DNA of 64,000 nucleotides from a virus. Both the position numbers and the translations under genes were made by a program. Within the stretch, counting starts at the first letter, position 1, and each line of letters starts with the position of its first letter. Under the pieces are notes generated by a model that did not search any database, had not been told where the DNA came from, and saw nothing but the letters and a program-made list of their open reading frames with translations. Below are positions 1 through 64,000 of the stretch, piece by piece. The stretch lies in the IMG/VR virus record IMGVR_UViG_3300045120_000498, positions 63,515 through 127,514 of that record; one strand, given 5' to 3'.

Positions 1-203
1 TCCTCGACGCCTTCGCCGAGAAACAGCGCCTCGATGATCTTCGCGCGCAGGGTAGGCGACTCAGCCGCGCCGGTTTCAAGGTCGAGGCGCCGCGCTGTCT
101 CCGGCGGGATGCCGTCGTGACCGTTCTCGCAGACCGGCCCGTACTCGCCCATCGCGACGATCTTGCCGCCGCACACCTCGCAGACCGCCTCGGCCTCGCT
201 CAT
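1..203 (-). CDS. Small hypothetical protein with CxxC motif, runs off left edge
   Basis: ATG at 203 overlaps the stop of the upstream gene (ATGA) with GGGAGG SD; MSEAEAVCEVCGG... Confidence 0.65.
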   Translation of the reverse strand, partial: MSEAEAVCEVCGGKIVAMGEYGPVCENGHDGIPPETARRLDLETGAAESPTLRAKIIEALFLGEGVE

Positions 204-598
204 GCCAGCCCTCCCGGCATCGCGGGCACCGCGTGCTGCGCGAGCATCCCGGTGCGGAACGTCGTGGACGCCATCGCGCCGATGGTGTAGAAGCCGCCGT
301 CGAGCCAGCTTCGCGTCGTGAGCCAGTTCTTGAACGTGCGCTCGAACTCGCGCCGCGACATCTCGTAGGCCACGGCCGGGCGATCCGTCGGGTACGTCTC
401 GACGCGGAACCGCTCGTCGAGTTCCATCCGTTCGATCAGCCCGCGGTAGGCGGAGAAGTTCGCGTTCTCGTGCGCGAACACGATCCCACGTGCGGCCTCG
501 GCCGGGGTCGGGTTGCGCAGCGTGGTGCACGTGACGCGCGCCGGGTGCGGGCGCCGCAGAATGTCCGGCTCGTAGCTCATGCCAGCCCTCCCGGCATC
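198..598. repeat. 24-bp perfect direct repeat GCTCATGCCAGCCCTCCCGGCATC at 198-221 and 575-598
   Basis: Read directly; on the minus strand each copy carries SD + stop/start junction and encodes MPGGLA*. Confidence 0.9.
200..580 (-). CDS. Hypothetical protein (126 aa), flanked by 24-bp direct repeats
   Basis: Start MSYEPDIL with SD and ATGA coupling; C-terminal part of listed ORF 200..787. Confidence 0.7.
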   Translation of the reverse strand: MSYEPDILRRPHPARVTCTTLRNPTPAEAARGIVFAHENANFSAYRGLIERMELDERFRVETYPTDRPAVAYEMSRREFERTFKNWLTTRSWLDGGFYTIGAMASTTFRTGMLAQHAVPAMPGGLA

Positions 599-909
599 TG
601 CGCGGCGCCGTCCGGGTCGAACGTCGCGACCCACGCGCGGAGCAGGTCGATACCGCGCACGACAGCCTTGTGCTCGCCCCAGTTCAGGGTGATGAAGTCG
701 GTGCCCATCCCGGTGCCGGTCTGGACGCTGCCGACGGAGGACCCGTCGTCGCCCTCCAGGTCGAACATCTGCGCTCGGAACCCGCACGCGATGGACTCAA
801 TCGTGCTGATGTAGGCGTACGGCACGGCCAAGTCGGCGGTGCGCTGCTTCCCGAGCATCCCGCTCATCGTGGCCTGCTCGCCGTCACTGGTCTGTACCCT
901 CGCGTCCAC
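577..909 (-). CDS. Hypothetical protein (~110 aa)
   Basis: GTG start after GGAGAGGAG SD; phage-like composition. Confidence 0.65.
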   Translation of the reverse strand: MDARVQTSDGEQATMSGMLGKQRTADLAVPYAYISTIESIACGFRAQMFDLEGDDGSSVGSVQTGTGMGTDFITLNWGEHKAVVRGIDLLRAWVATFDPDGAAQMPGGLA

Positions 910-944
910 TCGTGCTCCTCTCCGCGGCCGTTGCCGCTGGTCGT

Positions 945-1023
945 TGGATGCCGCTGCCGGGAGTCGAACCCGGACGCCTGCCCACAGTGGAGTCGGGGCG
1001 AGCGCAGCCGATCTGACAGCGGT
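945..1023 (-). ncRNA. Degenerate tRNA-like element (Trp CCA-like loop) or tRNA-derived att-like core
   Basis: T-arm CCGGG-TTCGACT-CCCGG; acceptor stem ACCGCTG/CAGCGGC (6 of 7 bp); 3' A-TCCA; CT-CCA loop at tRNA spacing; D-arm poor. Confidence 0.5.
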
Positions 1024-1138
1024 GCCGGAGCCGACGTGGTTGACAGGGCTGGCTCCATGCCCTTCGGAGGAATGCCGGGGCGCGAAAGGTGAACGCACCG
1101 GCTTGTCGTTAGGCCACTCACGTCTAGGCCCGGCGCTC

Positions 1139-1339
1139 TCAGCCGTCTCCGGCCAGGCGCCTAATCTCGTTCGCGTACGACCGCCAGTAGTCGTGCAGGC
1201 TGTCGTTCAGCAGCTTCTCGGCCGCCTTGCGCAGGCTCCAGCGGCCGTCGCAGGGCGCCAGCGCCCAGTCTTCCCGGGCGTGCGTGATGCCGTCCTCGGG
1301 CAGCATCTTCGGCAGCGGCGTTACCGTCGCGGCGGTCAC
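1139..1339 (-). CDS. Small hypothetical protein
   Basis: GTG start coupled to upstream stop; C-terminal part of ORF 1139..1486. Confidence 0.55.
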   Translation of the reverse strand: MTAATVTPLPKMLPEDGITHAREDWALAPCDGRWSLRKAAEKLLNDSLHDYWRSYANEIRRLAGDG

Positions 1340-1596
1340 GGCGTGCCCTTCGCCTGCCGCGCCTGGAGCCGGTCGGCGAACTCGCGCATCACGAACTGCG
1401 CTTCGGCCGCGGGCATCTTCGGGGTGGTCGCCGTCCACGACGAGCCGCCGATGCTCTGCACCGCGATGGCCGTGCCGTAGTCCCACAGCCCGCTGTTGCC
1501 GGGCCTCTCGGCGTTCTTCATCCCCTGGTGGTAGGCGCCCTGGAGCGCGCGCATCTCGTCCGTGGTCGCGCTGTCGATGTGAATGGCGATCCTCAC
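1336..1596 (-). CDS. Small hypothetical protein
   Basis: GTG start overlapping upstream stop, SD GGAGAGGGG. Confidence 0.6.
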   Translation of the reverse strand: MRIAIHIDSATTDEMRALQGAYHQGMKNAERPGNSGLWDYGTAIAVQSIGGSSWTATTPKMPAAEAQFVMREFADRLQARQAKGTP

Positions 1597-1781
1597 TCGC
1601 CCGTCCCCTCTCCGCGGGTCGGAACCCGCAAGTCGATCAGTTCGATGCTCGCCGTCGGCCGTGGCGCGTGCTCGCCGCACGCCTCCCACGTCCGCCTGAT
1701 CCGGCGGCCGTGCGTCTCCATCACGAGCACGTCGGCCGGAGCGCCGCAGGTGACCCCGCGCGTGTGCCGCGCGCAGGTCAC
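1593..1781 (-). CDS. Small Cys/His-containing hypothetical protein
   Basis: Coupled GTG start; CxxH...C...CxxH pattern. Confidence 0.5.
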   Translation of the reverse strand: MTCARHTRGVTCGAPADVLVMETHGRRIRRTWEACGEHAPRPTASIELIDLRVPTRGEGTGE

Positions 1782-2083
1782 GCCAGCGTCTCCCGGGCGA
1801 TGCCGTGCGTGCGCCGGTGCGCAGCGTTGACCGCGCCCAGCACCTCGGCCGCCGTCAACTCGCGGTAGTCGGTGATGAACAGGTCCTCGCCGAAGGTGAG
1901 CAGGTAGTACCCGGCGTTCAGGCGCCCGTCCGTGCGGCTGTTCGTGATCCGCTCCGCGAGCGCGGCGTCGTCGGCCACGTAGGCCGTGACCGTGCCGGTG
2001 CCGGTGGTGCTGACGGTGAACTGGAATCGCTCGATCGCGTGGTCGAAGATCACGTTCAGCAGGTAGACGTTCTGGGTCGCCAT
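1778..2083 (-). CDS. Hypothetical protein, first gene after promoter cassette P1
   Basis: MATQNVY start after GAAAGGG SD. Confidence 0.75.
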   Translation of the reverse strand: MATQNVYLLNVIFDHAIERFQFTVSTTGTGTVTAYVADDAALAERITNSRTDGRLNAGYYLLTFGEDLFITDYRELTAAEVLGAVNAAHRRTHGIARETLA

Positions 2084-2094
2084 CTCGAACCGTC

Positions 2095-2147
2095 CCTTTC
2101 CGCGGGGTTCTCCCCGCACTCCAAGTGTAGCACACGTTGTGTGTATC
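2095..2147 (-). promoter_or_regulatory. Repeated promoter/operator/hairpin/SD cassette P1
   Basis: GATACACAC-AAC-GTGTG-C-TACACT then GCGGGG/CCCCGC hairpin and GGAAAGGG. Confidence 0.8.
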
Positions 2148-2158
2148 GCGCCGGTCGA

Positions 2159-2416
2159 TCAGCAGCGCGGTCGTGTCAGCCGATCCTCGATGTCGCGCAG
2201 CACCTCGGGCGCGACGTTCGGGTCGTCGTTTAGGGTGAGCACCTGCCCGTAGCCGGTGCCCAACTGGCCGAGCCACACGCCCGTCCAGCGCGCGTCCGCC
2301 GCGCACTGCACGCAGAAGTTCCCCCACGGCCCGAACGTCGTCTTCACGTCCACCCGTGCGTCGCCGCCGCACACGTCGCACGACGGCAGCTTCGCGACCT
2401 GCACCCACTCGCCCAT
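2159..2416 (-). CDS. Zinc-finger-like small phage protein
   Basis: CDVC...GPWGNFCVQC...GxGxGQ. Confidence 0.7.
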   Translation of the reverse strand: MGEWVQVAKLPSCDVCGGDARVDVKTTFGPWGNFCVQCAADARWTGVWLGQLGTGYGQVLTLNDDPNVAPEVLRDIEDRLTRPRC

Positions 2417-2616
2417 CACGAGCCTCCCACGATCATGCGGGGCGGCTCGACGCCGCAGCGGTAGTCGGCCGCGGCGTGCCACGGCTTCGAGTCGCAGTTC
2501 ACGCAGCGGACCTCGTAGTCGTCGCCACCGCCCATCGCGGCGAAGTGGTGCGTCGCGCGGTTCTCGGCGCGCTCCGCGTCGGTGCCGGTGAAGCGGACTG
2601 GCATGTCCATCGCCAT
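2416..2616 (-). CDS. Small hypothetical protein (CxxC)
   Basis: Coupled start MAMDMPV. Confidence 0.6.
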   Translation of the reverse strand: MAMDMPVRFTGTDAERAENRATHHFAAMGGGDDYEVRCVNCDSKPWHAAADYRCGVEPPRMIVGGS

Positions 2617-2834
2617 CAGACCTGGCCCTCCAGCACCATCTCCGCGACGACCTTGGCGAGCGTGCGGCGCGCCGTCATCAGTTCGCTGACCCCGGCGCGG
2701 ACGCCCGAGGCGCCGCTGGTGCCCTCGGCCTGCATCTCGGCGCGCACCGTCTCGACGTTCATGACCAGGTTGTCGAGCGCCGTGATCATGCCCTCCAGCC
2801 TCGCGATGTAGCAGTCGTTCGTAGCGTTCGTCAT
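2616..2834 (-). CDS. Small helical hypothetical protein after cassette P2
   Basis: MTNATND after GGAAAGG SD. Confidence 0.7.
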   Translation of the reverse strand: MTNATNDCYIARLEGMITALDNLVMNVETVRAEMQAEGTSGASGVRAGVSELMTARRTLAKVVAEMVLEGQV

Positions 2835-2845
2835 CTCCGAGCCGT

Positions 2846-2918
2846 CCTTTCCGCGGGACCCTTCCCGCACACGGAGCATAGCACATTCCGTGTGTATCGC
2901 GCCGCCAACGTGTGTATC
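2846..2918 (-). promoter_or_regulatory. Cassette P2 plus extra half-site
   Basis: GATACACAC-GGA-ATGTG-C-TATGCT (2875-2898), hairpin+SD; second GATACACAC at 2910-2918. Confidence 0.75.
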
Positions 2919-2978
2919 ATGGCGGCGCGGAGGTGGCCGCCGGGCCGGACCGCGAAGCCCGGACCCGGCGGCCCTCCC

Positions 2979-3185
2979 CTACTCAGCCTCGCGGATCACG
3001 ACCGTCCGTTCGTACTTGCGCGGCGAGTTCGTGTACCGCGCGACGTACGTCCCGGCGTGCGAGATGACCGCGAACTGGTACGTGCGCTCGGACATGCGCC
3101 GCCCGATCACGTCGCCCGCCGAGTTGCGGACGACGTGCAGGAACCGCTTGCCCTTCGGCTCGCGCGTGGCGGTGTAGACAGTCAT
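2979..3185 (-). CDS. Small basic hypothetical protein
   Basis: ORF with SD, coupled start. Confidence 0.65.
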   Translation of the reverse strand: MTVYTATREPKGKRFLHVVRNSAGDVIGRRMSERTYQFAVISHAGTYVARYTNSPRKYERTVVIREAE

Positions 3186-3481
3186 CGGTCGTCCCCTTTC
3201 CCTAGCGTTCGGTCAAGCTCGGCCTTCATCCGCTCCCACATGCCGGGCTGCGGCTCGCGGGAACGCTCGACCAGGATGTTGTCCGGGCCGCGCTCCAGCA
3301 CCGCCGCCCAGACCGTCTCGTCCTCGGGGTAGTCGGGCGTGTAGAACACGCACACGAGCTTGCTCCGCGGCGGCACCGTCACGGCCATCACCAGGTCGGT
3401 CGTGGTGCCCAGCACCTCGGCCACCTCGTGCATCGCCGGAGCGGTGCGGTCCACCCAGCGGACATCGGGGTCGCCGGTCAT
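3182..3481 (-). CDS. Hypothetical protein (99 aa)
   Basis: MTGDPDV start coupled to upstream stop. Confidence 0.6.
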   Translation of the reverse strand: MTGDPDVRWVDRTAPAMHEVAEVLGTTTDLVMAVTVPPRSKLVCVFYTPDYPEDETVWAAVLERGPDNILVERSREPQPGMWERMKAELDRTLGKGDDR

Positions 3482-3690
3482 ACCGTCGTCACCTTCCAGC
3501 ACTCGCCGTGCTCCGGGTGCGCCGCGATGTGCTGGACGCTGCCGGGCCACTGGTAGCCGAAGTCGTAGCCCAGCGCCGCCTGCCGCACGCGGGCGACGGC
3601 CTCCTCCTTGCCGCGCGCCTCGGCCTCGGCCGCGTCGTCGTAGTAGGCCCAGCCGACCTTGCAGCCGGACTCGGTGTGGATCAGCGCCAT
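3478..3690 (-). CDS. Small hypothetical protein after cassette P3
   Basis: MALIHTE; follows hairpin 3705-3726. Confidence 0.65.
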   Translation of the reverse strand: MALIHTESGCKVGWAYYDDAAEAEARGKEEAVARVRQAALGYDFGYQWPGSVQHIAAHPEHGECWKVTTV

Positions 3691-3704
3691 CTCCGTGCCT
3701 CGCT

Positions 3705-3831
3705 TCCCGCGGGGTCAGTCCCCGCCTCGGGTTTCCTGGAGCAGGGCGCGCCGCCGGTGGGAGATTGACGACCCCCGGATCAGGCGACGCAGCCTGCTCC
3801 AAACCGAAGTATAGCATACGGCGTGTGTATC
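3705..3831 (-). promoter_or_regulatory. Cassette P3
   Basis: GATACACAC-GCC-GTATG-C-TATACT (3808-3831); GCGGGG/CCCCGC hairpin downstream. Confidence 0.7.
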
Positions 3832-3860
3832 GCCTTCAGGCCCCGCCTGGCCTGGCGCCC

Positions 3861-4058
3861 TCAGTCAGTCGATTTTGGCCTCCGCAGGCCGTCACGCGCG
3901 ACGCTCGCGCGGACCATCGCCAACTGCCGCTCGGCGTCCCGCATCCGGGTCAGGTCGCCCGGGAACTCGCCCGTCCGGCGCAGCCGCTCCGCGTACGCCC
4001 GATGCGCGTCGGCCACCAGCCGGTGCGCCCGCTCTAGCGCCTCCAGGTCATCCGCCAC
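3861..4058 (-). CDS. Small coiled-coil hypothetical protein
   Basis: ORF track; tight packing. Confidence 0.55.
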   Translation of the reverse strand: MADDLEALERAHRLVADAHRAYAERLRRTGEFPGDLTRMRDAERQLAMVRASVARDGLRRPKSTD

Positions 4059-4260
4059 GCAAGCGCCTGATCCGCTTGCGGAACCGCCGCGCCCGCATCG
4101 ACTTCGCGCGTGCCCGCGCCTGCCGCTCGAACAGCCCCGTGCTCGGCGGCTGCGGCACCCTCGGATGCTGCGGGTGCACGAGCATCTTCCCTCGCCGCCG
4201 CCGGTACACGTCCGGACCGACCGGCCGCGGCCTCACGTCGCCTCCGGCCCGGCGCTCCAC
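4048..4260 (-). CDS. Small Arg-rich hypothetical protein
   Basis: Fills the gap between neighbours; start uncertain. Confidence 0.4.
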   Translation of the reverse strand: MERRAGGDVRPRPVGPDVYRRRRGKMLVHPQHPRVPQPPSTGLFERQARARAKSMRARRFRKRIRRLRGG

Positions 4261-4544
4261 GACTTGCCGTCGAACACGAACGCCAGGACGCCATCGACCG
4301 GCGTCAGCGGACCGGGCGCCATCGTCGGCTCGACGCCGCGCAGCCCGCGGTCGGCGAAGTACGCGCTGGCCTCCGGCGTCTCGGCCAGCGACTCGATGTC
4401 GCCACCCTCGATCAGCGCGGACACCTCGCTGTCCGACGTGTAGTGCTCTCGCAACACGTCCAGCGCGTCCTTGTCGTCGCGAAGGAAGACCGACCGGTAC
4501 AGGTCGTGCTCGGGGTCAACCAACTGGTACAGAATCGCGGTCAC
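4233..4544 (-). CDS. Hypothetical protein (103 aa)
   Basis: GTG start after GAGGGAG SD. Confidence 0.7.
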   Translation of the reverse strand: MTAILYQLVDPEHDLYRSVFLRDDKDALDVLREHYTSDSEVSALIEGGDIESLAETPEASAYFADRGLRGVEPTMAPGPLTPVDGVLAFVFDGKSWSAGPEAT

Positions 4545-4555
4545 GGTGTCTCCCT

Positions 4556-4603
4556 CGTCTCGGTGTGCCCCCGCGCTCGCCACCGAGACGTGCGAGCGCG
4601 GGG
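4556..4603 (-). promoter_or_regulatory. Two interleaved perfect inverted repeats (pseudoknot or switch) between ku and the next gene
   Basis: 10-bp stem 4556-65/4581-90 and 12-bp stem 4569-80/4592-4603. Confidence 0.55.
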
Positions 4604-4615
4604 ACGGGGGGAACT

Positions 4616-5455
4616 CTACGCCGACGCGGCGGCGCGCTTGCGCTTGTTCGCAGCGACCAGCGACGCCTCCAGCGCAGCCATCAGGTTGTCCGCCGCCTTC
4701 TTCGGAGCCGCGGACACCGGCGCCTTGTCGATGGGCTTCCCGGCCGCGGCCTTCGCGATCAACTCGACCCGGCGCTCGCGCACCTCGTCCGTGAGCGAGT
4801 CGATGGCATCGACCGGCTCGGTGTAGGTCGCCACGAGCGCGCGTGCTGCCTCCAGGTGGCGCTTGTCGGAGTCCAGCCCGGCGAGCGACCCCATCGCCTC
4901 GTCGATCTGCCGGAAGTCCTCAGCCCACGCCAGCGTGTTGACGATCAGCCCGTCGCCCTCCGGGTACACGACCGCGAGATGCTGGAGCGAGCGCGGCATC
5001 AGCTTGAACACGCCCGCCATCGCGCCACGCTTCTCGGCGCCCTTCGGGATCGGCTTCAGCGCGTCGAGCAGCAGCCGCAGCGCCGTCGGCGACGATCCCT
5101 TCGCGGGCATCAGGTAGTAGCTGTCGAGCACCCGCGCGCGCGAGATGTCGGCCAGCGGCACGAAGAACTCCACGTCGAACGAGTCGAGCTTCGTGGCCGC
5201 CTCGATGTTCGCGATGGCCTCGTCGGGGATCGGATAGAACGTCCCGTCCTCGTCGCGGAAGCCCTTCGCGATGTCGGCGGCTTCGAGTGTCTTGCCGGTG
5301 TCGGCGTCCACCTCGATCCGCTTCACCGCGGCGCCGCCTTCCTTGGCGCCCCGGTGGAAGTTCACCTCGCCCTTGGTCGTGATCTTGCGTAGCGCCACGG
5401 GCACGTGGAACGTGCCCCCGATGCTCAGTGTGCTGTTCCGCACGGTCGATGCCAT
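4616..5455 (-). CDS. ku: Ku (NHEJ DNA end-binding) protein
   Basis: Prokaryotic Ku core pattern: ...VPVALRK...VNFH...VDADTGKTLEAADIAKGF...FDVEFFVP...DSYYLMP...LLLDAL...LAVVYP...LIVNTLAWAEDFR, with basic C-tail. Confidence 0.9.
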   Translation of the reverse strand: MASTVRNSTLSIGGTFHVPVALRKITTKGEVNFHRGAKEGGAAVKRIEVDADTGKTLEAADIAKGFRDEDGTFYPIPDEAIANIEAATKLDSFDVEFFVPLADISRARVLDSYYLMPAKGSSPTALRLLLDALKPIPKGAEKRGAMAGVFKLMPRSLQHLAVVYPEGDGLIVNTLAWAEDFRQIDEAMGSLAGLDSDKRHLEAARALVATYTEPVDAIDSLTDEVRERRVELIAKAAAGKPIDKAPVSAAPKKAADNLMAALEASLVAANKRKRAAASA

Positions 5456-5461
5456 GCCGTC

Positions 5462-5517
5462 CCCTTTCCGCGGTCAGTTCCGCTATTGATCGGAGTCTAA
5501 CACACGTTGTGTGTATC
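5462..5517 (-). promoter_or_regulatory. Cassette P4 driving ku
   Basis: GATACACAC-AAC-GTGTG-T-TAGACT, hairpin, GGAAAGGGG SD. Confidence 0.8.
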
Positions 5518-5890
5518 AGGCGGCCCGGGTCACGTCCGGCAACACGAAGAACCTGCCGAGCGCCATCGTCTGCACCTCGCTCGTCACGATCACCTTCACC
5601 TGCGTGTCGTAGAAGTACCGGCCCGGGTCGAGCACCGCCGTCTCCCCGGCCGGGATCACCACGTCCACGACGTGGTTGTTCGGCGGCACTCGGATCGCCA
5701 TGTCGCCCGCGCCCATCCGCTTCCGGATCACCGCCTGCGAGTCCGGGTCGGCCGGGTCGATCTTCACCGTCAGCCACACCTCGTGCGTCGTGTCCGCAAT
5801 CGGGAACGGCTGCATCGTGCCGCTGTCGTCCGGCTTCGCGAGCACCAGCGTGATCGTCGCCGTGTCGCCTCGAAGCACCTCGATGTCCAC
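5516..5890 (-). CDS. BppU-N/LtfC-like Ig-fold fibre-associated protein (124 aa)
   Basis: VDIEVLRGDTATITL...VWLTVK...GRYFYDTQV...GRFFVLPDVTR; GTG overlaps stop of the giant ORF. Confidence 0.65.
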   Translation of the reverse strand: MDIEVLRGDTATITLVLAKPDDSGTMQPFPIADTTHEVWLTVKIDPADPDSQAVIRKRMGAGDMAIRVPPNNHVVDVVIPAGETAVLDPGRYFYDTQVKVIVTSEVQTMALGRFFVLPDVTRAA

Positions 5891-8800
5891 TACCGACCTC
5901 CCCTGCGCACCGTCACGGTCGTCCCCATCTGGGAGGCGCCGGTCTGCACCGAGACGCCCGCCTGGACGCCGCCGCTCACCGTAGCAATCGTGCCTCCGCC
6001 GTTGCCGTTCGCGCCGACTCCGGCCAGGACCCGCCCCTCGTCGTCGCTCACCGCGGCGACCACGCCGCCCACCCGGCTGACGATGGCCTCGACGGTCGGC
6101 GTGCCGAACGTCAGTGTGCTGGCGATCCCGTCCGCCTCGATGTGCGCCTCGGTCGCCATCAGCAGGTCGGACTGGGGCGAGAGCAGGCCCGCGTACGCCG
6201 TCGCCAGCGCCCGCCGGATCGCGCTCACCGGCGCGACCGCTCCGCCCAGCGCCTTCCCGGCGGACCGCTTCACCAGGCCGACCGGCGCCAGCGCGCCGCT
6301 GATCAGCAGCGGAACCGCGTGCGACACCGAGTCTGCGCCGGACAGCGGCAGCGCCGCCGTAAACCGCTTCGCGCTCGACTTGACCCGCGCCCCGGTCGGC
6401 GCCAGCGCCCCGGCCAGCGGCTTCCCAACCGACCGCCGCAATGGCGCGGTCAGCGCGAGCGCGCCCGACAAGGCCACCAGGAACGCGCGTGCCGTCGCCA
6501 GCGTCGCCGCAGGCGAGACGCTGCCCGTCATCCGCCGCGCCGTCTGCCGCGTCTCCGTACCCGCCGGAACGGTCGATCCGGTGTACCGGGTGGTCGTCGT
6601 GCGGATCACGATGCTCGTCGGCGTCGCCGAGCCGACCGTCCTCGGCGTGCTCGCACGACGCATGATCCCGATAGGGTTCAGCGCCGCCGACAGCGCGACC
6701 AGGTACGCCTTCGACGTAGCGAACGTACTGGCCGGAGTGATCGTGCCGGTCGCCTTCTTCGCCGTGTTGCGAGCCACCGCGCCGGTCGTGCCGACCGCGC
6801 CGGTCAGCGGCTTGCCGGTCGAGCGGAACAGGTTGCCGATGGGCGCCAGCGATCCGGCCAGCGCCCGCGTGGTCGAGAACCGCAGCGTCGCGGCCGGAGT
6901 GATCGTCCCGGTCAGCCTCCGCGCGAGCGACCTCGCGACCACACCCGCGGGCGCCACCGTGCCCACGAACGTGCGTGTGAGCTTCCGCGTCTCCGTCCCG
7001 GTCGGCGCGACCAGGGCCGACAGCGCCTTGCCGGTGTTGCGAGCGAGCGTGGCTGCCGGAGCGACGGTGCCGCCCATCGACAGCAGGAACCCGCGGATCG
7101 GCGTCACCGCTCCCGCCGGAGCCAGCGCGCCAGTCATCGTCTTCGTCATCGCGCGCTTCAGCGTCGCGGCTGGAGCGAGCGCCGCCGTCAGCGCCAGCGC
7201 GTAGGCGTGCGACATGGCCGTCACGCTGGCGGTCGGTGTGATCGCGCCGGTCGGCTTCTTGCCCGTCTGCCGCGTCTCCGTACCGGCCGACGTGATCGCG
7301 CCCGCCAGCGAGCGCGGGATCGACTTCGTGGCTACACCGGTCAGACCGAGCGCGGCCGTCAGCGTCCGAGCGAGCGCCCACCGCAGCGCCGACGTGCCCG
7401 GCGTGATCGACCCGCCGACGTTCTTCCGCGTCTGCTGGACGAGCGCCGACGGCCCCGGCGTGATCGCGCCCGCGAACGCCCGCACGAACGCCCGCGACGC
7501 AGCCAGCGTCCCAGCCGGAGTCAGCGTCCCGGCCACGCCGTGCGCGGTCGAGCGGGCCAGCGCACCGACCGACGTGATCGTCCCGGCCAGCGCGCGCGGG
7601 ATCGACTTCGTGAGCAGCCCGACGGGAGCCACCGCGCCCGCCGTCTTCTTGCCAGTCTGCCTTGTCTCGACCCCGGCCGGAGTGATCGTCCCGGCCATCG
7701 GGTGCGACGTGTTGCGAGCGACGACGCCGGTCGGCGAGAGCGTGCCCGCCGTGAGCTTGCCCATCGACCGCTTCTCCACGCCCGCCGACGTGATCGTCCC
7801 GGCCGCCGTCACCGCTCGCGTCAGCGTCCGCGCGAGCACGCCCGCCGACGTGACCGTGCCCGCCATCAGGTGCGTAGTCGAGCGCACCTCGGCGCCGGTG
7901 GGCGAGAGCGTGCCGCCCGGCGTGATCGGATAGGTCGTCGTCCCAGCGACCTTGTTCGCCGCCAGCGCGCCGGTCGGCGCCGTCGAGCCGGTCAGCGTCC
8001 GCGTGATCGAGTAGGCGTCCGCGCTCGGCCCCGGCGTGACCGTCCCGGTCAGCGTGCGTGCCCACTGCCGCGTCTCCACGCCAACGGGAGTGACCGCCGC
8101 GTCCGGAGCCACCCACCCAGTCCGGGCCGCCGTGGCGGACCCGCCGCGGAACACGTCCACCCGCGCGGTCGTGTCACCGAACTCGAACGCGAACCGGCCC
8201 GCCACCGGAGGGATCAGCGTGTTCGTCGCGGTCAGCACCAGCGACCAGCCGCCCGACCTGGTGAAGCGGTAGAAGTCAATCTTCGGGCCGACCTGCCGCA
8301 CGCCCACCGTATCGCCCGCCGCGAACGGAACCGCCGCGGATGCCAGCACGCCGGTGTCGGCCCCGCCCACGTTGCCGCGCAACTCCCACGTGAAGTTCGG
8401 CGACCCCTGCACGAGCCGCAGCGCGTACGCCGTGAACGTCGAGCCGGGGTTCGCGATGCCCCACCAGAACTTGACGTACGACGCCGCCGTCGGCAGCACC
8501 GGCACCTCGAACTGGTAGTCGAACGGCGGCGAGTGAGTGATCAGGCCGCGGACACCGCCGCTCGCTGCCCCCGCCGCCATCCGCAGCGCCGAGACGTTCA
8601 CGTTCGCGATCCCGTCGTTCGCCGAGACGGTGTTCCAAATCCCGGGGCCGCCAACGTCCACCGTGCCGTTCGCGCGGTCGAAGTCGTCCAGCGTCGTTGA
8701 CTTGGACGGATACCTGCCGACCCGCGTGTACGCCCCCGTCGGCCCGCCGCTCGTGAGCGTGCCAGTGAACGTCCGCGCCCACGACTTCGCGAGCGCACCG

Positions 8801-11800
8801 ACCGGCGACACCGCACCCGTCAGCAGCCGCGCCAGCGACTTCGCCAGCACGCTCGCTGGCGTGATCGTGCCCGCCAGCGGCTTGCCGATCTGCCGCGACT
8901 CCACGCCCGCGGGAGTGATCGTCCCCGCGAACGCGCGCAGGAACGCGCGCGACGCCGCCAGCACACCCGCAGGCGTGATCGTGCCCCCGAGCGGCGTGCC
9001 CTTCGTGATCGCCTTCGTCGGCGCACCGGCAGGCGTCACCGTCCCCGCGAGCGCCCGCACGACCGACTTCGCCAGCACGCCCGCAGGCGTCACCGTTCCC
9101 GCCGGAGGCTGCGTGCCCGTGGTCCCCTTGCCGACCAGCCAGGTGTCCGCGCTCGGCCCCGGCGTGATCGTGCCGCCAACGCTGATCGGGTTCGTGACTC
9201 CCGTGACGACCGAGCCGCCGCCGAAGTCGTCGTACGTGGCCGAGGCGTCGTTCGTCCGGAACCCGATCCGCGTGCCGGTCGTCAGCGACGCATCGAGGAC
9301 GCTCCCGATCACGTTCCACGCGCCCGCTCCGCCCGTCTGCTTGTAGACCGTGATGGTCGATCCGTACGCGCGGATGCCCACCTTGTCCCCGGCCGAGATG
9401 CCCCCGTTGAACGTCCCCAGCGTCGTGTACGTGCTCGGGCCGACGAACTTCTGGATCACGAACTGCCCGAGGCCGCCGTCGCCGGACGGGTTGAACCACA
9501 ACAGGTACGCCGTCGCGGACGTTGTGCCCGGGTTCGCGATCCGGACGTACAACTCGAACTGGTTCGGGAACGACGTGACGCACGTCAGGTACGCCTCGCA
9601 GTCGCTTGGGAACGTGGCCGCCGACCAGTAGTTCGACGACGGACTCGCGCCGCTCATCACGTTCGACGCGACGTTCATGCCGGTCGCCGCGTTGCCGATG
9701 GCGTTCGCTATCCAGTTGCCGGACGCCGCCAGCGTCGCGTTCGCGCGGTTGAAGTTGTCCAGCACCGACGTTGCCGGGAACGCGCCGCCGCTCGCCGGAG
9801 GCGTCAGCGTGTACGTGACCGCGACGCGGACGTAATCGAGCAGAACTTCCGTGACCGCCGACGTGGACGAGCCGGTGTTCGGCTTCACGCCGATCCGCAG
9901 CTTGACCGGCCTGCTGGACGGGTCGAGCAGCCCGGTCTGATTCGCGCCGTCCGCACCCGCGTAGGTCGTGATGGCCGTGAACGCGGCGGGCGACGCCGAG
10001 AGCGTCTTCCGGACAGTCGTCCCCGCGCCGTCGCGAAGCTCGGCCGGACCGACCGTCGAAGATGCACCGGTCGTGTACGTCAGGCATTGCCAGTCGTAGT
10101 CCAACTCGCACGCCGTGACGAGCGCGCCGGGAGGGACGCCCAGGTCCTCCCAGGTGCCCGTCCACTCCCAGTACGGCGTGCCGTCCGAAAGGCTCTTGCC
10201 GTTGCGGCGCGCGGAGAGGTTGCCGTTGATTGTGCTGCTCAACGGCTCATTGGGCGAGTCGGCGACGCCGCTCCACGCGCCCGTCAGGCCGGTGCCGCCG
10301 CCCGCGTTGAACACCCATCCCTCTAGCCCGGCGGTGAACGTGAACGGCGCGTCCATAGTCTGGACGAGCGACCCGGAAGCCTGATTCCATAGGCTCGGCG
10401 TGGCGCTCGACGACGCCGCGGCCCCGGCAGAGACGATCACCAGGAACTTCTCGCCTGGTGTCACGGTGATCGCCGTCGTCTTGCCGTACCCACCGCCGCC
10501 GCCACCCGCGCCGCTCGTGGTGGTCGATCCACCCTGCCCGCTGCCGCCAGGTCCCCAGACTTCGATGTCAATGCTGGTGTGTCCAGCCGCGACGGTGTGC
10601 ACGTAGATGCCCGGCGTCGAGTACGTGGTGCCGTCCACGATCACCTTGCCAGCACTGCCAGCACCGCCACCCGCGAAGGTCGAGCCGTTGCTACCACCAC
10701 CGGCGCCGCCGCCACCCGGTGCCGTTCCCGCGGCCGCAGCGCCAATGCCGATCACGCCGGAGCCGCCAGCGCCACCACCCGCCACCGCGACACCGCCAGC
10801 ACCGCCCGCCGCACCGGTCGCGCCCGGGTTGCCACCCGCCGCTGTGCCCGCGCTGCCGCCGCCACCACCACCCGCCTGAGCGGAGGTTCCAGCCGCGCCG
10901 CCAGCGCCGCCTAGCCGAGGGGAGGCAGCCGAAGCACTGCCCGCCGTCGTGGGACCACTGGCCGATCCACCGCCTGTCGCGAGAATGAGGAGCGCGCCAG
11001 CCAGAACGTACGTCGATCCGCCAGTAGCGCCAGCACCGGTAGTCCCCGGAAGGACGCAGGTCAGTCGTTGACCCGGCGTGACCGCGATGGTCGTTTTCGC
11101 GTACGCGCCGCCGCCGCCACCGGAACCGGCGGAAACGTTCGTCACGCCAGCAGACCCGCCGCCACCGGCACCCCAGCACTCGATCACGAGCGACGTGACA
11201 CCGGCCGGAACCTGATAAGGACCCGTGCTGCTGACGGAGACGCCGTTCATGAGACACTTGCCGGGGAACGCCGCGGCCCCACCGGCCGCCGTAGTGGCGG
11301 TGCTACCGCCACCAGCAGCGCCACCGCCACCCGATGAGCCTGACCCACCCGCGCCGCCGCTCGTACCGCTGCCGCCTGCGACGCCACCCGTTACAGCCGC
11401 GCCACCAGCGCCGCCCGCCAAAGAGGTTGCGCCCGGGTTCCCGTTCGCGGCCGTACCCGCGCTGCCGCCGCCGCCGCCACCCGTCGTCGTACCGGTCGCG
11501 CTTCTACCCGCACCGCCAGCCCCGCCCGAGAACGCCACGTCGCCGACGCACGACGCCGCCAGGCCACCCGCACCGCCCGTCAGGCCGACCGCGCCACCGC
11601 CACCGACCGCTCGGCACAGCAGATTGCCGACCGTGACCGGGGCGTAGTCAACGCTCGTCGCGACGTTGGCACCTGGATTGGTACTGGCAGTCACGGCCCC
11701 GGCGACGACCACCGTCAGCCTCGTGCCAGGCGTGACCGTCAGCGTCTTCTTCGCGTAGGCACCGCCACCGCCGCCCTGCCCGGAGGTAACGCCCGTCGTC

Positions 11801-12261
11801 CCCTTGCCGCCGGAACCGCCGCCAGCCCAGCACTCGATCACGATGGACGTGACGCCCGCAGCGACGGTGTGCGTGAACGTCAGCACCCCGCCCGTCGCGT
11901 TGTCGTACGTGGTGCCGTCTACGATGGCCCGGCCTGCGGCACCGTTGCCGCCAGCGGACGAACCGGCCGTGTTACCACCAGCACCGCCGCCGCCCGGCGC
12001 AGTCCCCGCCCCGCCCACACCGGCGGTACTGCTGCCGCCAGCGAAGCCACCGGTCGGAGCCGCGCCGCCCGCACCGCCGGAAGCGCCGCCCGCCGCGCCG
12101 TTGTTGCCGTTCGATGCAGTGCCCGCGCTAGAGCCGCCGCCGCCGCCATTACCGGACGCCGCAGCAGCACCGCCCGAGCCACCCGCGAACACCACGTCGC
12201 CGATGGACGCCGCCGCAGTGCCGCCCGCGGCACCCGCAGGACCGGCAGCGAGGCAGATCAT
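5890..12261 (-). CDS. Giant (2123 aa) fibre/adhesin-like virion protein: Gly-rich domains, jelly-roll, two lectin-like domains, ~40 short repeats
   Basis: Three Gly-rich units with VTPG motifs; two LD(N/D)F(N/D)RAN domains; many GT(I/V)TPAG-type 18-20 aa repeats. Confidence 0.75.
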   Translation of the reverse strand: MICLAAGPAGAAGGTAAASIGDVVFAGGSGGAAAASGNGGGGGSSAGTASNGNNGAAGGASGGAGGAAPTGGFAGGSSTAGVGGAGTAPGGGGAGGNTAGSSAGGNGAAGRAIVDGTTYDNATGGVLTFTHTVAAGVTSIVIECWAGGGSGGKGTTGVTSGQGGGGGAYAKKTLTVTPGTRLTVVVAGAVTASTNPGANVATSVDYAPVTVGNLLCRAVGGGGAVGLTGGAGGLAASCVGDVAFSGGAGGAGRSATGTTTGGGGGGSAGTAANGNPGATSLAGGAGGAAVTGGVAGGSGTSGGAGGSGSSGGGGAAGGGSTATTAAGGAAAFPGKCLMNGVSVSSTGPYQVPAGVTSLVIECWGAGGGGSAGVTNVSAGSGGGGGAYAKTTIAVTPGQRLTCVLPGTTGAGATGGSTYVLAGALLILATGGGSASGPTTAGSASAASPRLGGAGGAAGTSAQAGGGGGGSAGTAAGGNPGATGAAGGAGGVAVAGGGAGGSGVIGIGAAAAGTAPGGGGAGGGSNGSTFAGGGAGSAGKVIVDGTTYSTPGIYVHTVAAGHTSIDIEVWGPGGSGQGGSTTTSGAGGGGGGYGKTTAITVTPGEKFLVIVSAGAAASSSATPSLWNQASGSLVQTMDAPFTFTAGLEGWVFNAGGGTGLTGAWSGVADSPNEPLSSTINGNLSARRNGKSLSDGTPYWEWTGTWEDLGVPPGALVTACELDYDWQCLTYTTGASSTVGPAELRDGAGTTVRKTLSASPAAFTAITTYAGADGANQTGLLDPSSRPVKLRIGVKPNTGSSTSAVTEVLLDYVRVAVTYTLTPPASGGAFPATSVLDNFNRANATLAASGNWIANAIGNAATGMNVASNVMSGASPSSNYWSAATFPSDCEAYLTCVTSFPNQFELYVRIANPGTTSATAYLLWFNPSGDGGLGQFVIQKFVGPSTYTTLGTFNGGISAGDKVGIRAYGSTITVYKQTGGAGAWNVIGSVLDASLTTGTRIGFRTNDASATYDDFGGGSVVTGVTNPISVGGTITPGPSADTWLVGKGTTGTQPPAGTVTPAGVLAKSVVRALAGTVTPAGAPTKAITKGTPLGGTITPAGVLAASRAFLRAFAGTITPAGVESRQIGKPLAGTITPASVLAKSLARLLTGAVSPVGALAKSWARTFTGTLTSGGPTGAYTRVGRYPSKSTTLDDFDRANGTVDVGGPGIWNTVSANDGIANVNVSALRMAAGAASGGVRGLITHSPPFDYQFEVPVLPTAASYVKFWWGIANPGSTFTAYALRLVQGSPNFTWELRGNVGGADTGVLASAAVPFAAGDTVGVRQVGPKIDFYRFTRSGGWSLVLTATNTLIPPVAGRFAFEFGDTTARVDVFRGGSATAARTGWVAPDAAVTPVGVETRQWARTLTGTVTPGPSADAYSITRTLTGSTAPTGALAANKVAGTTTYPITPGGTLSPTGAEVRSTTHLMAGTVTSAGVLARTLTRAVTAAGTITSAGVEKRSMGKLTAGTLSPTGVVARNTSHPMAGTITPAGVETRQTGKKTAGAVAPVGLLTKSIPRALAGTITSVGALARSTAHGVAGTLTPAGTLAASRAFVRAFAGAITPGPSALVQQTRKNVGGSITPGTSALRWALARTLTAALGLTGVATKSIPRSLAGAITSAGTETRQTGKKPTGAITPTASVTAMSHAYALALTAALAPAATLKRAMTKTMTGALAPAGAVTPIRGFLLSMGGTVAPAATLARNTGKALSALVAPTGTETRKLTRTFVGTVAPAGVVARSLARRLTGTITPAATLRFSTTRALAGSLAPIGNLFRSTGKPLTGAVGTTGAVARNTAKKATGTITPASTFATSKAYLVALSAALNPIGIMRRASTPRTVGSATPTSIVIRTTTTRYTGSTVPAGTETRQTARRMTGSVSPAATLATARAFLVALSGALALTAPLRRSVGKPLAGALAPTGARVKSSAKRFTAALPLSGADSVSHAVPLLISGALAPVGLVKRSAGKALGGAVAPVSAIRRALATAYAGLLSPQSDLLMATEAHIEADGIASTLTFGTPTVEAIVSRVGGVVAAVSDDEGRVLAGVGANGNGGGTIATVSGGVQAGVSVQTGASQMGTTVTVRRGGR

Positions 12262-12530
12262 CCGTCAGCCTCCAGCCCAGCGCCGAGTCCGTCAGCCCGC
12301 TTCCCCTGCCGGTAGCTGATCGCAAGCTCCGTGCTCCAGATCGGGTTCACGCCGACGCTCACGACCCCGAACGCGAAGTGCACGTCCACGTACGGACCGA
12401 ACCTGATCCCCTCCCGCGCCGTGACGCGGCGGTGCCAGTCCACGTGCACGCCCGGCAGGATCGTGAAGCCCTGCGACAAGCACCAGTGCGCCGCCCACCA
12501 GGAGCCGTGCCGGGAATGCCAACCGGCCAT
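12258..12530 (-). CDS. Hypothetical protein (90 aa)
   Basis: ATGA coupling to the giant ORF. Confidence 0.5.
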   Translation of the reverse strand: MAGWHSRHGSWWAAHWCLSQGFTILPGVHVDWHRRVTAREGIRFGPYVDVHFAFGVVSVGVNPIWSTELAISYRQGKRADGLGAGLEADG

Positions 12531-12549
12531 GCTCCGGCGCCGCTAGCGC

Positions 12550-13242
12550 CTAGCCGCCCGCGGCGACGGTCAGGTCGTACGTCGCGGCGATGCTATCGCC
12601 GGACGACAGCGTGATCGCGGCGAACACCGTCCGGTCGAGCAGCGTGCCCGCCGTCGCGGCGCTGAACACGCCGTGCTCGCGGATCGCGGCGCCCGGCGTG
12701 GCGTCCACGGTGACGGTGCCGATGGTGCGGTAGACGGTCGCGCCGTTGTTCGTCTGGGAGCCGGTCGGCCGGGTGTTGTCCGGCGCGTACTCGGTCGTCA
12801 GTTCCGTCACCAGCGTGGTGTCGCCCGCGGCCTCCGCGGTGGAGCCGGTGCCGATCCCGTGGAACTTGAAGTTCGTCCCCGTCGTCACGTCGTTCGCGCG
12901 CAGGAAATCGACGATCTTCGTCACGCCCGCCGTCGTCACGACCTTGTGGCCGACCAGGCCCAGGTCGAACCGCAGACCGTCCTCGCGGATCACTTCCAGG
13001 TACAGCGAGCCGTAGATCACGACCGCGCCGACCGCTCGCGCGGCGGCGACCTTCCGCAGCGAGCGCAGGTACAGCGGCATGTTCGCCGCGCGCCACCGGA
13101 ACACGTCCGGCGTCAGGCCCGGCGTCGGCATCGACTGGCCCAGCATCTCGCGGACGGTCAGCGGCCGCTCGGGCAGCACCCGCTCCATCGGCTCGATGAC
13201 GCGGCCCGGCCGCTCGACCACGAGCGCCAGCCCTCCGCTCAT
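12550..13242 (-). CDS. Tail-collar/fibre attachment-like structural protein (DUF3751-like)
   Basis: VVTTAG...FHGIGTGSTA...DTTLVTE...IREHGVF...GTLLDRTVF..ITLSSGDSI motif chain. Confidence 0.6.
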   Translation of the reverse strand: MSGGLALVVERPGRVIEPMERVLPERPLTVREMLGQSMPTPGLTPDVFRWRAANMPLYLRSLRKVAAARAVGAVVIYGSLYLEVIREDGLRFDLGLVGHKVVTTAGVTKIVDFLRANDVTTGTNFKFHGIGTGSTAEAAGDTTLVTELTTEYAPDNTRPTGSQTNNGATVYRTIGTVTVDATPGAAIREHGVFSAATAGTLLDRTVFAAITLSSGDSIAATYDLTVAAGG

Positions 13243-13274
13243 GTTCGCCTCGCCTCCGTACATGGCCCGTCCTC

Positions 13275-13445
13275 CTACGTGTTCGGCTGAACGACCTGCG
13301 CGTCGTCGGCAGGCTCGGCCTCGGGTTCGCGTCGCGCTATCTCGGCGCCGATGGCCTGGACCTTCTCGCGGGCCGCCTCCCGCTCATCCATCGCCTCAGT
13401 GAGTGCATCTGCCAGTTCGGCATCGCTCAGGTCATCGAGCGCCAT
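13275..13445 (-). CDS. Small acidic coiled-coil protein (56 aa)
   Basis: MALDDLSDAELADALTEA... Confidence 0.55.
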   Translation of the reverse strand: MALDDLSDAELADALTEAMDEREAAREKVQAIGAEIARREPEAEPADDAQVVQPNT

Positions 13446-13468
13446 CCGAGCCAGTATGACAGCCGGAG

Positions 13469-13873
13469 CTACAGGGCGAAGATGCGCGAGCTTCCGGCGT
13501 CCCACGAGATGATGATGTTGCCGCCGTTCGGGGTCACCGAGAACCCGTCGATGTACGCCACCAGGTCGCTCGTCGCCTCGGTGCCGGTGTCCTTGAACAG
13601 CAGGATCGCCTCCGACGGGTCACCCGTCACGGCCGTCAGCGTCGTGTCCGCCGCGTCGAACACGCCCGGCGACGGCTGATTGATCGTCCTCGACGCGAGC
13701 GCGGTCGGCGTCCCCACCCGCGCGGCGACCGCCACGTCGTTCAGGAAGTCGTGCGCGGTCGAGAACGTGTAGTCCGCGCTGTCGATCAGCACGCACTTGA
13801 TCCCGGCGTCGTTCTCCAGGTCGATGCCTGCCGTCAGCAACAGCGCCTTCACACTCGGGTACAGGTCCGACAT
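13469..13873 (-). CDS. Conserved phage structural (minor tail-type) protein
   Basis: IKCVLID...HDFLNDV...GVFDAAD...EAILLFKDTG..ATSDLVAYID...NGGNIIISW; probable leaderless start 7 nt after TATCAT. Confidence 0.7.
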   Translation of the reverse strand: MSDLYPSVKALLLTAGIDLENDAGIKCVLIDSADYTFSTAHDFLNDVAVAARVGTPTALASRTINQPSPGVFDAADTTLTAVTGDPSEAILLFKDTGTEATSDLVAYIDGFSVTPNGGNIIISWDAGSSRIFAL

Positions 13874-13899
13874 GCGTCGGATGATACGCAAACCGTCAC

Positions 13900-14112
13900 T
13901 CAGGCGTGGTTCAGCGGGCGGCCCAGATCAGGCTGCGACATCGCCTCGAACCGCCTGCCCTGCACCCGGCCGCGGTAGTAGAACGACGGGGCCGCCGGGA
14001 CCACGCCCGGGCACCATCGCTCCGTCGGCGTCTGCCACGGGCACAGCCATTCATGCGCTGCGTGCGGCTCCATCTTCAGGCACCGCAGCATCGACGGCCG
14101 CGTGTCGAGCAT
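13900..14112 (-). CDS. Small hypothetical protein
   Basis: ORF track only. Confidence 0.4.
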   Translation of the reverse strand: MLDTRPSMLRCLKMEPHAAHEWLCPWQTPTERWCPGVVPAAPSFYYRGRVQGRRFEAMSQPDLGRPLNHA

Positions 14113-14116
14113 CGGC

Positions 14117-14482
14117 CTACGGGCCGCGGCGCAGGTCGATGCCGGGCGGCAGCACCACGTTCGGGATCACGACGCCGTTGTTTGGCGCCAGCCCGGCGGC
14201 CAGGCTCGGATCGTCCGCCATCGTCTTGTTCACCGCCTGTATCAGTTCGTTGATCATCGCCATGATCGTCGGGAGCGGCAGCGCCACCTCGACGACGGCA
14301 GTCAGCACGTGCTCCGGCCCGCGCGCGGCCAGCCCGTCCTCCGTCGCCGTCCACCCCTCCGGCCCGTCGTCGCCCGGCTTCAGGTGGTACTCGACCTGCT
14401 GCGCCTCGACCAGCCGCAGGCGAACGCCGCCGGGGATTGACTCCGCCGACGGCGTTACGTAGCCCTCCAGCGTGAACTTCAC
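14117..14482 (-). CDS. Hypothetical protein (121 aa)
   Basis: GTG start overlapping the HTH gene stop. Confidence 0.6.
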   Translation of the reverse strand: MKFTLEGYVTPSAESIPGGVRLRLVEAQQVEYHLKPGDDGPEGWTATEDGLAARGPEHVLTAVVEVALPLPTIMAMINELIQAVNKTMADDPSLAAGLAPNNGVVIPNVVLPPGIDLRRGP

Positions 14483-14853
14483 GTCTCGGGCACCTCGCGC
14501 GGGACGCGCTTGCGGGCGAACGCCGCCGCGCGTACCGCGATGATCTGGGATCGCAGCCACACTGGGCCGGACCCGAGGATTGCGACTGGCGTCGGGACCA
14601 GGCCGTTCCTGATCCACTTCGCGAGTCGCGGCTTCTCGACGGACAGGATCACCGCCGCTTCACCCGTGCCGACAAGCTCGTCGTCGAGCGGTGGTAGCTC
14701 CACGTTCAGGCGCTCCAGCACGCTCGCAACACGAACCTGCTTGACCCCGCTGTCGATCTTGGCCTGTAGCCACGCTCGTGTCTCCGGGGCGAGCATCGGC
14801 GCAAGCGAAGCATCGACCTGATCGTCCATTGGAGTCTCGATGCTGCTTGCCAT
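14479..14853 (-). CDS. HTH (MerR/AlpA/Xis-like) DNA-binding protein, candidate cassette regulator
   Basis: LVGTGEAAVILSVEKPRLAKWIRNGLVPTPVAILGSGPVW; ATG 7 nt after the -10 of cassette P5. Confidence 0.7.
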   Translation of the reverse strand: MASSIETPMDDQVDASLAPMLAPETRAWLQAKIDSGVKQVRVASVLERLNVELPPLDDELVGTGEAAVILSVEKPRLAKWIRNGLVPTPVAILGSGPVWLRSQIIAVRAAAFARKRVPREVPET

Positions 14854-14860
14854 GTCACCC

Positions 14861-14884
14861 ACAATAGCACACGTTGTGTGCATT
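14861..14884 (-). promoter_or_regulatory. Cassette P5 (variant, leaderless)
   Basis: AATGCACAC-AAC-GTGTG-C-TATTGT. Confidence 0.7.
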
Positions 14885-16211
14885 AGACCGTTCCCGGCTC
14901 GGTGTAGATGGGGCGGCCCTTCCACGGCGCTCCGGCAGGCCCCTTCACGTATCCGGCGATCCACACGCAGTACGCGCCCTTCGAGTCCTGCCACTTCGCG
15001 TGGTCGGCAGTGGATACCCGCCAGTGACCGCGCACCAGGAACCGGACCGTCAGATAGTTGCCCGTCTCGTCCTTCGCGTCGCTGGTCGCCGTCGCGATGC
15101 TCACGTTGTAGATGCGCGACTCGAACCGCTGCCGCGGCGCCGCCCGGTGCATCTGCTTCAGCGCCTTGCGGGGCAGGAACGTCTCGCGGCGATCCACGTT
15201 GCGGGCCGTCACCATGTCGGCCAGCACGACCGCCCACGCCAGCATCGCGCCGCGGTAGGCGTACTCGGAGTCGGCCACCATCGGCTGGTCGGCGTCCATC
15301 GGGATGAACAGCGCGTCCGGGTGCTTCGCGACCGTCAGAAGCTCGTGCAGGTCCACCCGCTCGTAGCGGAGGCTGGACAGGATCGACCCGTCCTTGAACC
15401 GGTGCCCGCTCGTCCGCTGGTAGTAGTCGGCCGGATCGTCCAGACCGCCCGAGCCGGAGGCGACGTACTCCCAGTCGTCCTTGCGTACCACGATGATGCC
15501 CCACGACTGGCCGGGCACCACCTCCGTGATGCCCAGGCCCCATAGCTCGGACGTGTCGTTCGCGTTCCACACGTCCTCCGGCGGCGTGCCGTGCCAGAGC
15601 GGCATGAAGTCGCCGTTCGGGCCGCGCGCCTCGAACCACATCCGCGGGTACGGCAGCGGCGGAAGCTCCGTGAACGGCAGCCCGCCCCAGATCGAGTCGA
15701 GCACGCCCTGGGCGCCGTCCTCGCCGCCGTCCACCCGGTAGATGCCGCCGGTGCTCATCAGCGCGCGCAGGAACGTGTGCTGCTCGTGCAGCACCTCCTG
15801 ATCCACGTCCGCCGTCAGGTAGCGACGAAGCTCCGGCGGAACCGCCCGCAGAAGCTCGTCGTGCGCCGACAGCGCCAACAGCCGCGCCTGGCCGGTCGGC
15901 GAGATGACGTTCCAGTCCACGTGCGTCTCGTCGTAGCCGGGGCTGTGGCGGACCATCGTGTGCTCCGCCTGATCGGTGATCGACACCCCCTCGGGGTTCC
16001 CGATCATCGTCGAGCCGCCACGAATCCCTAGCTCGCCCGTCTCCCCGATGCCGACCGAAATCCCGGCCGCCTGAATCGCGTACTGTCGCGCCTTCCGGCG
16101 ATTGACCACGCCCGGCGGCTCGCGCAGCGTCTCCAGCGCGAGCAGCACGTCCTTCTCCCGGTGCGGGATGCGATAGCCCTTCGCCAGCAGCAGCTTCTCC
16201 GCCAGCAACAT
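14883..16211 (-). CDS. Hypothetical protein with C-terminal VRGHWR...WI..YVKGP motif (AcrVA2/FinQ-like by recall)
   Basis: C-terminal FLVRGHWR...VWIAGYVKGPAGAP; first gene after cassette P6. Confidence 0.55.
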   Translation of the reverse strand: MLLAEKLLLAKGYRIPHREKDVLLALETLREPPGVVNRRKARQYAIQAAGISVGIGETGELGIRGGSTMIGNPEGVSITDQAEHTMVRHSPGYDETHVDWNVISPTGQARLLALSAHDELLRAVPPELRRYLTADVDQEVLHEQHTFLRALMSTGGIYRVDGGEDGAQGVLDSIWGGLPFTELPPLPYPRMWFEARGPNGDFMPLWHGTPPEDVWNANDTSELWGLGITEVVPGQSWGIIVVRKDDWEYVASGSGGLDDPADYYQRTSGHRFKDGSILSSLRYERVDLHELLTVAKHPDALFIPMDADQPMVADSEYAYRGAMLAWAVVLADMVTARNVDRRETFLPRKALKQMHRAAPRQRFESRIYNVSIATATSDAKDETGNYLTVRFLVRGHWRVSTADHAKWQDSKGAYCVWIAGYVKGPAGAPWKGRPIYTEPGTV

Positions 16212-16221
16212 GATGACCTTG

Positions 16222-16274
16222 CCCTTTCCGCCGGATCATCCGGCAGGCGGAGCATAGCACACTCCGTGTGTATC
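16222..16274 (-). promoter_or_regulatory. Cassette P6
   Basis: GATACACAC-GGA-GTGTG-C-TATGCT, GCCGGA/TCCGGC hairpin, GGAAAGGG. Confidence 0.8.
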
Positions 16275-16674
16275 AGGTCGGCCAGGCTTCGATCACCGGC
16301 GGGTCGATCAGGTCGAGCGTGATCATGTCGCCCACCGTCGCCACCGGCGCCCGCCGCACCCGCACCCGCGTCGAACGCAGCCGCCCGTAGCTCGTGGTAG
16401 CCACCAGCGCCGTCACCGCGCCCCGCTCCCACACCACGCCGTCGCACAGGTGAAACAGCGCGAGCGCCTGCGCGAGCGGCATCTGCGCCTTCGGGTAGGC
16501 AGGCGCCAGCGTCTTCAGCAGCCCCTCCGACATGCCCGTCCCGTAGTGCGACTGCGGCCGCTCCACCGTCACGTGCACGTGCACCTCGATGGGACCCGGG
16601 ATCGCCTCGTCCACCTCGGCCACCAGTTCCGACGGGTCGGACGGCTCGTGCAGCATCACGTCCATCACGTCCAC
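16273..16674 (-). CDS. Hypothetical protein
   Basis: C-terminal part of ORF 16273..17196. Confidence 0.55.
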   Translation of the reverse strand: MDVMDVMLHEPSDPSELVAEVDEAIPGPIEVHVHVTVERPQSHYGTGMSEGLLKTLAPAYPKAQMPLAQALALFHLCDGVVWERGAVTALVATTSYGRLRSTRVRVRRAPVATVGDMITLDLIDPPVIEAWPT

Positions 16675-16676
16675 GG

Positions 16677-17576
16677 CTAGCCAAGCGTCAACTGCGTCTG
16701 CGCCAACTCCGCCGTGCACTCGATGCTGCACGTCTGCGGCGGCCGCTTCCTGGTGCCCGGGTTGAACGGCTCGCAACACACCGCGCAGCGCGGCCAGTGG
16801 TCGGTCCCGCGAGGAATCGTCGGATCGACGTACTGCATCACCGAGACGACGGTACGCGGATTCTCGGTGTCGAGCGTCATGCCCGTCGCCTTCGCCGTCA
16901 CCTGCGCGTCGTCCAACCACAGCCCACCATCGTTTCCCGCATCGAGCACCAGCTTCTCCAGGTTGTCCACGTCGATCCGTCGCCGCGACCCGAGCGCGAA
17001 GAACAGGCCCAGCGCCACGTTCCCGCGAAGCGTCGGCAGCGTCGCGAAGCGGGCCGCCAGCACGTCCCTCGCGGCCGTCGCGGCCTTCGGCACGTAATGC
17101 CCCCCGTCCGGGCGCGTCCCGGCACGCGGCCACGGGACCGGCGCGCCAGGCACCTCGATCACCAGCCCGGTCGCGCCGTGGCGGCCGACCAGCCACCCAA
17201 CCGACACGCCCGCGATCATCGACGCCTCGCCGCCCACCCGGCCGCCGTCCCGCAGCAGGTGCGTGCCGTCGTCGAACTCCACCCCGATCCGGAACGCGCG
17301 GTCGATCACCGCACCAGCCGACCGGCCCATCTGATGCGCCAGCAGCGCCACCGACGCCACGCCGTCCGCGCGCGCCTCCGGGAACTCGGCCCTGATCCGC
17401 GCATCCTCCCGCGCCCGGAACACACGCCGGAAGTCGTCCCGGCGCCGCACGCCCTCCTTCTTGAACCGCTGCTCCACCGACGCCCGCTGATTGCCGACCT
17501 CCAGCGCCACCAGCGCCGTATGCCCGAGCCGCGCGTACGACTCGATCAGCGCCTCCAACGGCAGACTCCGCGCCAT
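16677..17576 (-). CDS. rusA: RusA-family Holliday junction resolvase with N-terminal extension and C-terminal Cys motif
   Basis: VPGAPVPWPR...RIDVDNLEKLVLDAGN.GLWLDDAQV catalytic pattern. Confidence 0.85.
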   Translation of the reverse strand: MARSLPLEALIESYARLGHTALVALEVGNQRASVEQRFKKEGVRRRDDFRRVFRAREDARIRAEFPEARADGVASVALLAHQMGRSAGAVIDRAFRIGVEFDDGTHLLRDGGRVGGEASMIAGVSVGWLVGRHGATGLVIEVPGAPVPWPRAGTRPDGGHYVPKAATAARDVLAARFATLPTLRGNVALGLFFALGSRRRIDVDNLEKLVLDAGNDGGLWLDDAQVTAKATGMTLDTENPRTVVSVMQYVDPTIPRGTDHWPRCAVCCEPFNPGTRKRPPQTCSIECTAELAQTQLTLG

Positions 17577-17586
17577 CCCGCCCCCC

Positions 17587-17688
17587 TCAGTCGAAGTCGC
17601 GGTCCGGCGGCCGCCAGTGCAGCGCCCACAGGTACGCCAGGCGAAGCAGCGCCGCGATCCCAAGCACGATCACGACCACATCGGCCAC
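17587..17688 (-). CDS. 33-aa single-pass membrane peptide (not in ORF track)
   Basis: GTG start: MADVVVIVLGIAALLRLAYLWALHWRPPDRDFD. Confidence 0.5.
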   Translation of the reverse strand: MADVVVIVLGIAALLRLAYLWALHWRPPDRDFD

Positions 17689-17736
17689 CGCGCCACCCTA
17701 CCGCAACACCCATCCGCGTCACTCCCGACGTGTGTA

Positions 17737-18336
17737 TCACGAATCGGCCTTCCGATCCATCGACAGGTCCGGCACCGGCCCGATCTGCTTGACCACCGCC
17801 GGAGCCAGGATCGCAGGCAGCACGTTGCCCGTACGACGCCGGTCGAGCACCATCGCCTTCACCGCTCGCCGGAACCGGTCATCACGCTCGGGCACCAGGT
17901 TCCGGACGAACGCCCCGGAATCGTCCACGCCACCGGTCGTAGTCATGCCCCAATCACCCCACGACCCAGCCGCCAGCACGACCGCCTCCGCGATGATCGG
18001 ATCGGAGAACTCCGGCATCGGCCGCTGCGTGCCACGGAACTTGCCGACCTCCGCGTACACCTCCGCCAGCCACCGGTTCGCGATCAAGTCCGGGTCAGCA
18101 TCGACGCCGGTGGACTTCGCCGTCCACGCCTCCGCAATCTCCGGCCACGACGGCGGGAACGGCGAGCCACGCCGGAAGAAGTCGTTCACGACCGCCAGTG
18201 CGTGCTCCAGCGTCGCCTCCGGCGGCATCGTCCCAGCGACGACGGCGGCCGACTCGTCCGTCAGCGGATCGACCAGCCGCGGCGGCCACAGCGCCTTGAT
18301 CGCCGCGTATACCTTCACCACGTCGCTCGCCTTCAT
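17737..18336 (-). CDS. Replication accessory protein (G39P-like helicase loader/inhibitor)
   Basis: Follows the initiator; ...FFRRGSPFPPSWPEIAEAW motif. Confidence 0.5.
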   Translation of the reverse strand: MKASDVVKVYAAIKALWPPRLVDPLTDESAAVVAGTMPPEATLEHALAVVNDFFRRGSPFPPSWPEIAEAWTAKSTGVDADPDLIANRWLAEVYAEVGKFRGTQRPMPEFSDPIIAEAVVLAAGSWGDWGMTTTGGVDDSGAFVRNLVPERDDRFRRAVKAMVLDRRRTGNVLPAILAPAVVKQIGPVPDLSMDRKADS

Positions 18337-19169
18337 CGCCCCTCGGCCTCCAGCCGATCCGCCATCGCCACCAGGTCATCGAACGTCTGCACCGACCGCC
18401 GCCCTGCTGGCCGTGAGCCGGTGCCGCTCCACTCCTTCGAGCGAGCGAGCGCGTTCGGGAAGGCGTTCGGTCCGAAGATCACGTTCAGTCGCGGCGCACC
18501 GTCCCACCACGGCGACGCAAGCTCGGCGGCGATCACCGCCCGGTAGTCGGTCATCTCCAGCGTCGGATTGTCGCGAAGGCGGCCTACCACGAGCCGCAGG
18601 TGTTCCCGAGGTTTGAGCGTGACCTTCGTCCCGGCAAGCTCGTTGAACACGGCGACCACCGCCTCAGCTTGCCGGAACTCGTCCGGCGTGACCTTCGCTC
18701 CGAGCACGACCGTGCCGACGCCGACGTGGCCTGTCGGCTTCCGTGCATCTGGGACTAGGGTTGACGGTTCACCTGACGGTTCACCGCTTTCCGGTCGCGC
18801 GCGCGTAGGGCGCTCCTGGAGTTCCCCATTTTCTGCGGCTGGAGTTCCTGATAACGGCGCCGAAGTGGCGGCCCTGGGTTCCTCATTCTCGAAGCCGTAT
18901 AGCGCCAGCACGTCGGCCGTCGGGAAGACGAGGTAGACGTTCCCGCCGCGCCGCCGGTTCCGGATCGCGAGGACGCCTCGCTCGACCAGCTTCGCGAGCA
19001 TCGTGCTGATGTGCCGCTCAGTGCAGTTACAGGCTCGTGCGAGTCGCGACCGGCCGGGGAAGCAGTAGCCGTCGGGGTTCGCCGCGTCGGCCAGCGCGAG
19101 GAGCAGCACCTTCTCGCCGTTCGGCATGTCCGGGAGGTACAGCGCCCGGCCGAATAGCTCCGCGCTCAC
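18333..19169 (-). CDS. Phage replication initiator (N-terminal wHTH, conserved C-terminal domain)
   Basis: EKVLLLALADAANPDGYCFPGRSRLARACNCTERHI...; linker with GGTTCACC direct repeats. Confidence 0.8.
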   Translation of the reverse strand: MSAELFGRALYLPDMPNGEKVLLLALADAANPDGYCFPGRSRLARACNCTERHISTMLAKLVERGVLAIRNRRRGGNVYLVFPTADVLALYGFENEEPRAATSAPLSGTPAAENGELQERPTRARPESGEPSGEPSTLVPDARKPTGHVGVGTVVLGAKVTPDEFRQAEAVVAVFNELAGTKVTLKPREHLRLVVGRLRDNPTLEMTDYRAVIAAELASPWWDGAPRLNVIFGPNAFPNALARSKEWSGTGSRPAGRRSVQTFDDLVAMADRLEAEGR

Positions 19170-19516
19170 GACCGCACCATCTCGTAGCTGCTGCCGGTAG
19201 CCAGGCCGCGCTCCCCTCCCTGCCCCACCGTGACCTCGCCCGCCTTCCGCAGCCGGATCAGTGACCTCCGAACGGCGGCGCGGGTCAGTCCCGTCTCGGC
19301 GGAGATGGCGAGGTGCGTCATCCCAGCAGCGGCACGTTCCGCGTTCGCCGTCAAGAACTCGCGGATGATCCGATCCTTGTCGGGCCGTCCGTTAGTGAGG
19401 TAGCCGCGGTCCGCCCACCGCGCCCGCGCGTCCAGTCGGCTTAGTTCCGCCATCTCCAACCGCAAGCGCGCTAGCTCGCGAATGCGCTCCTCGGCGCGGC
19501 TCCGTACCTGAGCCAT
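19166..19516 (-). CDS. Winged-helix DNA-binding protein
   Basis: MTHLAISAETGLTRAAVRRSLIRLRKAGEV. Confidence 0.65.
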   Translation of the reverse strand: MAQVRSRAEERIRELARLRLEMAELSRLDARARWADRGYLTNGRPDKDRIIREFLTANAERAAAGMTHLAISAETGLTRAAVRRSLIRLRKAGEVTVGQGGERGLATGSSYEMVRS

Positions 19517-19730
19517 AACCAGCCTCCCAGGCATCGCGCACGCCATGTGCTACGCTCACGATGCGTGTATTTGTTTGGCGGCCGGTAGGGGCAGTAACCC
19601 CGATGATCCGGCCGCTTTTCGTTCTAGCAGGACCGCCCCCGCAGCGTCCAACGTGACTTCCCGCACATAGCGGGAACCTCCGCAGCGGCGGACGCGGCCC
19701 AGCACCGCGCCCGCCGCGCGCTCCGGGGGC

Positions 19731-20135
19731 CTAATCCTCCGCCCGACGCACCCGGTGCATCCGCACCTTGTGCCGCCGCTCGGTGCCGTCCACGTAGCCG
19801 TCCTTGCCGAGATGATCGACGAACGCCACCTCCGTCACGATCCCCTCGACCCAGATGCGCACCCGCTCGCCCTTCTCGAACTGGCCCTCCACCGGCAGCG
19901 TCCCGCCCAGCAGCCGCATCGACGCCGACTCCGGCGCCTCGCCGCCCGCATCGAGCGTGATCGACCCGCCGGTGCCGGGAATCGGCATCTGACCCAGCCG
20001 CGTCTCCAAGTCCTCGGCCTGCGCCTCGATGCTCGCCTCCGGATCACCCTCGCCGCCGTTGTCCGGCTGGCCCGGATCGTCCGGCTCGCCTTCGCCGTTG
20101 CCCGTGTCAGGGTCGGCCGTCTCGGCTTTCGCCAT
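19731..20135 (-). CDS. Acidic hypothetical protein with small beta domain
   Basis: MAKAET start with GGAGGG SD. Confidence 0.6.
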   Translation of the reverse strand: MAKAETADPDTGNGEGEPDDPGQPDNGGEGDPEASIEAQAEDLETRLGQMPIPGTGGSITLDAGGEAPESASMRLLGGTLPVEGQFEKGERVRIWVEGIVTEVAFVDHLGKDGYVDGTERRHKVRMHRVRRAED

Positions 20136-20223
20136 GCTGCCCTCCAGTCTCGCGGTCGGTCGATCATTGCCGTTCGCACCGGCGGGACGCAACGACAAAC
20201 CCCGCAGGTAGCGACCGTTTCGT

Positions 20224-20490
20224 TCAGTCCCGCAGCCACTCCAGCGGGATCGGGAAGTCGTCCTCGTGATCCTCGACGCCGACCAACCGACCGTCGAACG
20301 CCGCCTTGAACTCGTGCACCGCCATCGCCTCCCGGTACACCCGCCGCAGCCGCGACGACACGTGCCCGGTCGAGAGCATCAGCGAGTAGTCCGGCAGCCC
20401 CGCGACCATCTCTCGCAACACGACCAGCGCCTCCGCCGAGTACGTCGCCGCGCCGGTCGCGCCCGGCGGCTTCACCCGGTACGTCTTCAC
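20224..20490 (-). CDS. Hypothetical protein (88 aa)
   Basis: Coupled GTG start. Confidence 0.55.
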   Translation of the reverse strand: MKTYRVKPPGATGAATYSAEALVVLREMVAGLPDYSLMLSTGHVSSRLRRVYREAMAVHEFKAAFDGRLVGVEDHEDDFPIPLEWLRD

Positions 20491-20732
20491 GCCCCCTCCA
20501 GGGCAGCGTCGATCCGCTCGCACAGGTCGGCCACCTCGGCGTCCGGCGTGAACCGGCCCGGCAGCACGACGCAGATCACCGTCGCGCCCTCGCGTTCGTA
20601 CACGCCGCGGAACAGCAGCGCCCGAGCCTCGCGTGGCAGATTCGGGTCGTTCCCTGCCATCACCTCCACACCGGGCCGGTGCTGCGACCAGCCCAGGTGA
20701 CCGATGACGATGCGAGCGGACTCGGCCATCAC
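20487..20732 (-). CDS. Hypothetical protein (81 aa)
   Basis: Coupled ORF. Confidence 0.55.
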   Translation of the reverse strand: MMAESARIVIGHLGWSQHRPGVEVMAGNDPNLPREARALLFRGVYEREGATVICVVLPGRFTPDAEVADLCERIDAALEGA

Positions 20733-21433
20733 GCGACCGGCTCCTTCTCAGCCGCCTGCATCCCGAACCCGCGCGTCTCCGCGCACTTGAAGTGGTACGC
20801 AGGCATGTCGAAGCCCGGCGCGATCCCCGACTCCGACCAGCCAAACCGCTCACCGCACGCCGGACACCGCACCTTCCGCCACCGCTGAAGCCGACCCCAC
20901 GGGATCACCTGCACGCTCCAGTGGTGAACGTGCCAGGCGTGCATGTGCCGGAAGACGAACCACCACCACCAGTCGGCCAGCTTGTCCTCGTCGTGATGCG
21001 CCGTAAGCTGCCGCGTCCGCACCGCCCGGCGGCACGAGTCGTCATCGCCGCCCTTGTCAGGATCGACGTGCCACACCGTGACCAGCGGCGGGAAGTAGTA
21101 CCTGCGCCTGCCGAACAGCCAGAAGTGCCACGAGAAGTAGAGCCGCCGCCGCCGCGGGCACGGCGTGAAGCCGCGTCCGAGACAGTCCGGGCACTCGTCG
21201 CCCGGCCCGTACACGTGCCGCACCTGGTAGCTCGGCACCGGATCGCGCACCTTCCCGTCGTCGCAGTGCGCGCACGTGAACCGCGCCGCGCGACAGTTCA
21301 GCGGACCCCACTGCCGGTGCCGGTAGAGCTTCGGCTGCGGACTTCGCTTCTGCTCCGTCCACCGCTTCCCGTTCGGGTTCTTCTGCGGCCACGGCCGTAG
21401 CACGTCGAAGATCACCGTGAGCGGGTCATGCAC
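20729..21433 (-). CDS. Cys-rich protein with DnaJ-like CxxCxGxG zinc motif
   Basis: CAHCDDGK...CPDCLGRG and CPACG motifs. Confidence 0.6.
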   Translation of the reverse strand: MHDPLTVIFDVLRPWPQKNPNGKRWTEQKRSPQPKLYRHRQWGPLNCRAARFTCAHCDDGKVRDPVPSYQVRHVYGPGDECPDCLGRGFTPCPRRRRLYFSWHFWLFGRRRYYFPPLVTVWHVDPDKGGDDDSCRRAVRTRQLTAHHDEDKLADWWWWFVFRHMHAWHVHHWSVQVIPWGRLQRWRKVRCPACGERFGWSESGIAPGFDMPAYHFKCAETRGFGMQAAEKEPVA

Positions 21434-21608
21434 CGCGCACCCCCTGTTCTCTCAGCCACGTGTCGATCCGCTCGCGCAGGTCCTCGTGCCCATGCTGCGG
21501 ATCGAACAACGTCACCTCGCGCGCCTCCCGCAGCAGATCGCGCGCCTCCGCCAGCGCACCCCGAATCTCAACTCCCGGGTCCGGCGCCGCCGTCGCCACC
21601 GCCATCAC
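21426..21608 (-). CDS. Small helical hypothetical protein
   Basis: Coupled ORF. Confidence 0.55.
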   Translation of the reverse strand: MMAVATAAPDPGVEIRGALAEARDLLREAREVTLFDPQHGHEDLRERIDTWLREQGVRGA

Positions 21609-22909
21609 TCAGCGCCCCGCGCGTGCGCCTCCGCCAGCGCCCCCTCCAACGCCGCCAGGATCACCGCATCCTCCTCGTTCGACTTGTCCTTCCGAGGCAC
21701 GTGCTCCACGTACCGCGTCGAGAGCGTCTTCCGGTACAGCCGGTCCGGATTCACCTCGCCCAACGCCAGCGCCGTCTCCAACGCCTCCCGCGTCGGCCGC
21801 TCGACCCGCTCAGACGCCACGTAGCCGTACACCCGCGGCCCCTTCGCATCCCGGATCGGCACCGGCCCATGCACGTCCGACCACGCCTGAAGCGCCGCCC
21901 GCGCCTGCTTCGCGACCGCCGCGCCGACCACCAGTTGCCGCGCCGTCCGCTGCGCATCCACCGCGTCGATGATCTTCCCCTCGCGGCGCAGGTTGATCGG
22001 GATGGGACACGCCTCCGGCCGCAGACAGAACGAGCACCGCTTCCCCGGCGACGGCGGGAACAGCCGCTCCGACCACGACCGGTCGAACCGCTCCACCAGC
22101 GCCGCCATCTCCAACCGCACGTCCTCCAGCGCCTCCCGCGTCAGCGTCGCCTCGCGCGGCTCCGAGTAGCGCGGATAGAACTCGCGCAGCGTCACCCGCT
22201 CGATGCTCGGGTAGTTGTCGAACACCAGCAGCGCGTAGAACCGCTGCTGGAAGTAGCCGCCGAACGACACCTCCGCGGTCGCCGGAAGCGCCCACGTGTC
22301 CTTGAAGTCGATCACGATGGCGTCCCGGTCGCCGTGCTCCGCGAACAGCGCGTCAAGCTGCCCCGTCACCGTCCGAGACACGTAGCCACCGTGGCCGTCC
22401 GGGTAACGCACCGTCGCCGACAGCCGTTCCTCGACCGCCACCAGGTTCGACACGTCCCACTCCGTGTCATGCGCGAACTTCTTGACCACCATGTAGAGGT
22501 CCTTCACCTCGCGCAACGGCAGGTTCATCAGTTGCGACGCGAACTCGTGCCCGCACTCGCGGCACTTCCGGTGCGACCGCGCATCCATCCCCCGCGCGAT
22601 GTCCGTCGAACCGCACACCGGACACTGCCGGTCGGCGTCGTCCTGTCGCAACACGTCATGCAGGATCGCCAGCGCCGCATCGACCGGGATCGACCCCTCC
22701 TTCATCTTCGCCATGTCCAGAAGGCACTGCGCAGCGACCCGGTGGAAGATCGTCCCGCGCGCCTGCGGCGTCGTCGCGCCGATCCGATCCTCCGCCTCCC
22801 ACCGCGCCGACAACGCGCACTCGTCGAAGGCCGACAGCATCGACTGCCGCACACGCGGGAACTTCAGCACCGCCGCCGCGTACGGCCCCAGCCCCTCGGT
22901 CGTCACCAT
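21605..22909 (-). CDS. PD-(D/E)XK (RecB/RecE-like) exonuclease with zinc-ribbon insertion
   Basis: RQSMLSAFDEC...GTIFH...TGQLDALF...IVIDFKDT...QQRFYA...CSFC..PEACP. Confidence 0.85.
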   Translation of the reverse strand: MVTTEGLGPYAAAVLKFPRVRQSMLSAFDECALSARWEAEDRIGATTPQARGTIFHRVAAQCLLDMAKMKEGSIPVDAALAILHDVLRQDDADRQCPVCGSTDIARGMDARSHRKCRECGHEFASQLMNLPLREVKDLYMVVKKFAHDTEWDVSNLVAVEERLSATVRYPDGHGGYVSRTVTGQLDALFAEHGDRDAIVIDFKDTWALPATAEVSFGGYFQQRFYALLVFDNYPSIERVTLREFYPRYSEPREATLTREALEDVRLEMAALVERFDRSWSERLFPPSPGKRCSFCLRPEACPIPINLRREGKIIDAVDAQRTARQLVVGAAVAKQARAALQAWSDVHGPVPIRDAKGPRVYGYVASERVERPTREALETALALGEVNPDRLYRKTLSTRYVEHVPRKDKSNEEDAVILAALEGALAEAHARGAE

Positions 22910-23163
22910 TCCTCCCTCGCTCGGGTAGCGGCCTCGATGTGCTCTCTCGCAACACGGTACGCCCTGTCCTCCCGGACGCCCCGGCGGTAGCGGATCAGCA
23001 CCTCGATCAGCCCCGCCAGCGCCACGCCGGACACGATCAGGAACATCACGTCGAGCGGCACGTAGTTCGTCGCCCAGTCGTACGCCGCCGTCAGCGCAGG
23101 CCACCCCGTCGCGCCGGTCACGAACCCAGCGATCAGCAGCGCGATCACCGCCAACCACCTCAC
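22903..23163 (-). CDS. Small membrane protein (2 TM)
   Basis: Two hydrophobic stretches. Confidence 0.65.
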   Translation of the reverse strand: MRWLAVIALLIAGFVTGATGWPALTAAYDWATNYVPLDVMFLIVSGVALAGLIEVLIRYRRGVREDRAYRVAREHIEAATRAREEW

Positions 23164-24416
23164 GACTCGTCGTCTCCGTTCCCGAAGTTCAACTCGTCCA
23201 TGTCGGCCTGCTCGCGCTGCTCGAACGCCTCCGCCTCGCGGTTCGCGTCCTCGACCGCCTCGTGCTCGGCCGCCAGCTTGTCGTCCTCGGTCGGAAGATT
23301 GACCCCGGCCGCGCGCATCGCGCGCTCCGCGGCCTTACGCACCTCGTCATCCGGTGCATCCTCTACCTGGGCGGCCGCGTCAACCTCACCCTTCGGTTCG
23401 GGCGCGGCCGCCTCTGGCTCCAACGGCGAGCCGTCGTCGTCCACGCCCTCCGGCTGCGGCTCCGACGGCTCGTGCACGTAGCCGTCCTCGTCCAACGATT
23501 CGGCCGGTTCCGTTGCAGCGTCGGCCGACTCGCCAACGTCCGTTGCATCGTCCGGTTCCTCCACCACGTCCGTCACCGTCTCCGCCACCACGCCGCCGTG
23601 CGCCACGATGAACTCGCGAAGCTGCCCCTCTAGCTCCACCAGCCGATCCTCCGACGCGCCCGCCAGTTGCAGCCGTTCCTTCGCAGGCGTCCACGACGAC
23701 GCATCGAACAGCCGCGCCTGGTCATACAGCGACCGCACCCGCTCGACCAACTCCGGCGGCCCCTGCGGCTCCGGCGCGGCGAGCGCCGCCTGCGCCTCCA
23801 TCGACTTCGCCATCTCCTCCTCGGCCACGATCCCGGTGATCGAGAACGCCCGCCGCAGCGCACCCGCCTCCGCGCACTTCAGGATCATCGTGCTCGGCCC
23901 CTTCGACCACTGCGAATGCACCGACGGGCTGTTCGGCTTGAAGTCGCTCATGGCCGCGTAGAAGTACGTCGGCAGCCGACCCGTCCGGTGCACGACGCAG
24001 TACGCCGCCACCGGCGCCCCGCGATCCTGCGTGTAGCTGTGGCTGATCAGCCGCTTGCCTTCCACGCTCTCGACCTGGAACTTGTCGTTCGCGTACACCA
24101 CGTCGGCGTCCATGCCCAGGAAGTCCGGATGCCGCTGCGCGATCTTCAGGAAGCCGTCGCGGCCGACCATGATCATCACCTTGTCGGTACGCGACGAGCC
24201 GTCCTGATTCTTCGGGACGGCGCACCATATCTCCCGCGCGAACGGGTCCAGGTTGTACGTCGCCGCCAATTCCAGGAACATCATCAGTTGCGCCCGCGTC
24301 GCACCCTCCGCGACGGTCGAAGCGATCAGGTTGATCTGCTCCTCCGACCAGTCGCCGCGGCGACGCTCGGTCACCGCGCCGCGCTCGACGCGGGCTAGCG
24401 CCTGCTCACTACTCAT
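23160..24416 (-). CDS. bet: Bet/RecT-family ssDNA annealing protein with long acidic tail
   Basis: EQINLIASTVAEGAT..QLMMFL..A..YNLDPFAREIW...MIMVGRDGFLKIAQRHPDF...MILKCAEAGALRRAF. Confidence 0.9.
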   Translation of the reverse strand: MSSEQALARVERGAVTERRRGDWSEEQINLIASTVAEGATRAQLMMFLELAATYNLDPFAREIWCAVPKNQDGSSRTDKVMIMVGRDGFLKIAQRHPDFLGMDADVVYANDKFQVESVEGKRLISHSYTQDRGAPVAAYCVVHRTGRLPTYFYAAMSDFKPNSPSVHSQWSKGPSTMILKCAEAGALRRAFSITGIVAEEEMAKSMEAQAALAAPEPQGPPELVERVRSLYDQARLFDASSWTPAKERLQLAGASEDRLVELEGQLREFIVAHGGVVAETVTDVVEEPDDATDVGESADAATEPAESLDEDGYVHEPSEPQPEGVDDDGSPLEPEAAAPEPKGEVDAAAQVEDAPDDEVRKAAERAMRAAGVNLPTEDDKLAAEHEAVEDANREAEAFEQREQADMDELNFGNGDDES

Positions 24417-24439
24417 ATCGTGCTCCCTCGGTCAAAGAG

Positions 24440-24611
24440 AACCGTGCACCTCCGATGGTAACGACCCCATCGGACAGACAGGGGACGACTCAGCCGTGTG
24501 CCGTTCCGAGCCGTCCCCCGTCACCGCCGGGCGGGTGCGGACGAAGCCCAGGGAGTCGAGCCAAAACCCGCCTCCCGACCGAGTGGGATTCGCCCGGCCG
24601 CCATGCTATCA
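24440..24611 (-). promoter_or_regulatory. Extended -10 promoter (TGA-TAGCAT) and structured leader of the recombination operon
   Basis: TAGCAT at 24603-24608; inverted repeats 24451-24474, 24481-24518, 24526-24598. Confidence 0.45.
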
Positions 24612-24791
24612 GCCGTCAGCTTCAGCGTCCCGAGCGGGCCTCGTCGGATCGTGCTCGGCGGCGCGCTGCTCGGCGCGCTGCTCCAGGCCCACCGCCACGA
24701 TCCGCTCCAACTCCGCGATCCGCGCCCGCGCCTCCGCCAGCGCGACCGTCTGCCGCCCGATCATCTCGTAGAGCATCGCTTCGTCAGCCAT
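24609..24791 (-). CDS. Small coiled-coil protein (fibre chaperone-like position)
   Basis: Directly after the tail fibre. Confidence 0.6.
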   Translation of the reverse strand: MADEAMLYEMIGRQTVALAEARARIAELERIVAVGLEQRAEQRAAEHDPTRPARDAEADG

Positions 24792-26579
24792 CTACACGTT
24801 CCTCACGTCTATCGTCACGGACGACCTCGACCACGCCGCCACCGCACTGCCGGACCGGTCAGTCCGCATACAGACCAGCAGCATCCCGTCCGTCAGCGCG
24901 GGCATCGCCTGCCAACCGCTGTCGATGACCTGGACTCCGGTGCCCGCCAGCGAGCCAGACGCCCCAACCACGGCAGTCAACGTACCCGCGCCGCCCGTGT
25001 CGGTGATGTTCACGTACCGCAACAAAACCGTCCACGTGCCGTTCGTCGCCACGCTGATCGCCGCCGCAAACTGCCAGCGCCACTGGATCGAGCCACCCAT
25101 CGCATTGATCCCCGACTTCAGCAGCGGAATGCCCATCTGCACGTAGCCGAGGTTCGATTGCGTCCACCCGAAAGACGCATCGGCGCGCATGTCCAGCCCG
25201 TTCGACGTGCTGTCCGTGACAACGCCGCACGACTCGAAGAACGCGAAAATCCGCATCGGGTTCAGCCGCGACGCGCCGCCCGCCGTGTCGTAGATGCCTT
25301 GCGTAAGCTGGTGCCGGTGGTCCGCTCGCGCATACCGCTTCGAGACGCCGACCGCTGCCGCCGAGTCGTCCACCACCACCGGCGCCACCGCCGACGCCTG
25401 ATTGATCACGAACGCCGTCGTCGCCACGTCCACGCTCACCGAGTCCACGGCCATCGTCGGCGCGGTCATCATCCCGGTCGCCGACAGCGTGGCGGCCTGG
25501 AACGACCCGTTCATCACCAGCCCGCCAGGGGCCGACCGCTTGATCGTCGTGTCAGGCAGCGTCGCGCCGCCCGGCCCGAACGCGACCCGCCCGACGCCAG
25601 CCGTATCGACGCCCACCTCTGCCCGCGCCTCGGTGTCGCCCAGCGTGTACGCCCGCATCGCCATCCGCGTCGTCGCGTTCGGCGCGATCACGTCCAGCAT
25701 CCGCGCCGTCCCGGCCACGTCGCCGCGCACCTGGAGGTTGTCGTCCGTGCTCCACGTGTCGGCCGCAGACCGGTACAGGTTCGTGTCCGGCGGCGACGTG
25801 CCGAAGCCCGCCTCGATCATCGGGAAGCCGGTGGCCGTCAGGCCCAGCCGCATCCGTGGCTGCGCGTCGCCCGCCACGAACGCCCGCACCGACCCCGCCG
25901 CGCCCGCCGGTTCGTACAGGTCGATGAACCGCGCCGCGCCCGCCGTATCGCCGCGCACGCCGAGCGAGTCGTCCGTCCGCAGGTCATTCGCCCCGGCCCG
26001 GTACAGGTTCACGTCCTGCGCCGCCGCGCCAGTGCCCATCAGCAGCGTGCCGTCCGCTCGCAACACGACCCGCGGCAGCGCGTCGCCGCGCACCCGGGCC
26101 TGAAGGAACGTCGCCGCCGCCGTGCCGCCGATGAAGTCCTGCCAGTCCGCCGTCCGGATGTCGAGGATCACCCGCGTGATCGACGTGCCGTCCCACTCGA
26201 CCGACCCGATCTGCCTCGACAGCGGCGCCGCAGGCGTGCCGGACGAGCGAATCTCCATCCCGAAGGCGTACACCGTCGAGTCCGACTCCGGCGGCCCCGG
26301 CGCGAAGCTGTTGTCCGTCGCCGTCAGCCACAGCGTGTGCGTCGCCGCGGCGCCGCCCGGGTCGGCCGCCGTGATGTTCCCGACGATGTACCGCCACTTC
26401 GCGCCGACGGCTGCGCACACCTGGCCGTTCCCCGCCGACGCAGCCACCTGCACCGTCGTCGCGTTCACCAGCGACACCCGGAAGTTGGGCGACACGTACG
26501 TGCCGATGAACTCCTGAATCTGATCGACCCACTGCTCCGGGAGCGCGTCCCCGTAGTTCAGGATACGATTTTGCGTCAA
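24792..26579 (-). CDS. Tail fibre protein with internal repeats
   Basis: TTG start (MTQNRILNYGD); repeated RxxxxGDxxxR...D(V/T)NLYRxxA units; last gene of the baseplate block. Confidence 0.7.
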   Translation of the reverse strand: MTQNRILNYGDALPEQWVDQIQEFIGTYVSPNFRVSLVNATTVQVAASAGNGQVCAAVGAKWRYIVGNITAADPGGAAATHTLWLTATDNSFAPGPPESDSTVYAFGMEIRSSGTPAAPLSRQIGSVEWDGTSITRVILDIRTADWQDFIGGTAAATFLQARVRGDALPRVVLRADGTLLMGTGAAAQDVNLYRAGANDLRTDDSLGVRGDTAGAARFIDLYEPAGAAGSVRAFVAGDAQPRMRLGLTATGFPMIEAGFGTSPPDTNLYRSAADTWSTDDNLQVRGDVAGTARMLDVIAPNATTRMAMRAYTLGDTEARAEVGVDTAGVGRVAFGPGGATLPDTTIKRSAPGGLVMNGSFQAATLSATGMMTAPTMAVDSVSVDVATTAFVINQASAVAPVVVDDSAAAVGVSKRYARADHRHQLTQGIYDTAGGASRLNPMRIFAFFESCGVVTDSTSNGLDMRADASFGWTQSNLGYVQMGIPLLKSGINAMGGSIQWRWQFAAAISVATNGTWTVLLRYVNITDTGGAGTLTAVVGASGSLAGTGVQVIDSGWQAMPALTDGMLLVCMRTDRSGSAVAAWSRSSVTIDVRNV

Positions 26580-26581
26580 GG

Positions 26582-27163
26582 TTACCGCCCGCCCTTTCGG
26601 AGGTTGCAGGCTGGATGAGTGACCTGCACGTTGTCGTAGGCGTGAGCACCGCCGAGCGCGAGTGGCACTACGTGATCGAGGTGCCAGCGTGCCGGGTCTG
26701 CGGCCTCGTGGCAGATTCCGCACACACCTCCGTCCCGCTCGAACACGACCGCACGATCCACTCTCTCGACTAGGACCTCCAGCTTCCGCGCTCGCCGCGT
26801 TCCCTGGACGCTGGTATGGAGCGACCGGCGTGCCGCGGCGAACTCGGGGTCGGCATCCATGCGCTCCGCGATGTACCGGCGGCTCGCGTCCGGATGAGCT
26901 TCGCGCCACGCCCGCGAGCGGAGCCGCCGCCGCTCTCGCTGCTCCGGCGTCAGGTTCGCGTTCGCCCGCCGGTGCTGCTCCTTGACGGCCTCCGGATTCG
27001 CCTCTCGCCACGCCTTCGCGGCAGCCTTGACCTGCTCGCGGAACACCGGATCGTTGGCGTACCGTCTCTGCATACTGGCGGCCGACCGCTGGCGGGCCAA
27101 CTCGGGGTGCGCTCGATTCCACGCCACAGCGCGGTCAATATCGCTTTGGCTGCTGGCCGCCAT
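26582..27163 (-). CDS. HNH endonuclease (homing-type)
   Basis: VFERDGGVCGIC...HLDHVVPLALGGAHAYDNVQVTHPACNLRKG. Confidence 0.9.
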   Translation of the reverse strand: MAASSQSDIDRAVAWNRAHPELARQRSAASMQRRYANDPVFREQVKAAAKAWREANPEAVKEQHRRANANLTPEQRERRRLRSRAWREAHPDASRRYIAERMDADPEFAAARRSLHTSVQGTRRARKLEVLVERVDRAVVFERDGGVCGICHEAADPARWHLDHVVPLALGGAHAYDNVQVTHPACNLRKGGR

Positions 27164-27708
27164 CAGATTCGCCCGACCCCAATCGGGCTGACGCCGATGA
27201 TGAAGCCGCCCGCGCCACCGGCGCTGTAGGTGACCACCAGGTCGAGATGCGCCGGGGTGATCTGCCGCGCGAGCGCCAGAATCCCGAGCGCCGTGATGTC
27301 CGTCGAGCCGTACGGGATGATCAGCCGCACCGTGTACGGAGCGTAGTCCTCGGTGTAGTCCCACACGCCCGCGCCGAACGCCTCGTTCAGCGTCGCCACC
27401 CAGTCCGAGCCGGTCGCCGTCGTCCGCTTTCGCCGGTGCGTCGTGATCAGCAACGCCCGCTGATCATCCGTCAGGCCCGGCGGCGCGACCGGCATCCCCA
27501 GGTTGAACTCCCACATCCGCAGGAACGGGTCGGTGACCGTGAACTGCGGGAACCACTGGAGCCGGATGTTCTCGATCAGCGTCTCGACCCGATCAAGCTC
27601 GCGCTGCATCACGTCCAGCAGGCCGCGCACCTGCGGGTCGTCCCGCAGGAAGTGAGGCACGTCATCGACGCGCTCCAGGCCCGTGTCCGTCATCACGCGA
27701 TTCGCCAT
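27163..27708 (-). CDS. Baseplate wedge protein (XkdU/DUF2313, gpI-like)
   Basis: ...FLRMWEFNLGM...RQITPAHL; follows baseplate J. Confidence 0.8.
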   Translation of the reverse strand: MANRVMTDTGLERVDDVPHFLRDDPQVRGLLDVMQRELDRVETLIENIRLQWFPQFTVTDPFLRMWEFNLGMPVAPPGLTDDQRALLITTHRRKRTTATGSDWVATLNEAFGAGVWDYTEDYAPYTVRLIIPYGSTDITALGILALARQITPAHLDLVVTYSAGGAGGFIIGVSPIGVGRI

Positions 27709-29093
27709 CAGGCGATCCCCGCCAGGCTCGAAATGAACGCCACCTCGCCGGTCGCGACGACCACGTTCGCGGCCGTCGCGTTCAGCGTCAGACCGGTCAC
27801 GTCCGCGATCCCGGTGACGTTGAAGAACCGCGCCATCACGTGGTTGAAGATCACGTCACCGCCCGGCGGCAGCCGGTTCACGTACTCCTCCAGCGCCGAC
27901 TCCACGTCATCGCGGATCGCGATGGTGCCGCCCGTGCCGTCCAGCGAATAGCCCATGTCGCACGTGACCGACGCGGCGATCACGACCCCCTTCAGCACCG
28001 GCGTCGAGACGGCCACGATGGCGCCGATGGGAGCCAGCCCGTTCCCCTGACCGCCTTGGTACACGGTCGTGCCCGCAGGCACCGTCCCCGTGCCGCCCGT
28101 GCAGCCGGTCAGCGTCGTGCCCGTCTTGCCCGTGTAGCTCACCACCTGCGGCCCCGACGCGAGCCGCACGACCACCTTCCCGGCGTTGTCCATCCCGCTC
28201 GTGGACGCCACGTTCAGCGTCGCCACCGGCAACGTCTGCGAGCCGGTCGAGAGCGTCGAGAACTGGGGCGGGTCGATCTGCCCCTGCACCGCATCGACCT
28301 CCGCCGACGACGAGAACGGTCGGTTGTTCAGGTCGGTCACCACCAGCGACACCGTGCCCGGCCCGAACGCCAGCGGCGTCACGGCCGCGTACCCGATCCC
28401 CGGGTACGCCAGCGCCCACCGCCGGTAGTCCGTCTGCGTGCCCGCGCCCGCGGCGCCCTGCCACGCCAGCAGCACCCGGTCGCGATACACCTCGTCCGAC
28501 TCCACGTCCGACCCGCCGCTCGTCGGCAGCGCGTTGTAGACGCTCGCGATCCCCGACACCGGCGACTGCAAGTCGTCGATCTGCCCGGCCGTCACGTTCC
28601 CGAACATCGACGCTTCCTCGGCCACGATGTCCAGCGTCACGACCTGCTGGCCGATGCCGATACTACCGCCCGACACCACGTGGAACACGACAGGCTCCTC
28701 GTCGGCCGACTGCGGCGTCGTCGCCACCAGCGTGCCGGTGCCGATCAGGATGGCCGCGGACACGGCCACGCCCGCGTCGAACGTCACCTGCCCCGTCGCG
28801 GCCACCGAGTCCTTCCGAGGCACGCCCACCGACTCCCCCAGGTAGTCCAGGTAGTCGCCCCACGAGAACGCCGGGAACGTCGCCGCGATGGCCTCCGTCG
28901 CCACCACGTCGTACAGCCGCCCAATCTCCAGGATGAGCGGCTGCGTCAGCGTGTGATACATGCCGCCCTCGACCGTATCCACGTAGTCCGCGTCGGTCAC
29001 CGACAGGCCCGCGTTGATATCGGCGTCCACCCGATTCCGGATCGACGCCACCGTCTCCGTCACGAGCGGGAGAAAATCGACCAAATCTGGCAT
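27708..29093 (-). CDS. Baseplate J-like protein (XkdT) with ~75-aa insertion
   Basis: WGDYLDYLG..VGVPRK..VAATGQV...GGSDVESDEVYRDR...AGTQTDYRRWA...GPGTV. Confidence 0.9.
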   Translation of the reverse strand: MPDLVDFLPLVTETVASIRNRVDADINAGLSVTDADYVDTVEGGMYHTLTQPLILEIGRLYDVVATEAIAATFPAFSWGDYLDYLGESVGVPRKDSVAATGQVTFDAGVAVSAAILIGTGTLVATTPQSADEEPVVFHVVSGGSIGIGQQVVTLDIVAEEASMFGNVTAGQIDDLQSPVSGIASVYNALPTSGGSDVESDEVYRDRVLLAWQGAAGAGTQTDYRRWALAYPGIGYAAVTPLAFGPGTVSLVVTDLNNRPFSSSAEVDAVQGQIDPPQFSTLSTGSQTLPVATLNVASTSGMDNAGKVVVRLASGPQVVSYTGKTGTTLTGCTGGTGTVPAGTTVYQGGQGNGLAPIGAIVAVSTPVLKGVVIAASVTCDMGYSLDGTGGTIAIRDDVESALEEYVNRLPPGGDVIFNHVMARFFNVTGIADVTGLTLNATAANVVVATGEVAFISSLAGIA

Positions 29094-29666
29094 TTACATC
29101 AGCCTCGTGGAGAAGGGCACCACGTCGTTGTTGTCGAGCCGCAACCGGAAAGTCACGTCCACGCCTTCCTCGTCGTCGGTGATGCTCGTCGCGAAGTCGT
29201 CGATGCCGGTGATCTTCGGGTGGAACATCAGCGCCTCCTCGACCCGCTGGCGCAGGCTCGCGACGGCGGAGCCGGTGAACTGGCCGCCGATCAGCCCGTC
29301 GGCGTCCTCCAGCCCGTAGTCCTCCGAGTGGATCGCGAGCGCACCACGCGGCGTGTAAAGCGCCATCTCCACCCACTGGAACAACTGCGTCATGCCCGTG
29401 ATCGCCAGCGGCGCTCGCGCCCGCCGCGGCGACGGCACGAACCGGCCCGTGCTGAAGTCGAACGCCCACGAGCGGCCCAGCGTGTAAAGCTCGGGCGCCG
29501 TATCGACCACCACGTCGTCCTGCTGGATGTCGTCGCCGAACAGCGTCGGATCGAGCAGGCCCGTCTCGATGGCGTCCAGTTCGACGGACGGCGAGAAGTC
29601 GTCGTCGTCACTGGCGACGAGCGATCCAAGTTCCTCATCAGGGTCAACGAAGCTCACTGCCACCAT
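29094..29666 (-). CDS. Baseplate wedge/sheath initiator (XkdS/DUF2634, gp25-like)
   Basis: GRSWAFDF...QWVEMALYTPRG..AIHSEDYG...RVEEALMFHPKITGI. Confidence 0.85.
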   Translation of the reverse strand: MVAVSFVDPDEELGSLVASDDDDFSPSVELDAIETGLLDPTLFGDDIQQDDVVVDTAPELYTLGRSWAFDFSTGRFVPSPRRARAPLAITGMTQLFQWVEMALYTPRGALAIHSEDYGLEDADGLIGGQFTGSAVASLRQRVEEALMFHPKITGIDDFATSITDDEEGVDVTFRLRLDNNDVVPFSTRLM

Positions 29667-29687
29667 CCATCTTAGGGATCGAAGCTG

Positions 29688-30785
29688 TCACGTCTTCACC
29701 AGCCAGTTGCCGGTGAAGAACGGTCCGACGTTCGCGTGCGGGTCGGCCGGGCTATTGCCAGCCTGGCCGATGGAGTGCGAGTGCGCCGTCTGCGTGATCG
29801 TGTGCGCGTGCGGGTCCACCGTGTGATCGTGCGCGGTCGGCGTGAACGTGTGCGAGTGGTCGGTCTGCGTGCCGTTGTAGCCCGTCGCACCCGTCCCGGC
29901 CGTAGTGCCCCACTGGGCATTCATCAGCAGGTCGCCGGGGTTCACCGCCGTGCCGGAGGCGTACCCCACCGGCAGCACGACGTGCGTCGTGCCGATGGTG
30001 CCCGTTGCGCTCGCCGTCTGGATGTTCGCGGTCGTGTTGTTGATCGTGATGGCCGCATTGGCAGTGCCCGTCGAGCCGCCGTGATCGTGCGCGGGCATCT
30101 GCCCAATCGTCAGCCGCACCGTCTCCGTGCCGCCGCGCGTGCCGAGCGCGTGCGTGGTCGCATCCGCCACCGTGTCCAGCCCGTTCGCGCCGACCGGCCC
30201 TGTCGCGCTCAGGGCGCCCATGAAGAACCGCCCGCGGCCGTCCGGCAGGTTGAACGTCGTGGTCGTGTCGCCCGGCCCGTAGCTCGTGCCGATCACCGCG
30301 AACAGCGCCGCGTACGTCACCCGGCTCACCGCCCGCCCGTCGCACAGCAGCCACCCCGCCGGTTCCGTCGAGCGCGCCGTCGGCTTCAGGTCGCCCGGCG
30401 ACCACGCGGCCGCGCCCGCCGTCACCAGCGCCGCGCTCACCGCCGCCGTGATCGCGTCCGCCACCCACGACTTCGACGCCTGCTCCGCATGGGACTTCAG
30501 CGGCGTCTCGCTGATCACCGCCACCGCCACCAGTTCCTCGTTCATCGCCGGGACCAGCACAATCGTGTCGCCCACCGCGATCCCCACGTCCCGGTCGTAC
30601 TGGCGCACCTCCTGCGACACGACCAACTCGTCCGAGTCGATCACGATGTCCGCCGTCGTCAACTCGACCTCCAGCGGAACCACCGCTCGAACGATCCCGT
30701 ACTCCGCCGCCCGCTTCTCCGTCGCCATCGCTCGCAACACAAGGTTCGCGACGCCCCGCGCGGCCTTGTCCGACTCGCGGCTCAC
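29688..30785 (-). CDS. Baseplate spike-like N-terminus (XkdR position) fused to tail-collar domain and HxH repeats
   Basis: PGDLK...PAGWLLCDGRAVSRVTYAALFAVIGTSYG...FNLPDGRGRF; HSH/HDH/HAH/HSH run. Confidence 0.75.
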   Translation of the reverse strand: MSRESDKAARGVANLVLRAMATEKRAAEYGIVRAVVPLEVELTTADIVIDSDELVVSQEVRQYDRDVGIAVGDTIVLVPAMNEELVAVAVISETPLKSHAEQASKSWVADAITAAVSAALVTAGAAAWSPGDLKPTARSTEPAGWLLCDGRAVSRVTYAALFAVIGTSYGPGDTTTTFNLPDGRGRFFMGALSATGPVGANGLDTVADATTHALGTRGGTETVRLTIGQMPAHDHGGSTGTANAAITINNTTANIQTASATGTIGTTHVVLPVGYASGTAVNPGDLLMNAQWGTTAGTGATGYNGTQTDHSHTFTPTAHDHTVDPHAHTITQTAHSHSIGQAGNSPADPHANVGPFFTGNWLVKT

Positions 30786-32026
30786 ACCAGCACCGCCGCG
30801 CTCACCGTGTCCACCGTCACCTGCACACGATCCAACGCCGGATCGCCCAAGCCCATGAACGCGCGCCGCGACAGCGACAGTTCCTCCGTCAGCGTCTCCG
30901 AGTCGGAGTGCACGTACACGTACACCGTCCGCGCCGGAGACACGTCGCGACGCGTCACCACCAGCCGCTCGCCCACCATGTCAGCCAGCGGCCCGTCCAC
31001 CGACACGATCCCGAACGCGCCCCGCTGCGGATCGAACGCCGTCCCGTGCCAGCCACACGTCGCCGGGATCGCCAGCCCGTCCCGGCCCGGATACTGGAGC
31101 ATCCGCTGGCCGTCCGGCCACGGCAGCACCGCCACCTGCTCCTCCTCCATCCCCAGCGGGAACGCCGCCTGCGGCGGAACCGCCGGAGCCACGCCCGTCG
31201 AGAGCGCGAGCGTACCCAGCATCGGCACGTTCGCCACCGTCGTCTTCGGCAACGCCCTCGCCACCGAGCCAGCCGGAGAGAGCGTGCCCTTCGGACTGTT
31301 CGCCGGAGCCACCGTGATCGCCCGCCGCAGCGTGCTGCTCGGCGCGATCAGGCCCGAGTGCAGCAACTCCAGCGGGATCGAACCGCCGCCGAAGTCGTCC
31401 AGGTTCCGCGCCGAGTCCAACAGCGACAGGCCGATCAGCCCGCCCGACGGGAGAGCCGTGTCGCCCGCCGACCCCAGCAGCGTCCACGCGCCCGCGGCCT
31501 TCTTGTACCACGCCTCCTGCGTGCTGCCGTAGACCCGCAGCCCAATCGAGTCGCCCGCCACCAGCGCCACCGGCATCGTCGAGCGGATCAGCGTGCCGTT
31601 CGTGTTCGTGTTCGACACCTTCCCCAGCGCGAGGTAGCCGAGGTCCGGCCTCCACTCCAGCGTGTAGGCCGTGTAGGTCGTCGTTCCCCACCCCGTGCCG
31701 CGCGCGTACAACTCCGTGTAGCCGGTCCACGTCGGAGGCGCACCGCCCGCGGGCACGTAGGCCGCGCCCAGCGTCACGTACACCTCGTGGTTCTTGCTGA
31801 ACGCCGTCTTCCAGTACCCCGAGGACGTCATGTTGCCGCCGAGGCTCACGTCCTTCGCCCCTTGCAGCGCGTTCGACACAACCTTCAGCCCAGCGTCCGG
31901 CCCCGAGAGCGCCGGGGTTCCGCCCGCAGGTCGGATCGAGTCGTTCCAGTTCGCCGACGCGGGCGGCCCGACGTTCGCCCGGTTGAAGTTGTCGAGCACC
32001 GCCGTGAACGGGAACGGAATCGTCAC
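30782..32026 (-). CDS. Baseplate-region protein: lectin-like domain + fibre-type repeats + DPBB-like domain
   Basis: LDNFNRAN...DDFGGGS domain; C-terminal CGWHG...LSLSRRAFMGLG. Confidence 0.65.
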   Translation of the reverse strand: MTIPFPFTAVLDNFNRANVGPPASANWNDSIRPAGGTPALSGPDAGLKVVSNALQGAKDVSLGGNMTSSGYWKTAFSKNHEVYVTLGAAYVPAGGAPPTWTGYTELYARGTGWGTTTYTAYTLEWRPDLGYLALGKVSNTNTNGTLIRSTMPVALVAGDSIGLRVYGSTQEAWYKKAAGAWTLLGSAGDTALPSGGLIGLSLLDSARNLDDFGGGSIPLELLHSGLIAPSSTLRRAITVAPANSPKGTLSPAGSVARALPKTTVANVPMLGTLALSTGVAPAVPPQAAFPLGMEEEQVAVLPWPDGQRMLQYPGRDGLAIPATCGWHGTAFDPQRGAFGIVSVDGPLADMVGERLVVTRRDVSPARTVYVYVHSDSETLTEELSLSRRAFMGLGDPALDRVQVTVDTVSAAVLV

Positions 32027-32610
32027 GGCTTCATCGCCTTCGGCTCGAACACCATCACCGACACGTGCACGTTGTCCACCGACGGGAACCCGAGCGCCAT
32101 GAACGTCCGCCGCGTCAGGCTCAGAGGATCAGGCACATCAGCCGTCCCCACCAGCACCGCGTACACGCCCCGCGTGCCGGACGACACGTGCACCCGACGG
32201 CCGACCGCGACCGCCAGCGGCCCGTCCGGGCGCGCAAGCGCGAAGCACCCCTTCCGAGCGTCGAAGCTCTCGCCGTGCCAGCCGCACTCCACCGGGATCG
32301 CGCCCACGTGCGCGTGGCCGATCCGCAGCGCCCGCTGCGCCTCGTAGAACGGCAACTCCGCCAACTGCTCATCCGACCAGCCGTCCGGGAGCGTCCACTG
32401 CGGCGTCGTCACGATCACCGCGCCGAGCGCCCGCCGCGACGGGATGCCGACCGGGTGCACCACCGACCCGCCGTTCAGCACCGGCACGCCCATCACCCGC
32501 CGCGACGGGCGCGTCGCCGGAGTCACCGTCTGCGTCGCCGGGAACGTCGGCGCGCCGAACGTGCCATCCTCGAAGTGGCCGTCCGGGTAGACGTACTGCT
32601 CGTCAGCCAT
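32023..32610 (-). CDS. DPBB-like domain protein, paralogue of the C-terminus of 30782..32026
   Basis: CGWHG...LSLTRRTFMALG. Confidence 0.6.
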   Translation of the reverse strand: MADEQYVYPDGHFEDGTFGAPTFPATQTVTPATRPSRRVMGVPVLNGGSVVHPVGIPSRRALGAVIVTTPQWTLPDGWSDEQLAELPFYEAQRALRIGHAHVGAIPVECGWHGESFDARKGCFALARPDGPLAVAVGRRVHVSSGTRGVYAVLVGTADVPDPLSLTRRTFMALGFPSVDNVHVSVMVFEPKAMKP

Positions 32611-33887
32611 CAGCTACGCACCGCCCGCAGCCGCGGCTTCGGAGGCGACGACTTCTTGCCCTTCGTCTTACGGCGCTTCTTCGCCGCGGCCGCCGCCTTC
32701 TTCACCGCCAGCCGGTCGGCCCGCGTCAGCGAAAACGGGTCCGAGAACGTGACCGTGACCTCCATCGTGTAGTCGCCCGGCGCCAGGCTGTGCCGCACGT
32801 CGGTCACCCACACCACGTGCGCGAGCGCCGCGTCGCGCGACCGAATCCGCAACGCCTGCCCGCGCCGGATGCCGAGCACGCCCGGATGCGTGAACGTGAA
32901 CTGGCGGTTCGGCTTCAGCCGCTTCGTGATTTCCGCCAGGCCCCGATGCCGCGCCTCCGCCGACGAGTCGATCCCCGACAGCGTGACCGTCTTGTGCACC
33001 ACCCCGAACCGCGCCGACGACTTCGGACTCGTCACCCGCACCGCGATCTTCCGGCCCTTCTTGACCTTGTGCTTCTTGCCGTCCGTGCCCTTCTCCGTGT
33101 GCGCCACGCCACGCACCGTCAGCGCCGTCGCGAAGTCCTCCGTCTTCGTCAGACCCAGCGTGCCCTCGATGATCGTCGGGCCCATCTCATACATCAGCGA
33201 CGACCGCCGCAACGGCGTGATGAACAGCTTGCCGCGCCGGAACCGCATCACGAACCGGTGCGCCGTGTGCACCCGTTCCGTCCGCAGCGCCTCCGTGATC
33301 ACGTCCAGCGGCGACGAATCGTTCTGCACCATCCGCTTCATCCGGTAGCTCATCCGCGGCAACGCGCCGATCCGGATGCCGTACCGCTTGCAGACGAACC
33401 GGATCACCTGATCGGCCGTCCACCCGTGCTTGTGCTGCTTCTTGTCCCGCACGAACCGGAACGAGTCAGTCGAGTCCGACAAGTTCTGCAAGTCGTCGGC
33501 CAGCGACCACGAGCGCGTCCCGGCCGCCGTCGCCGTCGAAGCCTGCTGCACCCGCATCCGCCACATCTCGACGAACGCCGCCGAGTTCGCCGCCCGCGCC
33601 TGCAACTCCACCATGTCGCCCAACAGGATCGACTGCGGCGACACCGACAGCTTCCCGGCCCCCGGATCGGGGTCCTGGAGCGCCACGTCGCCGGTCATGA
33701 TCGCGCCCGTGTCCTGCCACGAGCACGCCGTCACCAGGTAGGTGATGTCGCCCAGCTTCTTGCGCCCACGCAGCAGGAACAGCCGGAACTCGTCCTGCGC
33801 GAGCGGCAGCGGCGGAGGCGCCACCGGCGGATGCGCGGGCGCCGCCGCGCGATTCGCAGACCTCTGCGTCGCCGTCGAGACAGCCAC
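32610..33887 (-). CDS. Baseplate hub protein (XkdQ / Mu gp44-like)
   Basis: TADQVIRFVCKRYGIRIG...FRRGKLFI...RFGV...GIRRGQALRI...WVTDVRHS...MEVTV. Confidence 0.85.
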   Translation of the reverse strand: MAVSTATQRSANRAAAPAHPPVAPPPLPLAQDEFRLFLLRGRKKLGDITYLVTACSWQDTGAIMTGDVALQDPDPGAGKLSVSPQSILLGDMVELQARAANSAAFVEMWRMRVQQASTATAAGTRSWSLADDLQNLSDSTDSFRFVRDKKQHKHGWTADQVIRFVCKRYGIRIGALPRMSYRMKRMVQNDSSPLDVITEALRTERVHTAHRFVMRFRRGKLFITPLRRSSLMYEMGPTIIEGTLGLTKTEDFATALTVRGVAHTEKGTDGKKHKVKKGRKIAVRVTSPKSSARFGVVHKTVTLSGIDSSAEARHRGLAEITKRLKPNRQFTFTHPGVLGIRRGQALRIRSRDAALAHVVWVTDVRHSLAPGDYTMEVTVTFSDPFSLTRADRLAVKKAAAAAKKRRKTKGKKSSPPKPRLRAVRS

Positions 33888-33891
33888 CGCG

Positions 33892-34734
33892 CTACCTCGA
33901 CGACGGCTTCAGCGCCGGAACGATCACCTGCGGGTGCTTCGCGAGCAGCGCCTTCAGCGACTTCATCCGCTTGGAATGCCCAGCCTCACCGAGCGCGATG
34001 GCGCGCAGATTCTCGTTCCGTGTGAAGTGCGCCAGCCACGGCTTGTTCCGGTTGTAGATCGGCTTCACGTTCGCCGCGTCGCCGTAGTAGAACTTCGCCA
34101 GCCGCGCCACCGAGTATTTGTTCGACGGCAGCGTCTTGATCGTCAGATTGACCGGCAGCTTCGACCGCGCCAGGCTCACCGCCACGTACTCGACGAAGGT
34201 CACGTGGGCGTACAGCGCGTCCGGCTCGCCCATCCGTTCCTCCTGCCGCACCGACCGCAGCGTCACCTCCGACGAGATGCCCAGGTTGGCCGCGTTCACC
34301 GGCTGCTTCGTCGCGGCTACCGCCTTCACGATCTTCGGGTCGGCCATCGTCAGCACCATCGGCGTCAGCGACCGCGCGAGCCGCCGAAGCTCGTTCATGC
34401 GCGCCATCGGCGGCGCGAAAAACGGGTGCGTCGAGATGGCGTCGATGGGCGCCATCGGCCCCGCGTGCACCCGCGTGACGTACGTCTGGAGTGCCGTCGG
34501 CACGTCCGTGTAGAGGTAGTCCGCGAACATCGTGTCGAACTCGTAAGTGACAAGCTGCGGCGCCACCGGCCGCGAGTACCGCTTCCGGCCCAGCGTCGCG
34601 TACTCGCTCCACTCCGCCGTGTATTCCCAGCCGAACGTCTCCATCGGCGCGCCCTGGAAGTAGAACGGCTGCGCGAGCAGACCCGGCGCCGTCCGCGGGG
34701 AGCGGGTCAGCACGCACTCCATCGCCTGCGTCAC
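33892..34734 (-). CDS. Tail tube initiator with LysM-like domain (XkdP-like)
   Basis: Follows TMP; SVARLAKFYYGD...IYNRN. Confidence 0.75.
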   Translation of the reverse strand: MTQAMECVLTRSPRTAPGLLAQPFYFQGAPMETFGWEYTAEWSEYATLGRKRYSRPVAPQLVTYEFDTMFADYLYTDVPTALQTYVTRVHAGPMAPIDAISTHPFFAPPMARMNELRRLARSLTPMVLTMADPKIVKAVAATKQPVNAANLGISSEVTLRSVRQEERMGEPDALYAHVTFVEYVAVSLARSKLPVNLTIKTLPSNKYSVARLAKFYYGDAANVKPIYNRNKPWLAHFTRNENLRAIALGEAGHSKRMKSLKALLAKHPQVIVPALKPSSR

Positions 34735-37700
34735 ACGATCACCTCCCCTTCGTCCACCAGGCCCATCGACTCCAGCCGCCGCGCGAACTGCTCGAACGCC
34801 GCCGCCACCTCGCGCTCCACGTCGCCGCCGTGGTTCACGACCGTCCCGATGTGCACCGCGAACTGCGCGCCGCCCGGCCCCTGCCCGCCGCCGCGCGTCA
34901 CGTGCACCGTCTCGTCGCCCGACTCGCCGACGCCGATCAGCGTCGGCCGCCGCGCCTTGATCGTCCCGCCGCGGCCGTGCCAGCCGCCCCACGACACCCG
35001 CCCGCCGGTCGAGAAGCCAGCGCCCGCCGCCAACTGCTTGTTGACCCCCGCCGTCAGACCGGTCGCGAACGTGTCCGCCGACGCTCCCTCCAGCAGGCCC
35101 GGGATGCCACCGAGCCGCGGCGATGGCGCCTGGAGCTTGTTCATCTGCATGAACGGCAAGCCGGGGTTCTTCGCGTGGTTCACCTTGAAGCCAGACCGGA
35201 CGCCGCCCGCGAACCACCCCGCGCCGCCGTTCGGGTTCGCGGTGCTCGTGCCGAACGCCCGGCCGTTCAGGATCATGTAGACGTGCGACGGCGACGCCAC
35301 CACGTTCAGGCCATGCGGGTCGTAGCCCGGCGTGCCCCAGTTCATGAAGCTCGACGCCACCATTGGGCTACCCAGTAGACCAGCCGAGCCGAGCACCGCC
35401 GACGTAGCGCCCGAGCAGTCGAAGCCGGTGCCGATGGCGCCGCCTGACGAGTGTCGCGTACCGGACGACGGCACGCCGATCCGGCCGTGCCCGCCGCCCC
35501 ACGCATACGGGTAGTGCATCGCGTCAATCGCCGTGGCCGCCCGGATCGCGCGCGCCAGCGGCGAGCCGCCTGTCATGCCGCCCGTCAGGTCGAGCGCCGG
35601 GTTCCGCGCCCTGCCCGGCACCCGCCCGCCGGTCGCCAGGCCCGGCAGGATGCCGTTCAAGTCCTCCTTGCCGCCGCCCGCAAAGTCGCCCTGGTGCGCG
35701 CGGTAGTACGCGAGCGCGTCCGCAATCTCCACGCCCGGGTTCGCGGGTCGCTCGAACCGGCGCGAGTAGGCGTCGATGGCCGCCGGGCCACGCAGCCCGC
35801 CGAGTCCCATCCCCGCCATCTGCCCGCCCGCGAACATCAGGTTCGTCATCGGGTCGAGGTACTGCTGCGCCGCCGCCACGCTGATGTTCCCGAGCGCCCC
35901 GCCGATGTGAAGCTGCGTCAGCCCGAAGCTCGTGCCGTTGTCGCCAATCGCGCCCGGGTTCAGGCCCGACTCGTGCCACATGATCCCGGCCCACGCCGCC
36001 GGGTCCAGGTCGTACTGCGACGCGACCTGACTGATCATCCCGGTCAGCCGACCGCCCGTCTGGAACCGCTGCGAGTGCGGCCGCCCCTCGCCCGCCACCT
36101 CGCGCCCCAGCGACGTGCCCGCGCCCGCCAGCATCCCGTCGATCCGCCGCTCCGTGTGCCGGTTGACGATCAACTCGCCCGGCGCCGCCATCGCCGCGCC
36201 GACCGGCACCGTGTCCATCAGCCCGCGGCCCGGGATGCGACCACCACGCGCATTCCGCGCCACGTCCCGCGCGTTGTTGAACCGGCCCGGCGTCGTCGAA
36301 CTGGTGTTGTGCGAAGTCTCCATCCCGGCGACCAGCTTCCGCGCCTCCGCCACCGACAGGCCCATCGCCTGCAACGACGCCACCGCGTTCTTCTGGAGCG
36401 TCGTGAAGTCCGCGCTGCTCTCCTCCAGCATCGTCTCCGTCTCGGAAGTCATCGCCTTGCGGATCGTCGCCCAGCCCTGCCTGGTGCCGTCCGCGATCTT
36501 CCCGTTGACCTTCTTGATATCGAGATGGAGCGCGTCGTACTCGCCCAGGATCGCGCTCTTGGCGTCCGCCGTCGCCTTCTTCATCTTCGGGTTGGCCTTC
36601 TCGATGCTCTCGACCAACTGAAGGCCGATCCGGCCCGTCTTCCGCGCCGTCGTCGGGTCCCGCTCCATCTGCGCGGTCATGTGCTCCATCGTGATCTTCA
36701 GCGCCGCGGCCGCCTTCTTCGGGTCCAGGAACCGGCCCTGGGCGTCCGTCTTGCCCGCCAGGATGTCGAACCCCGCGCCAATCTCACCGACCGCCTTGTC
36801 GCGCTTCGCCCGGCGGCCCATCCGAGCATCCTGCTTCTCCTGCGCCTGCATCGTCGCCAGAATCTCGCGCCGGGTGTTCAACTCGGCCGTCAGGCCCGCG
36901 AGGAACGCCTGCGTCGCCTCGTTCGTCTTCGCGCCGCGCGTGCTCGTGATGTTCCGCTGCAACTTCTCAATCGACGCGATCTGCGACGCCTGCGCGCCCG
37001 CCGATTGGCCGCCTGTCGTCGCCCGCGCTAGCTGCTGCGAGTACGACTCGGTGTAGATCGGCGCCGTTGTCGCAACACGCCGCTGCCCGCCGAACCGGCC
37101 GACCGGCACGTACTTGTAGCCCGTCGTGCGCGTCCCCTGCTGCACCGCATCGGCGCTCGTCGCGAGCTTCGTCAGAGCCTCGTCGCGCGTCACGTCCGCA
37201 CCCTTGTATTGCGGGATCAGCCCGAACGACGCCCCCGTCGCCACCGCCGAACCGGTCTGCGCCGCCTGATTCCAGAACCCGCCCGTGCGCTTCGCGGAGT
37301 AGGCGTCGATGCCCGCCATCGCCAGTGTCAGCGGCAGCGCGAACTTGCCCGCCGCGCGCAATCCCAGCCCGGCGACCTTCCCGAACCGGCCCAGCCCGCC
37401 CGCCAGCCGCCCAGCGCCGCCCAGCGCCTCGCCCTCGGACATCAGCAACTCCGCCTGCGACAGCCCACCAGCCCCGCCGGGAGGACGCGGCCCACGCCGC
37501 CGGAACAGGCCCCGAAGGCCACCCATCCCGAGCAGGCCGCCGCCGCCGGGCACAGCCGAGGCGACACCCTGCGCCGCCGCCGCGCGCGTGGACGACGCGG
37601 TGACCAGCCCCCACGACCCCGCCAGCGCCCGCACCGCCGCCGTGGCCTTCAGGATCGGCCCGACGGCGAACGCCGCCACGATCAGCGTGCCCAACTGCGG

Positions 37701-39203
37701 AATCCGCCGCACCAGCCCATTGATAATCATGAGCACGCCGTTCAGCAGCCGCAGCATCACCGTGATCGGCCCGATGCCGTTCTGCCCGAGCAGTTCCAAC
37801 GTCTGCGCGAACGTCGAAAGCAACTGGATGGCCGTCGGCCCGAACGCCTTCATCATCGCCGTCAGCATCCGCTCCAACGGCGGCACGATGTCCCGCAGCG
37901 TCTTGACCATCGCCGCACCCGTCGTCTGCTGCCCGCCGATCCGCGCGAGCGCCTGCGACACGTCCTTCACCAGCCCGAACGTCTCCCGCAACGTGTCCCG
38001 CGTCGAAGCGAAGAACCGCCGCGTCGCCACCTGCCCACCGACCGACTGGAAGAACGTCTTCCAGCCATCCGTCGCCTTCACCGCCGACTTGTAAAGGTCG
38101 TCGCCCAGCGGCCGCGCCGCGTGCCCGATGGCGACCAGCACATCCCAGATGTTGTGCGCGATCCGCCCGAACTGCTCCAGCGTCGTCCGCGTCTGCGAGA
38201 ACCACCGTGCCATCCGGCCCGACTCGCGGCCCGCCCTCGCAGCCCCGTCAGCCCACTTCGTCCAGCCGTAGATCGTCTTCGTCAGCCAGTTCGTGAACGG
38301 CTGTGCCGCCATCGCCACGTGCCGGAGCGCGTCGATCAGGTTGATCAGCCCCTTGCCCATCCGGCTCACGATGGTGCCGCCCTGCCGCCCCAGCGACTCG
38401 AAGTCCGACAGGAACCCCGCACCCGTGAACCGCCGCGACGCCTGATCAGCAAGGTGCCCGAGCGTGCTGCCCATCATCGACAGCAGCCGGTTCACCATCG
38501 GCGCCGCCACCCGCAGCCGCTCCAGGCTCGCGTCCAGCCCCGCGAACAGACCCCGCTGCGCCGACCGGCGGAACTGATCCACCAGCGGCTTCCACGACTT
38601 CAGCGTCTCCGTGAACCGCCGCGCCTCCGGCGTCAGCCGCTTCAACGCCTGCGCGTTGCCGCCCATCGCCTTGCCGATGTCCGCGAACGCCAGCTTCACG
38701 GTGCCCATCGCCAGGCCCAGGCCCAGGAACGTCGCCGGTAACGCCCCGAGCACGCCGACCAGGTTCGTCAGCTTCGGCACCAGGCTCGTAACACCAGCCC
38801 CCAACGCCGCGATGATCGGCACAAGCGACGTGAACCCGACGATTAGCGCCGGAATCTTCAGCAGGCCGAACACCTTCCCCAGCCCGCCGAACACCAGGAT
38901 CATCTTCTTGCCGAACCGCTCCAGCGCCGTGTGCGTTTCGTTCGTCTTCCGCCGGTGCTTCTCCAACGAGCGGGTCTGCTCGTCCAGCACCTTCGTGGCG
39001 CTGCTCGTCGTCTTCGACAACTTCCCCATCTCGCGCTCCGCCGCGCTCATCTGAGCCAACTGCTTCTTCGCGCCCACCTCATCGAGCGAATGCCCGAGCT
39101 TCGTCACCGCCCGGTCGGTGCGCTCCGCTTCCTCCCTGATCTTGCGCAGCGTCGTGCTCGCGCGATCACGCAGGACGAACGCCCCCTCCACAGTCACGGC
39201 CAC
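34731..39203 (-). CDS. Tape measure protein with C-terminal lysozyme-like transglycosylase and NlpC/P60 domains
   Basis: Long Ala/Gly helical body; AGIMWHESG...FGLTQL...RRFERP; YAWGGGHG...FDCSG...HVYM. Confidence 0.92.
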   Translation of the reverse strand: MAVTVEGAFVLRDRASTTLRKIREEAERTDRAVTKLGHSLDEVGAKKQLAQMSAAEREMGKLSKTTSSATKVLDEQTRSLEKHRRKTNETHTALERFGKKMILVFGGLGKVFGLLKIPALIVGFTSLVPIIAALGAGVTSLVPKLTNLVGVLGALPATFLGLGLAMGTVKLAFADIGKAMGGNAQALKRLTPEARRFTETLKSWKPLVDQFRRSAQRGLFAGLDASLERLRVAAPMVNRLLSMMGSTLGHLADQASRRFTGAGFLSDFESLGRQGGTIVSRMGKGLINLIDALRHVAMAAQPFTNWLTKTIYGWTKWADGAARAGRESGRMARWFSQTRTTLEQFGRIAHNIWDVLVAIGHAARPLGDDLYKSAVKATDGWKTFFQSVGGQVATRRFFASTRDTLRETFGLVKDVSQALARIGGQQTTGAAMVKTLRDIVPPLERMLTAMMKAFGPTAIQLLSTFAQTLELLGQNGIGPITVMLRLLNGVLMIINGLVRRIPQLGTLIVAAFAVGPILKATAAVRALAGSWGLVTASSTRAAAAQGVASAVPGGGGLLGMGGLRGLFRRRGPRPPGGAGGLSQAELLMSEGEALGGAGRLAGGLGRFGKVAGLGLRAAGKFALPLTLAMAGIDAYSAKRTGGFWNQAAQTGSAVATGASFGLIPQYKGADVTRDEALTKLATSADAVQQGTRTTGYKYVPVGRFGGQRRVATTAPIYTESYSQQLARATTGGQSAGAQASQIASIEKLQRNITSTRGAKTNEATQAFLAGLTAELNTRREILATMQAQEKQDARMGRRAKRDKAVGEIGAGFDILAGKTDAQGRFLDPKKAAAALKITMEHMTAQMERDPTTARKTGRIGLQLVESIEKANPKMKKATADAKSAILGEYDALHLDIKKVNGKIADGTRQGWATIRKAMTSETETMLEESSADFTTLQKNAVASLQAMGLSVAEARKLVAGMETSHNTSSTTPGRFNNARDVARNARGGRIPGRGLMDTVPVGAAMAAPGELIVNRHTERRIDGMLAGAGTSLGREVAGEGRPHSQRFQTGGRLTGMISQVASQYDLDPAAWAGIMWHESGLNPGAIGDNGTSFGLTQLHIGGALGNISVAAAQQYLDPMTNLMFAGGQMAGMGLGGLRGPAAIDAYSRRFERPANPGVEIADALAYYRAHQGDFAGGGKEDLNGILPGLATGGRVPGRARNPALDLTGGMTGGSPLARAIRAATAIDAMHYPYAWGGGHGRIGVPSSGTRHSSGGAIGTGFDCSGATSAVLGSAGLLGSPMVASSFMNWGTPGYDPHGLNVVASPSHVYMILNGRAFGTSTANPNGGAGWFAGGVRSGFKVNHAKNPGLPFMQMNKLQAPSPRLGGIPGLLEGASADTFATGLTAGVNKQLAAGAGFSTGGRVSWGGWHGRGGTIKARRPTLIGVGESGDETVHVTRGGGQGPGGAQFAVHIGTVVNHGGDVEREVAAAFEQFARRLESMGLVDEGEVIV

Positions 39204-39210
39204 CTAGCCA

Positions 39211-40028
39211 TCACCCCCTCGCGGCGGCCTTCTGGCTCGTCTTGGCGCCCGCCAGCGCGAGCGCGTCCTCCTCGGCCTTCGCGGCGAAGGCGTAGACCAG
39301 CAGGCGGACGCGGCGGCGCGACGGTGGCAGGTGTACCCGGTCGGCTTGCGTGCCGCCGAGCGGCCGGTAGTCGTCGTCCAGGTCGTGGTAGAGCCGGAAG
39401 GGATCGTGCCCCCCGTGCTTCCACGACAGGTACAGATACCGGGCCTCGCCACGACCGCCGCTCAGTCTTTTCCCGCTTCGATGGCCTTCACGTCGGCGTC
39501 GTCGAAGCCCGACAGCGACATCACGTTCACCGACAGCCGCGCGATCAGGCCCGGCTGCTTCCGGAACCGCCACTTCAGGACTTGCACCCGCGCCCACAGC
39601 GGATCGCCGATGGAGTCGTTGATCCCCTTCTGCTTCGCGACCGTAGCCAGGTCCGGACTGACCATCGACGCCGCCACGATCCGCGCGTTCGTCTCGTTCG
39701 AGTCCGGCTCCGTGTTGCGACCCCGCCGCCGACCACTCAGGTCGCCCGACTCGATGCGGGTAATCTCGTCCGCCTCCAGCGCCCGCAGCCGCACCACGAT
39801 GGCCTGCGGCTTCTCGTCCGTGCCGACGTTCACCGTGTACGACCGCTCGATCACCGGGTCCTCGTCGTCGAGGAACCACGCCAGCGCGTCGTTCTCCAGT
39901 TGCGCCTTCTCGTCGTCGCTGCCGGTGACCTTCCCGTCTGCGACAAGCTCCATCGCCTGCCGTGCCGTCCGCTCGCCCTTGGGCTTCGCGTCCGGGGGGG
40001 CCGTCTCCGGCTCTGCCGTGCCTGCCAT
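39211..40028 (-). CDS. Tail assembly chaperone, -1 frameshift extended form
   Basis: GGGAAAA slippery site 39468-39474; -1 frame continues GKRLSGG...EARYLYLSW to stop at 39211. Confidence 0.75.
39462..40028 (-). CDS. Tail assembly chaperone (XkdN-like)
   Basis: Between tube and TMP; LRAL...ASMVSPDL...VMSLSGF. Confidence 0.85.
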   Translation of the reverse strand: MAGTAEPETAPPDAKPKGERTARQAMELVADGKVTGSDDEKAQLENDALAWFLDDEDPVIERSYTVNVGTDEKPQAIVVRLRALEADEITRIESGDLSGRRRGRNTEPDSNETNARIVAASMVSPDLATVAKQKGINDSIGDPLWARVQVLKWRFRKQPGLIARLSVNVMSLSGFDDADVKAIEAGKD

Positions 40029-40125
40029 GCCGCCTCCTAGCGGTAGTGGGGTCGGCGCGGATCACGCATAACGACTGCCCCCGCGGGACTGCCGATAGAG
40101 GCTCCACGCGCCTCTCGCAACACAG

Positions 40126-40317
40126 CTACGCCGCGCCGCGATCCTTGCGCCCGATCCGCCGCACCGGCGGGCCGGGGTCGAAGCTGTCGTCCGCGGCCGC
40201 ACACTCGACCTCGATACGGCCCATCTCTGCGAGCAGGTCGCGCTGACCGTGTGATCCCTTCTCCACGATCACGGCTTTCAGCCGTATCCACGCTCTCTCG
40301 TAGTCGATCACCGCCAC
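40126..40317 (-). CDS. Small hypothetical protein
   Basis: ORF track. Confidence 0.5.
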   Translation of the reverse strand: MAVIDYERAWIRLKAVIVEKGSHGQRDLLAEMGRIEVECAAADDSFDPGPPVRRIGRKDRGAA

Positions 40318-40320
40318 GAG

Positions 40321-40848
40321 CTAGCCGCCGGTGGTCGCGAGCGACGTAGCGGTCGGAACACCCTGCGGGTCGAGGTTCGCCTTGAACGCCTCCAGGTAGT
40401 CCTCGTCTTCCCATGTCAGCGGGAACTCGCGCTCCACCAGGTCATCGCCGATGGAGAACCCGATGGGCAGCCGCCAGATCAGGCAGCCGTCCAGCCTGAT
40501 CTTCTCGATACCGAGCGCGTCCGGATCGTCGTACTCCAACTCCAGGGAGAACGGCTTCATCGGGATGCGCGTCGAGCGCGAGCGCCGCGACTTGATGAAC
40601 TCGAACACCTCCATCTCCCACTTGGTGTCCATCTTCTGGATGCGGATGGTGCCCTCCCGAGTCTCGCGACCCGGCTTGTGGCCCATCCGCGCCGTGCCCA
40701 CCAGGGGCACGTCGATGCGGGCGATTTCGATGGCGCCCGACACCTCGATTGCGTCGCTCAGGGCCGTGTGCCCGAGCACAGGGTCGAGTCGGTAGGCCAG
40801 CCCGTACAGGCCGGAGAACCGAAGCAGCCCCTCAGCGGTCGATGCCAT
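40321..40848 (-). CDS. Tail tube protein (XkdM-like)
   Basis: Follows sheath; G..KPG...REGTIRIQK...YDDPDALGIEKIRLDGC...EREFPLTW. Confidence 0.85.
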   Translation of the reverse strand: MASTAEGLLRFSGLYGLAYRLDPVLGHTALSDAIEVSGAIEIARIDVPLVGTARMGHKPGRETREGTIRIQKMDTKWEMEVFEFIKSRRSRSTRIPMKPFSLELEYDDPDALGIEKIRLDGCLIWRLPIGFSIGDDLVEREFPLTWEDEDYLEAFKANLDPQGVPTATSLATTGG

Positions 40849-40873
40849 CCGTACCTCCGTGTTGCCAGGCGCG

Positions 40874-42325
40874 TTACGCGACCTGGATGGTGAAGAACAC
40901 CTGCTCGACCGAGCGGCCGAAGCCGAGTCCGACCAGGACGGCCACGTACTCGTCGGTGTCGCTCGGTGTCGGGTTCGGGTCGATCACGCACGTGAACCCC
41001 GGCTGAATCACGCCCAGGTCCACACGCCGCTGGCAGCGCGCGCGAGTCTCGCCCACGACGTACTGCCGCGTCTTGTCGCTCACCGCGTTGCGGCCGATGA
41101 TGTTCGCGTCCGACCAGTCGGCCAGTTCCATCTGAAGGCCCTGCATGGTGCGGACGTACTTCGGGTTGCGGTAGATCAGGTACGGCTTCTGCGCGTTCGT
41201 CTTCGCGACGTACGTGGTCAGCGCCTTCTCGATCCGCACCGGCGCGTCCGGGTTCGAGTCCCGGCCGAGCACCATCACGCCCGCGTCGAACGCGGTCAGG
41301 ATGTCCGACGCCGACGCACCGACGACCGGCACGACCCCCTGGAGCCGGGCATAGGTCATCGACTGCGCCTCGCCCTTCGCGGCCATGATCCCCGCGATCC
41401 GCGGCGCCAACTGCGACGTGGACAGCACGCCCAGCGTCTCGTCCCGCACCGACCCCAGCCCGACGGTGACGATGTTCTCCGACGCCGCCGCCACAGCGCG
41501 CGAGACGGCCGTCGCGATCAACTCGTTCGCCAGGCCGCCGAGCACCGTGATAAACCGCTTGCCGTTCGCGTTCCAGTTCTCGCTCCAGGACCGCAGCGAC
41601 GCGGTGATGCTCACGTCCGTCAGGTCCTCGAACGCCAGCACCCCGAACCGCTGCGAGTCGAACGCCGCCATCGCCGCCAGGTAGTCCGCCGCCAGCAGCG
41701 TCGTGCCGTCAGCGCCGCCCGAGAACGACTGGTTCGACACGATCCCGAGCGCCACGCCGGTGATCGTCTGCGTGGCCGTGACCCACAGCGACGCCGCGTT
41801 GATCTGATTCGCCAGGTCGGCCACGTTCGTGTCCGCGAACGTGTACCGCTCCACCTCGACGCCGCCGACGTACAGGATCAGGTCCGTCTTGGTCGCGTCC
41901 GAGGCGGCGTCCTGCGTGGTCACGGTCAGGTTGTTGCCGTACGACCCGTCCGACTTCGCCGTCAGCGTGATCGCCACGGCCGGGGTCGTGTTCGACAGCG
42001 GCCTCGTCGCCTTCGCGCCCGCCGCGCCGACCATCCGGAACGCGAGCACCTGCCCCGCGCCGCCGCGGCCCTCCAGGCCCTCCCCAGTGAACGCCTGCAT
42101 CACCGCCTTGAATCCAGCCGTCGTCTCCGTCGGGCCGAAGAACGACTTGAAGTCGGCCAGGTTCCGTAGCGACACCACCGACTCCGAAGGCCCCCAGTCG
42201 TGCGTGAAGCCGAGAGCAACCACCGACCCGATGCCGACCGGCACCGTCGTCGCGGGCGACGCCTCGAAGTTCACGTACGTCCCCGGGAGCTTGGGCCGCG
42301 CGCTCTTGCTGAACTGTCCAGGCAC
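40874..42325 (-). CDS. Contractile tail sheath protein (XkdK-like)
   Basis: RPKLPGTYVNF...HDWGP...AKSDGSYGN...FSGGADG...RIEKALTT...KYVRTM. Confidence 0.95.
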   Translation of the reverse strand: MPGQFSKSARPKLPGTYVNFEASPATTVPVGIGSVVALGFTHDWGPSESVVSLRNLADFKSFFGPTETTAGFKAVMQAFTGEGLEGRGGAGQVLAFRMVGAAGAKATRPLSNTTPAVAITLTAKSDGSYGNNLTVTTQDAASDATKTDLILYVGGVEVERYTFADTNVADLANQINAASLWVTATQTITGVALGIVSNQSFSGGADGTTLLAADYLAAMAAFDSQRFGVLAFEDLTDVSITASLRSWSENWNANGKRFITVLGGLANELIATAVSRAVAAASENIVTVGLGSVRDETLGVLSTSQLAPRIAGIMAAKGEAQSMTYARLQGVVPVVGASASDILTAFDAGVMVLGRDSNPDAPVRIEKALTTYVAKTNAQKPYLIYRNPKYVRTMQGLQMELADWSDANIIGRNAVSDKTRQYVVGETRARCQRRVDLGVIQPGFTCVIDPNPTPSDTDEYVAVLVGLGFGRSVEQVFFTIQVA

Positions 42326-42328
42326 CGG

Positions 42329-42592
42329 TTACCCCTCCTCGCCCGCGTCTTCGCCGCTCGGCGGAATCTCGCGCTTCAGCCACGCCTTCACCGCGGCCTT
42401 CGCGTCCTTGACGGTCATGTCGCCCGTGTCGTCGCTCAACGCCCCGGCCGCAACATGCGACTCGCAGCCCAGGAACGCAGGCGCCTCCGCGATCAGCCGC
42501 TCACGCGAATACGACGGCGGCCCCTCGGCCTCCGGGGCCTCGCGCGTGCGCCGCGGTGTGCGGCCTTCGCTGGCGGTGTCGTCGTCGGCCAC
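42329..42592 (-). CDS. Small protein upstream of sheath (YqzN/YkzM-like position)
   Basis: YSRERLI...AGAL...TVKDAKAAVKAWL. Confidence 0.6.
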   Translation of the reverse strand: MADDDTASEGRTPRRTREAPEAEGPPSYSRERLIAEAPAFLGCESHVAAGALSDDTGDMTVKDAKAAVKAWLKREIPPSGEDAGEEG

Positions 42593-42601
42593 GCTAGCCT
42601 C

Positions 42602-43222
42602 CTAAGCCCTGGACACCCTCGGGCGTCCGAATGTCTCGTTGTCACCCTCTATGCCGACTGTCAGCACGTGCTGTTCCTGACCCTCGACGATCACACGCTG
42701 TCGGATGGATTGTAGGACGGGACCACTGCGGAGCGCATCGTGACGATCAGTCGGCCTCGTCCACGAAGCGCGGAAGTCGCACACCACGATCACCCGCTGC
42801 TCGTCCTCGCCGTCCGGCACCCGGTTCACCTGCACGTCCACCAGCCGTAGGTAGTCGTGTGTGTTGCGAGACGCCGACCCGTTCGCGAGCGGCACCCCGG
42901 CGTAGTCGTACAGCGGCACCCGGTATGGCGTCAGCCCGCCGACGAACGCCATCCACAGCCGGTCGGTCAACTCCGCTCCGTCGAGCAAGCCCTGCTCGAA
43001 CGACTCCGACCGCGGCGGGTAGCAGTAGACCGTGTACGGCTGCGTGATCTGCACGATCAGCGCGGCCTCGCTCGACAGCGCCGGGCCGACCGTCGCGACG
43101 ATGGCGTACGGCGGCTCCAGCAGCGTTCCGTCCTCCGCCGCCAGCCGCACCTCCCAGTCCGGCCCGAGCGAGTCGGCCACGTGCCGCTTCACCGAGCGCA
43201 ATGCGTCCGCGTGTGTCCTCAT
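42602..43222 (-). CDS. Tail terminator / tail completion protein
   Basis: Start MRTHADAL; neck-gene position. Confidence 0.7.
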   Translation of the reverse strand: MRTHADALRSVKRHVADSLGPDWEVRLAAEDGTLLEPPYAIVATVGPALSSEAALIVQITQPYTVYCYPPRSESFEQGLLDGAELTDRLWMAFVGGLTPYRVPLYDYAGVPLANGSASRNTHDYLRLVDVQVNRVPDGEDEQRVIVVCDFRASWTRPTDRHDALRSGPVLQSIRQRVIVEGQEQHVLTVGIEGDNETFGRPRVSRA

Positions 43223-43713
43223 CCGCGCTCGCACTCCCGCTTGAACGCCAGAAGCTCCCGCTCGAACAGGCCGTGCGCAATCTCGTGCTCCAGCTTCGCC
43301 GCGCTGATCCGCACCATCGCCTGCCCGCGCGTGCCCGGGTGATGCACCACCGACGGGAAGTGCCACCGGCCGCCCTTCGTGAACGCCAGCCGCCGGTTCG
43401 GCGGAATCGGCCGAATCTCGTGCGGCGACGTGCTCCACTCCACGTACGGCGCAATCGGGTCCTCCGTCTCCACCCCGGACGCGAACCCGCGCGGATGCAC
43501 CGTCACCGGCTTCTGCCGCCACGACTCGCGCAACGTCCCGCGGCGCCGCTTCCGCGGCCGCATGTCCGGCGGCTCCGGCGGGTCACCGATGGGCGTGTTC
43601 ATCCGCACCAGTTCCGTGAACCGCTCGCCGCCCCGCTGCGCCATGTGGAACGCCGCCCTCGTCGCCGCCTCCGGCTTGCAGATCGACGCGATCTTCTCGC
43701 CCACGTACGGCAT
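43219..43713 (-). CDS. HK97 gp10-like neck protein
   Basis: NTP..GTLRESW...YVEW.T.PHEIRP...VHHPGT. Confidence 0.8.
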   Translation of the reverse strand: MPYVGEKIASICKPEAATRAAFHMAQRGGERFTELVRMNTPIGDPPEPPDMRPRKRRRGTLRESWRQKPVTVHPRGFASGVETEDPIAPYVEWSTSPHEIRPIPPNRRLAFTKGGRWHFPSVVHHPGTRGQAMVRISAAKLEHEIAHGLFERELLAFKRECERG

Positions 43714-44138
43714 CACGCCGCCGCCCCCGCCAGCGGCTCCCGCGGATGATCGGCCACGACTCGCATCGTCACCGTGTAGCCGATCACGCGCCGCTTCTTG
43801 CGGATCGGCTCCGGGTCGCCGGTCACCTCGAACACGACCTCCACGCCGTCCCCGAACTGGTGCTTCGACAGCACCCCGATCCGGTGCTCCGACGTGATCG
43901 CGACCGAGCCGCCGTCCAGGTCGCGAATGCCCGTCATCAGCGTCGGCACGCGCACCGTCCGACGCCGACCCCGCGGCGGCGGATCGACCGACTCCGGCGC
44001 CTGCGGAAGCTGGAGCCGCGCCTTCATCCACGGCCCCACGTGCTCGTGCATCGGCGTGCTGCCCTCGACCCGCACCGCAGCCACCTGCCGTCGCGAGTAG
44101 ACCCGCGCCCGATCAACCAGTGCCGCCGTCAGCGCCAC
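43713..44138 (-). CDS. Head closure / stopper protein
   Basis: Beta-rich, position after the adaptor. Confidence 0.7.
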   Translation of the reverse strand: MALTAALVDRARVYSRRQVAAVRVEGSTPMHEHVGPWMKARLQLPQAPESVDPPPRGRRRTVRVPTLMTGIRDLDGGSVAITSEHRIGVLSKHQFGDGVEVVFEVTGDPEPIRKKRRVIGYTVTMRVVADHPREPLAGAAA

Positions 44139-44687
44139 CTACTGCTCCCAGATGCGCCCCGGCGCGCCGGTATCCCACACGCCCGGCACCGATTCGTACG
44201 GCCCGAACACGCCGCCCCAGTCCACTTCCACCACGTCCACCGCCGGAACGTTCTTGCCGGACAGGATCGCGAGCCAGTAGTCCTGCATATCGGGCGTCAT
44301 CATCAGCCACAGCAGCCGGTCCAGCGCGGGCGACTGATTCAGCGTCCGCGTCGTCTGCGTGTTGTGCCAGCCCGGCGGGCGCCGCTGCTCCGAATAGCTG
44401 CCCGCCGTGAACGACTGCACCACGTCGTCCGACGACGTTTCCACGTAGTCCTCTTGCGACTCGTAGGCCAACTGCTCGGTGCGCAACTGCACCGCCTGCT
44501 CCACTATCGGAGTCAGCGGGTCGCCTGTCGGGAAGTCGCTCGCAACACGCCCCGTCACGCCGCCGATGTACGTGACCGCGCGATCCACAAGCACCTGGAG
44601 AGAATCCGGCGTTGCCTCCGGATACCCCAGCGCACCGAAGTCGATCCGGCTCCACGTGCGCACGTCTGCTGCGGTCGGAATCTGCAT
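44139..44687 (-). CDS. Head-to-tail adaptor
   Basis: LVDRAVTYI...AVQL...VQSFTAGSYSE. Confidence 0.75.
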   Translation of the reverse strand: MQIPTAADVRTWSRIDFGALGYPEATPDSLQVLVDRAVTYIGGVTGRVASDFPTGDPLTPIVEQAVQLRTEQLAYESQEDYVETSSDDVVQSFTAGSYSEQRRPPGWHNTQTTRTLNQSPALDRLLWLMMTPDMQDYWLAILSGKNVPAVDVVEVDWGGVFGPYESVPGVWDTGAPGRIWEQ

Positions 44688-44738
44688 TGCGCCTCCGGCC
44701 AGGCGACGATGCGCGCGCGAGCGCGCGCCCTCGGCTGG

Positions 44739-45341
44739 CTACTTCGCCGTCTTCGGCGTCCCCTGCTCGGCCTGCGCCTTCTCGGCCTCGGCGTCCTCCG
44801 CGCTGATCTGCACGGTGTCCTCGTCGGCCTCACCGGCGGCCTTCGCGGCGGCCTGCTCGGCAGCCGCGACGCGCGCCTTCTCCTCGGCCGCCTGCGCCGC
44901 CATCTGCGCGTTCGCCGCGGCCTCGTCGGCCTCCGCCTTCGCCGTCCGCATCCGCTCGGCCTGCTCCTCGGCGGACACCGGCGGCTCGCCAGCGCGCTTC
45001 GGGCCGCCCGTCTGCTGCTGGAGCGTGGACGCCTTCCGAGCATCCGCCGGAATGTCGAACTTCCGCTTCGGGAGCACCGTCCCGTTCTCGTCCTCGACCA
45101 CGCCGATCACGATGCCGCCGCGCACCGCCGCCGCGATCACACGCTCGCCCTTCGCGACCTTCAGCGACTCCAGGTCGAGCGCGTCGGTGGCGCCTTGGTC
45201 GATGGGCGCGAGGGACGCCCGCGCGACATCGCGGTCGATGGACGCGCGATGCGCGGTGATCAGGTCCTCAGCGTTCGCGTGCTCCCCGACCTTCGCCGCG
45301 AACTCGGCCGCGGCGGCCTCTGCATCGTTCCCTCGTGGCAT
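44739..45341 (-). CDS. Hypothetical protein with Ala/Glu-rich helical tail
   Basis: SD-led ORF after the capsid. Confidence 0.7.
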   Translation of the reverse strand: MPRGNDAEAAAAEFAAKVGEHANAEDLITAHRASIDRDVARASLAPIDQGATDALDLESLKVAKGERVIAAAVRGGIVIGVVEDENGTVLPKRKFDIPADARKASTLQQQTGGPKRAGEPPVSAEEQAERMRTAKAEADEAAANAQMAAQAAEEKARVAAAEQAAAKAAGEADEDTVQISAEDAEAEKAQAEQGTPKTAK

Positions 45342-45401
45342 CGCGCCGTCCTCCTTGTGGGCGGACGCCGCAGCGCCCGCCCGGTTCGTCGTCTGAAGTC
45401 G

Positions 45402-46445
45402 CTACGGCGCGACGGAGCGGAAGGCTCCGCGGGGATCGACCGCCGCCATGCCGAAGTCGTGCCGCACCTTGAAGTCCACCGAGTCCAACTCGAAGGTGTA
45501 GGGGTCCATCCCCGGGCCGAGCGCGTTGCGCACCGTCGGGTCCTTGATCCCGACGAACGGCGTGTCGTTCCCGTTCAGGAACCCCATCGCGAACGCCGGA
45601 ACGTCCGCCGGGTCGGCGAACAAGTACCAGTCGGTCGCGTCGGTCATGAACGGCTCGCGGATCACGGCATCCGGCGGCAGGATGCCCGCCAGCATGTTCA
45701 TCGTGCCCTTGTCCATGAACGCCGAGCCGATGCCCGCTGTGCCGCCGGTGTAGTTCACCGTCGTGCCGGTGTCCTGCGACCGGATGATCCGGTTGGCGAT
45801 CATCTGGAGCTTCGCGTTCTTCACCAGCAGCGCGTTGGCCCGGATCATGATGTGGTTGCCGTCGTCGTCAAGCTGCGCTTCCATCCACGCGATGGCATCG
45901 GCCAGCGCGTCCTCGGAGAGCGGTGCGACGCCCGTGTTGCCACGGGAGGCGTGGAAGAACGTCACGCCGTCGTACGCGACGGGGTTCGACTCGATCAGGG
46001 CGACCATCGCCTCGGACACGAACCGGCCCGCCTCCCAGCCCATGTCGGCCGGGTTGCGGTTCAGCAGATCGCCGGTGTCGTCCGACAGGATCGCGTGCCG
46101 CGTGATCGAGTAGACACCGCCGTAGGTGTCCAGAGCGAGCACGGCAGGCAGCCGCTCCGTGCGGGTCATGCCCGGGTACTCGCCGTGGTCGCCCACGTAC
46201 CCGAACCCGCGGAGCATGTTCAGCCCGCGAAGCCGCCGCTCGCGGAAGTCGGGCAGGTTCTCGACGGCCGCGTAGCGCCGCCACTGCGCGTTGACGCGCT
46301 GATAGCCGTGCCACACGCTCGCGCGGACCGGCCCGAACAGGAACTCGGCGAAGTCGGCCCGCGAGTCCGCCTCCTGCAACGCCGCCCATTCCTGCCACGC
46401 CTCGAACAGCAGGATGGGGCGCCCGTACTCTCCGTAGGCTCCCAT
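45402..46445 (-). CDS. Major capsid protein (Mu gpT-like)
   Basis: Start MGAYGEYG; YDGVTFFHASRGN, LLVK..L..IA, FKVRHDFG...DPRGAF; candidate cleavage site LQE/A near N-terminus. Confidence 0.9.
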   Translation of the reverse strand: MGAYGEYGRPILLFEAWQEWAALQEADSRADFAEFLFGPVRASVWHGYQRVNAQWRRYAAVENLPDFRERRLRGLNMLRGFGYVGDHGEYPGMTRTERLPAVLALDTYGGVYSITRHAILSDDTGDLLNRNPADMGWEAGRFVSEAMVALIESNPVAYDGVTFFHASRGNTGVAPLSEDALADAIAWMEAQLDDDGNHIMIRANALLVKNAKLQMIANRIIRSQDTGTTVNYTGGTAGIGSAFMDKGTMNMLAGILPPDAVIREPFMTDATDWYLFADPADVPAFAMGFLNGNDTPFVGIKDPTVRNALGPGMDPYTFELDSVDFKVRHDFGMAAVDPRGAFRSVAP

Positions 46446-46495
46446 GTGTTTCTCCGTCGGTTCCTGTCTCGTAGGTTGAGGACGCCCAGGGCGGC

Positions 46496-46894
46496 CTAGA
46501 AGCTGTCCTTGTCGTCCAGATCGACGCGGCACTTGCCGGTCGGAGTCCCGCGCGAACCGGCCTTCTCGTTCAGACGGCCGAACTTCACGTTGCCCGCCGC
46601 CGTGGTGGTCAGCAGGTTGGACGCGGCGATGATGTAGATGGCATCGCCCACGTTCGCGGCGGCGACGCCCGCGCCGGTGTTCGGCACCTGCACGACCCCC
46701 TTCGCGATGATCGCGAACGGTTCGCCAATCGCGACCGTCTTCTGCGCCGTGGTGCCCGAAGCGGCACCCGACGACGGCTTCTTCTGCTTGACCGCGACGC
46801 CGACGAAGTTCAACTCGGTGCACGGATCACCGTGCACCACGGCCTTCGTCGCAGCGGCGACGTACTTCATGTAGCCAGGGCGGCTGTACGGCAT
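46496..46894 (-). CDS. Capsid cement/decoration protein (DUF2190-like)
   Basis: GVAV...IAKGVVQV...VGDAIY; between protease and capsid. Confidence 0.75.
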   Translation of the reverse strand: MPYSRPGYMKYVAAATKAVVHGDPCTELNFVGVAVKQKKPSSGAASGTTAQKTVAIGEPFAIIAKGVVQVPNTGAGVAAANVGDAIYIIAASNLLTTTAAGNVKFGRLNEKAGSRGTPTGKCRVDLDDKDSF

Positions 46895-46929
46895 TCCCTA
46901 TCTCCCTCTCGTGGTCGGAGCGGTTGCCT

Positions 46930-48327
46930 CTAGTCCCCGACCGGCTGGTACACGTCGTCCGGGGACGGGACACCGGCCGACTCCAGGAGCGCGCGCGTGC
47001 GATCCCCGAGCCGATCCGGCTTCTGATCGCCGGTCGGCGTCTCGCCGTCCGGCTTCGTGGTGCCGGGAACCGCCCGGACGCGGGTCGGATTCAGTTGCGC
47101 CACCAGGTCGCGCCCGCGCGTGACCGACTCGGTGACGGCCTCGGTCAGCACCTCGCTGGCCGTCTTCGTGCGGTTGCCGTCGGCGTCGTAGTCGTCCACC
47201 ACGTCGAGCGCGATGGTGGGGATGCCCTCCACCAGCGCGAACTCGGCGCGCATCGACTCGGCCAGCGCATCCGGCAGCTTCGCCTCCGCGATCAGCGCGT
47301 GCGCCTGATCACGCAGGTCGCGAAGCTCGATCTGGCGGTCGGCGTCAGCGCGGGCCTCGGCGCGGATCATGTCGCGCTCCTCGGCAATGGCCGCCTCGAC
47401 CATGCCCGCCACGCGCTCCTCGACGGCCGCCTCGATGAGGGGCAGGAAGGCTGCGGCGACCTGCGGGTCGCTCAGGGCCTCGGCCAGCGCCTCGGGGGTC
47501 ACGTCCATGTCCTCGTCCTTTCCGGCCGCTTCCTTCACGGCGCTCGCCATCGCTCGCTTCGCCGCCTTCATCGCCATCCCGTGCGGCAGCCCCTTCTTTT
47601 CGTACGCCTTGCACTTGGCCTGAAGCTCGGCGTCCTCGTCAGCGCCGCCGTCCGCCTTGTCCTCGGCGTCGCCGTCGCCCTTCTTGCCCTTCGCCTCAGC
47701 GAGCGCGTCCAGCAGGCCCGGCCGGGTGTTCTCCATGTAGGCCGCGAACTCGTCGTCCTCCAGGGACTCCAGGAACGTCTCGTCGGCGTCGGCCGCGGCG
47801 GCCTCCATCAGTTCCACGACCTTGCCGCCAGCGCCCGCCTCGGTCACCCAGTCCACGGTGCCCTTCTTCTGGATGCCCTCCACGAGCATCACCCGCACGC
47901 CGTCGCGCATGACCGGCTTCACGCCGGTGGCGTTCGAGTTGATCGACGACTCGACCAGGCCCGGGTCGTGCTCGATCATCGACGCCACGAACGGCGTCGG
48001 CTTCGCACGGCCGACGACGGCGCCCTGCCCGAACCGGCCCTCCGCAGGCACGTTCGGGTCCCACCATGACTCCAGGATGCGACCGCCCAGGTCGCGAATC
48101 GAACGGGGCAGACCGCCCGCCGCCCGCCGCGCCTCCGGCGACTGGTGATCGACGTACATCTTCCAGCCCGCGAAGTTGCCCGCGTTCCGCTCCAGCATGT
48201 CGGCTTCGTACAGGTGCCGACCCCTGCCACGGCCAATGCACGGCCGGATCAGGTGGAGAAGAACCGTCCCATCGTCAGCAACGCCTTCGACTAGCTGTGC
48301 CGTCTCGTGCAGCTTCAGTTCGTCCAT
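46930..48327 (-). CDS. Prohead protease-scaffold fusion
   Basis: MYVDH...SSIN...VDWVTEAGAGGKV then acidic coiled coil rich in LxE/A sites. Confidence 0.85.
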   Translation of the reverse strand: MDELKLHETAQLVEGVADDGTVLLHLIRPCIGRGRGRHLYEADMLERNAGNFAGWKMYVDHQSPEARRAAGGLPRSIRDLGGRILESWWDPNVPAEGRFGQGAVVGRAKPTPFVASMIEHDPGLVESSINSNATGVKPVMRDGVRVMLVEGIQKKGTVDWVTEAGAGGKVVELMEAAAADADETFLESLEDDEFAAYMENTRPGLLDALAEAKGKKGDGDAEDKADGGADEDAELQAKCKAYEKKGLPHGMAMKAAKRAMASAVKEAAGKDEDMDVTPEALAEALSDPQVAAAFLPLIEAAVEERVAGMVEAAIAEERDMIRAEARADADRQIELRDLRDQAHALIAEAKLPDALAESMRAEFALVEGIPTIALDVVDDYDADGNRTKTASEVLTEAVTESVTRGRDLVAQLNPTRVRAVPGTTKPDGETPTGDQKPDRLGDRTRALLESAGVPSPDDVYQPVGD

Positions 48328-48426
48328 CACCCGATTCCCACGTTTGGACTGTAGCGGACGTGCTGCCGCCGATACATACCGTGCATCTTCCCGCAATGAC
48401 AGCAGCCTCGCAACACACGCCCCTGG

Positions 48427-49077
48427 CTAGCCAGTCCGGCTGTGCACGGCTGCCACATACTGACCGGCGGTCGTCGTCTTCGGTCGGCCAGCCTTATCCC
48501 AGGCCCTCGCCGCTGCCCAGCCGACGTTGTACGCCGCCAGCGCGAGGTCCCAATCCTTCTTCCCGTTCACCGTCAGCACGCCGTCGTACGCCTCGCGCAT
48601 GTAGTCCGCCTGCCACCGCACGCAGAACGTCACGTCGTACGCCGACGAGTCCGAAACCTCGGGGTGCCAGCGGCCATTGATCTGCGCCGGGCCGCGATCC
48701 TCCATGTTCGCCGACACGCACGCGAAGTCGTCCGCCGACTCCAACTCCAACTGCTGCGCGATCAGCATGTCCGGCGCGTGCACCCGGTTCGCCTCCAGCT
48801 TCGCGCGCTTGCGGATCAGCACCTTGGCCGTCTTCGGTCCGACCACGCCATCGACCTCCAGCGCGTTGCGCTGCTGGAACGTCTTGATCGCCCGGTCGGT
48901 GCCCTGCCCGATGCTCGCAACACCCATCTCCATGCCGCCCTGCGGCACCCCGTTGAAGACCAACTCGAACTTGATCGACAGCACCGCCCAGCCGACCCGC
49001 GAATCGTGCGGCGCCCGCAGCCCGTTCGCGAAGAACACGTCCCACGTCCCGTCCTTGAAGAACGAGTCCTTCTCCAT
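48427..49077 (-). CDS. Endolysin: PG-binding + lytic transglycosylase (SLT-like)
   Basis: AIKTFQ..NALEVDGVVGPKT; LES...RGPAQIN...ALAAYNVG. Confidence 0.8.
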   Translation of the reverse strand: MEKDSFFKDGTWDVFFANGLRAPHDSRVGWAVLSIKFELVFNGVPQGGMEMGVASIGQGTDRAIKTFQQRNALEVDGVVGPKTAKVLIRKRAKLEANRVHAPDMLIAQQLELESADDFACVSANMEDRGPAQINGRWHPEVSDSSAYDVTFCVRWQADYMREAYDGVLTVNGKKDWDLALAAYNVGWAAARAWDKAGRPKTTTAGQYVAAVHSRTG

Positions 49078-49238
49078 CAGCCGAACACCCCCCACATCGT
49101 CTGGAACAGCGACCAGGCCAGCCCGCCGACCAGGCCAAGCACGACCGCCAGCACGAGCACGAGCAGGCACAGCCCAGCCGTGCCGAGAGCCGCCGCCCAG
49201 GCGTTCTGACCGACCGTCCGCTGCGGCTTGACTGCCAC
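49077..49238 (-). CDS. 53-aa membrane protein in lysis cassette (not in ORF track)
   Basis: MAVKPQRTVGQNAWAAALGTAGLCLLVLVLAVVLGLVGGLAWSLFQTMWGVFG. Confidence 0.6.
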   Translation of the reverse strand: MAVKPQRTVGQNAWAAALGTAGLCLLVLVLAVVLGLVGGLAWSLFQTMWGVFG

Positions 49239-50090
49239 CTACCGCTTCGCCCCCTGCATCGCCCACGGCTTGAAGCCAGGACGCACGTCGAGCGGCATGA
49301 TCTTCACGAGCGTCACCGGCCGATACGCGATGTTGACCAGCAGCGGCCCCGGCTCGGAGCCGTGCGACACGACCATCGAGCCGCGCTTCACGACCAGCGC
49401 CTCGTGCCCAATCGGGCGGCCGTAGAACGCCACCGCCATCACCGGCGCCACGTTGTACGACGTGGCCCGGCCCTTGTTCGACTGCGTGCCCGTGTAGCCC
49501 TGCCCGTTGTAGCCCAGCCCGTTCGGATCACGCGCGCCCGAGACGAAGTACCACCACGTCACGCCCGACGAGCAGTCCATGTAGTGCGGGTAGTTCGGCG
49601 GGTACATCTTCCGGTTCACGCCGACCATCCGCAGCCCGCCCTGCGTGTAGTGGATCACCGACCGGTGCCGCACGCACATCAGCGCCGCCGCCACCCCCCG
49701 CTGCGTGACCGAGCCTGACGACAGCAGCAGCCGCTCCTGCGCCCGCAGCTTCTTCGCCACGTCGCCCATCACCTTCGCGCCGACCGCGCCGTACCAGCCG
49801 TAGGCGTGCAGCGCACCGTTCTTGCCCCGGTACGCCTTCGCCAGCCGGTTGTGCGTCGCCCGGTCGATCTGACCCGTGACCGGCAGCTTCATCCGCCGCT
49901 GGAACTCGCGCACGTGCATCGCGAACTTGTGCGTGTAGACCGGCGCGTCGTAGTACCGCGGCACCTTGCCCGTCTTGTTCAACGGCCAGAACCCCGCCCG
50001 CGTCATCGCCCGGCGATCCTGCTGCACGTCGCGGCCGCGCGTCCCCACCTTGCGGGTACGCGGGAACGGCACCTTGACCGCCACCGCCAC
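49239..50090 (-). CDS. Endolysin: PG-binding + NlpC/P60 peptidase
   Basis: VREFQRRMKLPVTGQID; HYTQG...DCSS...GYTGT...GHEAL...SHGS. Confidence 0.85.
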   Translation of the reverse strand: MAVAVKVPFPRTRKVGTRGRDVQQDRRAMTRAGFWPLNKTGKVPRYYDAPVYTHKFAMHVREFQRRMKLPVTGQIDRATHNRLAKAYRGKNGALHAYGWYGAVGAKVMGDVAKKLRAQERLLLSSGSVTQRGVAAALMCVRHRSVIHYTQGGLRMVGVNRKMYPPNYPHYMDCSSGVTWWYFVSGARDPNGLGYNGQGYTGTQSNKGRATSYNVAPVMAVAFYGRPIGHEALVVKRGSMVVSHGSEPGPLLVNIAYRPVTLVKIMPLDVRPGFKPWAMQGAKR

Positions 50091-50092
50091 GG

Positions 50093-50677
50093 CTAACCCC
50101 GCCTGCCCTTGCTCCTCGGGTCGCTCGGCGGCTCGGGCTGGTCCGGTGGCGGCGGCGGCGCCGGTAGCGTAGTCGCGGTCGGCGCGGCCGGATCAGCGTG
50201 CGGCTGCCCGGCCAGGATCGAATCGTCTGCGTCGTCCGGGAAGTCGTCCGGATCGTCCGGCACGAACAGTTCGCCCTCGCCCTCCAGGTCAGCCACGCCG
50301 ATGTTCCCGGCCGCCACGTCCGGCTGCTTCCGTATCCCCATCGCGATGCCGGTCGCCATCACGATCACGCCCTGAATCACCTCGTAGGTCTTCACGTTGA
50401 TCGTGTTCGAGAACGCCGCGATGATCGCCGGGAGCGACGCGATGACCGCCACCCAGAACTCGCTCGTGTGCCAGTAGTCCTTGACATCGGAGTTCTGCTT
50501 CGCCAGGCCCCGCCACAGCGCGTAGCCCGCGCCCGACGCCGCCGTCGCATACACCGCCCACCGGTCAGGCAGTGACCCGGCAATCGCCGTCAGCCACGCC
50601 GCCACGTTCACGACCACGAGCAGCAGGAACTCCAGCGTGCGGAACGTCTTCGGGTTGAAGTTCAACGCGCCCGTCAT
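50093..50677 (-). CDS. Holin-like 4-TM protein with acidic/Pro-rich tail
   Basis: Four hydrophobic helices, internal duplication (KTFRTLEF / DYWHTSEF). Confidence 0.7.
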   Translation of the reverse strand: MTGALNFNPKTFRTLEFLLLVVVNVAAWLTAIAGSLPDRWAVYATAASGAGYALWRGLAKQNSDVKDYWHTSEFWVAVIASLPAIIAAFSNTINVKTYEVIQGVIVMATGIAMGIRKQPDVAAGNIGVADLEGEGELFVPDDPDDFPDDADDSILAGQPHADPAAPTATTLPAPPPPPDQPEPPSDPRSKGRRG

Positions 50678-50810
50678 GTGCCAATCCCCTCGTGAAGCGG
50701 CAGTAACGCTCGGCGTGAGCCTATCACTCCGACCGACGGACGCAGATACAGCAACGCCGCCCGGTGTCTCTCGACGACCAGGCGGCGCTGCGCGGGGGGG
50801 AAGCTCTACG

Positions 50811-51047
50811 TCACGGCGTGGCGAACTCGCATCCGTCGAGGGATGGGTCGGTGTCGCACGGATCGGCAGGAACGTAGTCAGGTGCCGTCACAGCGCGCGG
50901 ACGGCCGAGCATGTCGGTCGTCGCCGTCGGCGCCACGAACGGCGACTTCGGCTCGCCCGCCGTCGCCTTGTGCACGTGGTAGATCACGTTCGCGAGCACG
51001 AACACGACCGCCACCAGCGACAGCAGCGTCTTCGCCTGATCGCTCAT
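50811..51047 (-). CDS. Small membrane-anchored/exported protein
   Basis: N-terminal TM. Confidence 0.6.
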   Translation of the reverse strand: MSDQAKTLLSLVAVVFVLANVIYHVHKATAGEPKSPFVAPTATTDMLGRPRAVTAPDYVPADPCDTDPSLDGCEFATP

Positions 51048-51433
51048 CAGCCACACTCCCGATCCACGATCAGGGACACGGCGCCGGTCACCGCAGCGCC
51101 AGCCGACGGGTCAGTCTCGCAGACCGTCCAGTTCGAGCGGACGACGATCCCGAAGGTGCCGCCGCCGACCTCCACGTAGCCGATCCCGAGCGCGCCCAGC
51201 TTCGCCTCGGCCACGTCCAGCCGACGCCCGATCAGGTTCGGCATCGCCGAAGCGTCCTCGGTCGCGGCCGGAGCCGGAGCCGGAGCCGCCGCCGGAGCCG
51301 GAGCCACGACCGTCACCGTCGCGGGCGCAGCCGCGGCGCCCACCTCGCTCGTGGCACCGCCACAAGCAGCAACCGTACCCACCAGGGCGAGCAGCCCCAG
51401 CATCGAACCAATCATCTTGCGCATCATGCGCAT
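51047..51433 (-). CDS. Lipoprotein with PASTA-like domain
   Basis: Lipobox VAAC; MPNLIG..L..A..KL...NWTVCETDPSAG. Confidence 0.75.
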   Translation of the reverse strand: MRMMRKMIGSMLGLLALVGTVAACGGATSEVGAAAAPATVTVVAPAPAAAPAPAPAATEDASAMPNLIGRRLDVAEAKLGALGIGYVEVGGGTFGIVVRSNWTVCETDPSAGAAVTGAVSLIVDRECG

Positions 51434-51477
51434 CCTTTCCGCGGCCCCTCGGCCGCAATGAACCGGTCAGCCGTCGG

Positions 51478-51648
51478 CTACCGGTATCGCTCCGACGCCA
51501 GCATCACCTTCGTGATCTGCGCGCCCTCACCGGCCACCTCGACCGATGCCTGGTGCACCGAAGGGGTCACCTTCGGCGTGTCGTGCACGTCGAAAAACTT
51601 CTTGTCCTCCGTACCGTCCTTCCGGAAGACGACAACGAATCGCGCCAT
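51478..51648 (-). CDS. 56-aa protein after cassette P7 (not in ORF track)
   Basis: MARFVVVFRKDGTEDKKFFDV...ERYR; GGAAAGGG SD. Confidence 0.65.
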   Translation of the reverse strand: MARFVVVFRKDGTEDKKFFDVHDTPKVTPSVHQASVEVAGEGAQITKVMLASERYR

Positions 51649-51656
51649 GACTTACC

Positions 51657-51718
51657 CTTTCCGCGAGCGATGCTCGCAACGTGTGTATGGCCGGACTATA
51701 CCACACGCCGTGTGTATC
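51657..51718 (-). promoter_or_regulatory. Cassette P7 with second operator-like site
   Basis: GATACACAC-GGC-GTGTG-G-TATAGT; ATACACAC-GTT-GCGAG; hairpin+SD. Confidence 0.8.
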
Positions 51719-53472
51719 TAGCGGCTCGGCCTCCGGTTCGCCTGCCGATGCGCCGCCAGTGCCGCCGCGATCCGCTTGTGCACCCGCCGAAGCTCGCGCA
51801 CCGACTCGCCCATCCGCACCGGGTCCTTCTCGTTCGCGATCCACGGATGCGTGCCGTCCTTCAGCGCCGCCCGCGAGTTCGTCAGGAACCGCGACGCCCG
51901 CTGCCACTGCTCCTCGTCCGCCGTACCGGTCGCGAATGCGTCGATCAGGTCGCGATGGCCGCCCACGTCGAGCATCCCCTGCCGCATCGCGTCCATGTGC
52001 TCACGATCCGGCTGCCGGTGGCGCATCGCCCGCTGCTCGGCCGCCAACTCGCTCCGGGTGAACTTCGGCATCTGCCGATCCTCCGGCACCGGCCCCACCG
52101 GCGACTGGCCCTTCGACTTCGGCCGCGTCGAGCCGTGGATCGCCTGCCACTCGTGCGGCTCGGTGCTCACGCCCATGTCCTCGTTCGCGTGCAGCCGCAC
52201 CGCCTTCGACCAGTCGAACTCCAGGTGCGACGCGCCCGTGTCATGCGCGTGCGCCACGTCCACCGGCACCATCCGCGTGCCCTGCTTCCGTGGACCGACC
52301 TGCCGCCAGGCGACGATCTGCCCCGTGTTGCGAGAGCGCGCGAACCCGGCCGCGCTGTGATGCTCGGGATGCACCTCGCGGTGGGTGATTTCGTACTCCG
52401 GCCCGCGGCCCTGCCCCGGGAAGTGCGCGTTCCCGGTCGCGTGATGGATCACGTACCGGCCGCCCATGCGCGACGGCGCGCCGCCAGCCAGGCTCGTGAT
52501 CGTGTCCGGGTGCGCCGTCGTCTTCCCCGACGCGAACAAGTTGTGCGCGGTCGCCGACGCCGCCCGATGGTGCGCTTGCCGGTCGCGGTTCTCCTGCCGC
52601 GCCCGCTCCAGCCAGTCATCGCCCGACTCTGCGCGAGCACGCGGGATCGTCGGCAGCGCGCCCGTCGGCGCGGCTCGCGCCATCCGCATCGCTTCCGCGC
52701 GCGAGAACGTCCCCGGCTGCCGCTTGTCGTTCACGTCCACGACGTGCTCCCGTGTCCCTTCCAGCCGCTTCACGCGCACGGTCGCGTTGTCGCCGCGGCG
52801 GCGGTACGCCCCGACGAACAACTCCCGGCCGCTGCGCCGGTTCTCCAGGGACGCGAACATATCGACCGAGAGCCTGTCCAGATTCCGCTGGATCGCGCCC
52901 GCGTCAACGAAGTCCTCGCGCCCCGCAGGCTTCGGCCCCGCGGGCTTCGCGCTCGCAATGGGCCTCCCCTGCGGCCGGTCGCGCATCAGCGGCACCCGTT
53001 CGGCTGGCCGCGCCGCCTCGCGCTTCAGCGCCGTGCGCTTGATCGCCACCTCGCGCCGCCGTTCAGCGGCCGACCCGCCGGTCGGCAGGAACTTGCCGGT
53101 GCGAGGCTCCACCGGGTAGCCCCCGATGTGCGGCGTGAACGTCCGCGCCCATCGGCCCTTCCGGTCGTGCGGGTGCAGGATGTTGTAGGCCGCCGACGAC
53201 TCCGACTCCTGGAGCGTGGGACCCAGCATCTTCTCCAGCCCGAGCGCCTTCGCCCGCTGCCGGATGTGCGCCATCGCCGCCGCCCGGTTCTTCGCCCGCC
53301 CGAGCGCCTGAATCGCGTTCTTCAGGTCGCTCGCGTTCCGGATCGGATAGCTGCCGTCCGGGAGCGCGTGGCCCTTCTCGGCCAGCTTCTCGCGCTGCGC
53401 GGTCGAAAACTCCGCCTCCGCCATGTTGGCCGCGACGGCCCGGCGCTGCTGCTCTGATCCCTGCCAGCCCAT
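51718..53472 (-). CDS. Probable head cargo protein (DUF6582-like domain + HPHD tag + unknown domains)
   Basis: ALPDGSYPIRN.SDL.NAI...GR...HI.QRAKALG; LQES...LHPHDRKGRW. Confidence 0.7.
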   Translation of the reverse strand: MGWQGSEQQRRAVAANMAEAEFSTAQREKLAEKGHALPDGSYPIRNASDLKNAIQALGRAKNRAAAMAHIRQRAKALGLEKMLGPTLQESESSAAYNILHPHDRKGRWARTFTPHIGGYPVEPRTGKFLPTGGSAAERRREVAIKRTALKREAARPAERVPLMRDRPQGRPIASAKPAGPKPAGREDFVDAGAIQRNLDRLSVDMFASLENRRSGRELFVGAYRRRGDNATVRVKRLEGTREHVVDVNDKRQPGTFSRAEAMRMARAAPTGALPTIPRARAESGDDWLERARQENRDRQAHHRAASATAHNLFASGKTTAHPDTITSLAGGAPSRMGGRYVIHHATGNAHFPGQGRGPEYEITHREVHPEHHSAAGFARSRNTGQIVAWRQVGPRKQGTRMVPVDVAHAHDTGASHLEFDWSKAVRLHANEDMGVSTEPHEWQAIHGSTRPKSKGQSPVGPVPEDRQMPKFTRSELAAEQRAMRHRQPDREHMDAMRQGMLDVGGHRDLIDAFATGTADEEQWQRASRFLTNSRAALKDGTHPWIANEKDPVRMGESVRELRRVHKRIAAALAAHRQANRRPSR

Positions 53473-53492
53473 CCCAGCCTCCCTACGGCCCA

Positions 53493-54665
53493 TCACTCAC
53501 CGGCTTGATAGGCGTGCACGCCGGTCGGATCGAACAGGTTCCGCTGCACGGCCCGCTGCCGATGATGCCACGCCTCCGACCCCACGTCGGACGACACGAC
53601 CAGCTTCCGGCCGTCCACGATCTTCTCGACCTTCCGCACGCCCGCGTCCTTCCCGTACGTGCGCACCCGCACCGCCCTCAACTTCTGCATCGCCAGCGCC
53701 GCGGTGTCGTGCCGGTCGCGCGCCTCCCGGTCGGTCGCGCGCTTGTCCTTCGCCTCGTCGATCACGGCCTGCAACCGCGCCATCATCCGCGACAGGTCAC
53801 GCGGCTCGATGTCGCCCGACGCGAGCTTGTCCGCCAGCGGCTTGTCCTTGCCGCCCGTCGCCTGCTGGTGCAGTTGCGCCACCTGCTTCAGCAGCGCGTG
53901 ATGTGGCGTGAAGTCCGGCTTCTCCGGACCGATCGGCGCCGCGTGCCCAGCGTGTGGCTCGACGTGCACGCCCAGGCCCTTGATCCACTCGCCGCCGCGG
54001 CCGCGCGGATGCTCCGTCTCGTCGTACGCGCTCGCAACACCGGACGCGACCTTCTTGCCGCCGCGACCGAACAGCCCTTCCTCGATGTCGCGGTAGTCCT
54101 GGAGCGCGGCCGCCGCCAGCGCCATCTCGCCAGTGCCCGGCGTCATCGTCGTGTAGCCACGCGCAATCGCCGCTCGCCGCTTCTTCTCCGCGTCCGACGG
54201 CTCGTTGCTCGAACGCACGACGTGCAGGTGCCGCTCGACCGCCTGCGTGCGCTGCATCGACTGCTTCCACTGCGCCGACAGATCACGGGTCATGCTCAGG
54301 TCCCCCTCGGCCCACGTGTCGCCCCGCAGGAACGGCCGCTGCGTCGTCGCGTCGTGATAGCCGCCCTGCGGCATCCGGATCGCCCACCCGCCGACGCGAC
54401 CGCCGACGGCGTTCAGCCGCACCACCCGGCTCCGCGGCAGCCCCGCCGACACGCTCTCCGCGTGCCACTTGTCCGCGAAGTACGTCGTCCCGCCAACCGT
54501 CTCCGTGCCCGGCGGCCCCACGTTCGGCCCGCCCATGAGTCCCTGATGCCGACCCGGGATGTCCGACAGGTGCGGGAAGGTCGTCTTCCACCGGCCCCTC
54601 CGGTCGTGCGGGTGCAGCCGTTCGTCGTACATCGCCTCGCGCACGCGACCGCTCATGGCCGACAT
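53493..54665 (-). CDS. Probable head cargo protein with two HP tags
   Basis: VREAMYDERLHPHDRRGRW; YDETEHPRGRGGEW. Confidence 0.7.
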   Translation of the reverse strand: MSAMSGRVREAMYDERLHPHDRRGRWKTTFPHLSDIPGRHQGLMGGPNVGPPGTETVGGTTYFADKWHAESVSAGLPRSRVVRLNAVGGRVGGWAIRMPQGGYHDATTQRPFLRGDTWAEGDLSMTRDLSAQWKQSMQRTQAVERHLHVVRSSNEPSDAEKKRRAAIARGYTTMTPGTGEMALAAAALQDYRDIEEGLFGRGGKKVASGVASAYDETEHPRGRGGEWIKGLGVHVEPHAGHAAPIGPEKPDFTPHHALLKQVAQLHQQATGGKDKPLADKLASGDIEPRDLSRMMARLQAVIDEAKDKRATDREARDRHDTAALAMQKLRAVRVRTYGKDAGVRKVEKIVDGRKLVVSSDVGSEAWHHRQRAVQRNLFDPTGVHAYQAGE

Positions 54666-54732
54666 GCTACAGCGCGCATACGCAAAGCGCCCGGCTGGCA
54701 TGTGCCAACCGGGCGCTCACTGTCGGATGCTG

Positions 54733-55212
54733 TCAGTCGCAGCCGGGCGGCCCCACCGGGCGCCACCCGTCGGACTTGCGCGCGTCCGGGCGGAAGGTGC
54801 GCACCCAGACGTTGCCGCTCATCCCGCGGCCGTTGCCGTCCAGCATGACCACCGCCGGAGCAACCTCGCGCTCCTCGACCTCGCGGTAACCGCGCTTCGC
54901 CAGCGTGGACTCGCGCGCCGGGCGCACCGGCAACCACTGGTCAGTGGAGTCCAGGCGCCACTTCCAGCCGTAGCGCGTCTGCACCTCGCGCGCGTCCGTC
55001 TCGGTGCCGTCCAGGCGCACCAGGCGCGTCCGCGTGAACGTCCACATGCCGCCCGCGTCCGCCACCTCCGCCGCGATCCGGTCGCGCTGCGCGCAGACCC
55101 CGTTCGCCCACTGCGACAGGAACCCGTCGGTGTCGCACCGCTCGAAGCTCTCCGCCGCGCGCGTCTCCGCCTCGTTCGCCCGAGCGCGAAGCTCGTTGCC
55201 GGTCATCGTCAT
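54733..55212 (-). CDS. Hypothetical phage protein after cassette P8
   Basis: AESFERCDTDGFLSQWA motif; SD-led. Confidence 0.7.
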   Translation of the reverse strand: MTMTGNELRARANEAETRAAESFERCDTDGFLSQWANGVCAQRDRIAAEVADAGGMWTFTRTRLVRLDGTETDAREVQTRYGWKWRLDSTDQWLPVRPARESTLAKRGYREVEEREVAPAVVMLDGNGRGMSGNVWVRTFRPDARKSDGWRPVGPPGCD

Positions 55213-55224
55213 CTCCGAAACCTG

Positions 55225-55287
55225 CCTTTCCGCGGGGCCTCTCCCCGCACCCGCAGTGTAGCAGGTATCGCACACGTTGTGTGTATC
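55225..55287 (-). promoter_or_regulatory. Cassette P8 (9-nt insert between operator and -10)
   Basis: GATACACAC-AAC-GTGTG-CGATACCTG-C-TACACT; hairpin+SD. Confidence 0.75.
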
Positions 55288-55486
55288 AACCGTCGCCGAA
55301 CAGCCACCTCTCGTAACGATCCGCCGCACGGTCGCTCTCGTCGTCATCCGGGCCGTCGTCGTACTCGGCCTCCGCGATCCGCGGGTCCTCGTGATCGTCG
55401 TCGTCCGGCGCGTAGCGGTCATCGTCCATCGCCCGCATCATCCGGCTGTGCTCGTGCGCCGCGTCCTCGTCCCAGTTCAGAGGCAT
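55286..55486 (-). CDS. Very acidic 66-aa protein
   Basis: 25 of 66 residues Asp/Glu (hand count). Confidence 0.6.
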   Translation of the reverse strand: MPLNWDEDAAHEHSRMMRAMDDDRYAPDDDDHEDPRIAEAEYDDGPDDDESDRAADRYERWLFGDG

Positions 55487-55497
55487 CGCTGCCCTCC

Positions 55498-55848
55498 CTA
55501 GTTCCTGATCGTCGTCGTGATCGCCTTCCGGCCGTCCGCGTACCGCGTCTCGACCGTGATGATGTTCCGGTCGTTCGTCATCCACTGGCTCGTCCACAGG
55601 TCGCCCACCTCGATGCCGAACTGCGCCGCCGCGGACTGGTAGTCGAAATGCGACGACGTGAGCGGCGTGTGCGCGCCCTTCGCCTGCTGCTCGCGCACGT
55701 ACGCCACGTGCCGCTCCACGCAGTCGCGACACAGCCGTCGCCGGATCGACCGATTCCCGCGCCGGTAGTTGCCGCCCGCGTTGCCGAACACCTGCACCGT
55801 CTCGTCCTTCGGCCGCGAGCGACCGCAGTTCCCGCATCGTCCCGTCAT
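55498..55848 (-). CDS. Zinc-finger-like hypothetical protein
   Basis: CGNC...CRDC. Confidence 0.6.
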   Translation of the reverse strand: MTGRCGNCGRSRPKDETVQVFGNAGGNYRRGNRSIRRRLCRDCVERHVAYVREQQAKGAHTPLTSSHFDYQSAAAQFGIEVGDLWTSQWMTNDRNIITVETRYADGRKAITTTIRN

Positions 55849-56081
55849 CGCGGCTTCCCCAGCGAGGCGAGCAGAGCCGCGTGCGCCGCCTTCTCCTCGT
55901 CCGTCGTCTCGCGGACGAACAACTCCAGCGGGGAGCCATCGTGCATCGACTCCGTGCGCAGACCCTCGCCCGGCCGCAGCGCGTACTGCTTGCCGCACGC
56001 CATCGCGACGCGACGCGCGAACAGTTCCGGCGTCACTTCCTCGTCCAGCAGGAACGTGATAGTCACCTCGAACTTTTCCAT
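55845..56081 (-). CDS. Small hypothetical protein
   Basis: SD GAGGGAGG. Confidence 0.65.
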   Translation of the reverse strand: MEKFEVTITFLLDEEVTPELFARRVAMACGKQYALRPGEGLRTESMHDGSPLELFVRETTDEEKAAHAALLASLGKPR

Positions 56082-56129
56082 CGTGCCCTCCCTCTGGGGC
56101 CGCGCCCGTGGGCGCGGCCCCGTTGTCGT

Positions 56130-56891
56130 TTACTGCCGAGCCGTCTCCATCTCAGCGACCACCTCGTCGGTCACCTGCGGCGCGTCGTGGTAGAAGCCGC
56201 CCCTCAGCAGCGCCGCCTCGACGCCGCGGTAGGTGCCGGTGAAGTTGCCGTGGCGGAGCAGCGCCGCCGCCCACCCGGCCTCCTTCTCCGCCAGGTCAGC
56301 CGCGCTCGTGAGGTACTGGGCCGGGTCGATCACCGTGACGTTCCCGGCCGCCAGGAAGACCTTCGAGCCGTCCTCCAGCGCCATCCCGATCCGGCGCTTG
56401 GTCGCGCCGCCGTTCCCGTACCGCGGGATCGAATACTGGTCGTCGCCCAGCCAGCAGATCGTGCCCTCCGTGCCGACCGGCACCTTGCGGCCCTTCGTGA
56501 CACGGACGCGCTTTCCGACGGCCACGTCGAGCGCAGCGGCCACGTCCTCGCGGCGGTAGCGGCGGATGCCGTCCGCGGCCAGCCACTCCGCGGCCAGCGC
56601 CTTCACCTCGTCGGTCGCATCGACCGTCGCGCCGTTGTAGTACGTCCAGCCGCGGGTCGTGGCGTACTCGACGGTCGTGACCGCCTCGCCCGTCCACACC
56701 ACCGCGAGGAAGTCGGAGTCGTGGTAGCCGTTGCGCTCGAACTTCCCGAGCACCGCGCCCTCATACTCGACCAGGAACACGTCCTCCTCGGTCGCGTTCG
56801 CCAGGCCAGCCTCGCACTCCACGAGGCGCGCCCCAGCCGCCACACGAGCGTCGGTGCGCTCGCCGCGGCGGGTGAAAGTCGTAATCGCCAT
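56130..56891 (-). CDS. Conserved phage hypothetical with SH3-like KGRKVP domain, after cassette P9
   Basis: GYHDSDF..VVW...YATTR...VDAT; KGRKVPVGTEG..W.G. Confidence 0.7.
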   Translation of the reverse strand: MAITTFTRRGERTDARVAAGARLVECEAGLANATEEDVFLVEYEGAVLGKFERNGYHDSDFLAVVWTGEAVTTVEYATTRGWTYYNGATVDATDEVKALAAEWLAADGIRRYRREDVAAALDVAVGKRVRVTKGRKVPVGTEGTICWLGDDQYSIPRYGNGGATKRRIGMALEDGSKVFLAAGNVTVIDPAQYLTSAADLAEKEAGWAAALLRHGNFTGTYRGVEAALLRGGFYHDAPQVTDEVVAEMETARQ

Positions 56892-56903
56892 CTCCGGCAC
56901 CTA

Positions 56904-56957
56904 CCTTTCCGCGGGGCCTCTCCCCGCACACGGATAGTAGCACACGTTGTGTGTATC
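56904..56957 (-). promoter_or_regulatory. Cassette P9
   Basis: GATACACAC-AAC-GTGTG-C-TACTAT; hairpin+SD identical to P8. Confidence 0.8.
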
Positions 56958-56965
56958 CGCGCACC

Positions 56966-57130
56966 TCATGTGCCGTTCCACAATGCCGCCAGCAACACCC
57001 CGACGCCGACGGCATTCACCGCCAACGCCGCGCCGAACAACCACGAGCCGCCGTGCTCGGCGACCGACGCGACGCCCAGCCCGAGCACGAACCCGGCTGC
57101 CAGCAGCGCCACGCCGATTGCGAACGCCAC
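56966..57130 (-). CDS. Small 2-TM membrane protein (not in ORF track)
   Basis: VAFAIGVALLAAGFVLGLG...GVLLAALWNGT; start uncertain. Confidence 0.5.
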   Translation of the reverse strand: MAFAIGVALLAAGFVLGLGVASVAEHGGSWLFGAALAVNAVGVGVLLAALWNGT

Positions 57131-57153
57131 CCGCCGACGATAGCGCCGCGCCG

Positions 57154-57456
57154 CTACTCCAGCGACGTGTCCCGCACGATCCGCTCCACCACTTCACCAG
57201 GCACGTCCCGCGCCTCCCGCTCGCGCGCCTCCCGTTCCTGATTCACCTCCACCCGCGCCGCCTGCCACGCCGACCAGTGGCCCGACACCAGCGCCCACAG
57301 CGACAGCGCCGACACGAACGTGACCGACTTCAGCCACCCGGCCGCCGCCGCCACCGGAATCAGCACCAGGAAGAACACCGCCAGCCAGCCGTTCACGCGG
57401 CGCATCAGCACCGGCGACCCTTGGACGCTGGCCCACAACGACCGGGCGACGCTCAC
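57154..57456 (-). CDS. Membrane protein (2 TM)
   Basis: Hydrophobic core WLAVFFLVLIPV...VSALSLWALVSG. Confidence 0.6.
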   Translation of the reverse strand: MSVARSLWASVQGSPVLMRRVNGWLAVFFLVLIPVAAAAGWLKSVTFVSALSLWALVSGHWSAWQAARVEVNQEREAREREARDVPGEVVERIVRDTSLE

Positions 57457-57554
57457 CCGCGGCGACGTGGCAGGTGGTTCCAGGCGTAGATCAGGCCGAC
57501 CGCGATCCCGACGATGATCAGCGCGATGATCAGCGTGTGCTCGGAGATGGACAC
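57453..57554 (-). CDS. 33-aa single-TM peptide
   Basis: MSISEHTLIIALIIVGIAVGLIYAWNHLPRRRG. Confidence 0.45.
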   Translation of the reverse strand: MSISEHTLIIALIIVGIAVGLIYAWNHLPRRRG

Positions 57555-57668
57555 GCCGAAGTAGTTCCCGTCACTCGCCCGAGCAACACGGCAAAACGAA
57601 CCCGCACGCCGCGCATTGCAAGTGCGCGTGCACCTCGAACAGCGCCCCGACGACGCACTGCGGGCACG

Positions 57669-58154
57669 TCAGGTCGCGTGCGACTTGGTTTTCATCGCCT
57701 CCCACTTCGCGACCGCCTTGCACGCAGCCGCGCGCGTGTCCGGCTTCACGTTCCCGCCGCCGCGGCACCACCGCTTCACGATCCCGATTGCCATTTGGAT
57801 CGCTTGCGACTCCGACTTGCCGCGCTTCTCCACCAGGTCGTGCGCGATGTGCTGGATGTAGTTGGGCAGCCCGCCCGCGCGCGCGACCCAGTTCGATGTC
57901 TTGCTCGTCGAGAATGGCTCCGGCGTCTTGTCGGCCGCCTCCGCCAGCGGCGGCCCCTCGCTCTCCAGCCATGCCGCCTCCGCGATGATCGCCGCCCGCG
58001 CGTCGCGCACGTCCGTCCGGAACTCGTCGCCGAACCGCCGGTCGCCCGCGATCATCGCCGCCCGCCGCGCGTGGTCGCTCGTGCGGCCCTGCGTCCGCAG
58101 CGACGTGAACGTGGCCTCGAAGAACTCCAGCCGGTCGAACGCCTCATCCTTCAT
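57669..58154 (-). CDS. Probable head-associated protein with conserved SNWVARAGGLP domain
   Basis: LAEA then TSNWVARAGGLPNYIQHIA...AIGIVKRW...AVAKWE. Confidence 0.7.
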   Translation of the reverse strand: MKDEAFDRLEFFEATFTSLRTQGRTSDHARRAAMIAGDRRFGDEFRTDVRDARAAIIAEAAWLESEGPPLAEAADKTPEPFSTSKTSNWVARAGGLPNYIQHIAHDLVEKRGKSESQAIQMAIGIVKRWCRGGGNVKPDTRAAACKAVAKWEAMKTKSHAT

Positions 58155-61014
58155 CGGACACTCCCATCGTCAGCGCGACCGCCTCGCGCACCGTCTCGGC
58201 TGTCAGGCCCATCTGCACCTTCCGGTCGAAGTCCGTCACCGGCTCGCCGTTCAGGCGACGGCCGACCATGCCCAGCAGCTTCTCCGCCGCCCGGCTCATC
58301 TGCACCGGCACGTCCGCCTCCGTCAGCCCCGCCCGCTGCGTCAGCCCGAACCGGCGGTGCTCCGGCTGATCGTCCGGGTTCAGGAAGATCGGCTCCGGCG
58401 TGAACCGGTAGTCCCGGTCGTAGGCGTCCCACTCGAACATCAGGTCGTCCGGCCGATCCTCGTCGTACTCGGCGTAGATCAGCCCGTCCATCGTGTCGAG
58501 CGCCCACGTCGTCGCGTCCTCGCGCTCGAACCCGGCCAACTCCAGCGCGTCTGCCGTGTCGTGGCCCGCCTGGATGTCCTCGATGACACCCTTGACGGCC
58601 TCGCGCGCGTCGTCCGTCCAGTCCTCCGTCGGCCCCTTCGGCGGCTGGATGCGGGTCATCTTGATCGACTTCGGCTCGTCTCGGCTGACCCGCCACTGCT
58701 GCTTCGGGTCGGACCGCAGCAGGTGATGCGCTCGCAACACACCCTCGACCGCCTTGCCGACCGGCTCCCACTCCTGCGGCGGCCACCGGTGCACCGCGCC
58801 GGTCTGCTTCTCGAACTCGCCACGGAACGAGTCGGGCATCGTCGTCCCGAGCCACTGCGCGTACGCCCGCGCCCACAACTCATGCGGCGACGCCGTGTAC
58901 GTCTGATCGCTCGGGTGCAGCCCCACCGAGCGCGTCATCGCCGTCTTGAAGAACCGCCGCCACGCCACCCGCTGCTCCGGCCGGATGAACTGGGCGTCAA
59001 TCGCCGTCGGCTCGTTCGCCGCCACCGTGCTCATCATCAGCATCCCCGGCACCGGGATGTAGCCCATCCGCTCGTGCGCGAGCGCCGCGTCCAGCACGTG
59101 CCCCATCTCGTGCGCGAAGATCAGCCCGCCATAGCCGTCGTCCAGCGTCTCCGAGCGCACCGAGACAGTCCAGTCCGGCGGCGCCGTGTCGCTCGTCACC
59201 GCCCGCACTTCGCCTAGCGCGCGGCCCGTCCGATCACCGCCGACATCCTGCTCCTCGATGATGTGGAAGTCGTCCGGCAGCGCAGGCCAGGCGTGCGCCT
59301 TCGCCATGTGCTGCGCCACCTCGTAGATGGATGTCGTCTCCCGGCCAGGCTTCATGCCCTCCGCGAGCGCGTCCCCGAGCCTCGCGCGGAGCGCCGCCGT
59401 GATCGCTTCGGGCGGCTCCATCTCGCGCGTCCTCGGGTTGCCAATCTCGCGCGACTGGTACGCCAGCGGAATCGGCATCACCACGTACTGCTGCGCGCTC
59501 GTCATCGGGCCGCCGTCGCTGGCGCGCGTGAACTGCACCCCCTCGCCGTACACCCCCGTCATCAGCCGGGCGCCCATCGCGTCCGCCTCGCGCTGCGTGA
59601 GGTCCTGCGGTTCCTCATCCGGACGCCCGCCCCGCGCGATCCCGGCCGCAGCCGCGAACGCCTCGCCCGACGGCGACCGCTCGCCCGTGTCCGTCGTCAG
59701 CGGCAGGCCCGTCTCGTGCCGCGCCACCGCGAGCAGCTTCGACGCGACGCCCTGCCGCCGCACCGACTCATCCACGTGCACAAGCTCGACCGTGCCGCGG
59801 CGCTCGTCCACCGTCAGCAGCCCCAGCGGCAGCCCGGCCGCGAACGCGCCGAACACCCGCGTCGAGGTTTGCATCCCGTGCACCTCGGCCAGGGCCACCG
59901 GTCGGTCCTCGCCCAGGAACCGCACCGTGAACGGCCCCGACCCGGCGCGTGCCTGCGCGCTCGGCCGCGTGTACGTCCGCGCCCACCGCCCGAGGCGATC
60001 ATGCGGATGCCGCAGCTTGTCCCACAGCACGTTCGCCGCTTCCTCGACCGGCTCCACCTCGTCCCACCACGGCAGCGTCGTCACGTCCGGCCCGACGATC
60101 TCCTCGCCGTCCACGACCACCCGATCCGGATGCACCTCCGGCTCCGGCGCGTCCGCCTCGTCCGCCGCCTGCATGATCACCGTCGTCGTCTTCAGCTTCG
60201 GCGGCGACTTCGACGACACCCGTCCCGTCGAGCCGCGGCCGCCCAGCGGCTTGCCGCCCTTCCGCGTCGCAGGCTCATCCGCCGACAGGAACCCCGTCCG
60301 CGACTTGCCCGACTCCACCTCCGCCCGGCGCGCGTTGATCCGCCGCATCGCCTGCACCGTCACGACACCCGTCGGCGGCAGCCCGTAGCCCGACTGGAAC
60401 AGCCGCACGGCCTTCTCTAGCTCCGGGCCGAACACGCCGTCCACCGCCACGTCGTAGCCCAGGTGCTCCAGCATCGTCTGGATGTTCTTGACCCGCGAGT
60501 CCGGGTGCTCCTTCGTGCCCATCCCGATCTTCGCGTACTCGTTCTTGCCCAGCTTCACGACACCCGGCTTCGCCACGCTCGCGCTCGCGCTCGTGCTCGT
60601 CTTCGCAGCCGCCTTCGCAGCCGCGTCCACCTGCGCCGCCGTGTGCGCGTTACGCAGCGCCACCACCGTCCGCTGGTCGAGCTTCCCGGTCACCGGCAGC
60701 CCACGCGACTTCTGGAACTCCGCGACCGACTTCACCCCAGCCGACTTCAACATCTGCGCCGTCGTCGCCGGACGCTGCTGCCGCTGCTGCTTGCGCAACT
60801 GCGCCTGCGTCTGCGACTTCTTCGCGAACTGTCCGCCGCCGACCCGGCCCATCGCCGTCCGCGGATGCGCCTGATTGAACGCGCCCTGCGCCGCGGTCGT
60901 CCCACCCCGGCCCTTCGGCGCCGCCGCCCTCGCCTGCTGGCGCGACGCGACCGAGTACGCCGCCTGCCCCCTCTCGCCCGCGCCACCCGCCAACTGCTGG
61001 CCGTATGTCGCCAT
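58144..61014 (-). CDS. Polyvalent protein (956 aa): 2 PG-binding domains, GNAT, LPD1-like zinc metallopeptidase, two HP tags
   Basis: FQKSRGLPVTG; VDGVFG...FQSGYGLPPTG; VHVDESVRRQGVASKLL; FAHEMGHVLD...HELWARAYAQW. Confidence 0.8.
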   Translation of the reverse strand: MATYGQQLAGGAGERGQAAYSVASRQQARAAAPKGRGGTTAAQGAFNQAHPRTAMGRVGGGQFAKKSQTQAQLRKQQRQQRPATTAQMLKSAGVKSVAEFQKSRGLPVTGKLDQRTVVALRNAHTAAQVDAAAKAAAKTSTSASASVAKPGVVKLGKNEYAKIGMGTKEHPDSRVKNIQTMLEHLGYDVAVDGVFGPELEKAVRLFQSGYGLPPTGVVTVQAMRRINARRAEVESGKSRTGFLSADEPATRKGGKPLGGRGSTGRVSSKSPPKLKTTTVIMQAADEADAPEPEVHPDRVVVDGEEIVGPDVTTLPWWDEVEPVEEAANVLWDKLRHPHDRLGRWARTYTRPSAQARAGSGPFTVRFLGEDRPVALAEVHGMQTSTRVFGAFAAGLPLGLLTVDERRGTVELVHVDESVRRQGVASKLLAVARHETGLPLTTDTGERSPSGEAFAAAAGIARGGRPDEEPQDLTQREADAMGARLMTGVYGEGVQFTRASDGGPMTSAQQYVVMPIPLAYQSREIGNPRTREMEPPEAITAALRARLGDALAEGMKPGRETTSIYEVAQHMAKAHAWPALPDDFHIIEEQDVGGDRTGRALGEVRAVTSDTAPPDWTVSVRSETLDDGYGGLIFAHEMGHVLDAALAHERMGYIPVPGMLMMSTVAANEPTAIDAQFIRPEQRVAWRRFFKTAMTRSVGLHPSDQTYTASPHELWARAYAQWLGTTMPDSFRGEFEKQTGAVHRWPPQEWEPVGKAVEGVLRAHHLLRSDPKQQWRVSRDEPKSIKMTRIQPPKGPTEDWTDDAREAVKGVIEDIQAGHDTADALELAGFEREDATTWALDTMDGLIYAEYDEDRPDDLMFEWDAYDRDYRFTPEPIFLNPDDQPEHRRFGLTQRAGLTEADVPVQMSRAAEKLLGMVGRRLNGEPVTDFDRKVQMGLTAETVREAVALTMGVSDEG

Positions 61015-61051
61015 CTGACGGGAGAGGTTACACGCCGCCACCCGGCGCCGG

Positions 61052-61522
61052 TTACTTCGTCGGCGCGGGCTTCGCTGCGGGCGCTGCGGCCTGCTCCGCG
61101 GGCTTCTCCGGAGCCGCCGGTGGCTGCGGAGGCTGGCCCTCGTCCGGCGGCGCCTCTCCCGTGCCGTCGTCCGGCCCGTCTCCCTGCGCCGCTGCGGCCG
61201 CGCTGGAGTCCATGTTCCCCGCCGCCACCGCCGTCCACGCCTCGCCGCCGTTCTTGAAGATCGCGTCCGGCTCCCACTCGGGCGGAGCCTCCGTGTCCGG
61301 GTCATCGAAGTACCGCAGCCCCGATCCGGCGTTCGGCGTCTCGAAAGGCACGTCCACCGCGATGCCCTCGGACAGCAAGTCCTCGGTGCTCATCCCGGGC
61401 TTGATCGCCGGTTCGCCCGTCTCGTCGCCGCCGTCGCCGCCATCCCCGGCCCTGGGGTCAGCAGCAGCAGGCGGCGTCGCGTCATCGGCGGGCTTTCCGT
61501 CGTCTTCGCGGGGACGCGCCAT
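61052..61522 (-). CDS. Acidic Pro-rich hypothetical protein
   Basis: Low complexity, SD-led. Confidence 0.6.
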   Translation of the reverse strand: MARPREDDGKPADDATPPAAADPRAGDGGDGGDETGEPAIKPGMSTEDLLSEGIAVDVPFETPNAGSGLRYFDDPDTEAPPEWEPDAIFKNGGEAWTAVAAGNMDSSAAAAAQGDGPDDGTGEAPPDEGQPPQPPAAPEKPAEQAAAPAAKPAPTK

Positions 61523-61531
61523 CCGGTCATC

Positions 61532-63334
61532 CTAGCGGGCGGGATGCCGCGGGCGCGCGTCCACGCCCTCGATCTTCTCCTGCGCCTTGGCCTGCAACTT
61601 CTGCCAGAGCGCCTGGTCGATCACCTTGAACTCGCCCGTCGTCGGATCGAACTCCGCGTACGGCTTCGGCGGCCGGAACAGCTTCTTCGGCTGGCCGTCC
61701 TTGCCGACCTCCGTCTCCGACAGGTCGAATCCCTGATCGTTGTCGTACACCGTCACGTGCGGCAGGCCCGTCGCTCCCTTCCCGTGCTCGTCCGCCAACC
61801 GCTGCATGAAGTCCGGGATGGTCGCCGCCACGTCCCGGTGCACGGCCCGCATCACGACCTCCGGGATGTGCCGCCGGTCGGCATCCGCCTTCGCGCCCGC
61901 CGCGCGCCCCGCCGCGCGGTTCAGCGCCTCCTGCGTCGGGATGTCCGTGTAGAGGATGTTCACCGCGCCCGGCACGTCGTTGCCCGCCTTGTCCTTGCCG
62001 TAGCCCGCGTCGCTGAACGACCGCACCCGGTCGCGAATCTCGTCCGTGCTCGTGTCCGAGATGCCGTCCACGATCATGTTCAGCCGCTTCGCTTGCGCCC
62101 GGCGCTGGAGTTCCTGGGCAATCTCCCACGCCTCCCGGTAGACCTGAAGGTTCCCCTCGGGATCGTCCTCGTCGAGCGCCTGCTTGTATTCCGGCAGCAT
62201 CGCCTTGATCCGATCCGGGTCGAGCGTGATCGCGCTCTGCGGCACCCGGCCCTGCTTCCGCGCCAGCTTGATCGACGCGCCCTTCCCCGCCGCGTACCCG
62301 CCGCCCGAGAACATCACCTTCGGCACGCCGTCCGCGTCCGGCTCCAGGTACTTGCCGTTCGGGTCCATGTGCAGATCACCGTTGTCGTCGATGACCGGCT
62401 CGCGCAGCAGCGCGTCAATGATCGCCTCGTGAATCTTCCGGCGCGCGCTCGACCACCGCACCGTCCCATCCGGCTGCACACGCGCGTACTTGTCGAACGT
62501 GTCGTCCTTCGACCCCGCGTCCCGCGCGAACGCCAGCAGCGTGTGTTGCGAGACGGACCCGGCCGGGTTGAAGTGCGCCTCCGCCATCTGGAGTTGCCGA
62601 CCGCGCGTCGCCGCCGACAGCTTGCTCCGAAGCCGCTGGCCCAGCGACTCGGCCTTCGCCTTGTTCGCCTCCGACTGGCCCTTCTCGCGCTGCACGATTT
62701 CGGACGCGCCGACACCGCCCTCCGGCGTCTCCAGCTTCGGCGTCTCGGTGCCCGGCACCTTCGACGTGTCCAGCTTCCGCTCGCGCGCGCCCGGGTGCGG
62801 CGGCGGCTTCGGCGGCTTCGGGCCGGTCGGCGTCGGGTGCTTCACGTTGCCGCCGCGGCCCTTCACGCGCGGCTTGTCCTTCTTCGAGAACACGTGCCCA
62901 TACGTCCTCGAAAACCGGCCCGTGCCGCGGTCGTGCGGATGCAGCTTCGTGTCGTACTTCTTCGCGATCCCGACGATGTTGCCGATCCCCTCCGACAACG
63001 GGTAAAGCTCGGCCAGCGCCGCCTCCAGCAGGCCCTCCTCCTCCAGATCGTCGAGCACCCCGTGCGACAGCATCCCGCTCTCGTCGAGCGTCGCTTCGTC
63101 CGCCTCGCCGCGCCGCAGCAGTTCCTCGCGGATCGTCGCGTTGTGCCGCGCGAGCGCGTGCCGCGTCTCGGCCTCCATCGTCTCAGCCTCGCGCCGCAGG
63201 TCGTCGTCCGCCAGGTAGTGGTCGATCCGCCCTAGCGCCGCCTCCGGCCCCTCTCGCAACACCAGCAGCTTCGCCCGCCGCTCGTCCGGGTCACCCGTCT
63301 GGGCCGCGGACTCGATCTGCGCCGTCCAGTCCAT
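61532..63334 (-). CDS. Zeta-toxin-like P-loop kinase with N-terminal propeptide and HP tag
   Basis: VMFSGGGYAAGKG, LDPDRIKAMLPEY, NMIVDGI, YTDIP..EALNRAAGRA...RHIP; leaderless ATG 6 nt after TAGACT. Confidence 0.8.
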   Translation of the reverse strand: MDWTAQIESAAQTGDPDERRAKLLVLREGPEAALGRIDHYLADDDLRREAETMEAETRHALARHNATIREELLRRGEADEATLDESGMLSHGVLDDLEEEGLLEAALAELYPLSEGIGNIVGIAKKYDTKLHPHDRGTGRFSRTYGHVFSKKDKPRVKGRGGNVKHPTPTGPKPPKPPPHPGARERKLDTSKVPGTETPKLETPEGGVGASEIVQREKGQSEANKAKAESLGQRLRSKLSAATRGRQLQMAEAHFNPAGSVSQHTLLAFARDAGSKDDTFDKYARVQPDGTVRWSSARRKIHEAIIDALLREPVIDDNGDLHMDPNGKYLEPDADGVPKVMFSGGGYAAGKGASIKLARKQGRVPQSAITLDPDRIKAMLPEYKQALDEDDPEGNLQVYREAWEIAQELQRRAQAKRLNMIVDGISDTSTDEIRDRVRSFSDAGYGKDKAGNDVPGAVNILYTDIPTQEALNRAAGRAAGAKADADRRHIPEVVMRAVHRDVAATIPDFMQRLADEHGKGATGLPHVTVYDNDQGFDLSETEVGKDGQPKKLFRPPKPYAEFDPTTGEFKVIDQALWQKLQAKAQEKIEGVDARPRHPAR

Positions 63335-63558
63335 GCGGCAAGTCTACTGACCGACGCCGGTATCTGGCAGTCGCACCGATACCGGCAGAGAGGGGGCCGC
63401 GCTGCCGTCGGCGTGCGACGTGCGGTCTGAGGTGGCGAGGCGGCGCGGCCCTGCGGCAGACTCTAGCGCGCTAGCGGGAAGCCGGGCCGGGGCGCCATGA
63501 AGGAAGCACCCCGGCCCGACGCCTTACCGGGTTTGGGACAGGCCCGGCAATCTCCGGC

Positions 63559-63858
63559 CTACGACGTGCCGATCACGGTGCCGGGCGGCAACTCGCAGGC
63601 CACGCCGTCGTGGTCACGGTCGAGCTTCTTGTTGGCCCGGTACAGCCTCGCGTTGACGTACACGAGGCTGGAGTCGGGCACGCGCCGCGCGGCCCGCCGT
63701 GTCTTCGCGACCCCGGCGATGTAGACCCGGTGCATCGCCTTGCAGTTGCGGAAGTGCTTCACCGATGCGTCCGCCGTGCCGACGCCCGACATCAGGGCAA
63801 GGCTCGCGAGCACCGCGATCAGCGCCGCGCTCGTGAGCGCAATCTTGATCTTCGTCAT
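63559..63858 (-). CDS. Exported Excalibur calcium-binding domain protein
   Basis: Signal peptide; FRNCKAM...LDRDHDGVACE. Confidence 0.85.
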   Translation of the reverse strand: MTKIKIALTSAALIAVLASLALMSGVGTADASVKHFRNCKAMHRVYIAGVAKTRRAARRVPDSSLVYVNARLYRANKKLDRDHDGVACELPPGTVIGTS

Positions 63859-64000
63859 CTTCGTCACCTCCATTCCGGAGCGGTGGCGCTCCAGAACCGG
63901 TCGGGGTTGGAGGGTCCCTGGCCGGTTCTGCAACGTCACCGTGGGGGGGGGGGCCCCACCCCCCCCCCCCCCCCCCCACAACCCACCCGGGGGGCCCGGG

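Follow-up and report, generated by a model that had tools for sequence, protein, structure and literature searches.

Why would a phage carry one exact ten-base word, written into gene after gene, every few kilobases along its genome? The question is raised by a stretch of 64,000 nucleotides (the window), the right half of the 127,514-bp virus record IMGVR_UViG_3300045120_000498, from an apparently lytic, uncultured soil myovirus. The word, CTCGCAACAC, occurs in the window as 20 exact copies, 14 on the + strand and 6 on the - strand; a recount reproduced the number, the strand split and every coordinate given in a preliminary description of this DNA, and located its three near copies at 22645, 37069 and 39712, each of which reads GTCGCAACAC. 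Only a handful of cultured phage groups are known to have such words, among them nick motifs and stoperators.

Enrichment and exactness of the word

Dinucleotide shuffles of the window yielded a mean of 0.21 copies of CTCGCAACAC and a maximum of 3, compared with the 20 real copies. The whole record holds 47 exact copies (33 on the + strand, 14 on the - strand), against an order-3 Markov expectation of 0.38, and by the same measure the word is by far the most enriched 10-mer of the record. The preliminary description had called for a codon-aware null, which was run as 200 genome-wide synonymous-codon shuffles with the proteins held constant; these gave a mean of 0.34 copies and a maximum of 3 versus the 43 genic copies observed.

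One-letter variants of the word number 14 in the record versus 11.3 expected, the surplus lying mainly at position 1 (6 versus 1.0 expected). Because such variants reach chance level except at position 1, the strict core is TCGCAACAC, with a strong preference for a C before it. The near copy at 22645..22654 (+) leaves the 9-base core unbroken; that at 37069..37078 (+), in a tape-measure-size gene, and that at 39712..39721 (-) are both kept in G001, a relative with 98.7% identity. The copy at 37069..37078 partly fills the longest gap between exact copies. The flanks of the exact copies bear no mutual resemblance.

Placement along the genome

All 206 called genes lie on one strand; copies of the word face either way and fall in all six frames, and the frames listed for it previously (VLR, VAS/VAR, CCE, ARNT/SRNT and SQH) are correct. 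Coding sequence contains 43 of the 47 copies, the remaining 4 being intergenic, and with a non-coding share of 6.6% of the genome the word is equally dense between genes and within them. Two copies that had been described as intergenic do fall outside genes, at 40114..40123 (+), immediately downstream of gene 40126-40317, and at 48407..48416 (+); both are kept in G001. The word is thus not bound to gene starts or transcription. Its copies are distributed over 35 or more genes at a mean genome-wide density of about one per 2.7 kb (one per 3.1 kb in genes shared with relatives, one per 2.1 kb in unique genes). Their spacing is more even than random, with a coefficient of variation (CV) of 0.75 for all copies (P about 0.02) and of 0.66 for the 33 copies in the major orientation (P = 0.009), evidence that coverage of the genome by the word matters.

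Cost in codons and protein sequence

The codons that the word imposes are rare in this genome: TTG makes up 9% of Leu codons, CGA 4% of Arg, GTT 3% of Val, TCT 1% of Ser and CAA 5% of Gln, so that codon usage confirms the rarity previously claimed for TTG, CGA, GTT and CAA. The rare pair TTG CGA is nonetheless used in frame by 21 copies of the word. Among the 67 peptide sites in the record able to encode the word, 43 do, about two thirds of the possible places, including 21 of 28 VLR[ADEGV] peptides and all 9 [APST]RNT peptides. Both peptide classes are themselves over-represented (28 versus 9 expected, and 9 versus 1.5 expected for ARNT/SRNT and their variants), while word-compatible peptides without the word occur at baseline frequency.

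At most word sites the residues differ from those of the orthologues. In the VLR frame, the copy at 4448..4457 (+), whose sense (-) strand reads GTGTTGCGAG, encodes VLRE in gene 4233-4583; that at 20412..20421 (+) encodes VLRE in gene 20224-20490 (orthologue EIRG); that at 26057..26066 (+) encodes VLRA in gene 24792-26579 (orthologue VRQA); that at 30731..30740 (+), kept in G001, encodes VLRA in gene 29688-30785 (orthologues VERA and MQRV); and that at 58731..58740 (+) encodes VLRA in gene 58144-61041, which has a peptidoglycan-binding domain. A second frame gives RVAS at 14723..14732 (+) in gene 14479-14829, where the orthologue in G003 has RITS; RVAR at 22946..22955 (+) in gene 22903-23163; RVAS at 44539..44548 (+) in gene 44139-44687 (orthologues RTLE, RLFD and similar); and GVAS both at 48914..48923 (+) in gene 48427-49095, a site kept in G001, and at 54031..54040 (+) in gene 53493-54665. 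The third yields VCCE at 16770..16779 (+) in the RusA-domain gene 16677-17576, where the orthologue has GCGE.

Of the copies in the opposite orientation, three, at 6764..6773, 7034..7043 and 7709..7718 (all -; at the first the sense strand reads CTCGCAACAC), encode ARNT within degenerate peptide repeats of a giant gene (5890-10785, or up to 12261), as the preliminary description had stated, and other repeat units of this gene lack the word. SRNT is encoded at 52325..52334 (-) in gene 51718-53496 and at 42861..42870 (-) in gene 42602-43201. At the latter site S/A-RNT is found in 11 of 11 members of the 90% protein cluster, the S-to-A change touching only the base that precedes the word, and relatives at 60-70% identity have VRNE, ERYE, DRED or TRNA. 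Two conserved peptides, both in the zeta-kinase-like gene 61532-63334, show the word built by codon choice alone: VSQH at 62543..62552 (-), where SQH is present in all homologues, and VLRE at 63253..63262 (+), where homologues keep VLRE or VLRD and the word arises from the rare codons TTG and CGA.

Three results, a count more than 100-fold over the codon-preserving null, copies facing both ways in every frame, and residues altered to fit, show that selection acts on the word as DNA and prevails over codon usage and, in many positions, over the amino-acid sequence. The earlier proposal of a DNA-level site is thereby strongly supported, and its general form, a selected DNA-level recognition word, holds. 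There are few cases this clear of a virus paying in both protein sequence and codon quality for a DNA word.

The word in related phages

All sites are conserved in G001. A more distant relative, L208 (72% nucleotide identity, from another sheath clade), has two exact copies in 7.9 kb, at non-orthologous places; the evidence from L208 consists of these two copies (P about 0.02 once the loci inspected are taken into account) and of peptide footprints. The [AS]RNT peptide at the L208 position is present in two more relatives and absent from 58,760 residues of sheath homologues. Neither the sister clade (G003 plus G015, 128 kb) nor a complete 125-kb relative contains a single copy of the word or an equivalent word. 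Across the sheath clades, the word is found in two non-sister lineages with a motif-free clade in between. As to the synonymous conservation in relatives that had been suggested as a check, near relatives do keep the sites, but distant ones lack the word or have it at other positions. Together these comparisons show that the word, its density and its spacing are maintained while individual positions turn over. The presence of the word in some lineages and its complete absence from a sister clade make a comparative search for the reader gene possible.

A putative reader from the phage lineage

We regard CTCGCAACAC as a recognition word in double-stranded DNA that natural selection maintains genome-wide; its placement shows that it works whichever way it faces and wherever it lies with respect to genes. 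The reader of the word may be a sequence-specific protein of the phage lineage, as opposed to a factor behind a signal common with the host chromosome, and would mark or process the phage's DNA at numerous sites. Such a reader is our best guess from the analysis, and we give it about an even chance of being right. The most concrete model would be site-specific nicking, by analogy with T5, tf and phiKMV-type phages and their nick-associated 9-mers; alternatively, a monomeric binder may label phage DNA as 'self', so that it is protected, organised or recombined. The only concrete candidate for the reader is a lineage-restricted HNH endonuclease gene at 26582-27073. It belongs to a set of 101 genes that have no homologues in the motif-free relatives, and because all 101 share that distribution, the fact that it occurs together with the word counts for almost nothing.

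A bolder version of the 'self' mark, which we consider rather unlikely, supposes that a translocating nuclease or similar scanner spares DNA showing CTCGCAACAC every few kilobases; as part of the same rather unlikely reading, that scanner, phage-encoded or taken from the host, would destroy word-free DNA such as the host chromosome or competing phages. If true, a phage lineage would possess a Chi-like logic of its own, for which viruses offer no described example, and this would explain the even coverage, the indifference to orientation and the sharpness of the word as well as its spread into newly acquired genes and its wholesale loss in the sister clade. Being exact, abundant and easily counted, the word lends itself directly to experiments by DAP-seq, native-DNA sequencing or recoding.

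Alternative explanations

That the excess has no function and stems from composition, peptide repeats, a mobile element or an assembly artefact is exceedingly improbable. Three copies do lie in peptide repeats of one gene, but every null fails by more than 100-fold, the flanks are unrelated, 35 or more genes hold copies and the same sites recur in an independent assembly from another sample; the reading was rejected since shuffles give far fewer copies than observed. A signal acting in mRNA, as a rare-codon pause at TTG-CGA or as an RNA or protein binding site, would agree with the 33 of 47 copies in the same sense and with the rare pair in frame at 21 of them. It is nevertheless very improbable, and copies in either orientation and every frame bring it close to refuted: the 14 opposite-sense copies are equally enriched (about 0.2 expected) and arose by amino-acid change (ARNT/SRNT, 9 versus 1.5 expected), three different frames are occupied in each orientation, and four copies are intergenic. 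Methylation, with the word as target of the phage's N6/N4 DNA methyltransferase and the methylated copies as the functional mark, seems improbable. The enzyme (424 residues), whose catalytic halves are kept apart by a large central insertion of about 250 residues, is only 41% identical to the homologue in a motif-free relative, where neighbouring genes are 65-70% identical, and adenines and cytosines in the word could be methylated. Against this, methylation targets are not normally enriched, so that selection for density would need a separate reader of the mark, and ten contiguous specified bases exceed the known recognition sites of solitary methyltransferases. A comparably poor prospect is a monomeric phage repressor that would sit on the asymmetric word at dozens of sites and halt transcription elongation, in the manner of the stoperators of Cluster A mycobacteriophages, where more than 20 asymmetric 13-mers are bound by a monomeric two-domain repressor. 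The asymmetry of the word, its lineage specificity and its tens of copies at about one per 2-3 kb match that precedent. Stoperators, however, lie in promoters and short intergenic spaces in one orientation relative to transcription; of the 47 copies in this record, 43 lie in genes and 14 (30%) are reversed though all genes point one way. Moreover, the 88%-complete record contains no match to Phage_integrase or Resolvase, hence no tyrosine or serine integrase was found in it, and no divergent immunity region; no repressor was recognised among the small HTH and MarR-like proteins that the phage encodes; and the phage's own promoter/operator box, GTGTGTATC, is strictly one-stranded and a different word from CTCGCAACAC. 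The analogy with mycobacteriophage L5 drawn in the preliminary description is accordingly a poor fit.

A host signal is a real rival explanation, though a less likely one. The word would then be read by a host enzyme, as a Chi-like stop for a RecBCD, AddAB or AdnAB-type nuclease or as an uptake-like word; the phage would gain it because word-bearing DNA survives or recombines better, and lineages sharing a host would share it. The anatomy agrees with that of uptake sequences (USS/DUS) and of Chi: the word is short and exact, faces both ways, uses every frame, sits where proteins are poorly conserved and is spaced more evenly than random, and its positions turn over. Its density is also uniform in core and accessory genes. 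Host range would easily explain the patchy spread over the sheath clades, and the presence of the word in two non-sister lineages is the outcome expected of a shared host factor. Against this reading, 401 evenly drawn Actinomycetota genomes (one phylum) show no enrichment, each holding at most 20 copies, like the reversed-word control. A paired-copy scan of bacterial genomes returned only tandem repeats and CRISPR-like arrays among the stretches listed, with no genome among 185,579 species' genomes having several non-repeat word pairs among those stretches; in five genomes picked from it the count does not exceed 66 copies per 8.6 Mb, most of them within arrays. Likewise, a scan of 2.9 million viral contigs returned no unrelated word-rich phage. 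Ku, RecT and an exonuclease are also encoded by the phage itself, a combination that usually goes with freedom from host Chi, and known Chi sites differ from the word in length (5-8 bases) and in being orientation-dependent. A host origin, as the earlier comparison with Chi, KOPS and matS sites would imply, is thus unsupported in the genomes searched.

Comparison with known systems

Our preferred reading, a protein of the phage lineage that would mark or process its own DNA, can be set against four kinds of dispersed word. USS of Pasteurellaceae and DUS of Neisseriaceae are exact 9-12-base words that face both ways and fall in every frame, located at tolerant protein positions or in compatible conserved peptides, evenly spaced and turning over in position; they belong to the chromosomes of competent bacteria, are driven by biased uptake and reach hundreds to thousands of copies. 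The present word resembles them in its exactness, orientations, frames, placement in proteins, even spread and turnover, but its carrier is a phage, and no searched bacterial genome is enriched. Chi is abundant in the host chromosome and over-represented in certain genomes of phages and plasmids, P1 among them. With Chi the word has in common its exactness, its kilobase spacing and its value in whole-molecule coverage; unlike it, Chi is short, orientation-dependent and host-abundant, none of which is seen here or in the genomes searched. The stoperators of Cluster A (L5 gp71, TipsytheTRex repressor) are likewise asymmetric, lineage-specific and present in dozens of copies at similar density; they are read by a monomer and belong to temperate phages, unlike the genic copies in both orientations found here in a record with no integrase found.

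The nick-associated motifs of T5/BF23, the phiKMV group and the tf/Rembedalsseter group, phages whose DNA bears localized single-strand interruptions, share with the word its length of 9-10 bases, its exactness and asymmetry, a density of about one copy per 3 kb, very few one-off variants, genic (43) as well as intergenic (4) copies, and strong enrichment (47 versus 0.38). In phage tf, all 14 copies of a 9-mer are nicked, with only 17 sites when one-off variants are counted, and the motif TACTRTGMC / WACTRTGAC of tf and the Rembedalsseter group shows enrichment, in genes as well as between them, over 61 diverged phages; the reader and purpose of nick motifs are unknown even in model phages, the purpose after 50 years. 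Nick motifs are conserved as words across diverged relatives; here, L208 carries the word at new positions and the sister clade has none. Every motif copy in tf and Rembedalsseter lies on one strand, unlike the 33:14 split seen here with 30% on the other strand. Nicks in the present phage are proposed by analogy. The enrichment of nick motifs is about 13-fold, and that of the 47 copies described here is more than 100-fold, in a genome where the word has demonstrably reshaped protein sequences.

Copy Number and Specificity of the Word

Counting the ten-base word CTCGCAACAC revealed 20 copies in the window (14 on the + and 6 on the − strand), every one of which the preliminary description had placed at exactly the right coordinates, and 47 copies in the whole record (33 on + and 14 on −), with unrelated sequence among the 47 copies over the 20 bases on each side. 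Under an order-3 Markov model, 0.38 copies would be expected genome-wide against the 47 observed, and by this measure the word is by far the most enriched 10-mer in the genome (log10 P ~ −79); dinucleotide shuffles of the window gave 0.21 copies, with a maximum of 3. The codon-aware null by which the preliminary description proposed to judge the count was also built, as a synonymous-codon permutation with all proteins kept, and 200 genome-wide trials returned 0.34 copies (maximum 3) against 43 observed in genes. Chance is excluded by every null that we built.

The word is also sharply bounded. Nested counts go from 47 for the 10-mer to 53 for TCGCAACAC and 57 for CGCAACAC, and the 30 one-letter variants together amount to 14 copies versus 11.3 expected. 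The variant excess is mostly at position 1 (6 versus 1.0, chiefly GTCGCAACAC) with the rest near chance, indicating that the unit is a 9-base core, the word without its first base, with a strongly preferred C before it.

Selection on DNA Rather Than Peptide or RNA

Forty-three copies are genic and four intergenic, the share expected in a genome with 6.6% non-coding DNA, and each orientation of the word uses all three reading frames, though all genes point one way. The peptides so written are VLRx (21), xVAS/R (8), xRNT (9), CCE (2), SQH (2) and LAT (1), and the 14 reversed copies mean that an mRNA or translational signal cannot be the explanation. TTGCGA as the −35 element of internal promoters was likewise dropped, there being no −10-like conservation after it.

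Word-compatible peptides occur at 67 sites in the proteome, 43 of which carry the word. It is present at 21 of 28 VLR[ADEGV] sites, written GTG TTG CGA G in a genome where TTG makes up 9% of Leu codons and CGA 4% of Arg codons, and at all nine [APST]RNT sites. The compatible peptides are themselves over-represented (28 VLR[ADEGV] versus ~9 expected, and 9 [APST]RNT versus ~1.5), while their word-less copies stand at the expected baseline, from which it follows that most sites arose by protein change. Alignable orthologs confirm that sites were made by changing the protein, reading VERD, RITS, GCGE, EIRG, VRQA, VERA/MQRV and ERYE/VRNA/VRNE where this phage has VLRD, RVAS, VCCE, VLRE, VLRA, VLRA and SRNT. 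Two sites in the zeta-kinase-like protein differ: homologs as distant as 50% identity retain the peptides VLRE/VLRD and SQH, and the word there is achieved purely through the codons chosen. One relative at 50% has ILRE written ATC CTG CGA GAG. The word is thus a selected, DNA-level, orientation-tolerant and coverage-dependent ten-base word that has reshaped phage proteins.

A giant gene on the − strand contains degenerate repeats of ~25-30 residues (xAGTITPAGxxxRxTxK; window 6650-7800), in which ARNT with the word is found in only 3 of ~12 units.

Orientation and Spacing

The 33:14 strand bias need not mean polar function, since forward-compatible peptides are far commoner than reverse-compatible ones (53 versus 14) and occupancy by the word is not forward-biased, being 31/53 forward and 12/14 reverse (P = 0.07, in the opposite direction to the bias). 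No orientation switch or alternation was seen along the genome, and 11 of the 14 reversed copies lie within 23-72 kb. The copies are distributed more evenly than random placement would give (CV 0.75, P ~0.02), also for the major-orientation copies alone (n = 33, CV 0.66, P = 0.009), and the longest gap is 9.4 kb between exact copies and 8.0 kb for the 9-base core. Density differs little between genes common to relatives (1 per 3.1 kb) and phage-unique genes (1 per 2.1 kb). The reader, whatever it is, seems to require the word all along the molecule.

Distribution among Relatives

In an independent contig with 98.67% identity over 25.6 kb, six exact and two near copies are all kept, which at 1.3% divergence is a weak test. 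In the 90% protein cluster of the gene at 42602-43201, S/A-RNT is found in 11/11 members, and the S-to-A change affects only the base before the word. Two contigs, one of 49.9 kb from a wastewater run and one of 5.2 kb from a soil run, are ~90% identical to window 40017-49906, with segments 40167-40331, 44243-44388, 44480-44581 and 48591-49068 replaced or diverged.

The sheath family is large and includes many uncultured genomes of 110-137 kb. Across 1.15 Mb of relatives' DNA the 9-base core was counted 8 times, a background level, and no relative locus has an equivalent coding-embedded word. The best-sampled sister clade, represented by 128 kb from a single metagenome (G003 and G015), shares synteny with roughly half of this phage's genes and has zero copies, as does the complete 125-kb relative G016. 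G003 (40.8 kb) and G015 (87.9 kb), both from metagenome 3300045303, have complementary gene content and, taken jointly (128.7 kb), are syntenic with the phage. Probably they are fragments of a single genome, the break falling between the orthologs of window genes 44139-44687 and 45402-46445. Scans for TerL in viral_contigs, for a 199-residue protein in metagenome_contigs and for the sheath in genome_contigs gave no match, these collections apparently being without near relatives.

The 7.9-kb contig L208, with 72% nucleotide identity and a sheath of a different sub-clade, carries two exact copies versus 0.02 expected (P ~0.02 allowing for all loci examined). These copies write VLRA and SRNT where this phage has DVAR and SSEA, and the three sites of this phage in the region are all without the word in L208. 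[AS]RNT at the L208 position is present in two more relatives (proteins P0154 and P0159), and 58,760 residues of sheath homologs contain no [APST]RNT. The L208 copies and these peptide footprints suggest that the word is older and wider than this lineage, that its positions turn over and that its distribution across clades is patchy. ACCTGGTGGA in loci L002-L004 was considered as an alternative dialect and rejected, as it is an orthologous DLVE made of common codons and not a dispersed word.

Other Dispersed Boxes

Two further sequences recur in this genome. GTGTGTATC, part of a promoter/operator box, has 19 copies, all on the + strand (window 2139, 2890, 2910, 3823, 5509, 16266, 17730, 51710, 55279 and 56949, plus 9 upstream of the window); in contrast to the ten-base word, this box is strictly one-stranded and intergenic. 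CCTTTCCGCGG, with 16 copies on one strand (window 2095, 2846, 5463, 51434, 55225 and 56904, plus 10 upstream), reads on the complementary strand as a CCGCGG stem and then a GGAAAGG ribosome-binding site, and has counterparts in CCGCAGAGAGG in G015/G003 and GACCGAGGAG in G016. These last two, the top words of their genomes, were rejected as analogs of the word, being a ribosome-binding-site cassette and promoter box instead.

Phage Genome and Gene Content

The window spans positions 63,515-127,514 of a single virus record, which is 127,514 bp long with 70% G+C; the phage is found in soil metagenome runs from ~15 studies and in one wastewater run. A codon-likelihood caller trained on the long ORFs of this genome identified 206 genes covering 93% of the DNA, every one on the − strand of the whole record. 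Third codon positions throughout the record favor G over C (GTG, CTG, CGG, GCG, TCG, ACG), in agreement with the strong negative GC skew of the + strand. The phage is of the contractile-tailed type, encoding a tail sheath, baseplate J and a gene of tape-measure size, together with a large terminase of the GpA type, a RecT and PD-(D/E)XK exonuclease pair, Ku, RusA, SSB, a DnaD/HTH_36 initiator, an SNF2 helicase, an N6/N4 DNA methyltransferase, an SNase-domain nuclease, an HNH endonuclease and the zeta-kinase-like protein. Integrase, resolvase, ParB and DnaB were looked for in the record (88% complete by CheckV) and not found, and the phage looks lytic. An HTH protein is encoded at window 14479-14829. 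There is one tRNA gene, tRNA-Trp, and an Rfam search gave no matches.

Two loci set this phage apart from all the relatives compared. One (L064:9357-11341, genome 29357-31341) has a GMC-family FAD oxidoreductase adjoining a small subunit like that of membrane FAD sorbitol dehydrogenases, which suggests an auxiliary metabolic pair; a protein atlas look-up with the oxidoreductase gave no host clue. The other encodes a 291-residue protein with DPBB (RlpA-like) and staphylococcal-nuclease domains (L065:5983-6858, genome 45983-46858). Close to the contig end, at a distance of 20-60 bases, the homopolymer runs G11 and C19 (window 63943-63977) may reflect either a terminal structure or an artifact of assembly; the record showed no terminal repeat.

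Possible Readers of the Word

We give about half of our confidence to a reader that is a protein of the phage lineage and marks or processes its own DNA. Among the 101 genes without homologs in the word-free relatives are the SNase-domain nuclease, a MarR-like protein (window 19166-19546) and the HNH endonuclease inserted among the tail-fiber genes, and the methyltransferase is unusually diverged (41%) from that of a word-free relative. The HNH endonuclease (163 residues; window 26582-27073, − strand, between tail-fiber-region genes) is absent from the word-free G003/G015 and G016, and may be either a candidate nickase or a homing endonuclease of the free-standing kind. Nicking would be the most concrete model for the action of such a reader on phage DNA.

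That host machinery reads the word, as a signal of the Chi or uptake-sequence type spread widely through the host chromosome, is the main rival, held at about half the confidence given to a phage reader; it would account for the patchiness across clades and for the USS-like anatomy, and found no support in the genomes searched. A scan for two copies of the word 40-70 bases apart covered 185,579 species at one genome each (genome_contigs), and the >120 stretches listed consisted of tandem repeats, CRISPR-like arrays, a 59-bp repeat of Micromonospora and lone pairs attributable to chance. Five candidate genomes counted whole had ≤66 copies per 8.6 Mb, mostly within arrays, and 401 evenly drawn genomes of one phylum, Actinomycetota (including 15 unpublished genomes, among them G017, G034, G064, G098, G104, G136 and G164, which contribute nothing but their counts), had 0-20 copies each, much as a reversed-word control did. 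When 2.9 million viral contigs were scanned in a similar way, local arrays were the only finds and no unrelated phage was rich in the word; a context-specific pattern tried on viral contigs matched an unrelated 40% GC contig.

A conserved 59-60-bp tandem repeat with GGGGCTCGCAACACCGGCTCAC is common among Micromonospora and Plantactinospora genomes, at L069:4860-5040 and ~45 further loci of Micromonosporaceae (L072 and L075 among them); it has no Rfam match and is unrelated to the phage word beyond the shared ten letters. A Streptomyces CRISPR-like repeat reading GTC(C/A)TCATCAGCCCTGGAGGGCTCGCAAC ends in CTCGCAAC (L080, L093, L149, L156, L166), and ~38 copies of a 36-base repeat ending in GTGTGTTGCGAG form a CRISPR-like array on the 61-kb viral contig L188, both repeats thus closing on letters of the word. 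A CRISPR link was judged coincidental, as the search design favors such arrays, the word cannot do without its final AC, and an anti-tag role would shield only ~1% of transcripts.

Comparison with Known Systems

The asymmetric 13-mers known as stoperators are read by a monomeric repressor, are sited at promoters and in short spaces between genes, and are active in one orientation only relative to transcription; the word has neither this placement nor a fixed orientation, and the phage looks lytic. Chi and the USS/DUS uptake sequences share the anatomy of the word, but they require an enriched bacterial chromosome, and none was found among the genomes searched. The closest formal match is to nick-associated motifs. 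In phage tf, TACTRTGMC is present 14 times over 46 kb and every copy is nicked (only 17 sites when one-off variants are counted); the motif, which has no known function, is enriched in genes and between them across 61 diverged phages. Motifs of this type are confined to a single strand, whereas the word lies on both. We file it as a genome-wide recognition word of the phage, outside the families of stoperators, nick motifs, USS/DUS and Chi.
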